This document shows, piece after piece, positions 1 to 64,000 of a stretch of DNA of 64,000 bases; positions within the stretch are counted from its first letter, which is position 1; each line of letters starts with the position of its first letter. The position numbers and the translations under genes are program-made. The stretch spans positions 248,001 through 312,000 of the forward strand of contig JABVCE010000009.1 of assembly GCA_014905635.1 (NCBI GenBank). The letters run 5' to 3'. The notes under the pieces are model-generated. The model was given only the letters and a program-made list of their open reading frames with translations. It was not told the origin of the DNA and did no database searches. The DNA comes from Scenedesmus sp. PABB004. Taxonomy: Eukaryota.

Positions 1-224
1 CCGCGCTGGCGGCCGACGGCGGCGGCGAGGACCAGCCGGAGCTGCTGGCCGCCGACCCGGCGGCGGGGGAGCGTGGCGGCGGCAGCGGAGACGGCGCCGC
101 CGCGCCGCTGCTGCTGCACTGCCGCGAGGTGGTGCTGCTCCGCCCGCGCCAGCGGCCCGTCACCGTCGTGGCGCCGCTGCCGCGCGAGATGCGAACGCTG
201 CTGCACGAGATGGGCTGGAAGTGA
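1..224 (+). CDS. 3' end of probable RluA-family RNA pseudouridine synthase (gene starts before window)
   Basis: Frame from nt 3 reads ...APLLLHCREVVLLRPRQRPVTVVAPLPREMRTLLHEMGWK* (TGA 222-224). The LH..(x)..APLP..M..LL pattern resembles the RluA C-terminus. Confidence 0.55.
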   Translation, partial: ALAADGGGEDQPELLAADPAAGERGGGSGDGAAAPLLLHCREVVLLRPRQRPVTVVAPLPREMRTLLHEMGWK

Positions 225-625
225 GCGGGTTGCGCGCTGGGAGTGCGCGCGCAGGCGGCGCCGGCGCGGGGTCGACCGCCGGTGCGGAGCGGCGCCGCCG
301 GCGGCCTCGCGGGGCAGCGCGGGCGTCGAGGGCGTGGAACGCAACGGGCCAGTGCCTCATCGTCCTGCAGCGCGCGCCGCGGGCGAGCGCTCGCGCGGCC
401 CCCGCCCTGCTCGCGCCGCGTCGCACCAGCGCCCGCGTGCACGGCGCGTGCGGGGCTCGGGGTCCGCCGCGGCGCGGCTGGGGCGCTCGGGCGTGGCCTT
501 GGGCGCGCGTGGGGGCGGCAGCGCGGCGGGCGCGCTGCGCGCAGACCCCGACTGCGCACCTGACAGCGCCCGCCAGCTCCCCGCCTGGCTCCGCCGCGGC
601 CCCCGGCGCGCCCCAGACCGCCAAG

Positions 626-3338
626 ATGGGTTTCTACTCGATTGCCAAACACTTTGAGGGGGCCACCGTGCTCCTGACGGGCAGCTCGGGCTATGTGGGC
701 GGCCTGGTGCTGGAGAGGCTGGTGCGCAGCACCGATGTGGAGCGCGTCTACGTGCTCATGCGCCCCAAGCGCGGCGAGGACATAGGCTCCCGCCTGCGCA
801 AGCAGCTGCACGAGAGCGCCATATTCCACCTGCTGCGGGGCAACCCGGTGCTCGACAAGGTCGTGCCCATCGCGGGCAACATGCTCGCCACCGACCTGGG
901 CATCTCGCTGGAAGACCGTCGCCGCCTCGCGCGCGAGGTGACGGACGTGATCCACTGCGCAGCAGACATCCGGCTGGAGGCGGGCATCAAGGACCTGCTC
1001 CAGGCCAACTACGAGGGCACGCGCCAGCTCTGCAAGCTCGCCTGCGGCTTCGCCAACCTCTCGGCCTTCGTGCACGTCAGCAGCGCGTACACCAACATGA
1101 ACGCGCCCACCGGGAGCCTGGTGAAGGAGGCAATCTACCCCCTCACGCACGGCGATCAGCTCGTGGACGACTACGAGCTGGTGCAGGTAATTGGGGCCGC
1201 CCCACGCCGGGCGCGCGCGCCCGGGCGGGCGCCAGGCGCGCCGGGAGGGCGCGCCGAGGCCGGCCATGCGCAGCAGCCCCCGCCCGCGCGCCGCGCGGCC
1301 GGGCGGGGCGCCACGCCCGGCGCCCCAGGCGGCGCGGCCCCACCCCCGCCGCGTGCCGGCGCCGCGGGCCGCGCGGCGCGCGCGCGCGCTGCGCCGCCGC
1401 TGCTGCGCGCCGCGCGGCGCGCCCGCCGCCGCGCGCGGGCCGCCCGCCCGCGCCCACCCCGCGCGCGCCCTCCCCACCCCGCCGCCCCCGCCGCCCCCCG
1501 CCTCCCCCGCAGGAGCTGCTGTCCATGCCCGCGCACAACGCCAACCTGCGCGCGGAGGGCCTTATGAAGGCGTGGAACTTTCCCAACAACTACACGCTCA
1601 GCAAGCACCTCGCCGAGTACATGGTCGCCGACTACCACAAGCACGCCAAGCTCCCCGTCTGCATCTGCCGCCCCACGCTCATCTCGAGCGTCGCGCGCGA
1701 CCCCTACCCCGGTGCGGCGCGCGGGCCGCACGCCGCCCCGCGCCCGCTCCGCGCCCGCCCCGCGCCCGCCCGCTGCGCCCGCGCCCGCCGCCCGGGCTCA
1801 CGCGCGCCCCGCCGCGCCCCGCGCCCGCCGCGCGCCGCCGCGCAGGCTACACGGGCAACTACGCGGGCCACGTCGGCGCGACGCTCGCATTCATGGCTGG
1901 CCTCTTTGACAGCCCCGAGGCGAGCAACTACAAGGGCGGCAACGTGTGGGACGTCATCCCCGCCGACGTCGTCGTCAGCGACATCCTCGCCGCCGCGGCC
2001 GCGCTCGGCGCGGGCATGGCGGCCGCGTGCACCGCGACGCAGACGTGCGCGGGGCGCCTGCTCGGCAGCGCCTACTGCGACGCGGAGGCGACGCGCGCGG
2101 CCGCGGCCGCGGGCGGCGCCCGCGGCGGCGCGGGCGGCAAGCCCGGCGCGCGCGGCGGCGGCGGCGGCGGCGGCGCGGCGCCGATCAGCGTGACCGCGTT
2201 TGCCGGCGCGCGCGACGCCGACGCCGGCGCGGGCCGGCGCGACCAGGCAGCGCCCGCGGGCGCGGCGGCGACGGGCGCGGGCGCGGGCGGCGCCGGCGAG
2301 GCGGAGGAGGAGCCGCTGCTGATCATCCACTGCGGCAGCAGCACGCTCTACCCGCTGACCATCATGGAGAGCTGGAACTGGGGCGTCGAGGCGTACGGCG
2401 CGTGGGTGACGGGCTGGCGGCTCTGCCGCGGCTGCGCCGCGCCGCTGACGGCGGAGCACGAGCCCAACCCCGCCAAGGCCGCGAAGCTGGTCGCGTGGAC
2501 GGGCTGGAAGGTCTGGGCCGTCGCGGGCCTGCTCAGGTGCGCCCGCCCCGCGCGCCACGCCGCGCCGCGCCGCTCCCGCGGCCTGCCGCGTGTGCCGCCG
2601 GCCGCCGCCCCGCCGCCGCCCCGGTGCCGCCCCGCTCACCGCCCCGCTCTCACCGCGCCCGCCGCCAGGCTGTTTGGCGAGGAGAAGGTCGCCAAGAAGC
2701 TGAGCGTGGGCTTTGACTCGTTCCGCGTGATCAACCAGCCCAAGACCGACGTCAACCTGCGCTTCAGCACGTGCAACATGCAGCGCCTCGCCGCCAAGCT
2801 CGACCCCGCTGAGCGCGACGAGTTCCTGCTGCTCTGGCGGCCGCAGCTCGGCGGCGCGGCGGCGGCCGCGCCGCGCGTGGCCGACGGCGCCGGCGCCGGC
2901 GCCAAGGCCGGCGGCGCGCACGGCGCGCACGACCTGCTGCCGCCGGTCGGCGGCGGCGGCGTGATCCGCGCCAAGCTCGGCGGCAGCCGCGAGAGCAGCT
3001 GCTGCAGCGACGGCGAGGACAGCAGCAGCAGCTGCAGCAGCGCGAGCAGCGGCGGCGGGCGCGCGCCCGCGAGCCAAGCCGCCGCGGCGGCGCCGCAGCA
3101 GCCGGCACGCGGCGCGGCGCTCGGGCCGGAGCAGCGCGCCGCGCTGGCCAAGATGCGGGCGGTGCCGGCGCAGTGGCGCGACTTCCACATCAACCTCGGC
3201 GCCTTCCTCTACTGCTCCGTCTTCCGCATGCCTGAGCCGGAGCCGCTGCTGCCGATCAACAAGGAGCAGGTGCTGCACTGGCTCGACATCAAGCCCGAGG
3301 ACGCGTGGGTGCGGCACTCGTTCAAGCTCTACAAGTGA
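626..3338 (+). CDS. Fatty acyl-CoA reductase (NAD_binding_4 / male-sterility family), 4 exons
   Basis: MGFYSIAKHFEGATVLLTGSSGYVG (Rossmann motif), VIHCAA, FVHVSSAY, FPNNYTLSK (YxxxK), CRPTLISS, DVIPADVV. GT-AG introns at about 1187-1512, 1712-1845 and 2537-2668. Confidence 0.9.
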
Positions 3339-4697
3339 GCCCGCGCGGCGCCGCCCCGCGCGCGGAGCCGGGGGCCGGAGCGGAGCCGGAGCGGAGCCGG
3401 AGCGGAGCCGGGCGCGGAGTCGGGCGGAGTTGGAGCGGAGCCGCGCGCGGGGCCCGCGCGCCGCCCCGCGGCGGCGCCGCGCGGCGCCGACGCGGCCTTT
3501 GTTTCCCGTAGCGCAGCGGCGCGCGTGCGTGCGGGCCGCGGCAGCGACCGAGAGCGCCTCAGAAACGTTTTCCTGCCGCGTGGCTGCGCGTTCAGCAGCG
3601 GCTGCAGCAGGGACGGCCGGGCGCGCCGCGCGAGGCGTCGCGCGCGGGCCCGCGCGCGCGGCGAGCCACGGCGAGGGCCGGCGCGCCGCGCGCCACGCGC
3701 GGCGGCGCCCACGAACGACTTGCATTTTGAGCGGCGCATCGCGCTGCCCGCAGCATGAGAACCAATGCGCGCCGCGCTGCGGCACCATTTCATGGACGCC
3801 GCCGCCTGCTGCGCCTGTGCGCCTGCTCCCGCGCGCATGCCCATTCCCGCCGCCCGCGGGGCCGCCGCTGCTTGGGCAGCGGCGGCGGCCGTCGTGCCCG
3901 TGGCGCGCGGCGCGGCGCGGCTGGTGCGTGCCGCCGGCCGGCGGCAGCGGCGGCAGCGGCGGCAGCAGCGAGGAGGAGGAATAAGCGCGTGTTTGTTTGG
4001 CGATGCGCCGGCGGCGCTCGTGGGCAGGAACCCGGGGGGAGGCGCAGGCATCATGACCCGGACGCAGGCGTCGCGGTGCGGTGCTCCGTGTGCGGCCGCG
4101 CGGCCGCTGCCTCCACCCCCGGAGGCGCGCCGCGCGGGCCCCCGCCCTGCCTGCACGTGACTGCAGCAGCGCCGTCGCCGCCGCGGCGACGGCGCGCGCG
4201 CCCGCCCCGCCCGGCCGGGCCGCTGGCCCCCCGCGGCCGGCCGGCGGCGGGCGCAGACCAGGCTCACCTGACACATGCGGCGCGGGGCCCGCCACAACAC
4301 ACACACTCTTGACACACACATGGTGGCGCATGGCTTGGACGCGCGAGCGAGCGAGCAGAACTGCCGGCGCCATAGCGACATAAACTAGCGGGACAACGGG
4401 TGGTGGCGGCGGACGGAGGCGCTCTCCCCACGTTTTAACACGCGTCCGTCCGTCACTGACGCGGACTTTCACTGACGTTCGTCGACGTCACGGTCCCCGG
4501 GTCAGCTGCCGCTGACCCGGGCAGCACAGCCGGGCCTCTCCCGCCACGCTCACGGTCAGCCCCCGCGAAGGAGCGAGCCGCCGCCACCGGCCGCAGCAGC
4601 AGCAGCAGCAGCAGCGCCGCCCGGCAGCGCCGCACGCCGCGCACGGCGGCCGCCGGCGGCCGGCGGCGCGCCCCGGGTGGTCCAGGGGGCCTGGGCC

Positions 4698-7346
4698 ATG
4701 GCGGACGATGACTGGGACGACGAGGACCTGCTGGAGGTCACGGGCCATCGCAGCAGCAAGGGCGCCGCGGGCAAGAAGCGGGGCCGCAAGGCCTCAGACT
4801 CGGAGGACGACTTCGAGGCCTCCCCGCCCGGGCGCGGGGCCGCGCCGCCCGCCAAGCAGCGGCGCGGGGCGGCGGAGAGCGACGGCGAGGGCAGCGATGC
4901 AGTGGACGAGGAGGAGGAGCGCAAGCTGGCGGCCATGAACGAGCTGGAGCGCGAGATGTACCTGTTCGAGCGCGAGGAGATCCTGCAGCGCCAGCGGGAG
5001 CGCAAGGCGGTGCTCAAGCAGGCGCGCAACGAGGCGGAGCAGGTGCGGCGCCGCTGCTGTCGCCGCTGCAGCGCGCCGCCGGCGCCGGGCGGCGGCCCGC
5101 GCTCGGCGGCAGCACACGCCGCCGCTTGCCGCCTGCGTCTGCCCCTCCAGGTGGAGGTGCGCGCGTCGACGCGGCGGCCGCGCGGGCAGACGGGCACCGA
5201 CTCGGCGATCGGGCGCATCGCAGCGGCGCACGCGCAGCGCGAGAAGCGCAAGCAGCAGGCCGCGGAGCAGGCGCAGCGGCGCCGCGCGCGCGAGGCGAGC
5301 GAGGAGGAGGAGGCCGAGGCGGAGGAGGAGCCGAGCGAGCGCGGCGCGACGGAGGAGGGCGACGAGGAGGAGGCGGAGCTCGCGGAGCTCGCGGAGGACG
5401 ACGACGCCGGCGCGCTCGCGGCGCGCGCGGAGCGCTACGACGAGGGCGCCGGCTCGTATGAGGTGCGGGGCAGCCACCCGGGCCGCCCGGGGGCGGGGGA
5501 GGGGGGGGGCGGCGGCGGCGGCGAGCGCTGCGCGTCGCCGCGCGCCTGGCCGCGGTGCGCGGCCGACGCCCCCCGCGCGCGCGCCCGCAGGAGTCGGAGG
5601 AGCGCGCGAGCCTCGAGGAGGTGCGCAGCATCACGCTGCGCCGCGCCGACCTGGAGGCGTGGCACGCGGAGCCGTTCTTCGAGGAGGACGTACGCGGCTG
5701 CCTGCTGCGCGTCGTGCACACCGCGGAGCAGGCGCGCACCGGCTTCCCCGCCTACATGCTCGCCCGTGTGGCCGACGTCGTGCAGCGCAACTCCTACGCG
5801 TGAGGCCGCGCGGCGCAGCGCGCCGCGCCGCCGCCGCGCCGCGCGGGCGGGGGCGGGGCGCGGTGCGCGGGCGCGCGCCGACGCCCGGGCTCGCTGCCGC
5901 CGCCGCCGCCGGCGCCGCGCAGCTTCCCGGCGGGCGCCAAGAACTCCCGCACGCGCAAGTGGCTGCACCTGGACGACCTCTCCGGCAACGGCGTGTTCCG
6001 GCACCAGATGGTCCTGGTGCGCGGCCGCCCGCCACGCGCGCGGCGCCGGGCCCTGGCTGGCCCGCAGGCGCGCGCCGCCGCCGCCGCCGCCGCCGTCGCT
6101 GCGCGCCCATGCGCTGTGCGCCCGCACGCCGCGCGCCGCCGCGCCGCGCAGGTGAGCAACAGCGCGGTGACCGAGGCGGAGTACGAAAAGGCGCTCGCGC
6201 GCGCATCGCGGGGCCGCGGCCGCTTCATCACCAAGGGCGACGTCGCGGCGGCGCAGGAGCGCCTGCAGCACGCGCGCACGTGAGCGACCCGGCCCGCCCG
6301 CCCGCGCCCGCGCCCGCGCGCCCGCTGGGCGCGCCCCCTGACCGGCGCCCTCTGCCGCGGTGGCCGCCGCGCCGCGCCGCGCCGGCCGCAGGTTCAAGTA
6401 CCACCCCGAGCTGGTGAAGCAGCTGCTGGAGCGCAAGCGCGCGGCGGGCAAGGTCGCGGGCAGCGCCGCGCAGCACCGCGCGCGGCTGGCGCACGAGATC
6501 AACGTCGCGCGCCAGGACGGCCGCAGCGAGGACGAGATCGCGCGGTGCGGCGCGCGCGCGCGGGCGTGAGCGGGCGGGCGGGCGGGCGGGCGGGCGGGTC
6601 GGCCGGTGGGCCCGAGCGCCGCGCGGCGGGCGGAGGCCGGGCGCGCGCGGCGCGCGGCGCGCGCGCGCTCGCCAGCGCGCTCTCCCGCACGCGCGCCCGC
6701 GCCGCGCGCGCGCCCGCGCAGGCTGCAGGACGAGCTGGACCGCCTGGAGTCGCAGGACGCTGCGCGCGCGGCCGAGGCGCAGGAGCTCATCGCGGCGGCG
6801 GTCGGCGACCGCGACGGCGAGCGCGGCGGCGCCGCGGGCGGCGCGGCACGGCTGCCGACCGACATGGCGCTCGCGGTGATCAACCTGCGCAACCGGGACC
6901 GCAACAACCTGAAGATCATCCACAACCTCGCCGGCGCGGCGGCCAAGGCCGCCGGCGGCGACGAGGGCAGCAAGAAGGACGTGTTCAGCCGGCGGCACAC
7001 GACGTCAAAGGTCTACTGGGCGACCGGCCGCGGCGGCGGCGGCGGCGCGGCCGCGGCGGTCGCCGCGCCGGCGGCGCCGCTCGCGCGGCAGGGCAGCGGC
7101 GTGGCCGACGTCGCGGTGCTCAAGGGCAGCCTGAAGAAGCTGGAGCCGGCGGAGCTGATCAAGCACCTCGACCTGGAGCTCGACCTCTCCCGCCTGCCCA
7201 CGGGCCAGCCCGCCGCGCTGCTGCCGAAGCGCCTGCTCGGGCCGCGCTGGATGCAGAGCGTCGAGCGCCGGCAGGCAGACATGGCGGGCCGGTCCCTGCT
7301 CACGCTCGACGACTGGCGGCGCAAGATGAGCTACAATGCCGCCTGA
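4698..7346 (+). CDS. RTF1: RTF1/VIP5-like PAF1-complex subunit (Plus3 domain), multi-exon
   Basis: LAAMNELEREMYLFERE (histone-modification domain), LEEVRSITLRRADLEAWHAEPFFEEDVRGCLLRV and VSNSAVTEAEY (Plus3), INLRNR..N and DVFSRRHTTSKVYW, ending LTLDDWRRKM. Confidence 0.85.
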
Positions 7347-7810
7347 GCGCGCGGCGGCCGCGGCGGCGGCTGTGGCGGTAACGGCCGCCTGCCGCCCCGT
7401 CGCCCGCGCTCAGCTTCGCCGCGCGGCGCCGCCGCGGGCGCGGTGAACCGCCGCCGGCCGCCGCCGCGCGCGCTCAAACTCGGCTGTCAGCTGCGAGCCG
7501 CGCCGCGCGGCCGCTCGTCCGGCGGCTCCCCGACGACCGACGTGTCGTTCCAGCACGGCGCGGCCGGCGGAGGGGGCACAGAGCAGTGCGGTGGCGAGCA
7601 TTTCCCCCCCGCGCCCGCCAGGCGTCCGTCGAGGCGCGCAGCAAGCCGCCGTAGACACACGACGCCCGCTCCACCGCCGGGCGGGGCGCCGCCGCGGAGC
7701 GGCGCGCGCGCCGGGCGGGAGGAGCAGTTGGTGCTGCTGCAGCAGCGCCGCGACCGCGCCGGGCGCGGCCCGCCTGATCCGGGCGCCTCCTCCATGGGCA
7801 GGGCTTCGCC

Positions 7811-10800
7811 ATGACGGCAGCAGCAGGCGACGGCGGCCCCGGGACGCCGCGCCCGGCGCGGCCGTCCACCTTGTGCGCAGCGGCGCGCGGCGCGCGGGAC
7901 GAGGATGCCGGCGCGTGCGCGGTGCGCGTGGCGGTGCACATCCGGCCGCTGGTGGAGCAGGAGCTCGCCAAGGGCTGCCAGGAGATCCTGGACGTTGCGC
8001 CCGGCAGCGCGCAGGCGCGCGAGCGCGCGCGCGCGTGCAGCGGCGCGGCGCGGGGGCGGGCGCCGCAGCGCGGCGGCGGCCACGGCCCCCTGCCGGCGCC
8101 CGCGTGCCGTCGAGCCTGCCGCCCAGCCCGCCGCGCCGCCGCCGCGCCGCAGATCACGGTGCCGCCGCACACGTTTGCGTACGACAACGTGTACGGCGCC
8201 GGCGGCGGCGCGCACGCGGGCGCGCTCTACCCCGACTGCGTGCAGCCGCTCGTGGCGGGCCTGTTCCGGGGCTACAACGCGACTGTGTTTGCGTACGGGC
8301 AGACGGGGAGCGGCAAGACGTTCACGATGGGCTCGTCGTGGTCGCCCGACGACCGCGGCGGCGGCGTCATCCCGAGCGTCATGGACGAGCTCTTTGCCCG
8401 CATCGACGAGGCCCGCGACACCGAGTTCACGGTCAAGGTCAGCTTCGTGGAGATCCACAAGGTGCGGCGGCGGCGGCGGCGGCGGCGGTGACAGGAGCGA
8501 CGGCAGAGCAGGGGCGGGGAAGAGAGCGGCGTGCCGCGGCGGCGACCGCGCCGGGGCGAGCCCGCGGCGCCGGCGCCCCGCGCAGGAGGAGGTGCGCGAC
8601 CTGCTGTGGACGAGCAGCGCCGCGCCGCGCCCGGTCGTGACGATCCGCGAGCTCCCCAGCGGCGTGAGCCTCGCGGGCGCGAGCGAGCGGCTCGTGCGGT
8701 GCCGCGAGGAGATGGGGCACGTGCTCATGCAGGGCACGCTCATGCGCGCGGTGGCGAGCACAAACATGAACAACCGGTGCGCGCGCCGGGGCCGGCGGCG
8801 GGGCGGCGGCGGCGGGGCTTGGGCGGCGGGGCGCAGGGCGGCGCCGGCGCTGGCGGCCGGCGTGGGGCGCGCGGGGCTGTGCCGCGAGCGCGCTGCGCCG
8901 AGCGCGCCGCGCCGCGCCGCGCCGCGCCGCAGGTCGAGCCGCAGCCACGCGATCTTCACCATCACGCTGGAGCAGCGCCGCCGCGCGGTCGTGCGCCCCG
9001 CGAGCGCGCCGCCGGCGGTCACGCCGGGCGGCGCGGCGGACAGCAGCGACAGCGACGGCAGCAGCGAGGAGGAGGAGGAGGAGCTGGAGGGCGCGGGCGA
9101 CGACTACTTGATCGCCAAGGCGCGCCGCCGCTGCGCGCTTGCACCCGCTGCTGCTGCCGGGCCGGCGGCCGGCCGCGCAGAGGCGAGCAGGCTCGGCTGC
9201 TAGGACAGGGCGATGAGCGCTGCGCTCGCGCCCCCGCCGCTGCTGGTCTCGCCGCCGCCGCCGCGCAGATGCACCTGGTGGACCTCGCCGGCAGCGAGCG
9301 CGCCAAGCGCACGGGCGCGCAGGGCGCGCGGCTCAAGGAGGCCATCAACATCAACAAGGGCCTCCTCGCGCTCGCAAAGGTCATCACCGCGCTCGTGGAC
9401 GGCCAGAGCCACGTGCCCTACAGGCGCGCCCGCCCGGCGGCGCGGCGACGCCCGCGGCGGTGCCGGCGGCGCGCAGCCAGCGGCAGCGCCGGCGGCGGCC
9501 GCGGCCCCGCGCCGCCCGCAGCGCGCGCGAGCACGCCGCGCCCGCCCCGCCGCCGCGCCGGCGGGCCGCAGGGACTCCAAGCTCACGCGCCTGCTGCAGG
9601 ACAGCCTCGGCGGCAACAGCCGCACCGTGATGATCGCGTGCGTGTCGCCGGCCGACATCAACCGCGAGGAGTCGCTCAACACGCTGCGCTACGCCGACCG
9701 CGCGCGGCGCATCAAGAACAAGCCCGTGGTCAACCGCGACCCCGTGGCCGCGCAGCTCGCGGCGCTGCGGCAGCAGGTCGCGGGGCTGCGCGCCGAGAAC
9801 GGCGCGCTCAAGGCGGCGCTCGGCGGCGAGCCGGGCGCGGCGGCCGCGTTTGCGGCGGCCGCGGCGGCGGGCGGCCGCGGCGGCGGCGGCGGGCGCGGCG
9901 CGCGCGAGGCGCTGCAGGAGGCGTACGACGACCTCGCGGTGCGCTGCAACGCGCTGGAGGTGCAGAACGCGCGGCAGGCCATGGAGCTGGTGCGCGCGCG
10001 CGCGTGCGCGGTGCTGCCGGGCGGCAGGCGGGGGCGGCGGCGCCCGCCGGCGGGGCGGCGGCCGTCGTGCGGGGGCGGCACGGTGCGGAGCGGCGCGCGA
10101 TCCCGCGCCCGCCCGCGTGCCACGTGCAGGAGTCGGCGCACGCCGAGGCCGGCGTGCTGCGCGCGGGCTGCTTGGCGCCGAGACGGCGCGGGACCAGGCG
10201 CTGCTGCGGCTGGAGGTGCTGCAGCGCGCGCTCGCGGCGTCTGCAGACGAGGCCGTGCGCGCGGCGCTGCGCCAGGACGCGGCGGCGGTCGCGGCGGCCG
10301 CGCGCGCGGCCGAGGCCGGCGACGGCGGCGACGCAACGTCGCCAGGCGCCGGCGGCGACGCGCCGGCGGACTGCGGCGAGGGCGCCGAGCCGCCGCCGCC
10401 GCCGGGCGGCGAGCTCGGCGTGGTGGCGGGCCTGCGCGCGCGCGTGTCGGAGCTCGAGTGCGAGCTCCGCCAGGTGCGCAGCCTGCAGCGCATGACCTCA
10501 CACGCGCTCGCGCGCGGCATGGGCAGCGCGGGCGGCGCGCCGCGCGGCGGCCGGCCCGGCGGCGCCCGCGCCCGCGGCGGCGCGGCGCGCCCCGGCGGCG
10601 CGCCCGGCGGCGCCCGCGGCGGGGCGAGCCCGGGCGGCAGCCCCGCGCTGCGGCTGGAGGAGGAGGAGGGGCTGAGCATCGAGGACGAGGACGCAGACGC
10701 GTGCTCGCCGCTCACGCCCGCGCGGCCGGCGGCGGACGACGAGCTGGACGAGCCGCTCATGGTGCGGCGCGGGGGCCTCGGCCGGCGCGCCGCGGGGCCT

Positions 10801-13800
10801 CGGGGCGGGGGTCGGCAGGCGCTTGGGGTGTGTGTGTGGGGGGAGCAGCTGTGCGGGGGGTCGCGCAGGTGCGATACGGGTTGCGGCGGACGCGAGGCTG
10901 AGCCGCCGCCGGCGCCGCCGCCTGCGCTGCAGGAGAGCGAGCCCGATGCGGAGGTGCTCGCGCAGAGCGCGGCGCACATGGTCGCGCGCGAGGCGATGGC
11001 GCTCAAGCTCGCGGCGCTGGGGCGGCAGATGGAGGCGAAGCAGAAGCGGCTGCTCGCGCTGCAGAGCGCAGCCGACGTGGAGGGCGCCAAGGGGCGCTTC
11101 ATGGCCGAGCTGCAGCGCGAGCGCGACACGCTGGCCAAGGAGAAGCTGGCGCTGCTGCAGGCGCGGCCGCGCGGCGCTGGGGCCACGGCGCTCGGGCCAC
11201 GCCCGTGCCCGGGCGGCGCGGCGGCAGCGGCGGCGGCGGCGATGCGGCCGGCGCCCGCCCACGCGCGTCGCTGCCGCGCGCGGGACGCGCGCAGAAGCTG
11301 CAGGCCGTCGAGGCGGCGGGCGCGGAGGAGCGCAAGCGCCTCGAGGCGACGTACCGCGACAAGCTCACGAGCGTGGAGCGGCGGCTCAAGGAGCTCGCGG
11401 AGCGCGAGAAGGCGGCCAAGCGCGGCGCCGCGCAGCTGGTACGCCGGGGGGGCCGCCGCCGCTAGCTTGCTTGCCGGGGCGCGGGCGGCGCGGGCCTCGC
11501 GGGCCCAGGGCGGCGGCGGGGGGCTCGCGGCGCCCGCGGCCCGCCCGAGCTGAGCCGCTGCCACCGCACGCCTGCGCGCCGCCGCCGCGTGCCTGCCCGC
11601 CGCCGGCGCCGCAGGGGCGCGTGCAGTCGGTGTGCCAGCAGCTGCAGGCGGACATCAGCCGCATGAAGGCGGCGCGCGCGGCGGTGCAGCGGCGCATGGA
11701 GGCAAAGGAGAAGGAGTTCCGGGAGTGGCGGCTCGCGCGCGAGCGCGAGGTGCTGCAGCTCAGGCGCAACGCGCAGCGCCAGGACGCCGCGCTGCAGCAG
11801 CACCAGGCGATGCACTGCAAGCAGCAGGTGCGCGGCGCGTACGCGCGCGGGCGCAGCCGCGGCGCCCGCCAGCAGGCCGCGCGGCGTGGGCGCCCGCCCG
11901 CCCACGCCCCCGTCCGCGCGCCGCGCCGCGCCAGGCGGTGCTCAAGCGCAAGACGGAGGAGGCCGAGGCGGCGCGGCGCAAGCTGCGTGACCTCATGGAG
12001 CTGCAGGCGCGCGTGCGGCGCGACAAGCGCGCCGCCGCCGGCGCGTCCGCCGACCAGGGCGCGGCGCCGCCGGAGCTGGAGCTGCAGCCCAACGCCACGG
12101 CGCCGCTGCTGCGCACCGAGAAGGCGCGCCGCGAGTGGGTCGACCAGGAGCTGGAGCTCTGCAGCACGAGCTGGCAGTACCAAAAGGTGCTGGAGGGCGA
12201 GCTTGCGCAGCGCGCCGAGGCGACGCGGCGGCTGCGGGAGGTGCAGAAGCAGCTCATGCTGCTGGGCGGCCTCGTGCCGCCCAGCCCCGTGGTGACCGCG
12301 GCCGCCGCGGCCGCCGCGGCCGCCAGCCGCGGCGCCGGCGCCGGCGCTGGAGCCACGGCGCTGCCGCGCGAGGAGGTGCTGCAGCAGGACGCCGCGCGGC
12401 TGCAGGCGGCGATTGAGCAGCACAGCGCAAACGTCAAGGTGCGCCGCGGCGGGTGCTTGCCGCTGGCTGTGCCACGCGGCCGGCTCCGCCGCGCCCGCCG
12501 CGCTTCGGCCGGCCCACGTGCCGCGGCGCCGCGCCGCGCGTGCCGCACCGCAGGAGCTGCAGGAGCAGTGGGAGCGCGCGCGGAGCGACGAGCAGAGCCG
12601 CGGCGCGGGCGCGGCGGACGTGAAGCGCTGGACCGGCATCCGCAACATCGTCGAGGCGCGCGAGCTGCTGCGCACGCTCTTCCTCTGCGCGTGCGCGCAA
12701 AAGGCCCAGGTGCGGCGCGGCTGCCGCGCGCCCGCGCGCCGCGCCCGCGCGCCGCGCCGCGCGCGCGCGCCGCGACCGCCGCGACCGCCGCGACCGCCGC
12801 GCGCCGCGCCGCGCCGCGCCGCGGCAGGTGTGCGAGGGCGCGATGGAGCTGGCCAAGCTGCAGGAGGCAGCCGACATCCTGCAGATCAGGCTCGACATGG
12901 CGCTGCAGCAGGCGGCCGAGGCGAAGCGCAAGGCGCTGGAGGCGGAGGCCACCACGGCGGCCGTGATCTCGACGCCCGGGCACCGCCTCGCGCTCGCGGC
13001 CGCCGCGGCCGCCGCCGGCGGCGACGCGAGCGAGGGCGAGCCCGACGGCGCGGGCGACGGTGGCGGCGACGGCGAGGGCGGCGCCGCCGCCGCGGCCGCG
13101 AGCCGCCGCCGCCGCGCAATGCAGCGGCTCGTGCTCAGGCAGGAGTCGGCGGAGCGCGCCGCGGCGGCGGCCGCCGCCATCGCCGCCGCCGCGGCGGCCA
13201 GCCGGCGCGAGTTCAGCGCCGCGGGGGTCGCCGACCTGCTCGGCCAGCTCGGCAGCGCGGCGGCGGCGTCGCCCGGCGGCCCCGGCGGCGCCGGCGAGGA
13301 CGTGCGGGACGACGTCGACATCGAGGCCGACGCGCTGCTGCACAGCATGGGCCTGCCGCCGATCATGGAGCTGCCGAGCGAGGAGCTGGGCACGCCCGGC
13401 TCGGCCGGCGGCGGGCGCTACGCGCCGCCGGGCCGGCGCCTGGCGGGCGCGGCCGGCAGCGGCAGCGGCGCCTGGCGCAGCGGCAGCGGCAGCGGCCCGC
13501 CCGAGCCCGGCGGCGGGGGCGGCGGCCGCGGAGGCGGCGGTGCGCGCCCTGAGCGCTCCGCCAGCCTCGGCAGCTCGGCGCACGACCTGGCGGCCAAGCT
13601 GGACGCGCTGCAGGTGGACTGGCAGGGCTACAAGCGCGGCGCCGCAGCGGGCAGCGGCGTGCGGCGCTCCATCCCCGGCAGCCAGCCCGGCGGGCGGGCG
13701 AGCACCAGCAGCCTGCCCGGCAGCCCCGGCGCCGGCGGCGGCCCCCGGGGCGGCAGTTTTGCGCTCAGCACGCGGCAGCCGGGCAGCGCGGCGGGCGAGC

Positions 13801-16116
13801 GCGGCGGCGCCGGTGACGCGGCGGCCACGCCCGGCGGCGCGGCGCGCCGCCCGGCGCCGCAGGCCTTCTGGCCGCACCAGGCGGGCCCGGGCGGCGACGA
13901 GGAGGCGGTCGGCAGCGCCGGCACCGCGCTGCCGCCCGACGACGACGGCGACGCGGAGCGGGTGGCTGGCGTGGCAAAGGAGCTCAACTTTTTGGACGTC
14001 GACGCCGAGCGCTCGCCCGCGGCGCCGCCGCGTGGCGGCCGCGCGGCGCGGCGCGGGCGCGGCGGCGCTGGCGGCGTGCCCGGGGGGCGCGCGGAGGAGG
14101 AGGACGACGAGGAGCTGGACATTGGTGAGGACGACGAGGCGGGGGACAGCGAGGACGACGAGTCTGCGGACCCAAGCTACGACCCGGCCGCCTCGCCCGA
14201 TGCCACGCCCGCCGGCGCGCACGCGGGCGGGCAGCGCGGCCGCGCGGCGCGCGGTGCGGCGCGGCACTCGCGCCTCTCGGCCGGCAGCTTGGACGACGCG
14301 GGTGCGGCGCGCCTCGCCGGGGCGCGCGTGCGGCGCGGCGCGCTGGCCGCCCGCGTGCGCGCGCGCCGACGGCGCCCGCCCGCCCGCCCCCGCCGCAGAG
14401 CCCGCGGGCCCGCCGACCGCCGTCGCCTCCGCGCGCGTGTCGGGCCGCTGGGGCGCCGGCCAGCACCCCGGCAGCGGCGGGCGCGCCGCCGCCGCGGGCG
14501 CCGCGCCCCACAGCGGCGGCGCCGCGCCGGCCGCGTCGGCGCGCAGCCTCACGGCGCAGGTGGGCCGCGCTGCCGCGCTCGTCCGCCGCGCTCGCAACGC
14601 ACCGTGCGCGCACAACGCACGCGCGAGCTCACGCACCCGCGCCGCCCGCCCGCCGGCAGGTTTCGTGGAACCACGAGAAGCGGCGGGGCTGGGAGCGGCC
14701 TGTGCTGGATGACATCAACGCCCGCCGCAGCGCCGCGGGGCTGCCCACAGTCGACAAGCTCACAATCAGGGTGCGACCCCCCCCCCCCCCCCCCCTTCCC
14801 CCCCCCCCCGCCCCGCGCCCGCCCGGGCCGCACGCGCAAGGCCGCGCAGCACAGCCCCGCGGCGCGGCCGCCGCGCGGCCCCCGCCGGCCGCGTCGCTCA
14901 CGGCGGCCTCCCGCCGCCGCGGGCGGGGCGGGGCGGGGGCGGTGACAGCTGCTCAAGGAGGCGATGACGGGGCAGGAGGTCGACGGCCGACCGTGGGCGG
15001 CGGGCGCAAAGACCAAGGACAACCTCATCGCTGACTACAGGCACGCGCCGCCGCCGCCGCCGCTGCCGCCGCCGCGACCTCCGCCCCTGCCGCGCTCCGC
15101 CCCGCGCGCCGGCGCGCCGCGCGGGGAGCGAGACACGCGTCCGCCGCCGCGTCCGCCGCGTCCGCGTCCGGCGCAGGCGCATGCTGCACCTGAACGAGGC
15201 GGTGGACGAGGAGACGGACATCGACCGCATCACCGGCGCTGCCACCTGGTCCATGCCGCCCTCGCCCGCCTCCAGCGACGGCGAGGCTGGCGACGGCGGC
15301 GGCGCGGCACCCGGCGCGCGCGGCCGGCCCGGCGGCCGCGCCGCGGCAAGCGTGCGGCGCAGCAGCAGCATGGGCGTCGCCGGCGGCGGCCCCGGCGCAG
15401 GTGCGGCGGAAGGGGGGGGGGGGGGCGGGGAGGCAGGGGCCGGCCGCCGCGGCGAGGCGCCGCGGCACCGCCGCCGCGCCGCGCACCGCGCCCCTGCCAC
15501 GGCTCGCCGCCCGCGGCCGCTCGCGCCGCCCGCAGCGCGGCGCGTGGCGTCGGCGAGCATGCACCTGGACGTGCACGCCTGCGCCTCGGCCCCGCCCAGC
15601 GCGTCGCCGAGCCCGGGGCGCTGCGCCGAGCGCAGCCTCGGGCGGGGGCTGCTGGGGGTTGGCAGCGCGAGCAAGTTCCGGCCTGGCTCCTCGCCGCCCG
15701 GCGGCGGCGCGCTGGCCGGCGGCGGGGGCCGGCGGCTGGTGTCGCAGAGCGTGGACGGCGGGCTGGCGGGCGCGGAGCGCGTGCCGCGCGACTCGCCAGC
15801 CGGCGCGCTGCAGCAGGTGCGGGCGCGACGGGCGCCGCGCTGTGGCGCGCGACAGGCGCCGCGCTGTGGCGCGCGCGGCGCCAGAGGCTGGTGCTGGCGC
15901 TCGGGCGCGCTCCGCGAGCTCGCCGCCGCCCGCCCCGCGCCGCAGGCGGCGCAGCGCAGCAGCTGCCAGCTCAAGCTGAGCATCCCCAGCTCGCGCGTGG
16001 ACGGCCCCTACTCGGCGCGCGTGCCCAGCAGCAGCGGCGGCGGCGAGGCGCGGCCGGCGGCGCAGCAGCTGTCGTCGGGCGAGCGCGGCCGCGGGGGCCA
16101 GCCGACCTGGCGGTGA
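7811..16116 (+). CDS. Kinesin-4 family (chromokinesin/KIF4/FRA1-like) motor, about 18 exons
   Basis: [31 protein letters not shown] (P-loop), [13 protein letters not shown] (switch I), [10 protein letters not shown] (switch II), [26 protein letters not shown]4-type coiled coil ([24 protein letters not shown]). 3' exons and stop are less certain. Confidence 0.9.
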
Positions 16117-16498
16117 CAGTGTCCGGCCTGGCGCCGTCGCTGGGGCGCGGCGGCGCGGCGCTCGCCGGTTCGCTGCAAACGTTTGCAGTGAGCGGCGGCG
16201 CGTGTGTACAGGCGTGTGACCCGCACGCAGCACGTGACGCACGCCGCGCCCGCACTCCCCCGCGCTCCTCGTGCGCTCTCTCAGCACGACGCCGCGAACC
16301 GCTGCCAGCCGGCCACAACGCCGTCAGACGACGGCGCGCGTCCACCAACAAAACCCCGGCCACGCCCCGGACCGCACGGCAGGGCGGACTGCCAGGCGGG
16401 GTGGGCGTCGCGCCACGCCGCGGCGTGCAATGAATTGAATCGCTCGTTTGGCGGTGCCAGGGCGCCAGAGGGTGCCTGGGCCGGCCGCAGGCGTCCGG

Positions 16499-17602
16499 TC
16501 AGTGGAGGCCCGAGAGGACGTAGGTGTTGAGCAAGTGCAAGTTGAATGACATCAGCTGGCGGCGGCGGCAGCGTCGGCGGGGATCGCGCGCGCGTCAGCG
16601 GGGCGGCGCTCAGGCAGGCGGCCGCACGGGCGCGCCGCGCGCGCGCGCACCGCGAGGCCGGCAAAGAGGCAGGCGACTGCGAGGCCCTTGCCCGCGTGCG
16701 CGAGCGCGAGCGGCAGCAGCTCGTGCATGGCGAGGAACGCCTGCGCGCCGCCGGCGTCGGCGTCGGCGTCGGCGGCGGCGGCGGCGGCGGCGGTCGGCGC
16801 GGCCGCCCCTGCCAGCGACCGGCCGCGCGGCCGCGCGGCGCGACCGGCAGCCGGCCGCGCACCATGATTCCGCCCACGCCCGCGAGCATCGCGTCGACCA
16901 CGTGCTTGTTCACTGCCGCCGCGGGAAAGGCGGCGCCGAGCACGAGCACGGCGGCGGGCTCGGCGAGCCCCGACAGCACCGCCGCCTGCAGGCCCGCCCA
17001 GCGGCTGCCGGTCGCATAGTAGATCGGCAGCGCCACGCCCACGCCCTCCTGCGCCGCGGCGGCGGCGCAGGCGGCGCGGCGGCGCGTCGGCAGCGGCGCG
17101 GCGCGCGCCGGCAGCGCGGCGCGGCGGGCGCGGCGCGGCATGCCGTGCGGGCGCGGGCAGGCGGCGGCGGCGCACCGGGATGTTGTGCAGCGCGATGGCC
17201 ACGGCGAGGCTGACGCCTGAGGGGCGCGCGCGCGCGGGCGGCGTCAGCGCCGGCCGCGCGCCCGGCGGCGCGTGCCCGGCGGCGGCGGCGACCGCACGCG
17301 CGCACCGATGGCGGGGCTCTTCTGCGCGGCAAGGAAAATCGCCGCTCCTTCCGGGAAGTTGTGCAGCGCGATGCCGAGCGCCGTCACGAGGCCCGAGTAG
17401 AGCAGCTGGCGCTTGACGCGCCGCGCCGACGCCTTGTCCGCGGCGGCGCTGTCCGGCGTGGCCGCGGGGCTGTCCAGCAGCACCGCGAGGTCGGGGGACG
17501 CGGTGCTGAGCTGCTGCGAGCCGGGGGACGCGCACGAGCCGCGCCGCGACAGCCCCGCCTTGGCCGCGCTGCCGGCGCCCCCCGGGCTGCCCCCGCCCGC
17601 CG

Positions 17603-17657
<55 letters not shown>

Positions 17658-18286
17658 CGCGCCGCCCTCGAACGCGGCGAGCGCCGCGCGCGTGCGCACG
17701 CCGGGGCTGCCCGAGCCGGGGGGCTGCACCTGCAGCCCCGCCGCCGCGGCGCGCCCGCGGCACGGCGCGGGCGCGGGCGGCGCGGGCTCCGCGAGCCACG
17801 CCGCGTCGGGCTCGGGGATGAAGTGCACGATCGCCGCAAAGAACGCGACGCCCGCGTAGAAGGCCGCGTTGGCGGCGACGAAGCCGAGCTCCTCGGCCGC
17901 CTCGGGCAGCAGGTCGAGGAGGCTGATCGAGAGCATCAGCCCCGCCGCCAGGGCCTGGCGCGGCGGCGTCGCGGCGGCGTGAGCGGGCGTGAGCGGGCGA
18001 GCGCCGCCGCTGTCGCCCCTGCTGCTGCGTGACGCCGACGCCTGCTGGCGTCCGCAGCGCGCGCCCGATCGCATGTGGCCACCGCAAGTCCGTCCGCGGC
18101 GCTGCAGCCGCGCTGGCGGGCGCGCGCGGCTGCTGGAGCGGGCGCGAAGGCAGCGCGCACCTGGAGCGCGCCGAGTCCCTTCAGGCTCGGCGCCTTGATC
18201 ACTACGAGCAGTCCGCCCAGCGCCGTTCCACACGCCCCCAGCAGCGTGAGCAGCAGCGCCTGTGCGAAGTGGCCGCGCACCGCCAT
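16499..18286 (-). CDS. ZIP-family zinc/metal transporter (ZupT/ZTP29-like)
   Basis: Hydrophobic N-terminus MAVRGHFAQALLLTLLGACGTALGGLLVV, ALAAGLMLSISLLDLL, GIALHNFPEG and AIALHNIPEG signatures, SGLAEP; polyQ in the cytosolic loop. Confidence 0.9.
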
Positions 18287-18336
18287 CCCGCGCGGCTGGC
18301 ACCGGCTGCCACCGCGCTGGTCGGGGCGCCCAGCAG

Positions 18337-18341
18337 TTACA
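18337..18341 (-). terminator. Probable TGTAA polyadenylation signal of the Nudix gene
   Basis: TTACA on the + strand about 90 nt after the Nudix stop; TGTAA is the established chlorophyte poly(A) signal. Confidence 0.55.
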
Positions 18342-18431
18342 GCCGGGATGGCTGAGTGGAGCCTGCAGCCAGCTCCGCGGCGCGTGTGGCGGCGGCGCGC
18401 CGCCAGGCCCTGGAAGACGGCCGGCCTGCGC

Positions 18432-19510
18432 TCACTCCCGCGGCGGCTCCCAGGGCCCGGCCAGCGCCTCCGCGCCCGCCTCCAGCTGCGCCGCCAGGCC
18501 GTCTGCGCGCGGCGCGTGCAGCTAGCGTCAGGGCGCGGCCAGCGGTGCGACGCGCGCGCGCCGGCGGCGCACCAGTCTCCTCCGCCGCCCGCAGGTGGGC
18601 GAGCTTCTGGAAGGCCTCGCAGATGATCATCTTGTGGTCAAACGCCAGCGACGGCAGCGCCGTCACCGCGAACCACTCTGCGGCCGCCGCGTCGTCCTGC
18701 ACGCGGGCGTCGGCGGCGGTCGGCAGCCCGCGGCAACGCGCGCGGGTGACTCACCCCCTCCTCTCCCCCCTTCCTCCCTCGCGCCAGCGCCGAGCTCGCC
18801 GCCTGCCGCTGTCGCCCGCCGCCGCCGCGGTCGCCCGCCGCAGGCATGTGCCAGGCGCGGCCGCGCGCACCGCCGCCTTGACGCCCAGCTCTGTGCCGGG
18901 CACGACAGCCGCAAAGGCGACAGTGACCGTCCATCCGCGAGGATCCCGCCCCGGATCGCCGTACGCACCGACCTGCGAGAGAGGCAGCGAAGCGCGCCCG
19001 CGCCGTGGCGTGGCTGGCCTCGCCGCCGCCGCCCGCCGCCCGCCGCCGCCGCGCGGCGCGGCCCGCGCCGTCACCTGCACCAGCGCGACGTCGGCGGGGC
19101 TCACGCCGGTCTCTTCCTCCAGCTCCCGCGCCGCGGCGGCCGCGAGCGGCTCGCTTTCATTCACAAAGCCCCCGGGAAGAGCCCAGGCGCCGGCGCACGG
19201 CGCGTGCTTGCGCTGGATGAGCAGCAGCTGCGCAGGCTGGCCCGCCGCGGGCCTGGCGACTGCGCGCGCGGGCGGCGGCGGCGGCGGCGGCGGTCCGCGC
19301 ACCGGCGCCAGACGCGGGCGACGGCAGCGGCGGCAGCGGCGCGCTGCGCCCGCCGGCGCACCCACCGATGACGGCATCGACTGTCAGGCCGGGTCTCGGG
19401 TACCTGCGTGTGGGGGGCGGGCAGCGTCTCGCGGCGGGCGGCGAGCAGCGGAGCGGCGCCGCTGCTCGCCGCCTGCGGCGGGCAGCTCACTGGTACGTGT
19501 AGCCGGTCAT
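18432..19510 (-). CDS. Nudix hydrolase (ADP-ribose pyrophosphatase-like)
   Basis: MTGYTY.YPRPGLTVDAVI, WALPGGFVNESEPLAAAAARELEEETGV (Nudix box), YGDPGRDPRGWTVTVAF, LAFDHKMII; final exon ends GPWEPPRE*. Confidence 0.88.
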
Positions 19511-21261
19511 AGCGTGCGCCAGGCCACCGCGTTCACGCCGCGCGCTCGTCTGAACGGGCGGGCGGAGCAGGCGGGCGACGCGTGCGGCCGCTGCGCGCAT
19601 CCGGCTGTGCGCGTGGCGCGGGCTTATGCGGCGGTGGCCAGGGCGCAACGGGACTGAGCTGGAGTCTGCGGGGGGGGGGGTCTGTCTGTGTTATTACCGT
19701 GGTCGGGAGTCGTGCGGACGCCGCCGGCGTCATGCCACGACGCTCGAGCGGTCAACAAAATCGGTGTGCTTGTGCCTGAACCGCCCTTGGTGCGGGGCGA
19801 GGGTTGAGCTGTGCAGCCGCCCCGCCGCCCGCTGCTTGGTTGCTGAAGGTGCTGCGGCCAGGGGCGGCCAAAAGAAAAGAACGAGTCAGCTCAGCGCACG
19901 CAGCACGCCACCGAGCCTCGGTGACAATCAGCGGATCGCGGGAAGCAAGCAAGCAGCCGCAGGAATGAGGGAGGAGAGCTGCGCTGGTCGAGCACGCACG
20001 TTGAGCACGCCGCGCAGGCAGCCCGCCGGCCAGGGCCCTGCCCCAGGGCCGCTCGGCGCAGAACGATGTGCTGCGCTGCGGGCGCCGCACGGCCGCGGCA
20101 GCGGCGCTCACGCCCCGCTCGGCGACCCTCGCTCCTGACGCACGCCCTCAACTGCTGTGCTCGCGCGGCACACCTGGCACACGCGCGGCACGCCGCACGG
20201 CGCCCCTGGTCTGCGCGCGAGGGCAGTGCTTTGTGGTGCTGCGACAGAGCAGCAGCCCGCAAGGATTTAAGCAAGGATTTAAGAGTCGGCGGTGCTGGCA
20301 ACCACCTGGGTTCTAGAGTGCTCGGCCGCGGCCTGCAGCCAGCCTGCGGCCACCTCGCCCCGAGGGGTGCGTGGCGGAAAGCCAACGCCGCGCGCGCGGG
20401 CTGCAGCCAGCGAGCAGGCAGCGCGCGCACTCTGCCCGGGCGAGAGTCCATATGGTCCGTGAGTGAGTGCCCGGCTGCGCGGGTTGGGGTTGGGGTGTTG
20501 CTCGTAGTCAGGTGGGAATGCGTCGGGTGAGGGAGCAGACAGTGTGCCAACGCAATCAGTCGCGCGTGCGCGTGCACCCCGAGGGAGTGCCTCCAGGTCG
20601 GGTGGCGAGGTGGTGCGCGTCGAGCGCAGAAGGGTGGTGATGAGGGGCGGCACGCACGCGCACGCACGCGCACGCGCACGCGCACGCGCGGGCTGGGCGG
20701 CGGACGAGCCGTCGCGCCGCCGTCGCGCGTGCGCGCGTCGAAACTAAATTCTGCTGGTGTTGTTTAACGCACACACACAAGCACCCACCCACACCCACAC
20801 ACCCACACACACGCAACCCCTTCCTCCCCCGGGAGGCGCTTGTTATTCCCCCGCGCCTCGCAGAGCAGCCCCTCAGCCCTGGCAGCAAGGACGACCCGCA
20901 GCGCTGACCGTGTGGTGATGATGACGCAGCTGCGAGCATGTGCGTGACATTATTTCGCCGCGCTCCCCAGCAGCACGTGCGCGTGGTGCGCCGCCCAGGG
21001 CCAGCAGCAGAGGGAGAGGGAGGCGCGTCCAGCGGCGTGCAAGGGCGCCGCTGGACGCAGCGTTCAACCAACGGCGGCGCTCAAACCCATGCATGGCGCG
21101 CGGCGCTTGTTTGCGACGGCGTCGCGGCCTGGTGCGCTGATTATTGCGGCATGCATCGCGCGGGTGCATGTCGCAGGGCTCCGACGGCGACAGTTATTGC
21201 GCCCGCCGCACGCGGCGCCGTGGGTCGCGGCGGCGCGCGGGCGCGCGCACGTGCGCCGCGC

Positions 21262-22554
21262 TCAGCTGCTGCTGAGCACGGCGCGCAGGATGTCGGCGGC
21301 GATGGCGACGAGCTGCTGCTTCTCGCCAAAGGGCAGCCCCTCCGACGCGGCGGCGGCCATGAGGCGCTTGACCGCCTCGCCAATGACCTCCAGCTGCACC
21401 GTGTGCGCCGCGGTCGCGGCGTGCGCCTCCTGGCGCAGCCGCGTGAGCGCGTGCTGCTTCACCTTGAGCGACGCCTTGGCGAGCGCGAGCTGGTGCTGCA
21501 TCTGCTGCAGCGCGGTCGACATGTTGCGCAGGTTGTGCGCGGTGTCGCCCGCGCTGCGCGCCTGCGCGGCGAGGCTGGCCGCCGCCGCGCGGCTGCTGTG
21601 CGCCTCGCTCGCGGCGGAGACGAGCATGCTCGCGAGCTGCTTGCACACGCGCTGCGACTTGCACATCGCCAGCAGCGTCCGCAGGAACAGGTCCTGCGCC
21701 GCCGGCGTCATGAGCGCCGCGGCGTCGCCCGGGCTGTCGCCCGCCGCCGGCGACGGCGAGGCGCTGCGCTCGGCCGCCCCCGCCGGCGCGCCGGCGCGAG
21801 CGCCGGCCGGGCCGGCCTCGCCGGCGCCGGCGCCGTCGGCCGCGCCCTCAGGCTGCGCGGGGGCGGGGCCCGGCTGCGTCGCAGCTTCGCTCGCCGTGCT
21901 GTTGTCGCTGAGGTTGCGCAGCAGCTGCCGCACCGCGCCGCCCGCGTCCAGCTCTGAGCAGGCGCCCGCGCTCGAGCCGCTCGCGAGGCGGTGCACCTTG
22001 GCCGGCGGCTCGCCGGCGCCGCCCTCCTGCTCGTCCGTGCTGTCGCGCGCGCGCTTGCTGGCCGCCGTGGCCCGGCTGCGCGCCGCCGCGGCGGCCGCCG
22101 TGAGCTCGGCCTCGCTGACGGAGGGCGTGCCTGGCTGCGACAGCACCCGGCTGACCTGCTGAGGCAGCAGGCCCATCGAGTACGCCTCGCGGATGCACGC
22201 GGCAGCCTGCGCGTGGCGGGCGGGCGGCGCGCCGGGCAGCAGTCAGCGGGGGGCACCCCTGCGCTGCGGCACCGCGCGCCCCTGGCCAGCGGCTGCTTGC
22301 AGCCCCCCCCCCCCCCCTCCCTCCCCGCCCGGGCACTCACCCGCTTCTTGGTCGCCAGCAGCGCCTCCAGCAGCTTCTGCAGCTGCGCCGGGTCCAGCAC
22401 CGGGCCGGCGGGCGCCAGCTGCGCCGAGCTGCTGGGCGCGAGGCTGTTTGTGATGCCACGCAGCGCGCTCTCCAGGTCGCCGCTGCAGGTCGGCTCCGGC
22501 GCCGGCGCCGCGGCCGCCTCGGCCGCCTCCTGCACGTCACAGCCGCCGTCGCCT

Positions 22555-22616
<62 letters not shown>

Positions 22617-23699
22617 CTGGTGCTCCTGGTGCTGCGACGCGGTGGGCTCGGCGTCGGCGCCGCCGGCGCCCGCCGCAGCGCGCGCCACGCCCTGCTGCAC
22701 GCGGCGCAGCTGCTTGATCTGATCGATGACACCGAGCATCTGCTGCGCCTTGGCCGCCAGCTGCGGGTTGGCCAGCGCCGCCGCCATGCCGCGCGAGCTG
22801 GTGCTGCTGACCGACCCGCCGCGCGCGTCGAGCGCCGCCGGCGCGTCGCCCAGGCTCGCGCACGGCTGCGGCGGCGCGGCGGCGGCGGCGCCGCCGCCCC
22901 ACACGCGGCTGGCGCTGCGCTCCGGCGCGCCGCGGCTGCTGCCGCGCGCCGCGGGCCCGCACAGCCCCGCGCTCGCCTCGACCGCCTCCAGCCTGCTGAG
23001 CAGCTCCATCGCCGTCACGGAGTCCGACTTGCCCAGCAGCTCCATGCCGGAGCTGGAGAAGCCAGAGAGCGCGTGGTAGAGGGTGCCGGCCTTGCCAGCG
23101 CCGCCGCCGCCGCCGCCGCCGCTGCCGCCGGCGCCCGGCGTGAGGCCGCGCAGTGCGGGCAGGCTCGACAGCGCGCGCTGCAGCGACGCGGCGTTGGAGA
23201 GCGCGCTCTGCAGGCTGCTGGTGCTGTTCAGCCGCGTCACTGACGGCGCCACGGCGCCGGCCGCGGGGCTGCCACGGCCGCCGCCGCCGCCGCCGCCGCC
23301 GGCCTGCAGGCTCGCCAGCAGCGACTGCAGGCCCGCCGAGCCGAGCGACGCGTCGCGCGCCACCGGCGGCCGCGCTTGCCCGGCCTGCGCCTGCCCGGCC
23401 ATGAGCTGCTCCCGCTTGCTGCGCAGCTGCTTGGCGGCGCCCACCACGGCGGAGAGCAGGTTGTCCACGTCCATCGCCGTCGCGGCCGCGCCGGTCACGC
23501 TCGCGCGCGTGCTGCCGACCGCCGCCGGCGGCTGCACCGCCGCGCCCGGCTGGGCCACGGCGCCGGGCTGGCTGCTGCAGCAGCTGAAGCTGCCCATCGT
23601 GTGCAGCTGCTCCCCGGGCGCCATGCCCGCGGTGGCGCCGGCCAGGCCGGCCGAGACGAGCTGGAAGTCGCCCGCCTCGCCCCGACCGCCGCTGGCCAT
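21262..23699 (-). CDS. Hypothetical low-complexity, polyQ/coiled-coil protein (2 exons)
   Basis: Long coding-like frame MASGGRGEAGDFQLV...KKR, GT-AG intron 22340-22207, then AAACIREAYSMGLLPQQ...ILRAVLSSS*. No domain recognised. Confidence 0.65.
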
Positions 23700-25197
23700 G
23701 CGCGGGCAGCTGCTAGGTCGATCGGCCGCGGCGAGACGGCACTCGGGGAGCGGCACGGGTGCCTGCAGGCGCGGGGGCGGGGGCGGGCGGGTGCACAATG
23801 ATGATGGACGTCGGCAGCGGCGGGCGGGCCGGGCGCGCAGGGCCCAGGACAGCCGTGCGTCTGCACCGTCGAGCATCAAAAACGCCCCTGGCGGCCGTGC
23901 CGCCGCTTTCGGCCGCTGTGCTGGCGGGGGCAGTGGTCACCCGGCGACCCCGCCCCCTGGCGCTGATCGCCGCCCCCGCGAGGCCGTCCTTGATCGAGAC
24001 TCACCGTTTGCGGCAGCTTCCGGCCAGGCTCGACCGTGTGACACGCAGCGGCGACCTCGGCCAGCCTGCGCCGCAGAGGCCGCCCTGCGCTTGGAGGCGC
24101 CCGCTACCGCCTCTCCCGGCACGGAGCTCGCGGCCGCGGCGGCGCTGGGGCGGCTAGGGCGCCGGGGGCGCGACTGCGCGGCTGCGAGCGTGCCGCGCCA
24201 GGCGCGTCTACAGGCTAGCTGGCCCGTCGAGAAGCTCACGGACCTTCGCTAACCCAGCTTCAGCAGGCGGGCGGGGGCGCCGGACGCGCGCTCGCCCCAG
24301 CAGGCTTGCGGTCGTCGTCGAGGGGAACCGGCGAACTCACAAGGGCCGGCCAGCGCGCGAGTGAGCCGCAGCTGCGGCCCGCGGGTCCGCTCTCGCCGCT
24401 ATGAATCTAGCGTCACGCACTTCACGCTCGCACGAAAGGCCGGGCGCCGCGGGGGGGCGGGCGCTGGCTGGGCACGGCATGGCGACCCATGGACACACGG
24501 GCCAGACCGCCGCTCGCCCCGACGGCAAGGTGCCCCCGCTGTCCCGCTCTCTCACAGCCCGGTGGTTTGCGCTGCGGCGCGCACCGGCGCACCCGCGCCG
24601 CCGCGCCTCGTCGGCGACCAACCCGCGCGACGCCCGCGCGGGCGCGCCGCGGCGGCGCCACGCACCCGGCTGAACGCCCAGCTGCTCTCCCAGCTGCCAG
24701 ATCACTCCTGAAGTTCCCCGCCTTGACGCCGTTGCGCTGCGCAGGGGCGCGGCCGCGCGGCGGCGCCCCGGGTGCGGCGGGCGACCGTCGCCCGCCCGCG
24801 GCGGCGGCAGCGGCGCCGCCGCAGCTCCTGTTGCTCATGGCGCCGTACACATGCTGCCGGTTGGTGCCCCACCGGTTTGCTGCCGCCGCGGTCGCTAGCC
24901 GCTCGGCAGAGCCCTGGCGCTGCGGCGCCTGCGGCGCCCGCCTCCGCGCCGCCTCATGCTCACCGTGCACCCGGCGCATGGCCAACGTCGGGGCCGTGCT
25001 GCCGCCACCACCACCGCCGCCACGCGAGGGCGCATCGCCCGAGACCAGCTGCGCCGGGGACGCGCTCGCCGCGCGCCCATTCACGCCGCTGCATCGCCCC
25101 GGGACGCGCTGAGATCACATTTCGCCCAAGCGACCGCCCGATCTCGATCCGGCTGCGCGGCGCGTGTGCCGGAGCAGCAGCAGCATCCCGGCACGCG

Positions 25198-26575
25198 ATG
25201 CTCCTCTCGCGCCACGCCCCGGCCGCGCCCAGCGGCGGCCGCGTGGCGCACGGCCGACGGCCGCCGGCGCGCCGCGTCGCGCCTAGCCGCTCCAGCCCAG
25301 GGCGGCGGCGCGGCGCGCCGCCCGCAGCGGCGGTGGCGGCCGCGCCGCCCGGCCCCGCCGCCGCGGCGAGCGGCCACACCGCGCTGCTGCACGGCCTGGG
25401 CGACGTGGGCGACATCGCGCCCGCGCACATGCCGTGGGTGCTGCGCATCGCGCACGTGAGCGGCGGCGGCAGCGCCGGCAGCGCGGACTCGTCGGCGGCG
25501 ATGACCGCGATTTCGCGCGGCCTGCTCGCGTGGCGCGCCGCGCTCAACCGGGGCCTGCTGCCCGACGACGACGTCATCCAGCAGCTGCTCGCGAGCGGCG
25601 AGCTCGTCGTCGGCGGCGGCGCGAGCGCCGAGGAGCTCGCGTGGCCGGCGGAGCCGCTGCGCACGACGCTGCTGCGCGGCCTCGGCAAGCTCGGCGTGGC
25701 GCGCTTCGCGCGCAAGTACCCGGCAGTGAAGGTGGGCCGGCCGGCCGCCCGCCGGCGACAGGCGGCGGGGCGGCGCGCGGGCGGCCGGGCCGCTGGCTCC
25801 CCCGCGTGCGCGGCTCACGCGCCCCGCGGCGCGCCGCAGGACGCGCTGCTGCGCGGGCTGCTGGAGACGGTGCACACCTTCCACAAGCGCCTCTCGGGCG
25901 TGGAGGAGGAGGAGGAGCAGCCGGAGCTGGACGCGTCGGGCGCCAAGTTCCAGAGCGTGGCGGAGCTGGTGGCAGCCGAGGCGGCCGCGCGCGCGGCGCG
26001 CCGCGGCGATGGCGGCGCGGCCGTCGTGCAGGAGGTGCGGCTGCGCCCGCCCCCCCCCCCATCCCCGCCCGCCATCCCGCCTGCCAGCCCGCCCGCCTGC
26101 GCCGCCGCCGCCGACGCCGCCGACGCCGCGCGCGCCGCCCCGCCGGCGCCGCCGCCCGCGCCCGCGCCCGCCAGGCCGCGGCCAAGGCGGCGCCGCCGCC
26201 GCCGAGCCCGCGGCTCGCGGGGCTGCCGGCCGAGAAGCTGCTCGCGGTGGAGCTGACCAAGGCGATGTACTTTGCCTGGCGGGGGCCGATGGAGACGCTC
26301 GACACCGCGGGCCGCGCGTTTGCGGGGCTCGAGGCCCTGCTTGGCGGCGAGGGCTTTGAGGTGCAAGGCAACATCTGGCGTCGCCAGGTGCGGTCGCGCG
26401 CGCGCGCGGGCGCCGCCGCCGCCGCCCGCGCGCGTCCGCGCGGCGCGCCGACCGCGCCGCGCCGCGCAGGGCTGGTCCCAGTTGGACGACCTGCGGCGCA
26501 AGCTGGAGGACCTGCGCGAGCTGCGCGACCTCGTGCGCTCGCTCGGCCGCGGCGGCGGCTGGGGCCCGCTCAGGT

Positions 26576-26635
<60 letters not shown>

Positions 26636-28382
26636 TGGCGCCCCGCGCCCGCGCCCCGCCTGCAGCCCATGCGCCGCCGCGCTGGTGCGCGTGCGTGCGC
26701 GCCGCCGCCGCCCGCCAGGCGCGCGCCCGTGCAGCACCTCGACTTGAACGGCCGCCCGGGGCTCATGCGCACGGTGCTGGAGGCGCAGGAGACGCGCGGC
26801 CTCACGCGCAGCGACGACATCAGCAGGCTGCTGCCCGCGGGTGCGGGCGCGCGCGCGGGGCGCCGCCGCCCGTGCGCCGCGCGCACCGCCCGCGCGCCCG
26901 CTGCACGCGCCGCGCGCCGCCGCCCACGGCGCGCCGCCCGCGCGCAGAGGCGGCGATGCTCGCGCGCGGGCGCACCAACCGACAGAGCAAGCTGCTCTTC
27001 TTTGCCAAGATGGCGGAGAAGGGCCTGCAGACGTACGAGCGCGACGGCTGGGGCGAGTTCCCGACGACCATCAACCCCGAGCGCCGCGAGATCAGGCCGA
27101 CCGCCGACAGGCGCGCGCGCGCGCGCGCGCGCGCACGGCGGTGGCGGCGGCGGCGGCGGCGGCGCGAAGGTCCGGGCGCGCGGCGCCGCGCGGGGCGCAA
27201 CGCGCGCTCCGACGCGCGCGCGCGCGCGCGCGCGCGCCGCGCGCAGGGGTCCGATCCTGCTCTGCGTCGACACGAGCGGCAGCATGCGCGGCGCGCGCGA
27301 GACGGTGGCAAAGGCGCTCGCGCTGGAGTGCATGCGCGCGGCCAAGGAGCAGGAGCGCGACTGCTACGTCTTTGCCTTTGCCGGCCCCGCCGAGGTGCGG
27401 CCGCCCGCCCGCCCAGCCGCCCGCCACCCACACCCGCGCGCGCGCGCGCACACCCTGCCGCCGCGCCCCGCCCGCCCACAACGCGCCCACAATGCGCCCG
27501 CCCGCCTGGCCGCGCTCTCAGGTGCGCGAGGTCGAGCTCGGCATGGACATGCCCAGCGTGCTGCGCCTGCTCGACTTCCTGGAGGCCCTCTTTAACGGCG
27601 GCTCCGACTTCAACGAGCCCCTGCGCCGCTGCCTCAACCGCCTCACCGACGCAAAGTGGGCCAACAGCGACGTCCTGCTCGTCTCGGGTGCGCCGCCGGC
27701 GCCGCCGCCGGGCCGGCCGGCCACGCGCTGGCGCGCGGGCGGGCTCGGGGCCCGCGCGGGGGCTCGAGCGCCGACGCCCCGCCCCGTCGCGCCGCGCCGC
27801 GCCGACGCCCCGCCCCGCCGCCGCCGCCGCAGACGGCGAGCTGCGGCAGCCGGGCCCCGAGATCATGCAGAAGCTGGCCGGCGCGAAGCAGAAGCTCGGC
27901 CTGCGCGTGCACGGGCTGATCGTGGGCTCGCCCGAGAAGAAGCGCGCCGACCCCGCGGTGCTGCGCGGGCTGTGCACCAACTACCTGCCCAACGGCAAGG
28001 TCGAGATGTGCATGAGCGAGTTTGAGGGCTGGGCCTCGGTGCAGGTGTGGCGCGCGGCGCGGCGCGGGGCCGCGCGGCGCGGCGCGGGGGCGCCGGCGCG
28101 GCGGTCGGATCGGCGCGGGGCCCCACGCGGCGCGCGTTGCGGCCGCAGGCGGACGCGGGCCTCGCGTTCGACTGGGACGACGTCGCGGGCAACACCGCGC
28201 GCCGGCTGGCTGGGCTGAAGCACGAGAAGGAGCGCACGGAGGAGATGAAGCGCAAGCGCCAGGCCAGCCGCGCGCGCGGGGCCCGGCACCGCCGGCGGCG
28301 GCAAGAAGCACTGAGCGGCGCGAGGCCGGCGGTGCGGTGGGCGTTGGCGCAGCGGTGCACCGGGGCGAGCGGCATTGGTTGA
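25198..28382 (+). CDS. VWA-domain protein (ViaA/CoxE-like) with probable plastid transit peptide
   Basis: Arg/Ser/Ala-rich N-terminus; GLTRSDDISRLLPAE, GPILLCVDTSGSMRG (MIDAS DxSxS), FNGGSDFNEPL, DVLLVSDGE. The true stop may be 28314 if there is an indel near 28280. Confidence 0.8.
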
Positions 28383-28725
28383 CCAGGGACTGCGCTGTGC
28401 CACGCCCGCCCCGCCAAAGCCCCCCGCCGCCGCGTGGCGCCGCCCGCACCTCCTCGCCTCGCCGCGCGCTGGCCCGTGGCGCAATCGCGAAGCCGACCCG
28501 ACACCCGTGCGACGTTGCTCAGCGCACGCCCGCACGCCGTGCCGCGCGCCGGTTGCTGCTCGGCCACCCCGCCGCGTGCAGCCCGCGCGCGCCCCCGCAG
28601 TGCGCGGCAGGGTCGCCTTCTCTTCCGCGCAGTCCAGCGCGCTCGCGCACAGCCCGGCAGCGGCGCAGCGGACGCGCGGCGCGCGCGGCAGCAGCGGCGG
28701 CGCCGCGCGCCCCGCCGGCGCCGCC

Positions 28726-31237
28726 ATGCGGCGCGTGGGGCGCCTGGCGGTCACCACGCTCAAGGTGAGACCTGGGGCGTCGCGACGGCGCACGCGCGGC
28801 GGCCGCAGTAGCCACCCCGCGCGCGCGGCGCGCGCTGACCGTCCCCTGAGCTGCGCGGCCCCGGCGCGCGCGACCGCCGTGGCCCGCAGGCGATCGCGGT
28901 CTGCCACGCGCAGCGCGCGGCGCCGACGCTGACCACCATCGCCGAGATCGTCGCCCTCGCGGCGCCGCTCGTCAAGGCGCCGGCGGATGGCGCCGGCGGC
29001 GGCAGCGAGCAGCCGGAGCAGCAGCAAGCGGCGTCGTCGCAGCTGCAGCGCCGGCGCCGCGACCGCCGCCTGCCCGGCGGCGCGCCGCTGCGGCTGGCGC
29101 TGATGCTCAGCCTGCGCCTCGCGCGCGGCTGGGCGCCGGCGGTGGTCGTCGCGCAGGGCGTGCGCCTCGTGGGCGGCCTCGTGCAGAAGCGCGAGCAGGC
29201 CGCCGACGGCGGCAAGGCGGTCCGCGAGGGCACCGAAGGTGTGCGCGCGCGCCATGGAGGGGCGCGCCGCGCGCGCGCGCGGCCGGCGGCGCCCGCCGGC
29301 CGAGCGCGCGCGGGCCCGCCGACCGCCGCCGCCGCCCGCCCCCCGCCGCGCCAGTGCGCGCGCTGCAGCTGGGCCTGTCGGTCGTGCCGCGCGTCGACCC
29401 GCGCGTGCCGCGGCCGCTGTCTGAATACGTGGCAATCTACCACGAGTGGCTCCTCCTGCTGCGCGGCCGGCTCGCGGCCGCGGGGCTCGACCTGCCGCCG
29501 CTGCTCGGCGGCACCGGCGAGGGCGGCGCGGGCGACGAAGAGCTCATGCGGTTCGCGCTGTGCTACAACATCCTCCAGGCGCGCCGCCGCCGCCGCTGCG
29601 GAGCCTGGGCCCGGCGGGGGCCGCGCGGCGGCGGCGGCCGGGGCCGCCGACGCTCAAGCGTGCGTGCGAACTCGCGCCCGCCGCGCGCCGCGCTCCGCCA
29701 GGCGCGGAGCCTGAAGGACGCGCTCGTCGCGATGGACCGCACCGCGACCAACGTGCGCGAGTTTGTCGCGTGGCACGCGGCGTACCGCTTCATCGCCCCG
29801 GGTGCGCCGCGCCGCGCCGCCGCCTGCCCGCGCGCGCGCGCGCGTCGCGTGCCGCGCAGCCGCCGTGCGCCTGCGCCGCCGCGCCCGCCCGCGCCGACGC
29901 GGCGCGCCGCGCGCGCCGCCGCCCGCGCCCGCCGCGGCCGCAGAGGACCTCGCCGCGTGGCAGCGCATCGCGTGGTGGGAGGGCCCCGACGAGGAGGGCC
30001 ACCTGTGGCTGATGATCGACTTTCGCTCCGCCGTCGCGGCGGCGCGCACGCACGGCCCGACCTCGTCGCGCGCGTGCTCGTCTCAAACGTGCGCACCGCC
30101 GCGCCGCGCCGCTACAGGGCCCGCCGCCGCGCCGCGCCCGCCCGCCCGCGCACGCAGCGCACGCACTCGGTCACTCCCCCTCCCCCCTCTGCCCGCGCGC
30201 GCGCCCGCGGGGCGCGCCCAGATGGAGTACGGCGTGCGGCAGCTCATCCCCGAGCTCGGCTGCGCGGGCACGTGCCGCGTCGTCGTCGACGCGAGCGGCG
30301 TGCACATCGGCGCCGCGCTGCAGGGGCGCAACCGGCGAGTCTTCCAGCGCGTCGGGCACGTCCTCGACCGCATGTACCCCTGCCGCCTGCAGGCGCGCCG
30401 CGCCGCGGCGCGCCAACGACCACCCACGCCGTGCTGACGGCGGCGGCGGCGCGCCCGTCGTCGCGCCCACGGTCACCGGCCGCGCTTAGGCCCGCCCTGC
30501 CCCCCGCGCACACACGCCCGCCAGGTCCTGTTCATGGTCGGGCTGCCCTTCCCACTGCGCTGGTCGCTGCGGGCGTGCATGCAGCTGCTGCACGTGCACA
30601 CGCGGCGCAAGATCAGGATGTGCCGGTGCGGCGCCGCCGCCGGCGCTGGCGGCGCTCCCTCACCACCCCGCGCGCACGCGCCGCCCACTCGCCGCCTGCG
30701 CGCGCGCGCCTCGCTCACCTCACTCGCCGCCGCCGCCGCCGCCCCCGCCGCAGGGCCACCGACGTGCCGCGCCGCCTGCCCAGCCAGCTGCGCTCGCACA
30801 AGCTGTCGGTCGGCGCGGGCCTGGACGGCCTGGCCGGCGGCGCGATCCTCGCGGACGGGGGCGACTGGGCGAGCGCGGCCGGCACGACCGCCGCCGGCAG
30901 CGTCGTGGGCAGCGAGCTGGGAGAGCCGTTCACGCCCCGCACGCCCGGCGCCGGCCGCGGCCTGGCCGCGCCGCGGCGCTTCGCCTGGCGCCGCCGGCGC
31001 GCGAGCGAGGGCGCCGGCGCCGCGCGGCGCGCCGGGCGCCGCCGCCTCGCGCCGCGCGCGCTCGCGAGCGGGCTGGCGCTCCTGGCCGCCGGCCTCGTCG
31101 CGTTCGCATACCTGCTGCTGCTGCAGCGCGTTGCGCCGGGCCGCATCGCGGCGCTCGCGGCGCTCGCCGCCCGCGCGGCGGCCGTGCTCACGGGCGGCAG
31201 CGGCGCGGGCGCGGGCGGCGGCGCCGCCGAGCTGTGA
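28726..31237 (+). CDS. CRAL-TRIO (Sec14-like) lipid-binding protein with C-terminal transmembrane segment
   Basis: DEELMRFAL, WEGPDEEGHLWLMIDF, VVVDASG, LDRMYPCRLQVLFMVGLPFPLRW..TRRKI; C-terminal LALLAAGLVAFAYLLLL. Apparent 1-nt frameshift near 30057. Confidence 0.75.
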
Positions 31238-31273
31238 GCGCGCCGCGCGGCACGCTGAGCTCGCACGTCGGCC

Positions 31274-31278
31274 TGTAA
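31274..31278 (+). terminator. Probable TGTAA polyadenylation signal of the CRAL-TRIO gene
   Basis: TGTAA 37 nt after the stop at 31237. Confidence 0.55.
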
Positions 31279-31286
31279 AGAAACTC

Positions 31287-31931
31287 CTCACGTGCGGCCT
31301 TGGTCGCCATGGCGTCGCGGTCGTGCGCTCACAGGCAGCGGGCGCGCTGGGTTTCGCTGCGTTCGCTGAAGGCGTGGAGCTGGGCCAGGAACTGCTGCAG
31401 GCTGCAGGGCGGCCGGCTCATGGGGGCGGGCGGCAGCGGGGGGTGTGCCCGGCGCGCCCGCGGCACGCCGGGGCGGCCGCAGCGGCGCGTGTTACTCGCG
31501 GGCGGTTGCCGAGTGTGCGCCACATCGGCCGCGGCAGCGCCCCGCAGCGCCCCCGCGCCGCCGGCGTGGCCCCGCGAGCTGGGCGCGCACCGACGGCGGG
31601 CCCCTGGGGTAGCGCGGGGAGCTGATCCAGAGCTGCGGCAGCTCGTCGGCGGCGCTGGCGACTGCCAGCTGGCGGGTTTGGCCTGGCCGCCGTGTAGGCA
31701 GGCAGCAGACACCCCTCTGATGCAGCGGCTCGGGCAGCCCCTCGGGCATCGCGGGGGCGCGGGTGCTGCAGGCGGCCAGGGCGACGCCAGGCTGGCTGGC
31801 GAGAGCCAGGACCGCTGAGCACACTCTCTCTCTCGCGCGGCCCGCTCGCCCCTGGGCAGCTCAGGAGAGCTCCGGAGCCCGGGTCCGGGCTGCTGGTCCT
31901 GAGTTGCCAGCCCGCGCGCGCGCTCGTGCAA
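31287..31931 (-). repeat. Left arm of ~650 bp inverted repeat (copy of PEPCK upstream region + exon 1)
   Basis: Reverse complement of about 35624-36288. Near-identical translated ORFs appear on both arms (e.g. SLQQFLAQLHAFSERSETQRARCL). Confidence 0.95.
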
Positions 31932-32021
31932 GGGGCCGCCGCCCGCGCGCTCCGCGCGCCTCCCTCGAGCTTGCACGCCCAGCCCCGCTCGCGAGCGAGG
32001 AGCGATCGGTCCTGCCGGTGG

Positions 32022-33423
32022 TCAGGTCCAGGACTGCAGCGTGCGGTCGCGGTAGAAGCCGCCGGTCTTGAAGTCCTCTGGCGGCGTGAGCGCGAGCCAC
32101 ACCGGCGTGTCCGCGCCGGCGGCCGCTGACTGCGTGCCGCGCCAGCTGCTCATGTCGGTCGCGCAGTAGCCGGGACAGCATGCGTTGACCATGATGCCGC
32201 GCGGCGCCAGCTCCTTGGCGAGCAGCCGTGTGTAGCTGCTCTCCAGGGCCTTGCTGACCCCTGGCGCGGCCGCGGCCGCCGCGGCGGCAGCCGCGCGCGG
32301 GCGGCGTGGGGCGGGCGCTCAGCGGGCGCACGAGCGGCCCGGCCCGTGCGCTGCCGAGCAGCCGCGGCGCCGCGCCACGCACCGTACATGGAGTTGGGCC
32401 ACCCAGCCTCGGCGTGCCGCCCCGCTTGGACGTCTGCAACGAACGCGTTGCCCAGCTGCACGAGCTCGTCCACACCTGCGCGGCGCGCAGCGGGGGCGGT
32501 GGGCCGGCGCGGCGCGGCGCAGCGCCCGGCGCGTGCCAGGCCCCGCGCAGGCAGGACGCGCGCGCACCACCTGAAGGAGCGTCGAAGCGCGCGCGCAGCT
32601 GCTCCGAGGGGATGCCGCGCAGCAGGCCCGACCTGCGTGGCGCCGCGGCGGAGGCGCTGACGCGTCTGCCGGGCGCGGGCGCGCGCGGCGCGGCGCGCGC
32701 GGAGAGCCCCCCGCGCCCGGCCCTGCCGCGCACGAGCTGGACACGTTGACGATGCGGCCGCCCGGCGCGAGCAGCGGCGCGAGCGCCTCGCACGCCGCGC
32801 GCGTGCCGCCAAAGTTGGTGGCGATCGTCGCCGCGGCCTCGTCGGCGCCAAACGTGCTGCCCTTGAACGCGATGCCTGGTGAGCGGGGTGAGGGCGTGTG
32901 ATGGGGCGAGTGCGGGGGGCGCGCGCGTGGGGGTGCGTGTGGGAAGCGCGTGGGCGCGTGCGTGGGCGAGTGCGGGCGCGCGTGGGCCGGGGCGCCGCGT
33001 GCGCCCCCGCGCGCCCCGCGCGCGTTGTTCACCCGCGTTGTTCACCAGGACGTCCAGCCTCCCCCCCTTGGCGTCCGACAGCCACTCGGCAAACGCGGCG
33101 ACGCTCGCGGGGCTCGCGATGTCGAGCTGCCGATACTCGACCGCGAGCGCCGCGCCGCCGGCAGTGCTGCCGCCCGCGAGCTTCGCGAGCGCCGCGGCGC
33201 CGCGCTCCTCGCTGCGGCTGGTGAGGACCACGCTCAGCCCCGCCTCGGCCAGCAGGCGGGCGATCTCAAAGCCGATGCCCTTGTTCGCTGCGGCGGGCGG
33301 GGAGGGCGGTCGACGTTTGCCGGCACGCGCGGCTCGCTGCGGCGCGCCGCGCACGCGCAGCCGCCGCCGCGCACCGCCCGTGACCACCGCCACGGTGGAG
33401 GCGTCCCACCACTTGTCAGGCAT
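32022..33423 (-). CDS. Short-chain dehydrogenase/reductase, carbonyl reductase (CBR)-like
   Basis: VAVVTGANKGIG, LDVLVNNAGI, IVNVSS, MYGVSK (YxxxK), NACCPGYCATDMS, GADTPVWLAL. Confidence 0.92.
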
Positions 33424-33902
33424 GGCGCGTGGGCCCGCGCCGGCGAAGAGGCTGCGCGCGGCGCGGCAGCGGCAGCAGCGCTCGGCGGCGCTCGGCGCGG
33501 GGGACCCCCCGCCGGCGCTGCCCCGTGGGTGCGTGGGTGGGTGGGAGTTACTCACTTGCTCAGCAGGCCACGGGCGGCCAGCGGCGAGGGGTGGCGGCGC
33601 CGCGGCTGCGCGCCAGCAGCTGCTGCCGGCGCAGCGCTCGCCCGCGCGCGCGCCGCGGCCAGCATGCAGGGGGCCTCTTGGTCGGAGGGGCGATCGGGCG
33701 CGGGAGTGGGGTGGTGGAAATGCCGGGCGTGTGCCAGCCGCATGACCGCGTGACGACGACCGCGCGTGCCGGCTGCACGCGCGCGGCAAAGGCCGCACCG
33801 GCGGGAGCACACAGCCACGTCCGTCGCACGTCGCCCTGCATCACGTCCCTCCCCTCTGGTGTTGCGCGCCAGGCTAGACGCGCTGCCCTGCGGCCACGCG
33901 CG

Positions 33903-35380
33903 ATGGTGCAGCTCCCGCGCTCCCACGCGCCCGCCGCGGCGAGCGGCCTGCGCCAGGCGCTCCAGCCCGCGTCGCTGGCGGCGTGCGTGCGCCCGCGCTC
34001 GCGCCCGCGCGCGGTGGCAGCGGCGGCAGCAGCAGCGCCGGACGAGAGCGCCGCAGTCGTGGGCCGGCGGGCCGCGCTCGTCGGCGCCGCGCTGGCCGTG
34101 GGCCTGCGGGGCGCCGCGCCGGCTTGCGCGGTCCAGGGCCTCACCGCCGGCCGGCTGCCGGGTGCGGCGGCGTCGCACCGGCTGTGGTGGCCAGCGCGGA
34201 CCTCTGCCGGCCGCCGCCGGGCCGGTCGTGCGCAGCAGCTCCAGCGCGCCGACGTCCCGCCGCGTCCGCAGGCCTGACGCCGCCCCGCTGCTGCGGGCCC
34301 GTGCGCCGCCGTCCCACGTCCGCAGGCCTGACGCCCGAGCCGGACGCGGATGGCTTTTATCTGTACACGCGGCCCGAGGGCAAGAGCGGCGGGCACGGCG
34401 TGGGCTGGAGCGAGATGCCGCGCTACTCGTTCAAGGTGCGCTGCGCTGCGCTGCGCTGCGCTCAGCTCGCCTCAGCTCAGCCTCTGCGCCGCGGGGCTGC
34501 CGCCGCCGCCGCCGCCGCCGCTGCCGCCGTGCGCCGGCGTCGCACGCGCCGAGCGCCGCGCGCCGCGCGCAGGTGCCCGAGGGCTGGGAGGAGACGCCCG
34601 TGTCGATCGCGGACCTCGGGGGCACCGAGATTGACCTCCGCTTCGCGCGGCCGGACCAGGGCAACCTGCAGGTCGTCGTCGCGCCGGTGCTGCGCTTCGC
34701 CGACGTCGGCTTCAACGCAGGTGCGGGCGCGGCGGGCCGCTGAGCGCGCGGCGGGGCGCTGAGCGCGCGGCAGGGCGCCGACCGCCGCGCCACGCACCAC
34801 GCCGCGGTCGGCCTTGAACGCAGACGTGCGGATCGACCAGCTGAACCAGCCGGACGCCATCATCAGCGGCTTCGCCCCCGAGGTGCGCGCGCGGCGGGGC
34901 GCCGAGCGCGCGGCGCGGCGCCGAGCGCGCGGCGGGGCGCTCAACGCGCGGCGGGCGGGGGCCGACCGCCGCGCCGCGCGCCGCGCCGCGCCGCGCGCCG
35001 CGCCGCGCCGCGCCGCGCTGCAGCTGTTTGGCCGGCCGCTGAACGAGGGCGACGTGCTGGAGCAGCGCGAGACGGTCAAGGGCGGCGTCAAGTACTACGA
35101 GTGGTGCGACGGCCGCCGGGCCGGGGGCCGCCGGGCGGGCCCCGCGCGCGCGCCTGCGCGCGTGCTCGCCTGACGCGCCGACGCGGCGCCGCTGCCACGC
35201 GCGGCGCGCGTGCGCAGGGAGGTGAAGCCGCACAACCTGGTGTCCGCGACGGCGGTGGGCAACCGCGTGTTCATCATCAGCATCGCCGCCAAGTCGAGCC
35301 GCGTGTGGGCGCGCGCGGCCGACACGCTGCGCGCGATGCAGGCGTCGTTCTTCGTGCCCGCGCCGGGCGCGGCCGCGTGA
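33903..35380 (+). CDS. PPD6: PsbP-domain protein 6 (thylakoid lumen)
   Basis: Bipartite transit peptide with twin-Arg (GRRAAL...AxA); AGRLPGL..EPD, KSGGHGVGWS, PVSIADLGGTEIDLRF, VVVAPVLRFAD, ISGFAPE match PPD6. Confidence 0.85.
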
Positions 35381-35623
35381 GCCGGCGGCTCCAGGCCGGC
35401 TGCGTGCGAGCGGGGGCGGCGCAGGGCAGGGGGCGGGGAACGCCGCGAGGACGAGGGCCGTGAGAGGGGGAGCGGCCTCAGCAGCGCTGCTGTGCGTGCT
35501 GCCGGACGGGGCGGGCTGCTGCGCCAGTGCGAGCCGGCAGCGCCGCGCCCGCGCGTGGACGAGCGGGGCTGTGCGAGTGAGGGGCGCGGGCGGGGCGTAC
35601 GGAGCGTGCAGAGCGGGCGGGCT

Positions 35624-36288
35624 TTGCACAAGCGCGCGCGCGGGCTGGCAACTCAGGACCAGCAGCCTGGAGCTCTCCTGAGCTGCCCAGGGGCGAGCGG
35701 GCCGCGCGCGAAAGAGTGTGCGTGGTCAGCGGTCCTGGCTCTCGCCAGCCAGCCTGGCGTCGCCCTGGCCGCCTGCAGCACCCGCGCCCCCGCGATGCCC
35801 GAGGGGCTGCCCGAGCTGCTGCATCAGAGGGGTGTCTGCTGCCTGCCTGCGTGGCCAGGCCAAACCCGCCAGCTGGCGGCCAGGCCAAACCCGACAGCTG
35901 GCGGTCGCCGGCGCCGCCGACGAGCTGCCGCAGCTCTGGATCAGCTCCCCGCGCGCCCCCAGGGGCCCGCCGTCGGTGCGCGCCCAGCTCGCGGGGCCAC
36001 GCCGGCGGCGCGGGGGCGCTGCGGGGCGCTGCCGCGGGATGACGGCCGATGTGGCGCACACTCGGCAACCGCCCGCGAGTAACACGCGCCGCTGCGGCCG
36101 CCCCGGCGGCGCCGCGGGCGCGCCGGGCACACCCCCCGCCGCCGCCCGCCCCCATGAGCCGGCCGCCCTGCAGCCTGCAGCAGTTCCTGGCCCAGCTCCA
36201 CGCCTTCAGCGAACGCAGCGAAACCCAGCGCGCCCGCTGCCTGTGAGCGCACGACCGCGACGCCATGGCGACCAAGGCCGCACGTGAG
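35624..36288 (+). repeat. Right arm of ~650 bp inverted repeat; contains PEPCK upstream region, ATG and first splice donor
   Basis: Reverse complement of 31287-31931. Carries a 25-bp tandem duplication (about 35853-35903) absent from the left arm. Confidence 0.95.
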
Positions 36289-39200
36289 TTGGTTTAGGCC
36301 GCGCCGCGGGGCCGTGCGGGGCGTGGAAGGCGGCCGCCCTCTGACGAGGACGGATTGATTGGCCAGCGGCCCGCGCCGTGTGGGCCGCCCAGCGCGCGCC
36401 GTCGGGCGCGAGCGTTGCCACCCAAGCCCGCGAGGCGCCTCGCGCGCGCTCTGGCATCGCCGGGCGGCGCCGGCGGCGGCGCTGCTGCTGACCTTCTTCC
36501 GCCTTTTTTTTCTGCCGCCGCGCAGCCGTGAAGACGCCCGAGGTCGACACTGCGCTCATCGGCATGAAGAAGGCGGCCATGGCCCAGAAGGAGCAGATCA
36601 GCTCGGTGTGGGCCGCGCGCCGCCGCGCGCACGCGCCGCCCGCTGCTGCGCGCCGCCCGGCCCCGCGCCGCCGCCTGACCCTGCGCCGCCGCGCTCCCCC
36701 CGCCCGCCGACAGGCCGGCAAGCCCGTGTCCGCGATCATGGAGGCCTGCAAGGCCTTCAAGGAGAGCGGCTTCCGCCCGAAGATGGTCTACAGGCGCGCG
36801 CCGCACAGGGCGGGATGCTCGGCGGCGCGGCGCGGCGCGCGCGCGCGGCCCCCCGCGGCCCTGCTGCTGCTCACGTGCACGCGCGCCCCTGCCTCCCCGG
36901 CGCGCCCCTCTGCAGGAACCTGCCGCCCAGCCACCTGTATGAGAAGGTCCGCCCGGCGGCAGCAAAGTTGCCGGCCCCACGCGCGCGCGCGCGCGCCCCG
37001 CGCGCTGCTGCTGGCGGCCCCAACGCCTCAACGCCGCCGCCGCCGCCGCCGTGCCTGCCCCCCCCCCCCCAGGCGCTGCGGTACGAGCCCGGCACGCACA
37101 TCGTCAAGAGCGGCGCGCTCGCGACCTCCTCGGGTGCGGCCAGCCTCCAGCGCACGCGCGCGCGCGCGCGCCACGCCGCGCTGCGCGGCCCCTCCCCGCC
37201 GCGCCGCGCGCCGACCACCGCCCGCTGCGCGCGCGCCGCCGGCCGGCGCGCAGGCGCCAAGACGGGGCGCTGCCCGCGCGACAAGCGCGTCGTGCGCGAG
37301 CCGGGCACGGCGGGCGACATCTGGTGGGCGAGCAGCGGCAGCGGCAGCCCCAACTACGAGATGGACGAGCGCTCGTTCCTGCAAAACCGCGAGACCGCGG
37401 TCTCCTACCTCAACAGCCTGCACCACGTGTTTGTCTTTGACGGCTACGCCAACTGGGACCCCGACGCGCGCATCAAGGCGAGCGGCCACGCCACGCACGC
37501 GGCAGCGCTGAGCGCTCGTGGGGCTCCTCTGGGGCCGGGGGGCCGTGCGCGCCGCGCCGGCGCCGCGCGCGGCCGCCGACGACCAGGGGGCGACCGACGA
37601 CGTCGGCACTCACAGAGCTGACGCGCCGCCGCGCGCGCGCCCGTGCCGCGCCGCGGCCGCGCAGGTGCGCGTCGTGACTGAGCGCGCGTACCACGCGCTC
37701 TTCATGCACAACATGCTCATCCGGCCGACCGAGGAGGAGCTGGAGGAGTACGGGGAGCCAGACCTCATCATCTACAACGCCGGTGAGCGGCAGCGCGGCG
37801 CGGGGCTGCGCTGTGTGCTGTGCTGCGCTGCGCTGCGCTGCGCTGCGCTGTGCGGCACGCGCACGCGTGGTGGGTGTGTGGGCGTGGAGGGGGGAGGGCG
37901 GCCGGTGCAGGCCGCCGAGCGTCGCGCGCCGAACGCCGCCGAGCGCCGCGCGCCGCCCCTGCCGCCGCGCCGCCGCGCCGTCGTGCAGGCGCGTTCCCTG
38001 CCAACCGGTACGCCAACTACATGACCAGCCCCACGAGCGTCGACATCAGCCTGCGCAGCCGGGAGATGGTCATCCTGGGCACCCAGTACGCGGGCGAGAT
38101 GAAGAAGGGCGTCTTCAGGTGCGCCGGCGGGGAGGAGGAGGGGGGGGGGTCTCCGCTGCGGGGAGGCGGGCGGGGACGGGGCAGGCGGCGGCGGCGGCGG
38201 CCTGCGCGGGAGGTGTGTGTATTCTCCGCGGCGCGGAGAGAGTCAACACGCACAACAAGCAAACGCGCGCCACCGCCCGCCCGCCCGCCCGCCCCCGCAG
38301 CGTGATGCACTACCTCATGCCCAAGCGCGGCATCCTGTCGCTGCACAGCGGCTGCAACATGGGCGCGTCGGGCGACGTCACGCTCTTTTTCGGCCTCTCG
38401 GGTGCGCGCCGCGTTGCAGGGTCTATGAGGGCTTTTGTAGGAGGGTGCCGCGCGGCCGAGCGCGCGCGCGCCCGCAGCAGCGCCAGCGCGCCGCGCCGAC
38501 GGCCCCGCGCGGCGGCTGCCGCCGCCGCTGCGCGCCGCAGGCACGGGCAAGACGACGCTCTCGACCGACCCCCGCCGCCCGCTCATCGGCGACGACGAGC
38601 ACTGCTGGGGGCCCAAGGGCGTGTTCAACGTGCGGCGCGCCCGCGCGCCCGCCTCACGCCGCGGCCGCGCCGCGCCCGGCTGCTCGCCGCGCGCGCGGCC
38701 GCCGACCGCCGCTGAACGCTGCCGCCGCCGCCGCGCGCGCCGCGCGCGCCGCTGCAGATTGAGGGCGGGTGCTACGCCAAGTGCATTGGCCTCAAGGCCG
38801 CAAGCGAGCCGGAGATCTTCAAGGCCATCCGGTGCGCCGCGGCGCCGCGGCTGCTCGCCGCGCCGCGCCGCGCCGCGGGCGCCCGCCGCGCCGCGCCTCT
38901 CCTTCTCCCTCCCTCTCCCTCCCTCCCTCTCCCTCACACACAGCCCGCCGCGCGCGCCGCAGCTTTGGCAGCGTGCTGGAGAACGTCGTCGTCGACGAGG
39001 CGACGCGCGACGTCGACTACGGCAGCGCCGCGCTGACGGAGAACACGCGCGCCTCGTACCCGATCGACTACATCGACAACGCCCGCATCCCCTGCGTCGG
39101 CCCGCACCCGCGCAACGTCGTGCTCCTCTGCTGCGACGCCTTCGGGTGCGCGCCGCGTGCCGCGCGCGCGCGCTGCCGCGGCCGCCGCTGCCACCAGGAG

Positions 39201-40465
39201 CAGGCGACCGACCGCGCCCCGCCCGCGCGCGCCGCCGCCGCGGCCGCCCGCGCCGCAGCGTGCTGCCGCCGGTGAGCAAGCTGAGCCTGGAGCAGGTGAT
39301 GTACCACTTCATCAGCGGCTACACCTCCAAGGTCGCGGGTGCGCGGTTGACCGGCCGTTACGGCTGACCGTCACGTTGTTTGACCGTCGCTCTCGCCCGC
39401 CACGCTGCGCGCGCGGCTTCGCCGGGGAGCGAGCAGCGGCTGCGCGCCGCCCGTCCCCCGCCCGCCTGCCCGCCCGCCCTGTCATGTCACGCCCGCCGTG
39501 CAACGCCCTGCCGCTCACCAGGCACCGAGATGGGCGTGACGGAGCCGGAGGCCACGTTCAGCGCGTGCTACGGCGGCGCCTTCCTGATGTGGCACCCCAT
39601 GAAGTACGCGGCGATGCTGGCCGAGAAGATGCGCGAGCACGGCACCAAGGCGCGCCGCGCCCCGCGCCCCGCCCGCCGCGCCGCCGCCCGCCCGCCCGCC
39701 GGGCCCGCGCGCCGCCCCGCCGCGCTCGCGCCGCGCCGGTCGTGACGCGCGGCTCCCCGCCGCGCCGCGCAGGGCTGGCTGGTCAACACGGGCTGGACGG
39801 GCGGGCGGTATGGCGTGGGGTCGCGCATCAGCCTCAAGTACACGCGCGCGATCATCGACGCCATCCACGCCGGCGCGCTCGACACCGTGGAGTGCGCGGA
39901 GATGCCCCTCTTTGGCCTGCAGGTGGGCGCGTGCGCGCGCGTGCAGGGGCCGCGGGGCGGGGCAGCGCGCGGCGGCGCCGCGCGGCGCGGCGCAGCGCGA
40001 GAGCGAGCCCCGCGCCTGACGCCGCCGCCGCGTGGCGCGGCGCGCGCGCAGGTGCCGACGGCCTGCCCCGGCGTGCCGAGCGTGCTGCTCCAGCCCGCGC
40101 TGCAGTGGGCGGACGGCCCCGACTTCAACGCGACACTCACGCAGCTCGCGAGCCTCTTTGTGGGCAGCTTCAGCACCTACCTCGAGGACGCCGCCCTGCA
40201 CGTGGGCGCCGACATGGCGGAGCGCATCCTCTCGGGCGGCCCCGACCTGGCCGCGGTCGCGGAGAGCGAGGCCGCGATCGCCGCGGCCGAGGCGGCCGGC
40301 GCGCTGCCGCACCACGCTGAGCCGCACGCCGCGGCGCCCGGCCCCGACGCCGGCGACGGCGACAGCGACGTCCCGGGCGACGAGGAGCCGGGCTGCAAGG
40401 CCTGCGCCGCGCGGCGCGCGGCCGAGCCCGCCGCAGCGGCGGCGGCGCCGGCGGGCAACGCGTGA
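36265..40465 (+). CDS. PCK1: Phosphoenolpyruvate carboxykinase (ATP), about 15 exons
   Basis: Exon 1 MATKAA(P) 36265-36283 splices in frame to 36526. Motifs [62 protein letters not shown]. Confidence 0.95.
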
Positions 40466-41102
40466 GCGGGCGGCGGCGGCGCGGCTGGCCGGCTGGCCGG
40501 CTGGCGGGGCTGGAGGCTCTCGGCGACGCGGCGGGGGGCGGCTCGGCGACGCGGCTTGTGGCGGGGTGCTGGTTGGGCTCGGGCGCGGCCGGGGCGGTGG
40601 CGCGGCTACTCGGGCGCGGGCAGCGGCGGGCGGGGGCCGGCGCGCGGCGCGGAGGGAAGCGCCGCGCGCCGGGGTTGGCGAGTGCGCGAGCGATGCTGCT
40701 GCGTGTACAGGCGTTGGCGTGTGTGCGTTGGGGCGGTGCGTGTGCGTTGGGGCGGCGGCGGCACTGGTGCCTCCAACACTCTCACTCTCACTGCTGTATG
40801 TATCACCACCCAGGATGCGATGCGCGGCAGTTTTGGGGCGGCGCCGTGCGTGCGTGTAGGCCGGGGGCTGCGAATGCCTTACCACCGTCAGACGTCTCAC
40901 GGGGACAGCACACGGAAGCTCGTCCCCGGCTCGGCCGCTGTCAGCGCGGCCGTGGCTGGTTCGGGGCGGGCGGCGGCGGCCGCGGCGGCGGTCCCTCTCT
41001 GACTGCCGGCGCGCGCCAGGCGGGGCGGGGGGTGCGTGGTGTGTGCGGACCATCAGACGGACGCGCGCGAAGGCGGGGCGGCAACAGCTTTGACGCGCGT
41101 TC

Positions 41103-42704
41103 TCAGCCCACGCGCTGCCGCAGCCCCGGCAGAAGGTAGTCCCGCCGCGCCCAGCCGTGGCGCCGCCAGCCCGCCGCGCCACCGCCACCGCCGTCCGCCA
41201 GCTGCAGGCCGCCCGCGCCCGGCGCCGCCACGAGCGCGCCGGCGCCGGCGCCGCCGCCCGGGTCCGCGGCGCCGGCCAGCACGCCGGGCGGCGGCAGGGC
41301 GCGGCGCGCGGGGTCTGGAGCGTACCCGAGCGGCAGGCCGCCAACGCCCGGCTGCAGCGCCTGGACCTCCTCCCACGCCAGCTGCGGCACCGCGTGCGCG
41401 GCGAGCGCCTCGGGGCCGCCGCCCTCCTCCAGGACGTCGAGCAGCTCGTACACCTGCGCGCGATCGGCGGGCGCCGCCTCGCGCGGGCCCGCGGCTCGCC
41501 TGGCGTGCTGGCCGCCGCGCTGGCATGCGTGCGCGTGCCACGGCGTAGAGCCGCGCACGCGCCGGCCGCACCTGCGCCTGCAGCGCGGCGGGGTGGGTGA
41601 TCATGATGTCGAGGTCCCCCGCGTCCAGCGACAGCAGCTTGCCCAGCACCGGCTCGGGCAGCGCGAGCGTGACGGGCGCGTCCGGCGCCGCGGCGGCCGG
41701 CGCGCGCGGGGCGCCGGCGGCAAAGCCCGCCGCCGCCGCGGCCGCCGCCACGGCCGGCGAGTCGGCCGCCGCCTCTGCCGCCGCGAGCAGCGCGTGCGTG
41801 CTGTCGCCGCCGGCGAGGGCGGAGCCGAGGTGCAGCTCCAGCAGCGCGGCGTGGATGCGCTGGCGCGTCCACTTGTTGTAGTAATACCACTTTGGGCGGG
41901 GGCGCAGCACCTCGGGCAGCCGCAGCTCCGCCTCCTCCGCCAGCTGGCCCAGCAGCCCCGCCAGCCCGCCGCGCCGCCACGCCGCCGCCTGCGCGGGCGC
42001 GAGCTCCGCCGCGAGCGCTGCCAGCCGCGCGGCGAGCGCGGGCTCGCCCGGCGCGCGCGCGGCGGCGGCGGCGGCGTGCACCACGGCGTCCGGCCACCGC
42101 GCCAGCGCGGCGTGCACCTCGGCCGCCAGCGACAGCGCTGGCACCCAGGCGCAGGCGGGCGCGGCCGGCGCTTGCACCGGCGTGGCCGGCGCTGGCACCG
42201 GCGCGGCCGGCGCTGGCACCGGCGCGGCCGGCGCTGGCGCCGGCGTCGTCTCCGCGGTCGGCGCTGGCGGCGGTGCGAACGCGAGCGCGGCGTTGGCGTC
42301 GCGCAGCGCCTGGCGGGTGTTCCCCGCGTGGAGGTACGCCCAGCCGCGCGCCCACGCGATCACGTGCCGCGGCGCTGCAGAGGGTGGGCGGGCAGGTCAG
42401 GGGGTCCAGGTCAGGGAGCGTGCAGGCTGCAGCGGCGGCGCTCACGCAGCGGCGGCTCACGCTTGCGGGCGCGCAGCGGCGCAGCGTGCTCGGCGAGCTC
42501 GGCCGCGAGGTGCGGGCGCTCCGCGGCGGCCGCCACCAGCGCGCCCGCAAGCTCTGCAGCGCCCATGCGCTCGTGGCGCGGAGGCAGGCGCAGCAGCGCG
42601 CCGTCGCGGGCGCTGAAGTGCGCTGGGCGCTCGGCGGCGGCGACCGCAGCCGCTGCCGCCTCTGCCGCCTCTGCCGCTGCCTGGGCGAGCCCCTGCGCGT
42701 CCAT
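41103..42704 (-). CDS. TPR-repeat protein with C-terminal MLLE/PABC-like segment
   Basis: TPR-like helices ARGWAYLHAGNTRQALRDANAAL and LAAEVHAALARWPDAVVHAAAA; C-terminal LGKLLSLDAGDLDIMITHPAALQAQVYELLDVL; two GT-AG introns. Confidence 0.6.
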
Positions 42705-42718
42705 ACCACGCTCTTGCA

Positions 42719-43211
42719 GGGCGGGCGGCGCGCTCCTGCGCGCGCGGCGCTGCTGCGCTGCCGGCAGCGGCGGCGGCCGGAGGCAGCCAGCCGCGCGGCC
42801 GAGCGCTGGATGGGGCGCGGTGAGGAGCGTGGCGGGGTGACCAGGGAGCGGGGCGAGGCGGGAGCTGGGGGCCCGGCTGCAGCCCCACACCCGCGGCGGC
42901 CTGGTTGGCGCCACCGAGGCACCGGCGCAGCGGGCGGGCCCCGGCTCCTGCCGGGCGCAGGCAAGGCTGCCCCAGGTCCCCGCGAGCTCTTTCAGAGTCT
43001 CCCGCGACCGAAATCGGGGCAGGGCTGCGAGTCGGGCGGCCGCTGACTTTTCGGCGCCCGAACGACCGCGCGCGCCGACGCGACGCCGCCTGGCGCCAGC
43101 GCGCGTCTGGCGTCAGGCATGCAGGGCTGCGATCACGGGGACTTTACACAGGCCGCCGCCGCACCGGCAGCGGCGCCCGCGCTCGCTCGGTTCGCTCGCA
43201 CAGGGTCACCT
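42719..43211. repeat. Direct copy (~490 bp) of 48319-48821 (MetRS stop, 3' flank and Kunitz-gene upstream region)
   Basis: Colinear with the second copy at an offset of about 5600 nt with few substitutions; includes TTACA (43144-43148) and GGGTCACCT. Confidence 0.95.
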
Positions 43212-43212
43212 T

Positions 43213-43487
43213 AAAACTGTGGGCGCGCCGGGGCCGGCGGCGCGCGGGGCCCGCGCGTCCCGGGGAGCCCGCACCGCGCCCGCCCACACTCGCAGAACCC
43301 TTCTGCCCTGCCAGCCCAAAAAATGCTCGAAACCGCCCCCTTGTCAGCCAGGGGGCCAGCCAGGGCCGCACACGGGCGTCTGTCGGCGGCTCAGCGGCCA
43401 GGGCGGTCGGCAACGCCGAGCAGCAGCAGGCGGCAGCAGCATGGCGCTCACGTCGCGCCCGGGCGACGCGGGCGCGCTCAAGGTCGC
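43213..43487 (+). repeat. Inverted copy (~275 bp) of MetRS upstream region plus first ~16 codons (54774-55047)
   Basis: Reverse complement match; ATG at 43441 reads [16 protein letters not shown], identical to the MetRS N-terminus. Confidence 0.95.
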
Positions 43488-43493
43488 GCCAGC

Positions 43494-46198
43494 TCACGCA
43501 GGCAGGTGCAGGCTGCGCCCGAGCGGCAGCAGGTGCACGACGAGCTGCTTGTCGCGCCGCCGCGGCAGCAGCCTCGGCGGCTGGTCGTGCCGGTGCGCGT
43601 GGGCGTCGTGGTGATGGTGCGCGCCGGGCTCCGCCTCCTCCTGCGCCGCCGACTGCTCGTCCAGCGCCGCGCAGCGCACCACCTGCGCGCGGGGGGCGGC
43701 ACAGTGTGTGAGCGGCAGCCGCCGCGCAGAGCCGGCGGCGCGCCGCAGCATGCCTCGGCACGCACGTGCACGGCCTGCAGGGCGCCGTGCGGCGAGCGCT
43801 CCAGCTCAAACGCGGGCACGTCACACGCGTCGAGCACGAGGCGCCCGAGCAGCGGCGCCGCGGCGACGACGGCCGCGGCAAAGCCCGGTCCGAGCGGCGC
43901 GGCGGCGTGGCGCAGCGCGAGCGAGCGCAGGCTCGCGCCCGCGCCGGCGCGCAGCAGCTCCAGCAGCGCCGCCTCGCTGAAGGACGGCCGCCAGCACGCG
44001 GCGCGGCCGGCGCCGTCGGCGGTACAGCAGTCCTCGAGCCGCAGGTGCTGCAGCGCGCACGCGCAGGCGGCCAGCGCGGCGAGCAGGCCGTCGCTGAGCC
44101 CACGTGCTCGGACGAGGCACAGGCTGGCGAGCGTGGTCCAGGGCGACGACGGGGCGGCGCGCGGCAGGCCGAGCAGGGCGAGCAGCTGCGCGTCTGTCGT
44201 GGGCATGGGCGGGCCGTCCAGCTGGAGCGTCGACATGCGCCAGCGGTGCCGCGGCGGCGGGCCTGGCGCCATGGCCGCGTCAAAGGGCCCCACACACTGC
44301 TGCAGCTGCAGGCAGACGAGCTTGGGGCAGCCGCCAAGCACCGCCGCGACGCCTGCGCGGGCAGCAGCGGCCGCGCGATGGGCGGGCGAGGGCGCCCGAG
44401 CGCGGAGCGGGAGCGCCGCACGCACGCGGCCCTCGCCGGCGGCGGCCAGCGCACCGTGACTGCTGACGGCGCACAGCGTCAGGCAGAGGCGTGCCAGGTG
44501 GGGGCAGCTGGCGGCCAGGCAGCGCAGGGCTCCGTCGTCCACGCCGGCGCCCACGCCTGCCGTGAGGCTGTTCAGCAGCGGCGCGCGCCGCAGCAGCACG
44601 CACACGCCCGCGGCAGACCAGCCCCAGCCCACAGCAAGCTGCACGACGCACGGAAGCCGCGGCTGCGGCGGCTGGTCAGTCACGTGCTGCTGCTGCTCCG
44701 CCTGCTGCTCCTCAGCTGCCAGCCGCAGCAGCGCGGCCTCCAGCTTTGCCGTGCCGCCTGCGGCGCGAGGCGTGCGGCGAGCGTGCGACCACACAGACCT
44801 GCCATCAGCGCGGCGCGGGGCGCGCGCGCGCGGGCGCGCGCTTGCCGCACCGTCCGCGGCCAGCGTGACGCAGCCGGCCGCTCCCAGCCGCCGCAGCGCG
44901 CTGCAGCTTGTCAGCAGAGCGGCCAGGCAGGCGGCGCTCAGGGCCGTGGCATCAGACAGGTCCAGCTCCACCAGCCGCGCCAGTGCCGCCGACCAGGCCG
45001 ACGGCGCCGCGCTGGCGCTGCTGCCGGCCGTGCAGGCGCCGTGTGGGGTGAGCGCGGCGTCTGCGTTGATCCTGCGCGCCACGAGCACTGCGGCGACAGA
45101 CGGCGGCGGCAGGTCGGCGGTTGCCTGCGGCCGCGCGCATGCGCGCGCACGCGGGGGCGGCGCCGCGCCGCCGCACCTTCCAGCCGCGGCAGGCGGCACA
45201 GCGCGGCTCGGAACTCCGAAAACGGCCCGCCCCCGCCCCCGTCCGGGGGGCCCTGCAGCCCCGCGCAGCCCGACACGTCCAGCACGCGCAGCTGCGGCCC
45301 GATGCTGCCCCCACGGCTGCAGAACAGCGCGGGACGAGGGCCCGCCGGGCGCTGCGCCGCGCCGCGCTCGGGTGCCAGCGCCGCAAACGTCGCGCCCGCC
45401 GCGGCCGTGCCCGCCAGCCCCAGGCTGGCCAGGCCGCTGCTGCAGCGCCGCAGCAGGCACATCATGCTCTGCTGGCTCAGGGCCGCCAGCCCCGACAGAT
45501 CCAGGTGGCGGATCCCCGCCACAAAGCCCTCGGGCGCGTCCAGCGCCAGAAACTCGGCGTCACCCGCCGCTAGGGGTCCCTGGAGCGCGAGCGCCGACTC
45601 CCCCCGCACCAGCGGCAGCTGCAGCAGGCGCGACGCGGGCGCCTGGCCGGGCAGCAGGCCCAGGCCGAGCGCCGCGTCCGCGCCGGCGCCGGGCGCCAGC
45701 CGCGGCGGCCAGGGGCTCGCGAGCGCCGCGACGCTGGCGGGCGGCGGCGGCAGGTGCAGCAGCAGCGCCTGCGCCTGCGCCTGCGGCGGCGCCTGCGGCG
45801 CCGCTGCCTGCGCCTGATCCCCGCCAGCGGGCGTCTGCTTGAGCGCCCGCATGACCTGACCCAGGCGCGTGGCGGTGTCGCGCGTGCAGAGGTGCTCCAA
45901 AAAGCGCTGCAGCTGCTGCAGGCCGTGCCACGACGCGCAGCTCGCCAGCACGTCGGCGACGGGGTTGCAGCGCTGCGCGCCGGCGCCCGCCGGCGCCCGC
46001 GGCAGCGGCGGCGCCGCTGCGCCGCCCCACTGGTTGGGCTGGCGGTCGGGGCCCGCAGGCGGCAGGTGGCCGCGCACCAGCGCGCCGCCGGCGCCGCCGC
46101 AGAGCATGGCCGTCGCGGCGCCGTCGGTGATCAGGCATCCCGTCTCCCGGAGTTGCGCCCCGGCCGGCACAAAGAAGCCGCTGAAGTCGACGAGAGGC

Positions 46199-46236
<38 letters not shown>

Positions 46237-46553
46237 GTGGTGCTGCTGGTTGTGGTGCTGCCGCACCGCTGCCGCGCGCTGCACGGCGTCCAGCAGCAGC
46301 TGGTCCCGCCACCCGCCCGCGGCGCCCGCGTGCAGGCTGCTGCGCGCCGCCGCGCTGCGTGCCGCCAGCGAGCCTGCCTCGGGGCAGCGCCTGCTGCCGC
46401 TGGCGCGGCCGGGGCTGCGCGTGGCGGCGCACCGAGCAGCAGCAGCGCGCAGCAGCGCCGGCAGCAGCACGCCAGCGCGAGCTGGTCCGGCAGCTCGAGC
46501 CGGGACGCCACCGCCAGAAGCAGGACGTCCGGCAGATCGCCGGCCAGCGCCAT
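43494..46553 (-). CDS. F-box / leucine-rich-repeat (RNI-like) protein
   Basis: MALAGDLPDVLLLAVASRLELPDQLALACCCRRC (F-box); LRRs IRHLDLSGL, LRVLDVSGC, LVELDLSDA, LRRLGAAGC, LQHLRLEDC. Confidence 0.8.
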
Positions 46554-46740
46554 GCTGCGGGCGGCCGAGCAGCGCCGGCGGCGGTGGAGCGGCGGTCGCC
46601 GCTGTCGCTGCTGCCCTCGCGTGCGGCGCGGCGGCCTGGTGTTGCTGTTGTTGCAACAGCTGGCGCACACCACAACTTCTGACGGCCGCCGCAGCCGCCG
46701 CGGCACAGCCGCACGCTCAACCGCAAAGCCCTGAACGCGG

Positions 46741-48252
46741 TCACGGCACTGCCGCGGCGAGCAGGCCGGCCGCCGCCGCGGCGAGCGCGGCGCCGGCGCC
46801 CGGCGCGCGCGCGCGCTGCCCGACGCCGCCGGCGCGGGCTCGGGCGCGCCGCCCGCGGCCAGCACGACGTCCGGCTCGGCCTGCACCGGCACCGGCACCA
46901 GCGAGAAGCCGGGCGGAGGCGGCGGCGGCAGCGCCGGTGCGCCGGCGGCGCCGGTGCCCGCGCACGCCGCGTCGCACACGGCCTCGCTGCCAAAGTTGTT
47001 GCCGTTGCCGCCGCATCCGCCCCAGGTGAACGCCACGCAGCGCGCCGCCTCGGCGCTCCACGCCCAGCGCCGGATGGAGGCGCGGCAGGGCCCGGCCACC
47101 GGCGGCAGGCGGCAGAGCGCGAGGCGCGCGGGCAGCGCGGCGTAGCCACCCGCCGCGCTGTCGTCAAGTTGGGGCGCGCTGGCGGGGTCGCCGCCGGCCG
47201 TCGCGTTGCCGGCGGCGCGGTAGGTGGCGTTGCCGGCGCCGCCGGTGACGTTGACCGGAGACTCGGGGCTTGGCGGCGGCGCAGGCGAGGTGCCCGGCTC
47301 CTCGGCGGGCGGCGCAGGGCTGGCGGGGCTCGGCGACGGCGCAGGCGAGCTGCCCGGCTCGTCGACCGGCGGCGCTGGGCTGGCGGGGCTCGGCGACGGC
47401 GACGGTGGCTTCGGGGGGCTTGGCGGCGGCGGGGGCGATGGCAGCGGAGGCGGCGGCGGGGGCGACGGCGGCGGCGGGGGCGGCGGCGGGGGTGGGGGCG
47501 GGGGCGCCCCCGCCGGCGGCGGGGGAGACGCGCCCTGCAGGAGGTGCCGCGCGACGGCGTGGTGGCCGCCGCGCGCGCCGGAGCAGCCGAGCGGCGCCGC
47601 TCCGCCGCCCCAGGCGCGCAGGTAGGGCTCCAGCTCAGCCTCGGGGCTGCTCCGGCTCTCGGTGTCGGCCTCTGGGAGCGTGGCGTACTCCACGGCACGG
47701 AGCGGCACCTGTGCGCCACCCCCTGCGCAGGCGCGGCGAGGCGCGGCGGACGGGTCAAACCGCTCCACGCGCGTGGCTCGACCGGCTGCCGCGCTGCCGC
47801 GCTGCCGCGCTGCCGCGCTGCCGCGCACCGCGCTCGCCGGCCTGCAGCAGGAAGACGTAGCGCAGCGCGGCGTGGGCCTCCGGCGCCGCGGCGTGCCCCG
47901 CGCACGTCAGAAGGTCAACGCCGACGACCGCCACGGCCCCCGCGAGCGGGGGCGGGCCCGCGCCGCCCGGCGTCAGCGCCCAGGCGCACTCGACGTCCAG
48001 CGTGGCCGACGCGCCCGTCAGCCCGGCGCCGGCGGCGGCACCGCGGCCGCGCGCCGCGGCCGCCAGGCTGCGCAGCGCGCCCGGCGGCGCGTCGCACGCC
48101 TCGATGCGAGCGCTGACGAGCAGCAGGGCCGGCTCTGGGCTCTCCGCGGTGCGCGCCGGGCTCAGCAGCGCGCCGAGCACGAGCAGGACGGCGAGGGCCA
48201 GCACAGCGAGGTGCCACGGCGCGCCGCCGCGCCGCGCCGGCTGGCCCGCCAT
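46741..48252 (-). CDS. Secreted Pro/Ser-rich (HRGP-like) protein with BPTI/Kunitz domain, probably GPI-anchored
   Basis: Signal peptide WHLAVLALAVLLVLGALL; SPPPP/SPSP repeats; CRLPPVAGPCRASIRRWAW...CVAFTWGGCGGNGNNFGSEAVCDAAC (six Kunitz Cys). The hydrophobic tail ending at 46741 is out of frame by 2 nt as assembled. Confidence 0.8.
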
Positions 48253-48318
48253 GCTGGCGCCTGACGCGCGTGCGTGTGAGGCTAACAAGTCCAGGGCTCC
48301 GGGAATCACGCGCGGGCG

Positions 48319-48821
48319 GGGCGGGCGGCGCGCTCCTGCGCGCGCGGCGCTGCTGCGCTGCCGGCAGCGGCGGCGGCCGGAGGCAGCCAGCCGCGCGGCC
48401 GAGCGCTGGCTGGGGCGCGGCGAGGAGCGTGGCGGGGTGACCAGGGAGCGGGGCGAGGCGGGAGCTGGGGCCCGGCTGCAGCCCCACACCCGCGGCGGCC
48501 TGGTTGGCGCCACCGAGGCACCGGCGCAGCGGGCGGGCCCGCGGCTCCTGGCGGGCGCAGGCAAGGCTGCCCCAGGTCCCCGCGAGCTCTTTCAGAGTCT
48601 CCCGCGACCGAAATCGTGGCAGGGCTGCGAGTCGTGCGGCCGCTGACTTTTCGGCGCCCGAACGAACGCGCGCGCCGGCGCGACGCCGCCTGGCGCCAGC
48701 GCGCGCCTGGCGTCAGGCGGGCACGGCTGCGATCACGGGGACTTTACACAGGCCGCCGCCGCACGGGCAGCGGCGCCCGCGCTCGCTCGCTTTCGCTGGC
48801 GCAGCCGCGGTGGGGTCACCT
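48319..48821. repeat. MetRS 3' flank / Kunitz upstream region, duplicated at 42719-43211
   Basis: Direct sequence match; TGTAA signal on the minus strand at 48744-48748. Confidence 0.95.
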
Positions 48822-51800
48822 GATGCTCGCGCCCGCCACGCTCGCGACGCGCACGGGCCCCGCGCTCGTGGTCAGCGGCGCGCCCTTGTAGCACGCGACC
48901 AGCTCGGCGTTTGTGGCCAGGTCGGGCTGCACGCCCTCAAAGACCTTCTTCTTGGGGTTGAGCTGCTCGTCCGGCTCGCCGGCAAAGCCCGGCACCGTCA
49001 CGCGCTCGCCGACCGGCGCGCCCGCCGGTGGCTCCAGCAGCTCCACCTGCAGCGGCGCGCGGGCGGGCTCAGCGCGGCGCGCGCGGGCGGGGCTGCGTGC
49101 CGCGCCGCGCGCCGCGCGCGCCGCCGCGCGGGCTGCGTCGGCGGCGCGCACCTTGCCGCTCGTGGGGCACGTGGCCGCGAGCACCATCGCCTGGCTCACG
49201 ATGCCCCGCATACCCGCGGGCTTGAGGTTGGCGACCACCACGACGCGCCGCTGCTGCATCTCCGCCTCGGGGATGTGCTTGACCAGCCCGCTCACCACGG
49301 TGCGCGGGCCGGAGGCCTCGCCGAGGTCAATCTCCTCCACTGAGCCGTCAGGTGGGCGGCGGGCGGCGGGCGGCGGGCGGCGGGCGGCGGGCGGCGGGCG
49401 GCGGGCGGCGGGCGGCGGGCGGCGGGCGGCGGGCGGCGGGCGGCGGGCGGCGGGCGGCGGGCGGCGGGCGGCGGGCGGCGGGCGGCGGGCGGCGGGCGGC
49501 GGGCGGCGGGCGGCGGGCGGCGGGGCGGGCGGGCGGGCGGGCGGCGGCGGCGGGCGGCGGGCGGCGGGCGGCGGGCGGCGGGCGGCGGGCGGCGGCGGCG
49601 GGCGGCGGGCGGCGGGCGGCGGGCGGCGGGCGGCGGGCGCGGCGGGCGGGGGCGGCGGTGCAGTGCGTTAGCGACGCGGGCCGGCGTGGCGCGGCGCGGC
49701 GCGGCACGGCCGGCGGCGCGCAGGGCTCGGCGTGCGGGGGGGGGGGGGGGGGGGGCTGCCCGCCCGGCGTGCGGCGCGCGGGGCTGCGCGCGCGCGTGCA
49801 GGGGCTGCGCACCGTAGAGGCTGTCCGCGTCCGGGTGGCGCCAGGCTTTGGTGATCAGGCCGACGCGGAGGTCCAGGCGGCTCACGTCCACCGGCCGCTC
49901 CGGCTCCTTGGCGCCGCGCGCCGCCGCCGCCGCCCTTGGCCTTGGCGCCGCCGGGCGCGCCGCCGCCTTCGCGGCGCCGCCCTTGCCGCCCGGCTTGGCG
50001 CCCGGCGCCGCGCCGCCGGCCGCCGCCGCGGCCGCCCGCGGCGTCGTCGCCTGGCTGCCGCCAAGCGCGCGCGCAGCGCCGCGACGACGTCGTCTTTGAT
50101 CTCACTGATGAGCGGCGCGGGCGTGCCGATCGCGTGCCCCGGCGCCACGAGGCCCTGCGGCGCCGCCGCGCCGGCGACGAGCTCGTCGCTCAGCGCCGCC
50201 GCGGCCGGCGGCAGCGCGAGCTGCTCCAGGATCTTGTCGGTCAGCGTGGGCATGTAGGGGCTGACCAGCGCAGCGAGCAGCCGCACGACGCCCACGCCTG
50301 CGCCCGCCGGGGGCGTGCCGCGCGCGGCGCGGAGGCAGCGAGATGACATCAGCGCGGCGGGTGTGGCGGCGGGTGCGGCGGGTGCGGCACGGTGGCAGCG
50401 GCGGCGCGGCGGCAGCGGCGCGTACCCGCGGCGACGAGCGTCGCGGCGTGCTCCGGGTCGGTCTTGACGACCTTGAAGGGCTCCGTGTCGGTGAAAAACT
50501 TGTTGCCGTCGGCGCTGACCGCCATGGCGAGCCGGATGCCGTCGCGCAGCTTCATCTGCGCGTGCGACGCGCGCGGCACGCGGCGGCGGCGCGTGTGGGC
50601 GGGTGTGGGCGGGCGGCGCGCCGGGCGCGGCGCGGCAGCGGCGCTGCAACTGCGCGCGTGCGAGCGGTCGCGGGCGCGGGCGCGGGCGCCGTGCCTTCTC
50701 CATGGCGGCGATGTACTCGGCCACCTTGGCCGACACCGACGCGCCGAGCTCCGCCGCCGCGTCGGCGCCCTTGGCCGTCGGCGCGGGCACGGCGCCGCCG
50801 AAGAACTTGACCACAAACACCAGCGCGCTGCGCGGGCGCAACGCGGCGGCGGCGGTGCGGCCCGGCGGGTGGCGCGTTCGGCGGCCGCGAACGCGCGCGG
50901 GAGCGCGGGCGGGCGCAGCAGGGGCGCGGCGGGCGGGCGGGCGAGCGCCGGCGCAGCGCCCCGGACGCCTCCCTCGCTGCACGCGCCCCAGGGACGCGGC
51001 CGCCGCGCCCCGGACGCCTCCCTCGCTGCAGGCGCCCAGGGACGAGGCTGCCGCGCTGCACGCGCCCCAGGGAACGAGGCCGCCGCGCCGCCGCCGCGCC
51101 GCCGCCGCGCCGCCGCGCCGCTGCGCCGCCGCGCGCACCGGTTGATGAAGTTGCCGAGGTTCTTCAGCAGCTCGTTGTTGCAGCGCGCCTGCGGCGGGCG
51201 CGCGGCGGCGCCCCACGGTCGCCGGCGCCCCCGGCACCGGCGCGCCGTGCGGCGCGCGCGCATGCTTCTGTGGCTGCGCGCGCGCTCGCGCCCAACACGA
51301 CACACAGCACGCGCAGCGCGCGCGCGCGCGCGCGGGCCGCGCCTGCAGGTCGGCCCACTTGAAGTCGGTGTCCTGCGCCTCGGGGCGGTTTGCGAGCAGG
51401 TAGTACCGCCACACCTCCACCGGCAGCCCCGCCTCCATCGCGTCCGTGCCAAACACGCCTGCGCGCCGCGCGCCGCCGCGGCGCGGCGGGCTCGCAAAGC
51501 GGCCGGCGTGCCCACGCCTGCCCGCCGCCCGCCGCGCGGCCGCGCCCTGCCCCTCCCCTGCCCCCCTCCCCGCGCCGGCCGCCGCGCGTTCGCTCCGCGC
51601 CCTCCGTCGCCGCGCGCCGCCGCGCGCACCGGTGCCACGGCTCTTGGAGAACTTCCCGCCCTCGTAGTTGAGATACTCGGTCACGCTGATGTTCCGCATC
51701 ATTGTCCAGGGCCCGCCGCTGCCGATGAGGCTCGCCGGGAAAATGACGGTGTGGAAGGGCACGTTGTCCTTGCCCATGAACTGCACCAGCTCCACGTCGC

Positions 51801-54800
51801 CCGGCGACTGCCACCTGCGCCGCGGCGCCGGGCGGGCGTGGGCGGGCGTGGCCGGGCGCGGGAGGGCGGGAGAGCGGGAGAGAACGGAGCGCGGGCGGGC
51901 GGGGAGGGTGGGCGGGTGGGAGGGCGGCCGCGCGGCGCGCGGCGGCGCGCACCACTGGCGCCAGTGGGGCGTGTAGTTGGCGGTGATGCTGATGTAACCG
52001 ACCGGGGCGTCAAACCAGACGTAGAAGACCTGCCGGGCGGCGCACGGGCGGCGGCGGCAGAGTTGCGGCGGGGGCGGCGGCGCAAGGGGGGCAGAGGCGG
52101 AGGCGTGCGGCGCGGGGCGGGCCGGGGCGCGGCCGGCGCCCTGCGCGGCGCCGCCTGTCGCATGAGGCGGGGCCGCACCTTGTCCCGGTAGCCCTCGAGC
52201 GGCACGGGGATGCCCCACTTGAGGTCGCGCGTGATGCAGCGCTGCTTCAGGCCGTCGCGCATCCACGCGCCCGTGGTCTGCGCGCCGCCGGCGCGGCGGC
52301 GGCGGGCGCGGGCGTCGCGGCGGTCGGCCGCGCGAGCCGGGCGCGCGGCGGGCAACGCGCCCCGGCGCCGTGCGCCGCGCACGCCGTGCGCCGCGCCGCG
52401 GTGCGCGCCTGCACGCAGTTTGCGCTCCACCCGCCCAGCTGGCTGGTAGAGTCGATGTAGTGCTGCAGGCGGTCGCTGAGCTTGGGCAGGTCCAGGAAGA
52501 GGTGCTTGGTGGAGCGGATGACCGGCTTGGTCCCCGTGAGCTTGCAGCGCGGGTTGATGAGCTCCGTCGGGTTCATCAGCCCGCCGCACTTGTCGCACTG
52601 GTCGCCGCGCGCGTCCTGCGGGCGGCCGGCCGCCGCGCGCCGCGCCGCGCGCAGGGCTGAGTTCGGGTCGACCCCGCCGCCGGGCGGCCGCGGCGGCGGC
52701 GGCGGCGCCACCGCGGCAGGGCGCGGCGCGCCGAGTGCCCACGGGCGCCGCACCTCGTAGCCGCACTTGGGGCAGGTGCCGCTGACAAAGCGGTCGGCCA
52801 GGAACTTGCCCGCCGCCTCGCTGTACAGCTGCTCCATGGTCTGGCCGAGGGGAGGAGGCGGCGGGGGCGCACGCGGCCGCGGCGGCGGCGGTCACGGCGG
52901 TGTGTGCGGCAGGCCCATCCTTCTAGCCCGGCCCGCGCCGGCGCTCGCGCGCGCGCGTGTGGGCCTGCTGCGCACCTGCTCGCTGATGTTGCCGGCGTCC
53001 CAGAGGTCCTTGAAGAGCGACTGGCAGATCTCGGTCTGCGCCCTGCGCGCGCGCGCGCGGCGGAGGCGCCCGGCCCGGCGGCCGCGCTCGGCGCGCGCGG
53101 CGCGCACGCGCGCAGGCTGCGCGGCGGCGGCCGCGCGGGCGGCCGGCCGGCCGCGCGCGCGGGCCGCGCGCGCACCGCGTGGGCGTGCGGCCAAACTTGT
53201 CGAAGCTGCAGCCAAACCACTCATACACGGCGCGGTGCACGGCGTGGTACTTGTCGCAGATCTCGGCGCAGCTCAGGCCCTCCTCCAGCGCCTGCGCCCC
53301 GCCGGCGCGGCGCGGCGCGGCGGCGGGGCGGGGCGGGGCGGGCGCGCCGCGTGAGCCCGCCGGCGCCGACCGCGCGCGCGCGCGCCCGCCCCTCCGCCCG
53401 CTGCCTGGCCGCGCCGCCCGTCACCCCCTCGGCCCGCTGCCATGACGGCCGCGGCCACCGCCGGGCCGCCGCGCCGCCGGCGACGCGCCTTGGTCTCGGT
53501 GGCGGTGCCGTACTCGTCTGTGCCGCAGATGAAGATCGCGTTGTGCCCGCGCGCGCGCGCGTAGCGCGCGTAGCAGTCGGCCGAGAGCACGCAGCCGATG
53601 ATGTTGCCGAGGTGGGGCACGTTGTTCACGTACGGCAGCGCGCTCGTGACCTGGGGAAAGGCGCCGCGGGCGGCGTGGCGTGGGCGCACGCGCCGCCGCG
53701 GCGGCGGCCGGCGCGCCGCGAGGAGGAGCTGCCGGCCGGCGCGTGCGGCCGCGCCGCGCGCGTGCGGCCGCGCGCGCGCGCACCAGGATGTTGCGCGCGC
53801 CCTTCTTGGGCAGCTTGGGCAGGCGCGCCGCGTGCGCCGCGGCGTCGGCCTCAAACACAGACAGCAGCGCGCCCGCCGGCGCGCCGGCGAGGAACTGCGC
53901 GGCGAGGCGCCGACGCGCGGCGCACCGCGGCGGGCGCGGGCGCGCCGCGTGAGCGGGGCCGGCGCGCGGCACGGCGGCGGTCATCGCGTGTGTGGGCGCG
54001 CCGCACCGTGGCCGTGCCCTGCTGCACCGCCGCCTCGCCCGCGAGCCGCGCCATGAAGCCCGCCACGCCCGGCGGCAGCGCCTCGCCCTTCTCCTGCAGC
54101 GGCAGGAGCGTGCAGTACACGGCGACCTGCGGCGGCGCGCGGGCGCGGCGCGCTCGGCGGCGGGGCGGGCACGGCGGCGTGAGCGCGGCCCCTCTGCCCG
54201 CGCCGCCGCTCACGTCTGCCAGCGTCACGCCGCTGCCGGCCACGAGGCCGCCGTGCTTGGCGAGCTGCGCGTCAAGCGCCGCGAGCGCGCCCGTCGCCGC
54301 GTCGCCGCCCTCGAGCGCCGCGGCGCGCAGGCTGCCGGCCTCCCACTGCAGCCACTGGTCCACGCACGCGGCCTGCTGCGGCGACGCCGGCGCGAGCGCC
54401 GAGCCTGCGCGCGGGGCCGGCGGGCGGCGGCGGCGCCGTCGGCGCGCGCCGGACCGTTTCCCTGCGGCTCGCAGCCGCTGCGCCGCCGGCTGCGGAGGCC
54501 CCCGGGCGCCGGCCGGCCGGCGGCAGCCCGCGCAGCAGCGGCGCGGGCGGCAGCGGCCGCCGCCCCGCGCGCGCCGGCGGCCCGGGCGCGCCGCTGCGCC
54601 GCGGTTCCGATGGCGGGGCGTGGTACCCACCTGCCAGGCAGGCGGCCGCGGCGTTGGGCTCGGTCAGCAGCGCGCCGTCCGGCGTGGCCAGCGCCAGTGA
54701 TGGCCGCCCGAACGCGTCCGCCGGCGCGCCGGGCGTGAGCGTCAGCTGTACGCCAGCAGCCGCCGCCGCGATGGCGACCTTGAGCGCGCCCGCGTCGCCC

Positions 54801-54820
54801 GGGCGCGACGTGAGCGCCAT
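48816..54820 (-). CDS. MARS: Cytosolic methionyl-tRNA synthetase with N-terminal GST-like and C-terminal EMAPII/tRNA-binding domains, about 18 exons
   Basis: [18 protein letters not shown] (HIGH), GTDEYG, CPKC/CDKC zinc knuckles, [48 protein letters not shown]. Confidence 0.96.
49354..49655. repeat. (GGGCGGC)n heptamer tandem array inside a MetRS intron
   Basis: About 300 bp of near-perfect GGGCGGC units within intron ~49341-49812. Confidence 0.95.
50957..51090. repeat. Intronic minisatellite (~49-bp unit, ~2.5 copies) in MetRS
   Basis: cgccccggacgcctccctcgctgca(c/g)gcgcc(c)cagggacg repeated. Confidence 0.8.
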
Positions 54821-55163
54821 GCTGCTGCCGCCCGCTGCTGCTCGGCGGTGCCGACCGCCCTGGCCGCTGAGCCGCCGACAGACGCCCGTGCGCGGTCCTG
54901 GCTGGCCCCCTGGCTGACAAGGGGGCGGTTTCGAGCATTTTGTGGGCTGGCAGGGCAGAAGGGTTCTGCGAGTGTGGGCGGGCGCGGCGCGGGCTCCCCG
55001 GGGCGCGCGGGCCAGCGCGCCGCTGGCTCCGGCGCGCCCACAGTTTTGGAAGTCCGTCCAACGCCCGCCCCGGTCCGTCGGCGCCCCACACACGCCCCGC
55101 CGCTGCCTCCCCGGCCGGGGCGCACGCGGCCACCGGTCCGCGGCGGGCTCGCCGGGCACCGGC

Positions 55164-57266
55164 ATGGCGGCGGCGCCGTGTGCCGCCGGGGCGCCGCCCG
55201 GGCTGGAGGCGGTGTCGCCGTGGGACGGGGCTTGGTATGATGTCGACCTGCCCCGCTCCGTGCTGGCCCCCCACCCGGGCGGCACGCGCTGGGGCGTCAA
55301 GCTGGCGCTGAGGTGGGGCGCCGGGCGCGCGCGAGGGCGGCGGCGGGCGGCGGCGGCGCCGGCGGCGGGCGCGCGCCCGCGCAAACGCGGGGGCTGACGC
55401 ACGCCTGCCGCCGCCGCCGCGCGCGCCGCCCGCCCCGCCCCGCCCGCCCGCGCGGCGCCCGCGTAGGGCCTTCCCGGATGCGGAGGGCCAGGTCGTGCTG
55501 CCTGAGGCTCTGCCCGGCCGCGTGCGCACCGCCAGCCGGTGAGCAGCAGCAGTAGGGCTCGCGCTGCGCCCAGCGATCCGCGATCGGCGGCGCGCGCGGC
55601 GGCGGCGGGCGGCGCGCGGCCGCGGCGCGGCGCGGTCCCGCCCTCACCCGCCGCGCGTTCGCGTTCGCGGCCGGATCCGCCGCGCAGGCCGCTGCAGGAC
55701 GGCGAGTGCCGGCGCCTCGTGCCGGGCGCGCGCGTCGTCGTCGCGCAGCCGCCCGGCGGCGAGCGCAAGTGCGACGTCGAGATCGTGAGCGTGGAGCCCA
55801 CGCAGCACGGCACGGGTGCGCGCGCTGCCGACGCCGCCCGCAGGGCCCCCGCCGCTGCGCCGCCGCGCCGGGCCGCCCCCGCCCGACCCCGCCCCGCGCG
55901 ACCCCGGCCTGCCCCTGCCTCCCCCGCCGCCGCCGCGGGCGGGCGCAGGCGTGGGCGAGTGCGGCTGCGTGTTTGGCGTGCGGTACGTGTTTGAGCACGA
56001 GGCGGCCGCGCGCGCGGCAGGGCAGTTCAACGAGCCCACTGCCACGGCCGTGCGCCTGGCGGACCTGCGCAGCCCGGGGGCCCCCGCGACGGCGCACCCC
56101 GCGGCCGTGCGCTGGCTCGCTGAGATCCAGGAGCGGGAGCGCCCCGCCGCGCCGCCGGCAGCGGTGCAGCAGCAGCAGCTGCCGCCGACGGCCGCCGCGC
56201 CCGAGGCGGCGCCGGTGGAGGCGCCGGCGGCCGCGCCCGACGCGGCGCCGGCGCTGGTGGCGGCCCCCGACGCCGCGGCGCTGGCGGCAGCGCCGCTGCC
56301 TGCTGGCGGCCTGGCCGCGACCGGCGCCGGCTGGGCGATCAGCGGCCAGCCCGGCGCCGCCGTGGCCCCGGGCGGCGCCGACGCGGCGCGGCAGGCCATG
56401 CTCCGGCAGGCGATGATGGCTGAGGCGGCCGGCCGCCAGGCGAGCAACGCGGCCGCGGCGGCGGCCGCCGCGGCGGCTGCCTCCGGCGGCGCGGCGGTGT
56501 GGGCGCCGGCAGCGGCCGGCGTCGTGCCGCTGGCGCAGCCGCTCGTGCAGCCGCTGGCGCAGCCGGCGGCGGCGGCGCTGCCGGGCTCGTTCACCGCGCT
56601 GCTGGCGGGCGCGATCGGCACGTCCCCGACGCCGCCGCCCCAGGCGACGGCGCCTCCGCCGGCGGCGCCGCGGCCCGCGGCGCGGCGCAGCAGCCCCGCC
56701 GCGGCGTCGCTCGCGCGGCAGGGCGGCGCCGGCGGCGCGGCGCTCAAGCGCCCCGGCGTCGACGTGGGCGCCGCCGCGCCCAAGCGCTCGCGCGCGATCA
56801 TCCCGCAGCTCACTCCGCAGCAGCAGCAGGCGGCCGCGGCGGCGATGATGGCGGCGGGCGGCCACGCCGGCGGCGGCGGGCCGCGCGGCCTCAGCGGCCG
56901 CGTGTCGCCCGGCGCTCAGCCGGTCGGCGCGGGCGCCAACGGCGCCAAGGCTGCCGCGCAGGTCGCGGCGGCGGCCGCCGCCGCGCAGCAGCGCACAAAC
57001 TTCCAGCAGCTGCAGCAGCTGCAGGCGGCGGCGATCAAGGTGCTCGGCACCGCGCCCGGCCACGCGGCGGCGGTGCAGAACCTGCAGCAGCAGCAGCAGC
57101 AGATTCAGCAGCAGATCCAGCTGCAGATTATGCGCCAGGTCATGCAGACGGGCGCGTCGCCGCATGCCGCCGCCGCCGCCGCGGCCGTGGCGGCCGCGGG
57201 CAAGTCGGGCGCCCCCGCCGCCGGCGCGGCCGGCGCGCCGCAGCAGCAGACGCTGATGCAGCAGCA

Positions 57267-57307
<41 letters not shown>

Positions 57308-57362
57308 TCGCGATGCAAGCGGTGGTTGCGCAGATGCAGCAGCAGCAGCGCGCGCAGGCGGC

Positions 57363-57442
<80 letters not shown>

Positions 57443-60400
57443 TCCGCGCGGCCGCCGCGCAGCGCAAGCGGACCGCGTCGCAGCAGAACCTGGCGGCCGC
57501 CTCGCTCTCTGCCGCCACGAACGCGGCGCAGGCGAAGCACGCGGCGTCGACGTCCCCCGGCGCCCGCGGCGCCGGCCCCGCCGGCGCCGCGGGCACGCGC
57601 GCGGCCGCGCTGGGCGCGGCGGCCGCGATCGCCGCCGCCGCGAGCAGCGGCGACGCGAGTGCGGGCGGCGCGAGCGACGACGACGAGGCCGGCAGCGGCG
57701 AGGCCGGCGGCGGCAGCTTTGCGGGCGGCGAGACGGGCGTGCCGCCCGACGCGAGCGAGGCGCAGCGCCGTTACTTTATCGACAACCGCCAGGGCAAGCC
57801 CACGCGCTGGCTGCGCGGCGAGGACCACGGCTTCCCGCGCGGGTGGTTCATCCTCGAGCGCACGCGCGTCACGGGTGCGGGCCCGCCCCCTGGCCGGCCT
57901 CCGCGCACGCGCCGCGCGCACCGCGCCGCGCGCGCCGCGCTCGCCCGCGCGCGCCCGCCCACGCCGCCGCGCCGCCGCCGCGGCCGCGCGCGCGCGCCGC
58001 CGCCCGCCAGGCGCGAGCCAGGGCACCAAGGACCGCTACTACCTCGGCCCCGACGGCCGCGTGCTGCGCAACCGCCACGAGGCCCTGGCCAAGGCCGACG
58101 ACTTTGGGCGCTTCCAGCTCCTCGTCGACGCCGCGACGTCGGCGCACGACGTGCTGACCTACGTGCGCGCCGCGCCCGCCGCCGCGCCGCGCCGCGCCGC
58201 GCCCGCAGCGCCGCGCCGCGCCCGCAGCGCCGCGCCCGCCGCACCCGCCGCGCCGCGGCGGCGGTCCCGCCTGTGCGAGCGCGCGCCGCCGCCGCCACCG
58301 CCGCCGGCGCAGGTGCCCGAGCCGGCGACCGTGCTGGAGGGCGCGGACCTGATCGCGCACGCGGGCGCGGTGCAGCACGGCGTGATGGCGCGCCTGAACG
58401 AGCACAACACGCTCACGCACGCGGTGCGGCGCGACGGTGCCAGCGCGCCCGCGCCGGCGGCGGCCGCCGCCGAGCGCGCTGGCTGCGCCGCAGTTGCCGG
58501 CCACGCCCGACACGCGGCGCGCCGCGCGCTGCTGCGCCGCGCGCCCCGCAGACGACCCTGCTGCTGCGGCTGTCTGACATCTGCTCCATGGCCACGATGC
58601 ACAGCGCGCGCGCGCTGCAGCTGCTGCCGGCCGCGGCGGCGGGCCTGTACGATGCCGCGGCGGCGCACGTGGCGGGCCACGTGGCGGAGGGCCGCGTGGA
58701 GCCGGAGCACGGCGCGCAGCTGCTCGCCGCGCTCGCGGTGCTGCTGGAGGTGCCGGGGCGCGAGGCCGACGCGCAGGCGCTGCTGTCGGCGGCCATCGCC
58801 GGCGCGGCGGCAGCCGCCGCCGCCGCCGCCGCCGCCGCCGCGCCGGTGGACGCGGCCGAGGCGGCGGCGCAGCCCGCGCCGGCGCCGGCGCGGCGCGCAC
58901 CGGCGCCCGCGCCCGCGGCGGCGCCCGCGGCGGCGGCCGCGACGCCGCCGCCGGCGCCGGCGCCGGCGGCGGCGGCACGCGCGCCGGGCAGCGTGCAGCT
59001 GCAGCAGCGCGGCCGCGCCGGCAGCGCGGGGCGCGGCGCGAGCCCCGAGGCGCGCGCGCGGGCGGTGCAGGAGAGCATCATCAACCGCGTGAAGGGCTGG
59101 TACGGGTGCAGCGCGGCGCAGCTCAACGCCTACCTGGAGCAGCTGGTGCGGCTCGAGGCGCAGCTCGCGGAGGAGCGCTCCGCGGTGCTGTCGGCCGCCG
59201 CGGGCGCGGCGAGCGCGGCGGCCGGCGCGGTCGCGGCGGCGGCGGCCGAGGCGGCCGCGGCCGCGGCCGCGGCCGCGGCCGCGGCCGCGGCGCCGGCCGG
59301 CGGGGACGCGATGGACGTGGACGGCGCGGCGTCCGTCGCGGGCGCCCGCGCGGCGGCGGCCGCGCGCGGCGCGCGGCTGCTCGCGGCGGCGGGGCGGCTG
59401 CCGCCGCTGCAGGCGCAGCTCGTCGCGCAGCTGGACGACGCAGCGCTCGTGCTGCACGCCGAGATTGCCAGCATGGCGCCGTATCGCCTGCACCTGACGC
59501 AGGCCAACGCTTCGCGCGTGGCGGCCATCCTCGCGCACCTCGGCCTGCCGCGGCTGCAGGACTGGCCGCCGGGGACGGGCCCGGGCCCCGCGGCGGCGCA
59601 GGCGCAGCCGCAGTCGCAGGCGCAGCCGCAGGCGCAGCCGCGGCCGGCGGCGCCAGTGGCGCAGCAGGCGGCGCCGCCGGCTGTGAAGCTCGAGGCGCCC
59701 TCGGCGGCGCAGCAGTCGGTGCCACCGCCGGCGCCCACGGCAGCGCCTCCGCCGGGGCTCGTGCAGCAGGAGGCGCAGCAGGCGCCCCCGGCGGCAGCGC
59801 CCCCTGCAGTGCCTGAGGCGCCAGCCGCTCCGCCTGCAGCAGCGCCCCTGGCGGCGGCGCCCGCAGCAGCGGCACCCCCGGCGGCGGTGCAGGAGGCGCC
59901 AGCCGCCCCGCCTGCCGCGGCCGGGGGCAGCCTGCCCGCGGCGGCGAAGCCGAGCGAGCAGCAGCCGCCGGCGGAGGTGGTCAAGAGCTTGCCGCCGCCG
60001 TCCCCAGCTGACGCGGCCGTGCCGGCGGCGGCGGCCGCCGCGTCCGCCGCCGCCCAGCAGCAGCAGCAGGCGCCGGGCGCCGCGGCACCGCAGGTGGGCC
60101 CTCCGCGCAGCTCCCCGCCCGCGCTGGCCGCGGCGCGCGGCGCGCCGCCGGCGCCGCCGGCGGGCGCCGGGGAGCTGCCGGTCGCCCCGGCCCGCGCCGG
60201 CGCCGCGCCCGCGCCCAACGGACCGCCTGCGCCCGCCCGCTCCCTGCCCATCATCGACCCCATCGCGCACGGGCAGGCGCTGGTGGCGCAGATGATTGGC
60301 CAGCTGCGCGCGATGGTCAACTCGCCGGTGCTGAGCGACGCGCAGCGCGAGCAGCTGCGGCGCGACATGCAGGAGCACCAGGGCCGCGCCGCGGCGGTGC

Positions 60401-60624
60401 AGGCGGCCGCCTGCGCCGCGGCCGCCGCCACGGCGGCGGCGGCGGCGGCGGGCAGCGAGGCGCAGCAGCAGGGCCCGCGCGGCGCGGCGCTGCGCCCGGC
60501 GGGCCTCGGCCTCGGCGGCGCCGCGCCCGGCGGCGCCGGCGGCGGCGGCGGCATCGCGCCGGGCGGCGGGCTCGCACGGCCGCAGGGGCCCGCCGCGCCG
60601 GAGGCCATCGTGATCGACGGCTGA
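55164..60624 (+). CDS. Large chromatin protein with N-terminal SAWADEE domain, polyQ region and MBD-like domain
   Basis: LEAVSPWDGAWYDV...VRTASRPLQDGECRRLVPG...QH....CGCVFGVRYV (SAWADEE pattern); FPRGWFILERTRVTGASQGTKDRYYLGPDGRVLRNRHEAL (MBD pattern). Confidence 0.78.
57258..57441 (+). repeat. CAG microsatellites encoding polyQ tracts
   Basis: Two long CAG runs in the SAWADEE/MBD gene; similar tracts at about 17604-17655, 22557-22612 and 46200-46233. Confidence 0.9.
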
Positions 60625-61119
60625 GGCGTGCGGCGGGCGCGGCGGGCGCGAGCCCCGGCGGCGGAGGCAGGCAGAGCCCTGGGCGTGCGCTGTGCAGTTG
60701 TGAAGTTGATCGGGGGTTTGGATCGACGGCGACAGTCTCGCTGGACTCCGGCTGGAGGCGGCCGACGGCGGCGGTTCTCCTTGGACCGCCAGCGGCGGCG
60801 TGTGTAGGGGCGGCGGTGGGCGGCGCGTGGCGGCTGCCTGTGGCGTGGCGCGCGTCTGGCCGAGCGTACAGCAACAGCAGCGAGGCGCTGCGTCGCCGGC
60901 GCCGCCTCCCGGCAGCCCTCAGTCGCCGCTGCAGCGCGCGTCAGAGTTCTCGCACCTCCCCCAACAACAGCGTCCGAGCGAACCGTCGCTCGGGCGGCGT
61001 CAGCCGCTGCGCCCTCGTCCAGCCCGCGCATCGCACCTGGCGGTTTCCGCGCCTGCGCCGGGAAGCCTGCCCCAGCGCGGTCCGGCAGCTCGAGGGAGCT
61101 CCAGCAGGCGCCTGGCGCC

Positions 61120-62698
61120 ATGCCGCGCCGCGCCTGGAGCGCGCTGTGGCTGGCGCACCTGCTGCTGGCAGCGACGGCGCTGGCGCCGCCGCCGGTGAGC
61201 GCCTCCGGCGGCCCCGCGGCCTGGCAGGCTGCCGGTCAGTCCCAGCACGCCGGTCAGGCACCGCACCGCCCGCCGCCGCAGGCGCACGGCCAGCCGACGG
61301 CGACCGGCGCCGTGCCCGCTGCGCCGGCGCCGCCGGGCGCGCCGCCGTCGACGAGGACGGAGTTTGGCTGCCCCCGCGACCCGGTGTTTGACGACCCGTG
61401 GGTGCGGGACAACGTGGTGCTGAGCTACGCGGCAGAAATAATGGACGGCCTCGGCGGCCAGGTCGCGCGCCAGATGGCCATCTTTGCCGCGGCCGCCGCG
61501 CTCGGGCTGGGGTATGAGCACGCGCCGCTGCGCTGCATCGGCCACATCGGCGGCCGCCCCCACTGGCGCCCCGCCGGCTGCGCCGGCGTCGCGCCGCGCG
61601 ACGCGGCCGCGATGGCGCGCGCGGCGGCGTTTGTCGCGCTGCCGCGCACGGCGGCGGCCAACAACACGAGCGGCTGGCGCGTCGCGCGGCTGCTGCCGGG
61701 CAGCTGGCGGCTGCTCGCGGGCGAGGCGCAGCAGGCGCTGCGACTGCGGGAGCCCACGGTGGTCCGGGTGGAGATGGTCAACCGCATCATGCAGGAGTGC
61801 CCAGACCTCTTCAGCCACGTGCCCGCGTGGCGGCCGCGCGGCGCGCGGCCGCAGCGGGGCGCGGCGGCGGCGGCGGCAGCGCCAGCGGCGGCGGCGGACC
61901 GTCCCGAACGCGGCGGCGGCGGCGGCGGCGGCGGGTACTGGCTGCTGACGCGGCGGCGCAGCGCGCGCATCGCGGTGCACATGCGGCGCGGCGACGTGAC
62001 GGGCGCGATCGCGGCGCGGCGGGGCATCGCGACAAACTTTTACCTCAACGTCGTGACCAACGTCACCGCGGTGCGCGCGCCCGCCGCACGCGCGCGCGCG
62101 CCCGCTCGCCGGGCGGGCCCGCCGACGCGCCGCCAGCAGCAGCGGCGGGGCGCGCCACGCGCGCCCCGCCCCTCGCCGCGCCGCGTCGAGCGCGCCGCGC
62201 GCCGCCGCCGCGCGCCGCCGCGCCGCCGCGCAGGCGCTCGAGCGGCTGGGCGTGGAGTACACGGTCGAGTGGTTCACCGAGCCGGGGCGCAGCGCCGAGG
62301 AGGAGGCCGACCTGGCGCGCATCGCGGCGGCGGTGCCGCACGCGAGCCTGCAGCTCGGCGCCGACTCGCTGTGGAACTGGCAGCAGATGGCGACCGCCGA
62401 CGTGCTGGTCATGAGCAAGAGCGCCTACAGCCTCGTGCCCGCGCTCGCCAACCCTGACGCGCTCATCATCCGCCCGCCACCGGCGGCGCCGTGCGGGCGG
62501 TGCTACCCGAGCCACTGGGTCATCGCGGCCGACGACGCCGGGGCGCTGCCGCCCGGCGCGCTCGGTGCGCTGGAGCGGCGCTTCGCGGCGCCGGCGGCGG
62601 CGCGCGCGCCGCCCCGGCGGCGGCGCAGCAGTGAGCGGAGGCGCGGCCGAGTGCTGCTGGACCCGCGGCAGCGTGCGCGCAGCGCACTCGGGCGGTGA
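61120..62698 (+). CDS. Secretory-pathway glycosyltransferase, fucosyltransferase-like (GT11/GT23-type motifs)
   Basis: Signal/anchor WSALWLAHLLLAATALA; DGLGGQ; IAVHMRRGDV; MATADVLVMSKSAYS; one intron 62071-62232. Confidence 0.65.
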
Positions 62699-62816
62699 CG
62701 CTGCCCCAGCCGCCCCTCTCAAGAGCGAACGAGATTTGCTGGCTGGCTCGGACACGGCGGCTTGGGGCTGCGCCGCGCGCACGCGCCCAGGCCGCCGCCG
62801 CACCCGACTCGGCTGA

Positions 62817-64000
<1,184 letters not shown>

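What the first reader, a model, noticed from the sequence alone, without database searches (positions are those of the whole stretch)
31287..36288. ~650-bp inverted repeat around SDR+PPD6 is a copy of the PEPCK upstream region and first exon
Seen: arms 31287-31931 and 35624-36288 flank a divergent gene pair. The outer end of the repeat is the PEPCK ATG, the 19-nt exon 1 and the GTGAG donor. The left copy has no gene body and points antisense into the CRAL-TRIO 3' end, ending 9 nt from its TGTAA. Established: staggered-break inversions leave inverted duplications at breakpoints. Inference: an inversion scar, a potentially flippable 3.7-kb cassette, or an antisense promoter.
Basis: partly seen in the sequence, partly recalled or inferred. 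Interest (0 to 1): 0.75.

Follow-up and report, generated by a model that had tools for sequence, protein, structure and literature searches.

The report
Promoter-duplicating scar of a small inversion
In this very GC-rich green alga a two-gene block is flanked by a mirror-image copy of a neighbouring gene's start region, most likely the leftover of a small DNA inversion, a kind of scar that turns out to be common in this genome rather than a genetic switch.

Summary
The repeat is real: 31287-31931 vs 35624-36288, 617 matches, 15 substitutions, six gaps, two copies in the genome. It carries the PEPCK upstream region, ATG, 19-nt exon 1 and GT donor; exon 1 is backed by the MATK/MATT start of relatives. 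One correction: the PsbP gene is PPD4, not PPD6. One addition: about 90 nt of older, ~70% similarity extends the repeat inward to the SDR stop codon, hinting at later gene conversion between the arms. Best reading (0.6): scar of a 3.7-kb inversion whose staggered or repair-templated breakpoint duplicated the SDR-PEPCK intergenic region, so that every gene stayed whole. Flipping the block back gives the head-to-head PPD4/PEPCK orientation seen in one Sphaeropleales-like contig, but the ancestral order is not settled. The pattern is ordinary here: 7 similar spaced inverted pairs in 1,044 kb surveyed, all covering gene-upstream DNA. A flip would switch no gene on or off. The antisense promoter is untested. 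The mechanism is known from Drosophila; interest is modest.

The parts
28726..31237 (+). CRAL-TRIO (Sec14-like) gene, ATG to TGA; start codon inferred by reading
   Evidence: orthologue P0280 maps to 28887-30811 and carries PF00650 at E 1.4e-11; direct Pfam on window exons negative
31274..31278 (+). TGTAA, putative poly(A) signal of CRAL-TRIO; cleavage expected about 17 nt downstream, at the outer tip of the left arm
   Evidence: UGUAA peak near -17 from passages of PMC1868727; inference
31287..31931 (-). left arm: orphan copy of the PEPCK upstream region, ATG (31310), 19-nt exon and GTGAG; unspliced read-through gives a 40-aa ORF ending at 31188
31932..32021 (-). older, diverged extension of the repeat (zone W, left) = first 90 nt after the SDR stop codon
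   Evidence: 67 matches in 98 columns with 35534-35623; score reached by 4 of 10,000 composition-matched windows and 0 of 5,000 triplet shuffles
32022..33423 (-). short-chain dehydrogenase gene (exon limits not fully fixed); no close DNA-level second copy
   Evidence: Pfam adh_short on 3 of 3 exons tested
33903..35381 (+). PPD4 (PsbP-domain protein 4), divergent from SDR
   Evidence: P0001 maps at 98-100% on three exons; named orthologues are PPD4
35534..35623 (+). zone W, right copy, inside the PPD4 3' flank
35624..36288 (+). right arm: PEPCK upstream region, ATG 36265, exon 1 (36265-36283), donor GTGAG
   Evidence: one metagenome contig covers 36214-36378 with 3 differences and bridges the outer end
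36265..40465 (+). ATP-dependent PEP carboxykinase gene (a second, more distant paralogue lies on C10)
   Evidence: Pfam PEPCK_ATP; exon map
42707..43487 (.). second scar in the window: direct copy of 48307-48804 (MetRS 3' flank / next promoter) abutting an inverted copy of 54774-55047 (MetRS upstream region plus the first 47 coding nt)

Best explanation
The repeat is the footprint of a 3.7-kb inversion. Inferred starting order: CRAL-TRIO-> <-PPD4 SDR-> [W+Z] PEPCK->. One break fell in the tail-to-tail gap at the CRAL-TRIO 3' end. The other was staggered (or repaired by templated copying) across the whole SDR-PEPCK intergenic stretch, from the SDR stop codon to PEPCK intron 1. After rejoining, SDR kept a copy as its 3' end and PEPCK kept a copy as its promoter; the orphan exon 1 facing CRAL-TRIO is a geometric by-product. 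Later gene conversion between the arms probably re-homogenised the outer 650 nt and left the inner 90 nt diverged. In a gene-dense genome only such gene-sparing inversions survive, which would explain why the scars hold promoters. Shown: the repeat, its content, copy number and recurrence. Inferred: ancestral order, break mechanism, conversion and the selection filter.
For: Two copies only, of non-repetitive DNA; no terminal inverted repeat or flanking target duplication at the arm ends. Homology starts within 3 nt of the SDR stop and ends in PEPCK intron 1, the full tandem intergenic interval. PPD4 and PEPCK are linked across green algae: consecutive tags in Tetradesmus obliquus (OEZ85_003712/003713) and Botryococcus (0072/0071), and neighbours in 7 of 80 metagenome loci, 6 convergent and 1 divergent. 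The divergent locus L150 groups with Monoraphidium (SH-aLRT 93, long branch), and un-flipping the block gives that orientation. 7 spaced inverted pairs of at least 200 nt in 1,044 kb. In one of them a bidirectional promoter with both start codons is duplicated and each copy keeps a different gene (NAC domain). Ranz et al. 2007 (PMC1885836, passages): 17 of 29 Drosophila inversions carry such duplications, median 321 bp, often from one breakpoint only. Scenedesmus obliquus haplotypes differ by inversions of median 3,672 bp (bioRxiv 10.1101/2022.11.30.518549, passages).
Against: No uninverted allele or close relative was seen. Orientation in Tetradesmus is unknown, and its consecutive tags leave no annotated gene between PPD4 and PEPCK, so the model needs SDR to have arrived between them first. 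The divergent orientation rests on one contig. In run X1 the one contig over the SDR 3' end matches 32020-32197 but its remaining 72 nt are not aligned (letters not shown, depth 3.2): either an indel or a sign that the SDR-to-arm junction is not ancestral. The within-arm gradient (13 of 15 substitutions in the inner half, p 0.007 against even) is not significant against a 2:1 constraint model (p 0.08), so conversion rests mainly on zone W, which I noticed after the fact (1 of 12 flanks tested). Staggered breakage and repair-templated copying cannot be told apart from sequence (PMC7584159, passages).
Confidence: 0.6

Rival explanations
1. Duplication without inversion: today's PPD4->W+Z->PEPCK junction is ancestral, and an inverted copy of W+Z was pasted (templated insertion during break repair) into the tail-to-tail gap between CRAL-TRIO and SDR, right after the SDR stop.
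For: PPD4 and PEPCK are direct neighbours in Tetradesmus and Botryococcus, as they are here. The X1 contig stops matching at 32020, where zone W begins.
Against: Needs an insertion exactly at the SDR stop and leaves 49 nt for two original 3' ends. Does not account for the divergent PPD4/PEPCK orientation in L150, nor for the sister case in which each copy keeps a different gene.
Confidence: 0.2
2. The block toggles today: crossovers between the ~650-nt arms flip SDR+PPD4 often enough that both orientations coexist in natural populations (passive recurrent inversion, no dedicated recombinase).
For: The sharp step from 97.6% to about 70% identity at the inner ends and the 148 identical outer bases suggest exchange between the arms after their origin. 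Recurrent inversion between inverted repeats is documented in humans (PMC3961182, search listing and passages).
Against: 15 substitutions and several indels persist between the arms. Conversion need not involve crossover. A flip leaves every gene with its promoter, so there is no on/off outcome to select. No recombinase among the neighbours I identified (the window was not searched systematically).
Confidence: 0.1
3. The left copy is kept because it regulates: either it fires antisense into CRAL-TRIO, or CRAL-TRIO read-through makes RNA complementary to the PEPCK leader and exon 1.
For: The outer 148 nt are identical and ATG and donor are intact. The expected CRAL-TRIO cleavage site falls at the arm tip.
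Against: Orphan 5' ends facing a neighbour's 3' end occur at other scars too, as geometry predicts. Read-through gives only a 40-aa ORF, and the first CT[AG]A[CT] branch-like motif lies about 670 nt past the donor. No Rfam match.
Confidence: 0.07
4. Transposon ends (MITE, Pack-type element) or an assembly artefact.
For: Inverted arms flank two genes. In Chlamydomonas, 70.6% of de novo inversions and translocations in one strain involved transposons (PMC9977147, passages).
Against: Two copies only. The arms are host promoter and exon, different at each scar. No target duplication. The arms differ by 8-22-nt indels, unlike read errors. An independent metagenome contig bridges the right outer junction.
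Confidence: 0.03

Closest known systems
Staggered-break inversions with inverted duplications of unique DNA (Drosophila; Ranz et al. 2007, PMC1885836; Guillen and Ruiz 2012, PMC3355041; passages read)
   Same: Originally single-copy sequence is duplicated in inverted orientation at the two ends; size within the reported 46 bp-1.9 kb; only one breakpoint region duplicated; partial gene copies.
   Different: The inverted piece is only 3.7 kb and holds two genes; scars are dense (7 per 1,044 kb) and all cover gene-upstream DNA; the uninverted state was not observed here.
Recurrent inversions between inverted repeats in humans (PMC3961182; listing and passages)
   Same: Inverted arms of high identity around a few kb could recombine or convert.
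   Different: No evidence here for two orientations.
Kilobase inversions between haplotypes of Scenedesmus obliquus UTEX 3031 (bioRxiv 10.1101/2022.11.30.518549; passages)
   Same: Same algal family by the trees; median inversion 3,672 bp against a 3,692-nt spacer here.
   Different: The passages I saw do not describe breakpoint duplications or promoter capture; its supplements were not available.
Phase-variation invertons (hin/fim type; recalled, no call)
   Same: An invertible block between inverted repeats.
   Different: Those use short sites, a site-specific recombinase and a promoter that changes target; here the arms are 650-nt imperfect copies and a flip reassigns no promoter.

Membership tests
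Staggered-break inversion with breakpoint duplication | Inverted duplication of otherwise single-copy DNA at the two ends | tested here: met
Staggered-break inversion with breakpoint duplication | Interior is inverted relative to an outgroup that has one copy | tested here: inconclusive
   L150 divergent fits; Tetradesmus tags adjacent with orientation unknown; SDR position in relatives not obtained
Staggered-break inversion with breakpoint duplication | No transposon at the breakpoints | tested here: met
   two copies, no terminal repeats or target duplication; no transposon library was searched
Recurrent (toggling) inversion between inverted repeats | Both orientations present among molecules or strains | not testable with these tools
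   one run listed, short contigs at depth 2-3
Recurrent (toggling) inversion between inverted repeats | Signs of sequence exchange between the arms | tested here: inconclusive
   two identity strata suggest conversion; the gradient inside the arm is explainable by constraint (p 0.08)
Programmed inversion switch (inverton) | Flip changes which gene a promoter drives | tested here: not met
   from the gene map: SDR and PPD4 starts are internal and PEPCK has a full arm upstream in either state
Programmed inversion switch (inverton) | Cognate site-specific recombinase nearby | not tested
   none among the genes identified; no systematic search
MITE / DNA transposon | Multi-copy family with terminal inverted repeats and target-site duplication | tested here: not met
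Natural antisense promoter | Antisense transcript starting in the left arm | not testable with these tools
   needs stranded RNA reads

The most novel reading that the evidence does not exclude
This alga reshuffles its gene order by frequent 3-18-kb inversions that survive only when the breakpoint duplicates a whole terminator-plus-promoter interval, leaving roughly 250-300 orphan promoter/first-exon copies genome-wide (extrapolated from 7 in 1,044 kb). The arms keep exchanging sequence, so some blocks, this one included, still flip, and the orphan promoters supply antisense transcription or are handed to new genes.
Probability: 0.2. Interest if true: 0.62.

Novelty: new member of a known kind. 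Interest (0 to 1): 0.3.

Why it matters
As a single locus it is an ordinary rearrangement scar. Its value is as an example of a recurrent pattern: a compact algal genome in which small inversions appear to be filtered so that they duplicate promoters. That offers a countable test of how selection shapes breakpoints and how promoters are swapped between genes. It also warns annotators and construct designers that a PEPCK promoter and exon 1 exist twice.

Tried and rejected
Sequencing runs: one run listed (X1, share 0.07), no RNA holder listed. Laid on 31995-41500 it gave short contigs and many joints with sides of 20-40 nt that I treat as noise from other organisms. Gene order via the CRAL-TRIO orthologue: 34 hits; the 10 looked up gave no Tetradesmus locus tag. 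One protein search with a PEPCK exon returned nothing at E 1e-15. 73 of 80 metagenome PPD4 loci showed no PEPCK hit, and 0 of 80 showed an SDR, CRAL-TRIO or MetRS exon hit at E 1e-3; many are short or from distant lineages. The PPD4 tree did not place L150 (quick tree, 32% of columns filled), so I used the PEPCK tree (fast search, SH-aLRT only). Pfam missed CRAL-TRIO and PsbP at this locus exon by exon. Rfam: 0 matches in 31000-36600. ORFs inside the arm are GC-driven and were not pursued. Earlier findings: none returned. Literature: searches listed no paper on promoter-duplicating micro-inversions in green algae (searches returned 0 papers); the library lacks most subscription papers, so this is weak evidence of absence. 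In one search some gene-end coordinates were off by a base (stop column wrong for 6 of 11 genes), which does not affect the motif positions materially.
Full report
OBSERVATION. Global alignment of 31287-31931 (reverse complement) with 35624-36288 gives 617 matches, 15 substitutions and gaps of 13, 2, 15+7, 8 and 1 nt. The outer 148 nt are identical and the spacer is 3,692 nt. The 40-Mb genome holds these two copies and one 50-nt weak hit. There is no terminal repeat or target duplication at the arm ends and no Rfam match.

GENES. The organism is a chlorophyte of about 80% GC. Its PPD4 groups with Flechtneria and Tetradesmus (SH-aLRT 96, quick tree) and its PEPCK with Scenedesmaceae. The order is CRAL-TRIO (+), left arm, SDR (-), PPD4 (+), right arm, PEPCK (+). 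SDR and PEPCK are Pfam-confirmed. The PsbP gene is PPD4 by its named orthologues, not PPD6. CRAL-TRIO is supported only through orthologue P0280; direct scans missed it. Joining ATG 36265-36283 to 36526 gives [22 protein letters not shown], in line with MATKSTPKTPHQDTALLGMKS (P0263), MATKTSSSKAVEPRSDQGLIGMK (P0122) and MATTQNKRTVKVPAQDTALLGMK (P0266). The 19-nt first exon is therefore very likely real, though not shown by RNA. A contig from an unrelated metagenome run covers 36214-36378 with 3 differences and bridges the right outer junction.

A HIDDEN OLDER STRATUM. The 90 nt between the SDR stop and the left arm align to the 90 nt before the right arm with 67 matches in 98 columns. That score was reached by 4 of 10,000 composition-matched genomic windows and 0 of 5,000 triplet shuffles, and it is the only strong case among 12 flanks of six pairs tested. 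The duplicated unit thus runs from the SDR stop codon to PEPCK intron 1. About 30% divergence beside 2.4% is hard to get from constraint alone and suggests later conversion of the outer part (inference; the zone was noticed post hoc). Substitutions by quarter, outer to inner, are 1, 1, 7, 6: p 0.007 against even, but p 0.08 against a 2:1 constraint model.

RELATIVES. PPD4 and PEPCK are old neighbours: consecutive tags in Tetradesmus obliquus and Botryococcus, four accessions apart in two Coccomyxa genomes, but on different contigs for the Raphidocelis and Parachlorella hits. Among 80 metagenome PPD4 loci, 7 also show PEPCK. Six are tail-to-tail (about three distinct sequences; L157 groups with trebouxiophytes) and one, L150, is head-to-head with no gene seen between. 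L150's PEPCK groups with Monoraphidium (SH-aLRT 93, long branch). The window is tandem. Flipping 31932-35623 back gives head-to-head PPD4/PEPCK with SDR between. This supports an inversion but does not prove it: the Tetradesmus orientation is unknown, SDR must have arrived between the two genes first, and the single X1 contig over the SDR end stops matching at 32020 with 72 unaligned letters that I could not see.

GENOME CONTEXT. Self-BLAST of 1,044 kb of G000 (C77:48001-702000 including the window, C30:60001-250000, C1:1000001-1200000; 2.6% of the genome, not randomly chosen) gave 19 non-overlapping pairs of at least 100 nt and 80%: 10 direct and 9 inverted. Setting aside a 731-nt hairpin and a 113-nt pair on C30, 7 inverted pairs have arms of 275-1,227 nt, 87-97% identity and spacers of 2.7-18 kb; 6 of them are on C77. 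By my reading of the sequence, with Pfam support for several adjacent genes, all 7 cover DNA upstream of a gene start, and 5 include a start codon or end within 5 nt of one. At C77:358912/363271 a bidirectional promoter with both 5' ends is duplicated; the left copy continues into the NAC-domain gene and the right copy into the other gene. That is what an inversion with a staggered breakpoint gives, and a plain insertion does not. The two other duplicated segments that I searched genome-wide also have one partner each. Within the window, 42707-43487 combines a direct and an inverted copy around the MetRS gene, consistent with two nested events (inference).

MECHANISM. Most likely (0.6): CRAL-TRIO-> <-PPD4 SDR-> [intergenic] PEPCK-> was broken once at the CRAL-TRIO 3' end and once in staggered fashion across the intergenic stretch, then rejoined inverted. 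With UGUAA about 17 nt before the cleavage site in chlorophytes (PMC1868727, passages), the left junction sits at about the CRAL-TRIO poly(A) site. All four genes stay whole, which may be why the event survived. Rivals: duplication without inversion (0.2), ongoing toggling (0.1), a regulatory antisense copy (0.07), transposon or artefact (0.03). A flip cannot act as an on/off switch, because PEPCK has a full arm upstream in both states and the SDR and PPD4 starts are internal.

KNOWN SYSTEMS. It works like the staggered-break inversions of Drosophila (PMC1885836, passages; PMC3355041, passages; repair-based alternatives in PMC7584159, passages). The duplication criterion is met; the outgroup criterion is inconclusive. 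Kilobase inversions are common between Scenedesmus obliquus haplotypes (median 3,672 bp; bioRxiv 10.1101/2022.11.30.518549, passages; supplements not available). In Chlamydomonas mutation lines most rearrangements in one strain were transposon-linked and the others showed no breakpoint homology (PMC9977147, passages). My searches listed no report of promoter-duplicating micro-inversions in green algae; the library is incomplete.

VERDICT. A real feature, correctly described apart from the PPD6 label; most likely an inversion scar, one of many in this genome. New member of a known kind; interest 0.3. The genome-wide pattern is the part worth a proper study.

Noticed in passing
window 42707-43487, 48307-48804, 54774-55047: Composite scar: a 499-nt direct copy of the MetRS 3' flank (with its TGTAA) abuts a 275-nt inverted copy of the MetRS upstream region and first 47 coding nt. 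It fits two nested inversions, and two different genes now share near-identical upstream DNA.
   Followed up: partly
L008:6912-7720 and L009:443-1271 (C77:358912/363271): A bidirectional promoter duplicated with both start codons; each copy serves a different gene (NAC/BTF3 and an unknown gene). The clearest inversion-with-duplication in the survey.
   Followed up: partly
G000:C30:156386-158033 (L072): Near-perfect 731-nt hairpin (1 indel, 0 substitutions, 187-nt loop that partly copies C30:152042-152154): a candidate hairpin-RNA source, very recent fold-back, or assembly artefact.
   Followed up: no
G000:C77:427777-429000 / 447042-448263: Inverted 1.2-kb copy of the 5' half of a gene with a weak ubiquitin-like match; the left copy appears to run into a new C-terminus, a possible young chimeric gene.
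   Followed up: no
844 kb of G000 (C77, C30): TGTAA occurs only 68 times (59 expected by a Markov model), so most genes here seem to lack the chlorophyte poly(A) signal reported in 66% of Scenedesmus obliquus ESTs; it lay within 350 nt of 3 of 11 gene ends checked, two of them copies of one segment.
   Followed up: partly
L147, L150, L152, L154, L156, L157, L159; window 33903-40465: PPD4 and PEPCK stay neighbours from trebouxiophytes to Sphaeropleales but occur in convergent, divergent and tandem orientation.
   Followed up: partly
window 36603-36714: Database model P0258 reads through what looks like PEPCK intron 2, adding a low-complexity stretch absent from relatives; probably an annotation error.
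   Followed up: no
window 46760-48251: Minus-strand gene with a Kunitz/BPTI domain (E 1.7e-17) beside a proline-rich, extensin-like tract.
   Followed up: no
G000:C77:634200-636750 (L056): About 2.5 kb with no evident coding frame between two junction duplications, including short palindromes and a second small copy of upstream DNA from 633300.
   Followed up: no

Follow-up and report, generated by a model that had tools for sequence, protein, structure and literature searches.

Introduction

Inverted duplications of the kind analysed here are known from Drosophila, where, according to Ranz et al. (2007; PMC1885836), 17 of 29 inversions carry them and are traced to staggered breaks. The duplications there have a median length of 321 bp (46 bp-1.9 kb), and 12 inversions are duplicated on one side. 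Selection against gene-breaking breakpoints is described by McBroome et al. (2020; PMC7487137), and in Chlamydomonas reinhardtii, itself a green alga, Dualen and Crypton elements are known sources of such changes (Lopez-Cortegano et al. 2023; PMC9977147). Our literature search, mostly outside subscription papers, found no report of such scars in green algae. Polymerase theta and MMBIR repair also make templated insertions.

Here we analyse a 64-kb stretch of the genome of Scenedesmus sp. PABB004 (the window; C77:248001-312000 in an assembly of 39.97 Mb and 80 contigs). The PPD4 protein encoded in the window groups with Tetradesmus, and the host is thus a scenedesmacean green alga. The original prediction held that two genes in the window with no evident shared sequence, PEPCK and MetRS, each have an inverted copy of their 5' end nearby, left by a local process that breaks just inside the 5' ends of genes. 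We find that the scars are real and recurrent, that the mechanism itself is a known one, and that they are notable for their density and small scale. We think it likely, though well short of certain, that the pairs are breakpoint duplications of gene-scale rearrangements, mostly one- or two-gene inversions, filtered by selection.

On the features tested, the pairs would belong to the inversions described by Ranz et al. (2007). As in that study and in Guillen and Ruiz (2012) (PMC1885836, PMC3355041), single-copy DNA stands back to front at both ends of a block, the copies include partial, dead gene copies, their sizes fall in the same range, they are often one-sided, and no transposon is involved. 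Unlike the Drosophila type, the PABB004 blocks measure 2.7-11.3 kb (one or two genes) and occur at 3-5 per Mb in an alga of 77-79% GC; direct pairs and a multi-junction case are also present, and the outgroup loci disagree over the flip.

Results

The PEPCK 5' end is duplicated around two genes

Duplicated pairs were identified by self-BLAST of the window and alignment, and copy number by a genome search that scores best candidates only. The parts of the genome that were read are 77-79% GC with short introns, many of which, in the window, seem to begin with GC rather than GT (e.g., at 52408 and in the 30283-30400 region). Intergenic gaps span 183-883 nt among nine hand-annotated genes (window 29-61 kb), whose ends are good to a few nucleotides. 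An Rfam search of window positions 30000-56000 gave no match.

In the first pair, 31287-31991 (x') is an inverted copy of 35560-36288 (x), the 5' end of PEPCK. The alignment has 690 columns with 25 substitutions and 13 indels; its firm core (31287-31931) has 14 substitutions in 632 columns, and the 60-nt tail to 31991 is homologous to x but eroded, with an extension score matched by 1 of 300 random stretches. The duplicated DNA holds about 700 nt of PEPCK upstream sequence, a 19-nt first exon, predicted from frame and splice signals only, and the donor GTGAG. One end of x' lies 49 nt past the stop of gene A (31237), and its other end lies 30 nt from the stop of an SDR gene. Exactly two copies of this sequence exist in the PABB004 genome. 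The features are, in order:

31235-31278, plus strand: gene A stop, followed by a TGTAA at 31274 of poly(A)-signal type; junction 31286/31287 predicted to be new
31287-31991, minus strand: x', inverted PEPCK upstream copy, exon 1 at 31310-31292; now the SDR 3' flank
32022-33423, minus strand: short-chain dehydrogenase (SDR) gene, PF00106, E 7e-12; within the presumed inverted block
33903-35380, plus strand: PsbP-domain protein PPD4 gene, PF01789; within the presumed inverted block
35560-36288, plus strand: x, the copy running on into PEPCK; ATG 36265, exon 1 to 36283, donor 36284-36288
36265-40465, plus strand: PEPCK (ATP) gene, PF01293

Gene A gives a weak CRAL-TRIO match that falls under the cut-off (PF00650, E 0.085). 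The stretch around its TGTAA (31268-31286) loosely resembles the continuation of x in PEPCK intron 1 (36289-36302), a resemblance for which an anchored extension test gave no support.

The ancestral order in this first case may have been A(+) PPD4(-) SDR(+) x PEPCK(+). The SDR-PPD4 block would then have flipped, with x' staying as the SDR 3' flank and x as the PEPCK promoter. Gene order elsewhere bears on this reading in both directions. Among 56 PPD4 loci, PEPCK adjoins PPD4 at two, L130 and L139, both from green algae distant from PABB004. At L130 the two genes lie head to head on opposite strands, the predicted ancestral strands, with no SDR; at L139 they are in tandem, as in the window today, and at a further locus, L133, PPD4 has the window's orientation relative to its upstream gene. 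The outgroup loci thus disagree, and L139 and L133 speak against a flip and for an inserted copy. A PPD4 tree placed none of the three loci inside Scenedesmaceae or near PABB004. A vWA-type gene (window 25-28 kb) adjoins PPD4 at L133. In Tetradesmus, PPD4 (OEZ86_005455, OEZ85_003712) and MetRS (OEZ86_005446, OEZ85_003704) lie on one chromosome, 8-11 gene models apart.

We also consulted a related strain in sequencing run X1, 1-7% different from PABB004 and represented by metagenome contigs at 2-5x coverage (8 of 744 contigs inspected). Short contigs of this strain lie over both predicted-ancestral junctions of the first case, one spanning SDR and the x' tail (31944-32197) and one spanning x and the PEPCK intron (36214-36378), but the strain may share the rearrangements. 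The x' core (31269-31902) and 48387-49000 are almost uncovered, and at such coverage holes prove nothing. Collectively, we somewhat favour an inversion over a plain insertion for the first case.

Both ends of the MetRS gene are duplicated

In the second pair, 43213-43487 (U') is an inverted copy of 54774-55047 (U), the 5' end of MetRS, again by self-BLAST and alignment (274 columns, 10 substitutions, 1 indel). It comprises 228 nt of upstream DNA and 47 coding nt of MetRS, a gene whose start and end agree with the Tetradesmus MetRS protein. U' ends 6 nt past the stop of gene L (43494), and the PABB004 genome holds exactly two copies. A further pair that had escaped the original prediction lies beside it: Y1 (42707-43211) and Y2 (48307-48821) form a direct pair, with 15 substitutions in 484 columns, and contain the MetRS stop codon and a TGTAA signal. 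Y1 meets U' across a single base (43212), and 42707-43487 thereby joins the 3' end of MetRS to its 5' end. The present order is X Y1 U' L K Y2 MetRS U Z:

41103-42704, minus strand: gene X, with a TPR-like stretch, conserved in green algae; ATG 2-14 nt from Y1
42707-43211, minus strand: Y1, with MetRS last codon, stop and 3' flank, TGTAA 43148-43144; X upstream region
43213-43487, plus strand: U', inverted MetRS 5' copy; ATG 43441
43494-46553, minus strand: gene L, no Pfam match; leucine-rich by eye; single copy
46741-48252, minus strand: gene K, secreted Kunitz-domain protein, PF00014, E 7e-19
48307-48821, minus strand: Y2, continuous with the MetRS ORF; stop 48818-48816, TGTAA 70 nt downstream
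48816-54820, minus strand: cytosolic methionyl-tRNA synthetase (MetRS) gene, PF09334
54774-55047, minus strand: U, running on into the MetRS ORF (ATG 54820); gene Z (ATG 55164) lies head-to-head with it

The Y copies keep different flanks, as Y1 abuts the start of X and Y2 runs on into the MetRS ORF. We infer that Y was the former MetRS-X interval and that the ancestor read X(-) Y MetRS(-) U. No Tetradesmus homologue of gene X was named among the 17 of 142 matches looked up. The genes now between the Y copies have lost their own flanks: gene L keeps 6 nt, and gene K retains just 54-66 nt of its own upstream DNA before Y2. No second copy of either gene was found in the PABB004 genome, and 43488-48320 has only low-complexity matches to the rest of it. 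The long target-site duplication (TSD) of a Dualen LINE was rejected as the source of Y1/Y2, given that host genes L and K stand between the copies and that Pfam and own-genome searches gave no repeat-family match. Within MetRS, the frame seems to lose one base in a short T run at ~50055-50065, which is probably due to faulty assembly; the match to Tetradesmus stops at 50083, and the intron at 49351-49660 holds a ~300-nt microsatellite of a 7-nt GC unit.

Two routes could lead to this arrangement. If the ancestor read X Y MetRS U K L Z, all the orientations would result from a pair of overlapping inversions, the first with its staggered break at Y and the second at U, but these would have to reuse the Y1-U' junction to within 1 nt. 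Alternatively, starting from X Y MetRS U Z, a multi-break event would have inserted U', L and K where a staggered break spanned Y. We read the second case as a complex event and prefer neither two inversions nor one multi-break event.

Inverted pairs recur across the genome

Self-comparison was extended to 1,004 kb of the PABB004 genome, made up of the window and, on five contigs, another 940 kb; the blocks measured 140-264 kb, which hides any pair spaced more widely than its block. The comparison yielded 33 rows with at most two copies: five inverted local pairs, five direct local pieces and 23 others. Of the latter, five are palindromes, and the rest are tandem repeats lying side by side, repeats within a gene, or paralogue matches confined to coding sequence. 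Six of these 23 were read as sequence or translation, and the rest were classed by position, length and identity. The inverted pairs are:

C77, window 31287-31991 and 35560-36288: PEPCK 5' end
C77, window 43213-43487 and 54774-55047: MetRS 5' end
C77:358915-359720 and 362443-363268: BTF3 bidirectional promoter, 1.1% substitutions
C4:632211-632663 and 636193-636641: last 59 codons and 3' flank of a gene; encloses an amino-acid transporter
C1:1066310-1066777 and 1071467-1071952: last 39 codons and 3' flank of a gene; encloses a CCCH protein

They measure 275-836 bp, stand 2.7-11.3 kb apart and differ by 1.1-4.8% substitutions; four of the five have one end only in an ORF. In all five the spacing stays below 12 kb, in blocks that would have revealed pairs up to 140-264 kb apart. 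Five pairs amount to 5.0 per Mb (95% interval 1.6-11.6), or ~200 genome-wide, and without the window 3.2 per Mb (0.7-9.3), or ~130 genome-wide; two of the five blocks (C5 and C13; 340 kb) hold no inverted pair. The five direct pieces comprise Y, described above, and four others:

C5:485091/486963 (L086:5091-5358 and 6963-7230): exon 1 and upstream DNA; the copy lies 21 nt behind the stop of an HD-domain gene
C4:616092/618621 (L059:6092-6961 and 8621-9487): 870 nt, bidirectional promoter and first exons
C1:1038405, with its copy in the region C1:1043517-1044859 (L032:3517-4859): 873-nt internal piece of a Pro/Cys-rich gene 4.4 kb away
The pair flanking that C1 fragment: 210-nt direct duplication that includes a stop codon

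The source gene of the C5 pair, which we take to be sterol-methyltransferase-like, gave no Pfam match with its two short exons; by eye, we noticed an inverted match of 17/18 nt near L086:5550 and 7270. The C4:616092 copy sits behind the same gene's own stop, and a different ATG follows each copy. Two dispersed families were also seen, one of 1-2 kb sequences, 80-87% identical, with at least nine copies in C4:531000-685000, and a smaller, ankyrin-like (by eye) one of 1-2 kb sequences, also 80-87% identical, on C5 near L085-L086.

Each of the five inverted pairs, like the direct pair on C5, has two copies in the whole genome, and the duplicated DNA of the inverted pairs is otherwise single-copy and flanks a unique block. 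The longest TSD-like match at the ends of the window copies is 2-3 nt and the longest terminal-inverted-repeat-like (TIR-like) match 2-4 nt. Across 18 intervals tested, we found one 9-nt GC-only and one 6-nt TSD-like match, and TIR-like matches of at most 5 nt. No motif shared between the PEPCK and MetRS pairs was found. A DNA transposon or captured-gene element was accordingly rejected, there being no TIR, TSD or multiple copies.

These results bear out part of the original prediction: both inverted 5'-end pairs exist, each in two copies genome-wide; the copies have diverged, at 2-4% of sites plus indels; they lack a TSD or transposon; and the process recurs, with three further inverted pairs in the 940 kb outside the window. 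The predicted spacing of 5-12 kb fails for the PEPCK pair, whose arms are 3.6 kb apart, and the count of two cases within 25 kb holds in that both are real and falls short by the direct pair Y1/Y2.

The BTF3 pair splits a head-to-head promoter

The BTF3 pair duplicates a whole head-to-head promoter. Its left copy runs on into BTF3 (NAC domain, PF01849) and ends after 22-23 codons of gene P; its right copy runs on into gene P and ends after 20 codons of BTF3. Between the copies lie BTF3 and an epimerase-family gene, and the two stubs stand 184 and 61 nt behind stops. We treat P as a gene on account of its multi-exon Cys/His frame; a sequence-database search with its exon 1 gave no usable match. 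As neither copy keeps both flanks, the source locus has been split, which calls for an inversion rather than an inserted copy. P and BTF3 were once head to head, and a two-gene block was inverted with the promoter duplicated.

The second junction of this pair carries a 19-nt templated filler (L023:414-442, C77:362414-362442), an exact copy of L023:536-554, whose source lies 93 nt inside; some 10 nt resembling L023:559-568 follow. Only 0.9% of 1,500 random ends were as good (P 0.009 per end), and a filler above chance is present at 1 of 34 ends tested. It resembles a polymerase-theta-type templated joining. The filler, and the resemblance of U' and the C1 fragment to longer templated copies, recall polymerase theta or MMBIR; unlike their products, 33 of 34 ends have no filler above chance.

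How such pairs would arise can be outlined. At one site, two nicks, or breaks on two chromatids, would be separated by ~270-870 nt. Fill-in, with the ends then joined to a second break at a distance of 3-11 kb, would place the inter-nick DNA on either side of the flipped block, in inverted orientation. Only events that leave genes whole would be kept by selection, such that the remaining ones cover a short intergenic region and reach a few codons into an adjacent gene, and the second break would be tolerated mostly behind a stop codon. That the duplicates are two-copy, local and truncated and hold gene ends is shown by our data, as is inversion for the BTF3 pair; an inversion in the first case, the break chemistry and the role of selection are what we deduce.

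The strongest competitor, which we nevertheless consider unlikely, is templated insertion without inversion, in which repair of a break in a 3' region would copy in 0.3-0.9 kb of DNA lying a few kb off, through template switching and in either orientation. On structure alone an inserted copy fits four of the five inverted pairs as well as an inversion does. The five direct pieces, among them C5:485091/486963, C4:616092/618621 and the internal fragment at C1:1043732, are not explained by a single inversion and count in favour of such copying, both ends of U' are new junctions whichever model holds, and PPD4 at L139 and L133 has today's orientation. Yet templated insertion cannot yield the BTF3 pair or Y, in which each copy has a different flank, and gene-blind copying would take 62-78% of pieces inside ORF spans, when 1 of the 10 pieces inspected is internal.

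Gene ends are enriched at the duplicated pieces

A start or stop codon is present in all five inverted pairs (starts in three, stops in two), and the five direct pieces inspected hold starts in two cases, stops in two and an internal coding fragment in one. For a random piece of 270-870 nt the chance of including a start or stop is 14-38%, which gives five of five a P of about 0.0008 under uniform placement, and the three of three outside the window a P of 0.018. The search for repeat pairs over 1,004 kb thus agrees with the predicted over-representation of gene ends. It does not uphold breaks specifically just inside 5' ends, as two of the five inverted pairs copy 3' ends.

A duplicated piece lying wholly inside a gene destroys that gene, and such inversions would be purged. 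Pieces not wholly inside a gene hold a start or stop 62-100% of the time for 270-870 nt duplications, and among gene-sparing events five of five has a P of 0.42, a null that rests on the hand annotation of nine genes. Hence, although endpoints are not random with respect to gene structure, short intergenic gaps and a gene-sparing filter would produce the end bias without targeting, and the enrichment argues for selection-filtered breakpoints. As in McBroome et al. (2020; PMC7487137), the breakpoints that survive leave genes intact, duplications save genes together with their control regions, and apparent intragenic breaks lie near gene ends; unlike that work, our argument comes from nine hand-annotated genes, not from population or frequency data.

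The six start-codon stubs are all turned towards the stop of another gene. A stub turned towards a start would take the place of that gene's promoter and add an upstream ATG, which may explain the orientation. The orientation could also reflect breaks targeted to the promoters or terminators of active genes (transcription-linked nicks, gene loops), in which case the end bias would be mutational, and stubs may be kept as 3' UTR antisense to the 5' end of a neighbour. We regard this as improbable. It would account for the joining of two ends of one gene, the MetRS stop and MetRS promoter, in the second case, and with six of six start stubs facing a stop, the 3' UTR of the facing gene would read antisense; the first TGTAA of gene L indeed lies 345 nt downstream, past U'. 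However, selection by itself predicts the end bias as well as the orientation, the TGTAA of gene A comes before the stub, and the 3' region of gene L is no more stably folded than shuffled sequence (z 0.64) and has no Rfam match.

Divergence of the coding stubs

Over 784 nt of coding stubs we count 5 substitutions and 2 indels; changing at half the non-coding rate, they should have 12.3 and 7.0 (total 7 versus 19.3, P 0.001). This is less than a dead copy should show, as the antisense reading would have it, but the deficit shrinks when changes are counted as clustered events (4 versus 8.3, P 0.09; inverted pairs 2 versus 6.2, P 0.055). Low stub divergence would fit an allelic origin, gene conversion or selection on the stubs. 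At the 10 substitution sites between U and U', the X1 contig, for which 10 of its 13 differences are listed, has the U base at three and no listed difference from U' at seven, so that changes fall on both copies.

Resemblance to alleles raises the question of an assembly artefact, with two haplotypes merged or reads chimeric, which we judge very improbable. Ten Scenedesmaceae strains are heterozygous diploids (PMC13315243), the differences between copies are mainly non-coding, as between alleles, and of a level like that between PABB004 and X1 (1-7%), and the apparent single-base MetRS frameshift near 50060 hints at assembly errors. A haplotype switch, though, makes no novel junctions, when every pair needs two, with different gene stubs; one junction has a templated filler, copies differ by 5-13 nt indels, and eight own-genome searches showed no second haplotig.

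Discussion

Breakpoint duplication with selection remains our preferred account. The least probable alternative is a since-lost transposon, leaving a long Dualen-type TSD or a Crypton-mediated inversion: Chlamydomonas Dualen direct duplications have a median of 900 bp and Crypton inversions occur at CAYCG sites (PMC9977147), and our pairs resemble these in coming from a green alga, with duplications of several hundred bp and local inversions, yet no element stands between or at the copies, host genes do, 43488-48320 has low-complexity matches only, and no target motif is shared (CAYCG at 1 of 36 ends; TIR-like matches of at most 5 nt).

A broader scenario, which we hold to be a long shot, extends the targeting idea. 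Gene-scale shuffling whose breaks hit promoters and terminators, in some cases bringing both ends of a single gene together and possibly occurring between homologous chromosomes, such that copies start as alleles, could have left a hundred or more copies of promoters and gene ends; those that put housekeeping 5' ends antisense in a neighbour's 3' UTR, as all six start stubs would, might be kept as putative antisense regulatory links.

Under breakpoint duplication with selection, neighbours swap promoters and 3' ends, as with gene K, which now lies behind the MetRS 3' flank. Should this count prove right, a single compact algal genome would carry ~130-200 dated, polarised scars of one- or two-gene inversions, and the origin of micro-inversions, and the parts of mutation and selection in their position, would become testable with published Scenedesmaceae genomes.

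Follow-up and report, generated by a model that had tools for sequence, protein, structure and literature searches.

The 781-bp spacer between the stop codon of an F-box/LRR gene and the ATG of a neighbouring gene, referred to here as T, in Scenedesmus sp. PABB004 is a composite of two copies of sequence flanking a nearby MetRS gene, with none of the native spacer left. The structure lies in a 64,000-nt window (positions 248,001–312,000 of the forward strand of contig JABVCE010000009.1, assembly GCA_014905635.1) of compact, gene-dense and intron-bearing eukaryotic DNA of roughly 80% GC. The composite starts 6 nt past the F-box stop (43494–43496) and finishes 2–14 nt short of the T ATG (42704), and these few nucleotides at its edges are the only non-copied remainder. 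We read the spacer as a break-repair scar, a known kind of structure, and not as a gene, mobile element or RNA, and consider it to be either a one-step patch from two templates or the product of two staggered-break inversions. The patchwork made from the two MetRS ends is young, and consists of the following features, listed with the parent sequences and the adjacent genes:

42414–42704, minus strand: first coding exon of gene T with the ATG at 42702–42704, from codon periodicity and an ORF.
42707–43211, minus strand: piece A, a direct copy of the last MetRS codon, the stop and the 3′ flank up to the Kunitz 5′ flank.
43144–43148, minus strand: copy of a TGTAA motif (TTACA on the plus strand), 346 nt downstream of the F-box stop.
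43212, unstranded: filler base T at joint J1 between A and b (an inversion-type joint), equal to the next base of neither parent.
43213–43487, plus strand: piece b, an inverted copy of 227 nt upstream of MetRS and of its first 16 codons from the ATG (43441–43487).
43441–43614, plus strand: 57-codon ORF running from the copied MetRS ATG antisense through the F-box 3′ end.
43494–43688, minus strand: last exon of the F-box/LRR gene with its stop, from codon periodicity and the homologue P0001.
48307–48821, minus strand: parent A′, the last MetRS codon, the stop (48816–48818) and the whole spacer to 54–66 nt before the Kunitz ATG (48250–48252).
54774–55047, minus strand: parent B, MetRS codons 1–16 (ATG 54818–54820) and 227 nt upstream.

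Both copied pieces were recovered by self-BLASTN (42500–43800 queried against the whole window) and in a listing of repeats, in agreement with an earlier note on this DNA which had described two copied pieces joined across 1 nt. The longer match aligned 42707–43203 directly with 48307–48804 at 95.6% identity over 499 columns (19 mismatches, 3 gap openings, E = 0), and the shorter aligned 43213–43487 with 55047–54774 in inverted orientation at 96.0% over 275 columns (E = 4e-127); the remaining matches of this query were three short GC-rich alignments of 35–119 columns (76–89%, E 5e-7 to 6e-6). The repeat listing of the window gave the direct pairs D4, D5 and D17, with a spacing of 5600/5599, and the inverted pair I1 (240 nt, 97%). 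When the whole window was compared with itself, three non-self pairs of at least 80 nt were found at E <= 1e-10, these being the two MetRS-flank pairs and one unrelated inverted pair. Each piece is present in two copies within the 64 kb, and the dispersed copies that the earlier note had suggested looking for were not found there.

Piece A is about 96–97% identical overall to its template A′, which lies 5.6 kb away, extends for some 505 nt downstream of the MetRS stop and was copied directly, and A spans an entire stop-to-ATG spacer. Its left limit is fuzzy, with four mismatches in the 12 nt of 42707–42718, and the clean homology begins at 42719, which is the left coordinate given previously; from this point there are 492 aligned positions with 15 mismatches and four indel events (1, 1, 1 and 9 nt). 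The 9-nt event is a deletion in A relative to the parent near 43203, and is followed by the 8-mer GGTCACCT (43204–43211), identical to 48814–48821, which includes the MetRS stop (48816–48818 on the minus strand) and the last sense codon; we estimate the probability of such an 8-mer matching by chance at about 0.01. Piece b and its parent B are inverted duplicates of low-copy sequence 11.3 kb apart, with 10 mismatches and one gap in 274 aligned positions and no differences within 43441–43487. B sits in a 344-nt divergent spacer with a plus-strand gene on the other side (ATG 55165), and the body of MetRS between A′ and B is 5,952 bp. As the last codon and stop, and likewise the ATG and 16 codons, continue into a gene at the MetRS locus alone, the MetRS sequences are the parents, and the coding relics were copied from the MetRS locus to the spacer, as had been supposed. 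The inverted piece was also correctly described before as the MetRS upstream region plus 16 codons, but the distance to the F-box stop (43494–43496) is 6 nt and not the 7 nt then reported.

Three novel joints (J0, J1 and J2) fall inside the 781 bp. J1 is blunt, with the single T at 43212 accounting for the 1 nt noted earlier between the pieces, and has no microhomology, and at J0 the motif CACGC is common to both sides and is a possible 5-nt microhomology. No target-site duplication was found, as only this same 5-mer recurs near both outer joints and its recurrence is within chance, and the composite has no terminal repeats, hairpin end or poly(A) tail.

The coding regions around the spacer were assessed by codon periodicity, Pfam and protein searches. 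The neighbours named in the earlier note as MetRS, Kunitz and F-box genes all have matching Pfam domains (Kunitz_BPTI and F-box for the last two); those of MetRS, on the minus strand (tRNA-synt_1g, Anticodon_3 and tRNA_bind), are spread over several frames and the gene therefore has introns. No intron was identified in the copied MetRS parts, where the only larger gap between A and A′ is the 9-nt indel. The position of the F-box stop is backed by codon-position GC periodicity and by P0001 (38% identity), the C-terminus of which aligns almost to the end of the F-box protein. For T the homologue is P0003 (42% identity), with an alignment that begins downstream of the first exon; tblastn detected nothing in the whole window corresponding to residues 1–355 of P0003, so that homology does not confirm the T start, and the TPR label previously given to T rests on one TPR_2 match below threshold (E = 0.0086, 16.6 bits against a cut-off of 27). 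The protein searches returned one distant homologue for each of these two genes, from which synteny is not derivable. There is no codon periodicity in 42705–43493, and an Rfam search of 42000–56000 matched no family. The 57-codon ORF does exist on the plus strand as claimed earlier, and the coding periodicity across the F-box end at 43441–43614 belongs to the minus strand.

The two pairs have diverged equally (15/492 mismatches for A/A′ and 10/274 for b/B, Fisher p = 0.67), which fits a single event. Differences in piece A are concentrated in the last 50 nt (six events there and 13 in the remaining 443 nt, p = 0.008) and those in piece b in the first 61 nt (five there and five in the remaining 214 nt, p = 0.046), both intervals having been chosen post hoc, and such clustering on both sides of J1 is the pattern expected from error-prone repair synthesis. 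Related metagenome contigs vary too at 43244–43262, and the clustering may merely reflect a locally variable GC-rich tract. Five Pfam scans (of 21, 51, 59, 120 and 54 entries, certain ORFs being included more than once) gave no match to a reverse transcriptase, transposase or integrase among the window ORF translations scanned.

Four freshwater-metagenome runs match the window, with shares of 0.13 or less, and the public runs listed as matching include none of RNA. The contigs on 41800–49300 are mostly short GC-rich pieces which diverge from the window beyond the match, and none of the pieces listed for this interval bridges J0 or J1. A 178-nt contig (X4 record 26, depth 2.9, nine differences) covers 43337–43512 and extends 25 nt past J2, and was not counted as a bridge, for which 31 nt are required. 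Another, X3 record 17 (320 nt), is placed over precisely 43213–43487, continues for a further 43 nt unlike A, and resembles what the parent locus would be in a relative. A related contig of 204 nt is A-like at two variable sites and A′-like at three, and relative to it each copy has private changes. In the metagenome contig collection a 28-mer common to b and B had no matches, and a scan for the F-box protein gave 599 pattern matches, none of which was confirmed.

A second inverted duplication in the window shows the same style as the MetRS-flank spacer. It pairs 35560–36288 with 31991–31287 (89.5% over 744 columns) and comprises the PEPCK promoter and exon 1; since promoter sequence and 5 nt of intron are included, it is DNA-derived. 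The natural SDR-to-PEPCK spacer is preserved in this pair, which fits a single inversion of the staggered-break type. Each of these two independent duplications sets an inverted copy of a housekeeping promoter and start codon tail-to-tail with the 3′ terminus of a different gene, 6 nt past the stop for MetRS and 49 nt for PEPCK. Of the nine homology limits, one is 117 nt before an ATG, and the other eight are each no more than about 66 nt from a CDS end, inside codons 1–16 or at intron 1. With two such duplications in one 64-kb window, break repair appears to generate small duplications regularly and thereby to alter the structure of this genome.

We tentatively favour one complex event in which the stretch from the F-box stop to T was lost and patched from two MetRS templates. 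The original sequence between the F-box stop and the T start would have disappeared, and the MetRS 3′ flank 5.6 kb away would have been copied directly and the MetRS 5′ flank 11.3 kb away from the other strand, with the pieces united by end joining or template switching and the 1-nt filler left between them; we infer a single-event mechanism of the replicative or end-joining kind. Nearby low-copy templates, one of them inverted and the whole discontinuous, fit MMBIR or templated insertion, and the MMBIR model as presented in PMC2621351 produces discontinuous, partly inverted duplications from nearby templates. Against the one-step patch, it is flush with both coding regions (6 nt and 2–14 nt), which a random deletion-plus-patch would rarely be, J1 lacks the 2–5 bp of microhomology usual in MMBIR, and the PEPCK duplication is better accommodated by a staggered-break inversion. 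The other main route, which we regard as somewhat less likely, follows the Drosophila model and invokes two local inversions, successive or compound, each produced by staggered breaks that were filled in and end-joined. The ancestral order would have been T ← MetRS, divergent from Kunitz → F-box → Y; a first inversion would flip MetRS with a stagger of about 515 nt across the MetRS–T spacer, giving A/A′ and the joint between A and b, and a second would flip the block of MetRS, Kunitz and F-box, the stagger being one of 274 nt over the 5′ end of MetRS, giving b/B and the joint between b and the F-box gene. Piece A would then be the native promoter region of T, with the Kunitz gene having received the copy, and A does cover a whole stop-to-ATG spacer as a native spacer would. 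A block-by-block reconstruction from the coordinates yields every observed joint, the joint between A and b is of the 'p next to inverted q' type predicted by the model, and the PEPCK pair provides a single inversion of this type in the same window. In the Drosophila inversions described by Ranz et al. 2007 (PLoS Biol, PMC1885836), 17 of 29 carried non-repetitive sequence duplicated in inverted orientation, with sizes between 46 bp and about 1.9 kb, a median of 321 bp and a copy identity of 88 ± 5%. Six had sequences of both breakpoints at each breakpoint, some breakpoints were reused, and the ends were united by non-homologous end joining, in keeping with the blunt J1 and its filler. However, this route requires two events while A/A′ and b/B are equally diverged, the second inversion has to break once more at the first joint with a precision of about 1 nt, and the implied ancestral spacer from the F-box stop to the Y ATG is just 123 nt. 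The reciprocal joint of a single double-staggered inversion (inverted A beside B) is also absent, A′ being direct and separated from B by MetRS, and the structure consequently fits the inversion model only as two successive inversions.

Explanations of other kinds seem to us improbable to differing degrees. During assembly, MetRS flanks from another allele or strain might have been misthreaded into the contig, and the 3–4% divergence is in the range of strain variation and no source read set was found, the four metagenome runs being all that matched. This would need three chimeric joins in 781 bp with no k-mers common at the joints, the copies differ from the parents and are not a collapsed or duplicated read, and the private changes seen beside the 204-nt contig argue slightly in the same direction, making an artefact quite improbable. 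Pack-MULE and Helitron-type elements are known to capture chimeric gene fragments in either orientation, and an element of this or the MITE type could have carried the MetRS fragments. The two copies of each piece in the 64 kb, the contiguity of each parent with MetRS, and the lack of terminal inverted repeats, target duplication, hairpin end, transposase domains among the ORFs scanned and metagenome-contig matches to the 28-mer make this the most far-fetched of the readings considered. An internally deleted, 5′-inverted MetRS retrocopy made by twin priming, with the inverted 5′ UTR and 16 codons joined to the direct 3′ end, is very improbable. In the MetRS sense an inverted 5′ piece does precede a direct 3′ piece, which is the topology of the L1 5′ inversions described in PMC10760644 (citing Ostertag and Kazazian 2001), and the outer limits of the pieces could equal transcript ends. 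However, there is no A/T tract at 42700–42707 to represent a poly(A) tail, no target-site duplication or direct repeat at the outer joints and no reverse-transcriptase domain among the window ORFs scanned. The 3′ piece also continues for about 430 nt past TGTAA to 54–66 nt before the next ATG, and probably includes non-transcribed promoter DNA, and the PEPCK duplication is DNA-derived.

The patch may have given neighbouring genes new control regions. On the one-step reading, the F-box mRNA would have to end inside foreign sequence. The earlier note had proposed that this gene borrowed a poly(A) signal and, while TGTAA is indeed present in the copied MetRS 3′ flank (the parent motif is at 48744–48748, 68 nt after the MetRS stop), the borrowing is not supported as TGTAA occurs five times on both strands of the 64 kb against 5.8 ± 2.4 in shuffles. 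Judged by sequence, the 5′ flanks of T and the Kunitz gene are paralogous and may include the shared promoter proposed in the earlier note; T would now carry a 5′ flank related to that of Kunitz, and a putative copy of the MetRS promoter would face the F-box 3′ end and point antisense into that gene. The new repeats could have consequences of their own, in that the 275-bp inverted repeats could flip the 11.3-kb F-box/Kunitz/MetRS block with MetRS kept intact, and the direct repeats of about 500 bp could lead to the loss or doubling of the F-box and Kunitz genes. It seems improbable that breaks in this genome prefer gene boundaries and that whole promoter or terminator modules are reused as cassettes. 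If the boundary bias is due to neither chance nor selection, it could reflect regulated or transcription-coupled rearrangement which makes antisense control of neighbours, or alternatively an invertible 11.3-kb F-box/Kunitz/MetRS cassette that would work both ways because the MetRS promoter is intact in both 275-bp repeats and codons 1–16 are the same in the two. If real in the organism, the spacer is a clean natural case in which a whole intergenic control region was replaced by copies of a neighbour's flanks, from the terminator side and the promoter side, with four coding regions intact. Events of this type can change how nearby genes are expressed, give rise to antisense promoters and, through the new repeats, prompt further inversions or deletions. 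At present its value is that of a documented case and a testable lead.

Among known systems, Pack-MULEs and Helitrons resemble the spacer in being chimeric blocks of host gene fragments in mixed orientation, but it lacks their termini, their multiplicity and any element-specific sequence between the pieces. L1 twin priming, as treated in PMC10760644, likewise takes a single transcription unit, omits its middle and joins the inverted 5′ part to the 3′ part in direct orientation, but the spacer has no poly(A) tail or target-site duplication, no reverse transcriptase was seen nearby, and the copy reaches into DNA that is probably not transcribed. The spacer resembles the inversions in the Ranz et al. 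2007 account in several ways: non-repetitive flanks, gene ends among them, are duplicated over a few hundred bp, b/B is inverted, both segment ends lie side by side at the joint between A and b, the joint is blunt with filler, the breakpoints are free of transposable elements, the pieces (505 nt and 275 nt) are within the range of tens of bp to about 2 kb, and the copy identities are comparable (88 ± 5% in flies, 96% and 89.5% here). It differs from them in that A/A′ is direct, the reciprocal joint is missing and no fewer than two inversions, one of them reusing a joint exactly, would be required. FoSTeS/MMBIR, in the form given by Hastings, Ira and Lupski 2009 (PMC2621351), shares with the spacer the use of nearby templates, one direct and one inverted, which are stitched together to replace a deleted stretch, a possible 5-nt microhomology at one joint and differences that cluster near joints. 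The central joint here is a 1-nt insertion and not 2–5 bp of microhomology, and, unlike the events described there, this one has been fixed in a compact and gene-dense locus with all four coding regions preserved.

Comparison of positions 42500–43800 with the whole window by BLASTN returned two strong non-self matches, and these bear out the earlier note's account of the 781-bp spacer between the F-box stop and the ATG of the downstream minus-strand gene T as a chimera of two pieces copied from the ends of the MetRS locus and joined across 1 nt. Piece A (42707–43203) is a direct copy of 48307–48804 with 95.6% identity over 499 columns, and piece b (43213–43487) is an inverted copy of 55047–54774 with 96.0% identity over 275 columns. 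A 9-nt deletion in the A copy is followed by GGTCACCT (43204–43211), which is identical to 48814–48821 at the MetRS stop and last sense codon, so that A and b meet across a single unmatched T (43212). Counted from its clean start at 42719, A has 15 mismatches to its parent over 492 aligned positions and four indel events, b has 10 over 274 positions and one indel, and the 47 nt copied from coding sequence are free of differences. Only 6 nt separate the composite from the F-box stop, and 2–14 nt from the T ATG, so that essentially no native spacer is left. When the whole window was compared with itself, these two pairs were among the three non-self pairs of at least 80 nt found at E ≤ 1e-10.

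Gene ends in the region, set by codon-position GC periodicity
54818–54820, minus strand, MetRS ATG
48816–48818, minus strand, MetRS stop
48250–48252, minus strand, Kunitz ATG, followed by a hydrophobic, signal-peptide-like stretch
43494–43496, minus strand, F-box stop, also supported by the homologue P0001
42702–42704, minus strand, ATG start of the T coding exon

The copied ATG plus 16 codons continue into an exon with matching periodicity at 54774–54820 only, and the last codon with the stop adjoins the rest of the MetRS gene at 48816–48821 only. As these coding relics run into a gene only at MetRS, those in the spacer are the derived copies. The remaining ~500 nt of A and its parent may be a native 5' flank of either T or the Kunitz gene.

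The window contains no Ns, G+C is ~80% throughout 40–58 kb, and the genes are split among reading frames and therefore have introns. Pfam placed the tRNA-synt_1g, Anticodon_3 and C-terminal tRNA_bind domains of MetRS in minus-strand ORFs at ~53.98–48.82 kb, a Kunitz_BPTI domain at ~47.1–46.96 kb (minus strand), and an F-box at ~46.54–46.44 kb (minus strand) followed by weak LRR matches. The Kunitz domain and F-box share a single stop-free frame of 591 codons (46134–47906, minus strand), and may represent one gene, or two with the stop reached by splicing. The F-box C-terminus is supported by P0001 (38% identical), the alignment of which skips a ~74-nt intron (about 43762–43689) and continues through a His-rich tract nearly to the end, P0001 being longer by just 3 residues. 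The putative ATG of T at 42704 is placed by periodicity, and its TPR label depends on one sub-threshold TPR_2 match in Pfam. The single T homologue, P0003 (683 aa, 42% identity), aligns only from 42357 downwards; the match (41355–42357, minus strand) covers only the C-terminal ~330 residues of P0003, and the 355 additional residues at its N-terminus are matched nowhere in the window. A 5' truncation of T at this locus, or an over-extended gene model for P0003, may explain this.

Other genes in the window are ordinary (acyl reductase, Plus-3, kinesin, ZIP, NUDIX, SDR, PEPCK and peroxidase). The MetRS gene contains a G-rich 7-nt microsatellite (GGGCGGC, 49354–49658, 43 copies, 95% matches) that closely precedes the tRNA_bind exon in gene sense; we take it to be a putative intron or low-complexity linker, and its G-runs suggest that a G-quadruplex is possible. 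A plus-strand ORF holds a long GCA/CAG triplet array (57240–57441, 67 copies) that is complementary to a CTG-rich tract in the F-box gene region (46197–46282), and together the two account for the spurious inverted-repeat matches I2–I25 in the repeat search.

The spacer has no coding periodicity, no Rfam match, and no terminal inverted repeats, target-site duplication or poly(A) tract. No reverse transcriptase, transposase or integrase domains were found by Pfam in ORF translations scanned across the window, and a 28-mer common to b and its parent had no match in a metagenome contig collection; with neither the features nor the domains of a transposable element found in the window, such an origin is unlikely. 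An assembly artefact would require three chimeric joins within 781 bp and leave the private differences of each copy unexplained, and we regard it as very improbable. Less probable still is a twin-priming retrocopy of MetRS, the topology of which fits (PMC10760644), but which should have left a tail and target duplication, neither of which is present, and the copied stretch extends into probable promoter DNA.

The roles the earlier note gave to the spacer, including a poly(A) signal borrowed by the F-box gene, are inferences. In the MetRS 3' flank TGTAA is found 68 nt past the stop, and the copied motif is 346 nt past that of the F-box gene. The window has five occurrences, where shuffled sequence gave 5.8 ± 2.4, so the motif is at chance level and is not an established signal of this organism.

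TGTAA occurrences in the window
18337, 31274, 43144, 48744, 51993

Three of the five sit 37–346 nt beyond a stop codon in the matching orientation, and another overlaps the stop of a putative minus-strand ORF called mechanically (18340–18750). The new repeats would be expected to make the locus structurally unstable. Recombination of b with its parent would flip 11.3 kb with MetRS still intact, and recombination of A with its parent would lead to either loss or duplication of the F-box and Kunitz genes.

The whole-window self-comparison also found inverted copies at 35560–36288 and 31991–31287 (89.5% over 744 columns). These contain the 3' flank of the SDR gene (stop 32022–32024), the PEPCK promoter, a 5' UTR that holds an upstream ORF of 30 codons, and PEPCK exon 1 (7 codons) plus 5 nt of intron 1. 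The PEPCK copy ends 49 nt past the stop (31235–31237) of a gene on the plus strand and is directed antisense into that gene, as b is into the F-box gene. One staggered-break inversion, of 31992–35559, would account for this pair, and the pair shows that such duplication events recur in the window.

Homology limits of the two duplications
42706, 43487, 48306, 48821, 54773, 55047, 31286, 31991, 36288

Of these nine limits, eight fall no more than about 66 nt from a CDS end, within the first 16 codons, or at the first intron. The remaining one (55047) precedes the ATG of the plus-strand gene Y by 117 nt and that of MetRS by 227 nt. This may reflect chance, a compact genome in which selection keeps genes intact, or breaks that fall at gene boundaries.

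At the joint between A and b, which is of the inversion type and has a filler of 1 nt, the MetRS stop-codon end is connected to the far-upstream end of the MetRS promoter on the opposite strand. We tentatively favour one complex event, the most parsimonious explanation, in which the old spacer would have been deleted, the gap patched from two nearby templates via template switching or fragment capture, and the copied pieces sealed by end joining. This is supported by the equal divergence of the A and b pairs (Fisher p = 0.67) and by the clustering of differences to either side of the joint (p = 0.008 and 0.046, with windows chosen post hoc). Two staggered-break inversions, from a starting order of T, MetRS, then divergent Kunitz, F-box and Y, would reproduce all joints and make A the native MetRS–T spacer, in agreement with Drosophila, where, according to PMC1885836, inverted duplications sized from 46 bp to about 1.9 kb accompany 17 of 29 inversions, six have sequences of both breakpoints side by side, and breakpoints are reused. 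However, the second inversion must reuse the joint of the first to the nucleotide, and the ancestral F-box-to-Y spacer would be 123 nt; we hold this history to be somewhat less probable than the single event.

The spacer is a real, young and low-copy break-repair duplication, and gives a tidy example of regulatory flanks reshuffled. Duplications of this kind are known. MMBIR-type events are described as yielding discontinuous, partly inverted duplications (PMC2621351), and the spacer duplications are likewise discontinuous and partly inverted, which we count in favour of the single complex event.

Follow-up and report, generated by a model that had tools for sequence, protein, structure and literature searches.

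A SAWADEE domain and a divergent MBD encoded together in a probable chromatin-reader gene of a green alga

Gene structure and relatives

On the plus strand of the window, by which we mean the whole 64,000-nt stretch of DNA analyzed, lies a gene of seven exons (55164-60624) that encodes ~1536 aa and ends at a TGA stop (60622-60624). The predicted protein carries, from the N-terminus, a SAWADEE domain, a linker, a single divergent MBD, a four-helix module, and a low-complexity tail, and we think it probable that this is one nuclear gene for a SAWADEE + MBD chromatin-reader protein of a chlorophycean-type green alga. An initial annotation had placed the gene at 55164..58120. The start holds; the end does not, because the coding sequence continues to the TGA across an intron (58163-58312) that had not been listed.

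Exon 1 (55164..55312) opens with the ATG at 55164 and the start of the SAWADEE domain (L-E-A-V-S-P-W-D-G-A-W-Y-D-V), exon 2 (55467..55538, with GT-AG junctions) ends the first Tudor-like half of that domain, and exon 3 (55688..55815) holds its middle (P-L-Q-D-G-E-C ... K-C-D-V-E-I-V ... H-G-T). The long exon 4 (55949..57874; 1926 nt) encodes the end of the domain (G-E-C-G-C-V-F-G-V-R-Y), a family-specific extension up to ~aa 180, the linker, and, from ~57739, the N-terminal half of the MBD module. The C-terminal half of that module, with D766, Y768, R778, E782, and a long helix, falls in exon 5 (58011..58162); exon 6 (58313..58423) encodes the first part of a conserved helical module and is matched by the fragments P0012, P0019, P0020, P0027, and P0029. 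Exon 7 (58552..60624) comprises the four-helix module, the tail, and the stop codon. A divergent minus-strand open reading frame begins at 54820, only ~340 bp upstream of the ATG.

Every intron is GT-AG, with a common consensus of G/gtg(c/a/g)g ... gcag/G. Intron 4 (57875..58010; 136 nt, phase 1, GC 0.94) lies within the MBD and splits the codon for G759; its junction (R-V-T-G/A-S-Q-G) agrees with R-V-A-G-A-S-Q-G in P0001, the predicted protein OEZ86_005447 of Tetradesmus obliquus (536 aa). The exon-sized fragments P0004 and P0006 end at this point and P0003, P0005, and P0008 begin there, so the position of the intron is common to relatives. Intron 5 (58163..58312; 150 nt, in-frame, CG-repeat-rich, with the gene's own GT-AG consensus) has a GC content of 0.93 and no codon periodicity (0.94/0.92/0.94, versus 0.74/0.44/0.98 and 0.81/0.43/1.00 in the exons on either side), and the fragments P0003, P0005, and P0008 diverge where it begins. 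Once it is taken out, the alignment to P0001 becomes gapless over 212 aa of MBD and helical module (61% identity, E 6.6e-57). The junction at exon 7 (T-H-A/T-T-L-L-L-R-L-S-D) also agrees with P0001. Two stretches of exon 7 with weak codon periodicity, 58792-59061 and 59692-59961, might conceal additional in-frame introns.

A search with only exon 5 sufficed to find P0001 (E 2.3e-8). The protein runs collinear with the spliced model, including exon 2 and the N-terminus of exon 1, which pairs with its own, and the SAWADEE region aligns at 42% identity over 168 aa; this collinearity confirms both the splice junctions and that a single gene is involved. P0001 comes from the Chlorophyceae and is the only named full relative, so the green-algal setting proposed for this DNA fits.

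Could two adjacent genes, one for the SAWADEE domain and one for the MBD, have been misjoined, the open frame between them being an accident of base composition? The DNA is ~80% GC, and in several frames and on both strands of the window the sequence stays open for 400-900 codons, which makes an uninterrupted frame weak evidence by itself. Codon periodicity says more: GC3 > GC1 > GC2 in 14 of 15 100-codon blocks (the exception is block 1301, with GC1 0.92 > GC3 0.84), and all 30 sliding 150-nt windows of exon 4 have GC3 of at least 0.92 and GC3-GC2 of at least 0.12, whereas the introns have no periodicity. The periodicity of exon 4 is in phase throughout, and therefore a single coding frame joins the two domains. 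The gene model contains no in-frame stop, and TGTAA is absent throughout 54000-63000. Further, P0001 and P0033 (1588 aa), independently predicted, each combine SAWADEE sequence with the MBD module on a single chain, in the same order, although these proteins are themselves predictions. We consider a misjoin very improbable; a single mRNA is suggested by the relatives' gene predictions, the codon periodicity, and the common intron positions.

The SAWADEE domain

SAWADEE is a zinc-binding, tandem-Tudor-like reader of the histone H3 tail. In the spliced protein it occupies aa 12-142 (55197..56025, exons 1-4), and the motifs reported earlier for the spliced N-terminus were recovered: E-A-V-S-P-W-D-G-A-W-Y-D-V, R-T-A-S-R-P-L-Q-D-G-E-C, and H-G-T-G-V-G-E-C-G-C-V-F-G-V-R-Y. 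Against an HMM of 16 independent Pfam-positive SAWADEE domains, the spliced protein scores 70.0 bits (E 1.9e-14). Single exons give collinear partial matches to Pfam SAWADEE (PF16719, cut-off 28 bits), with 12.5 bits for exon 1 (profile positions 4-20) and 18.6 bits for exon 3 (54-95), and P0001 reaches 69.9 bits in Pfam (E 2.8e-19) and matches the solved SAWADEE chains 7ef2, 7ef1, and 7eez at E 9e-8. Membership of the family is thus established by profile. All four columns of the Cys/His pattern (E-C ... H ... C-x-C), which we take to be zinc ligands, are retained in the window protein. Conservation of this Cys/His pattern is noted in a passage of PMC2775110.

The methyl-lysine cage is a different matter. 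According to excerpts of PMC12902148, the Y140A and Y212A substitutions in Arabidopsis SHH1 each disrupt the H3K9me2 pocket. The window protein retains the Y140 equivalent and lacks that of Y212, if the numbering is shifted by a constant amount relative to the maize chain 7ef2, as we infer. The two aromatic residues that should precede the conserved D-A are gone (K-C-D-V here versus K-Y-Y-D-A in P0001), and [YFW][YFM]-D-A is present in all 16 reference domains. If, as we assume, the other SHH1 pocket residues are numbered F162 and F165, the first column holds Leu and the second Phe; P0001 has Tyr at the F162 column and retains the equivalents of both Y140 and Y212. The SHH1-type pocket is therefore incomplete in the window protein. 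Thus, of the H3K9me reader proposed initially, the SAWADEE domain stands and the cage does not, and H3K9me reading by this protein is uncertain because the Y212 equivalent is missing.

It is accordingly possible, though we think it less likely than not, that a functional MBD is accompanied here by a SAWADEE domain that does not read H3K9me and instead recognizes another H3 state (e.g., unmethylated K4) or has a protein-contact or structural role, which would make the protein a reader of methylated DNA that carries a Tudor-like accessory, and not a reader of two marks. The loss of the Y212-equivalent aromatic and the Leu at the F162 column favor this reading, as do the E and D of the K4 pocket, presumably located in L-E-A and W-Y-D, which are both retained. 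In Arabidopsis, moreover, the same SAWADEE surface is required to contact MBD7, and this requirement does not depend on H3K9me2 peptide (excerpts of PMC12902148). However, the Tyr and Phe equivalent to Y140 and F165 persist, the case for Y212 depends on the numbering offset, and with both Tyr retained in P0001, the family overall may still read methyl-lysine.

The MBD module

The MBD module spans 57739..58150 on the plus strand (aa 714-805), with its canonical core at 57826-57874 and 58011-58090 (aa 743-785). The MBD pattern that had been seen in a spliced exon pair at ~57830-58100 is present around intron 4 (57875-58010) as G-F-P-R-G-W-F-I-L-E-R-T-R-V-T-G and A-S-Q-G-T-K-D-R-Y-Y-L-G-P-D-G-R-V-L-R-N-R. 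No profile saw an MBD on single-exon pieces, and the domain is visible only after splicing or in a spliced relative. Even then, relatives score below the Pfam MBD cut-off (PF01429, 21 bits): 14.2 bits for P0001 (E 0.033), 15.7 for P0038, and 13.9 for P0025, with zero match for P0033.

Other comparisons support the MBD. A family-only profile (A1, 13 rows) searched against the PDB returned 32 sequences with E <= 10, of which the best 29 are MBD chains (E 1.2e-6 to 2.8e-3), with AtMBD6 best (1.2e-6), MBD2 at 7e-6, and MeCP2 at 2e-5; P0001 by itself matches AtMBD6 at E 1.1e-4. With phmmer, P0001 found 47 matches among 1.84e9 representative proteins, and the six that pass Pfam MBD (40-195 bits) all matched through its residues 286-366 (E 1.1e-7 to 9.4e-4). 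An HMM made from these bona fide MBDs gives the spliced protein of the window 44.1 bits; this profile leans to the family since its members were chosen for resemblance to P0001. The nearest cluster in the ESM Atlas is MBD (0.91, 204/256 features). An AF2 model of the module (pLDDT 84.5) retrieved by Foldseek, among the rows listed to rank 35, MBD/MeCP2 chains in 32 of 32 cases, with a probability of ~1.0 at ranks 1-33 and of 0.89 and 0.80 at ranks 34 and 35. The profile and sequence links to proven MBDs establish homology to the MBD in the wider sense. Of the two domains for which profile hits had been anticipated, then, SAWADEE is recognized in Pfam; the MBD fails there and is recovered by the family profile.

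Alignment to chicken MBD2 places R756, D766, Y768, and R778 of the window protein on R24, D34, Y36, and R46, which, according to excerpts of PMC3159451, make or support base-specific mCpG contacts. E782, four residues past R778, has its counterpart in AtMBD6 E119 (excerpts of PMC8811898). The set for reading mCpG (two arginine fingers, Asp, and Tyr) is thus present, consistent with the methyl-DNA-reader half of the original proposal, and P0001, P0038, and exon fragments retain the equivalents of all five residues. A Thr stands at the position of MBD2 K32 and AtMBD6 S100, where a non-basic residue goes with weak binding in AtMBD6 (excerpts of PMC8811898).

An MBD-like module that does not read 5mC, and binds DNA regardless of methylation or binds protein or histone marks, as a number of plant MBD proteins and TAM domains do, is in our judgment unlikely. 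It would sit well with the sub-threshold Pfam scores, with the family-specific additions seen in the AF2 model (a helix and a strand at the N-terminus, and at the C-terminus a helix of 29 residues), and with the replacement of the backbone-contacting K32 and K44 of MBD2 by Thr and Val. P0033 lacks the equivalents of R24, D34, and R46 (Q-Q-T-K, Q-V-M-M-Y, R-F-T-S), so the family tolerates loss of mCpG residues, and a plant MBD4 was reported in 2026 as a reader of histone arginine methylation (excerpts of PMC13261677). Yet R756, D766, Y768, R778, and E782 are the residues lost in non-binding MBDs, and all are retained here; CpG is also plentiful, undepleted at an observed/expected ratio of 1.21 over the window, in line with the CpG-saturated genome described at the outset.

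Linker, helical module, and tail

The ~570 residues between SAWADEE and MBD form a long linker rich in Ala and Gln, encoded in part by a (CAG)n run at 57240-57441 and predicted to be disordered, much as the initial annotation had it (a polyQ disordered region). Directly after the MBD, the four-helix module (58552-58803; AF2 pLDDT 90.5, four helices) ends with the motif A-V-L-L-E-V-P and has 21 columns invariant across the window protein, P0001, and P0033. The exon 7 tail is Ala/Pro/Gln-rich with short helical islands. A Pfam search of six exon translations and P0001 gave no homeobox family at E <= 10, bearing out the absence of a homeodomain noted earlier, and detected no catalytic domain.

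Comparison with known chromatin readers

Where silencing, or protection against it, is established depends on proteins that read DNA methylation jointly with histone marks. Pol IV, the partner of SHH1, is a land-plant and streptophyte feature, and we know of no Pol IV-type RdDM in chlorophycean algae. The window protein shares with SHH1/DTF1 of Arabidopsis and SHH2 of maize the W-Y-D motif, the E-C ... H ... C-x-C pattern, and the length of the SAWADEE domain. It differs in having this domain N-terminal rather than C-terminal, in lacking a homeodomain and the Y212-equivalent aromatic, and in carrying an MBD and a helical module, both absent from SHH proteins. According to excerpts of PMC12902148 (2025), the SAWADEE domain of Arabidopsis SHH1 directly binds the MBD domains of MBD7, the two proteins recruit each other to methylated, H3K9me2-marked loci, and the output is anti-silencing. 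The same two domain types stand here in one chain, whereas there they cooperate from two proteins, and MBD7 has three MBDs and an STKC domain against the single MBD here.

Like AtMBD6/AtMBD5, MBD2, and MeCP2, which give its best profile matches, the module retains both arginine fingers, the Asp and Tyr, and the Glu that follows the second finger, and in the AF2 model its core hairpin superposes on canonical MBDs at 2.4-3.3 A over 45-48 columns. Unlike them, it shows ~30-40% identity over ~45 residues only, falls below the Pfam cut-off, and has an extra N-terminal helix/strand (motif A-Q-R-R-Y-F-I-D-N-R-Q-G-K-P-T) and a much longer C-terminal helix. In principle, it may resemble animal UHRF1 and SETDB1, in which one polypeptide senses both H3 tail state and DNA methylation. 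The methyl-DNA reader of UHRF1 is an SRA domain and not an MBD. The tandem Tudor of UHRF1 binds H3K9me2/3, according to abstracts, and SETDB1/2 carry an MBD (excerpts of bioRxiv 10.1101/2021.11.30.470311). The architectures are non-homologous, and the catalytic SET domain of SETDB1 has no detected counterpart here.

Proposed function and significance

In the reading we prefer, a single SAWADEE + MBD chromatin reader, the MBD would dock onto methylated CpG while the SAWADEE domain would engage an H3 tail on the same or a neighboring nucleosome, so that the protein would stay bound only at sites carrying the two marks together. An effector would then be recruited by the helical module and tail. 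The link to silencing that was first proposed is hypothetical, and the output could be either silencing or anti-silencing. If this holds, the one-chain algal fusion would lend independent evolutionary support to SHH1-MBD7 coupling in Arabidopsis, and it offers a single protein from a small genome for dissecting SAWADEE-MBD coupling.

Our literature searches found no paper describing a one-chain SAWADEE + MBD protein; the architecture is new, and the component reader domains are already known. More speculatively, and with doubt on our part, the fusion may be a "Rosetta stone": the coupling would predate, or have arisen independently of, land-plant SHH1-MBD7, and a distinct algal pathway would link CpG methylation to chromatin state by way of an MBD subfamily not recognized before, together with a four-helix effector module without detectable relatives. 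Judged from sequence, the value of the finding appears moderate, both domains being of known kinds. Standard annotation misses this MBD subfamily, and algal methyl-DNA readers are probably under-counted, because the precomputed Pfam list for P0001 labels SAWADEE only.

Gene model and its support

The reader gene occupies positions 55164-60624 of the + strand and encodes, in a single gene, a SAWADEE domain, a linker, an MBD with intact mCpG-contact residues and a helical module. Reading of the sequence over 54500-59500 together with the stop-to-stop frames revealed short, extremely GC-rich GT-AG introns, and the splice sites and a relative define seven exons (55164-55312, 55467-55538, 55688-55815, 55949-57874, 58011-58162, 58313-58423 and 58552-60624, the last ending in TGA) with a spliced product of 1536 aa. 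The ATG at 55164 is the earliest in-frame start, all donors conform to G^gtg(c/a/g)g and the acceptors to (c)ag^G or cag^A (junctions marked by ^). GC at codon positions 1, 2 and 3 of the modelled frame is 0.86, 0.65 and 0.95, and the order GC3 > GC1 > GC2 holds in 14 of 15 100-codon blocks, the exception being block 1301 (GC1 0.92, GC3 0.84); intron GC is 0.84-0.94. Within exon 4, GC3 was at least 0.92 and GC3-GC2 at least 0.12 in 30 of 30 sliding 150-nt windows, and the frame joining SAWADEE to MBD therefore looks coding throughout.

The relative that settles the seven-exon model, by comparison of sequences, is Tetradesmus obliquus OEZ86_005447 (536 aa; hereafter P0001, other P numbers denoting library proteins related to the window protein). 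Exon 5 alone (70 aa) matched it at E 2.3e-8 in a search among longer proteins, in which only two matches reached E <= 1 among 8000 scored candidates, the other being a 303-aa protein. P0001 carries a precomputed Pfam label of SAWADEE, scores 69.9 bits for that domain, is collinear with the window protein (42% identity over 168 aa in the SAWADEE region) and reproduces the junctions R-V-T-G^A-S-Q-G and T-H-A^T-T-L-L. Once the intron at 58163-58312 is removed, the two proteins share a gapless block of 212 aa at 61% identity (E 6.6e-57), spanning the MBD module into the helical module. This intron is in frame, 150 nt long, bounded by GT-AG and made up of CG-rich tandem repeats (TRF rows 58165-58257), and reading through it would insert 50 Ala/Pro/Arg residues; it was recognised as an intron because P0001 aligns without gaps after its removal and because codon periodicity, tested for this intron only, is absent from it.

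Exon-sized fragments from metagenomes and Logan assemblies stop (P0004, P0006) or start (P0003, P0005, P0008) at the MBD intron, and the latter three diverge at the intron after it; the fragments thus break at the same two places, and the intron positions are therefore common to the relatives. In P0033 (1588 aa), as in the window protein, the end of a SAWADEE domain is followed by the MBD module and then by the A-V-L-L-E-V-P helical motif. Two metagenome loci found with exon 5 were dropped, the tblastn matches being short and unconvincing, with no SAWADEE upstream. The read-through ORF 55789-60621 had no match in a 5.8-billion protein index, where low complexity swamped the candidates.

A SAWADEE domain with an altered aromatic pair

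Translations of single exons gave collinear partial Pfam SAWADEE matches (exon 1, 12.5 bits over profile positions 4-20; exon 3, 18.6 bits over 54-95; cut-off 28 bits) and nothing else of note in Pfam, and exon 3 alone returned only chance rows from PDB sequences. As an independent measure, we trained an HMM on 16 SAWADEE domains out of the 18 that Pfam recognised among relatives of P0001; the short fragments P0011 and P0013 are 70-71% identical to P0001, therefore belong to the family itself and were left out. The spliced window protein scored 70.0 bits against this HMM over aa 12-142 (E 1.9e-14, Z = 1.84e9), and BLASTP matched it to SAWADEE proteins of Ostreobium quekettii (P0018, E 4.5e-14), Chlamydomonas eustigma (P0009, E 3e-13), Bryopsis (P0015, E 1.5e-11) and Sphagnum (P0026, E 6e-9). 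Together with the collinear Pfam partials, these results bear out the SAWADEE domain that the initial annotation had proposed.

Both the E-C ... H ... C-x-C columns and the W-Y-D motif are conserved in the domain. All 16 reference domains, like P0001, have an aromatic pair ahead of D-A, and the window protein has K-C in its place. In SHH1, the Arabidopsis SAWADEE homeodomain protein, Y140A and Y212A are described as disrupting the H3K9me2 pocket (PMC12902148). If the numbering is shifted uniformly relative to maize chain 7ef2, Y140 would correspond to the W-Y-D Tyr, and Y212 to the first Tyr in the aromatic pair. Other pocket residues of SHH1 are F162, F165, E130 and D141.

A divergent MBD with conserved contact residues

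The exon halves of the MBD were invisible to any profile in Pfam, and PDB sequences gave nothing relevant. In relatives, MBD is the second-best Pfam family yet remains below its cut-off of 21 bits, at 14.2 bits (E 0.033) in P0001 and 15.7 bits in P0038. A phmmer search with P0001 against 1.84 billion representatives returned 47 proteins at E <= 1e-3, 14 of them at <= 1e-10; Pfam placed SAWADEE above cut-off in 18 and below it in 5, and MBD above cut-off in 6 and sub-threshold in 2, the remainder being short family fragments or unassigned. All six Pfam-positive MBD proteins (P0028 at 194.6 bits, with three copies; P0044, 89.5; P0047, 54.0; P0046, 47.2; P0048, 41.3; P0049, 40.1) matched P0001 within residues 286-366, with E-values from 1.1e-7 to 9.4e-4.

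We also built a family-only profile of the module (A1) that combines residues 272-378 of P0001 with two window exon pieces and ten further sequences, each a relative or a fragment. Against all PDB sequences it returned 32 chains at E <= 10, the top 29 of which are MBD chains, led by AtMBD6 (7fef, 1.2e-6), MBD2 (2ky8, 7.1e-6) and MeCP2 (~2e-5) and including MBD3, MBD4, MBD1 and AtMBD5; the others were WhiB3 (two) and RGECO1. P0001 alone matched AtMBD6 at E 1.1e-4. As a lead rather than proof, the nearest ESM Atlas cluster to P0001 278-368 is MBD (0.91, 204/256 features; 14 of 30 matches in that set). On these alignments the module is a real MBD, and a divergent one: the MBD-like call of the initial annotation stands through the A1 matches and the six Pfam-positive links, with the Pfam cut-off missed in P0001 and P0038. 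The window protein thus lies outside the Pfam-level MBD members, yet is an MBD homologue by profile.

In the A1 alignment, window residues R756, D766, Y768 and R778 align to R24, D34, Y36 and R46 of chicken MBD2 (chain numbering is that of the paper), where R24, Y36 and R46 are reported to make base-specific contacts with symmetric mCpG and D34 to hold R24 (PMC3159451). E782 is the counterpart of AtMBD6 E119, described as stabilising the second arginine finger (PMC8811898). The MBD2 backbone-contact lysines K32 and K44 are replaced by Thr764 and Val776; at the K32 position AtMBD6 has S100, a non-basic residue that is reported to go with weak binding (PMC8811898). Since the aromatic pair of the SAWADEE domain is replaced by K-C and the MBD contact residues are kept, the methyl-DNA half looks intact and the methyl-lysine half doubtful. 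Of the dual H3K9me/methyl-DNA reader first suggested, the DNA-reading part is thus favored by the retained residues, and methyl-lysine reading is in question for this protein.

The MBD of P0033 (residues ~727-811) lacks equivalents of R24, D34 and R46, that is, both arginine fingers and the Asp, and keeps the A-V-L-L-E-V-P motif, which suggests that one branch of the family has abandoned methyl reading. The bona fide MBD nearest to that of the window (51% identity over 41 aa) is from the haptophyte Tisochrysis lutea (P0049/P0052), and in P0052 it adjoins a DnaJ domain. Plant MBD5/6 are linked to a J-domain protein, a link that this arrangement recalls.

Linker, helical module and tail

The linker (aa ~180-710) is Ala/Gln/Pro-rich, includes a (CAG)n array at 57240-57441 and matched no Pfam family other than low-complexity noise. 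A conserved helical region follows directly after the MBD, and its exon-7 part (58552-58803) is predicted to form four helices (pLDDT 90.5, from a three-row alignment; a badly stretched 52-row whole-protein alignment was left out of folding). The four-helix module gave no informative structural match, and P0001 380-500, the corresponding module, no usable match in the ESM Atlas. The tail to 60624 shows coding periodicity throughout except at 58792-59061 and 59692-59961, where periodicity is weak, with GC2 ~0.9 or GC3 down to 0.74; these segments may hide additional in-frame introns or may simply encode Ala/Pro-rich protein.

Distribution and proposed mechanism

SAWADEE was named in land-plant homeodomain proteins, a class reportedly not detected in the green algae surveyed at the time (PMC2775110), and a later survey places the domain in Plantae s.l. 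plus Cryptista (bioRxiv 10.1101/2021.11.30.470311). Unlike SHH1-type proteins, the window protein has no homeodomain, as noted at the outset, and because of this it is not a member of that type. The same domain order occurs in at least one named chlorophycean alga plus further relatives, and by profile search only four longer proteins (P0001, P0038, P0033 and P0002) have the MBD module. When 61 sequences were scanned with the A1 HMM, the SAWADEE proteins of C. eustigma, Bryopsis, Ostreobium and Chromochloris (P0050) had no MBD module at E <= 1, which may reflect gene-model truncation. The Chromochloris zofingiensis protein (P0016/P0050, Cz01g01230.t1, 1014 aa) shares a family-specific extension after SAWADEE; the family HMM finds no MBD module in it, perhaps because the module was lost or the gene was wrongly predicted. 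Literature searches on SAWADEE, MBD and DNA methylation readers in green algae and Chlamydomonas turned up no paper on a SAWADEE-MBD protein.

The main appeal of the gene lies in its natural fusion of two kinds of domain whose mutual binding was demonstrated in Arabidopsis in 2025. Such a protein could bind methylated CpG DNA and the H3 tail bivalently, with the flexible linker letting both domains engage a single nucleosome or neighbouring ones; an effector might be recruited by the helical module together with the tail. In Arabidopsis, SHH1 paired with the MBD protein MBD7 is reported to counteract silencing, and SHH1 with Pol IV to promote it (PMC12902148); the effect here could be either silencing or protection from silencing.

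Sequence context

G+C is ~80% across the window and in every 2-kb block, CpG observed/expected is 1.21 and GpC 1.38, and the stop-to-stop listing contains open frames of hundreds of codons on both strands. Scans of the window for tRNAs and Rfam families found none, and TGTAA is absent from 54000-63000. A bacterial promoter/terminator scan of 54800-55200 found none, its bacterial models being irrelevant to a eukaryote. On the - strand, a divergent ORF starts at 54820, ~340 bp from the reader gene ATG, and its first exon (54631-54820) ends at a GT donor; the interval is likely a shared promoter region. This first exon matched no Pfam family; the ORF may resemble GST-like N-terminal domains.
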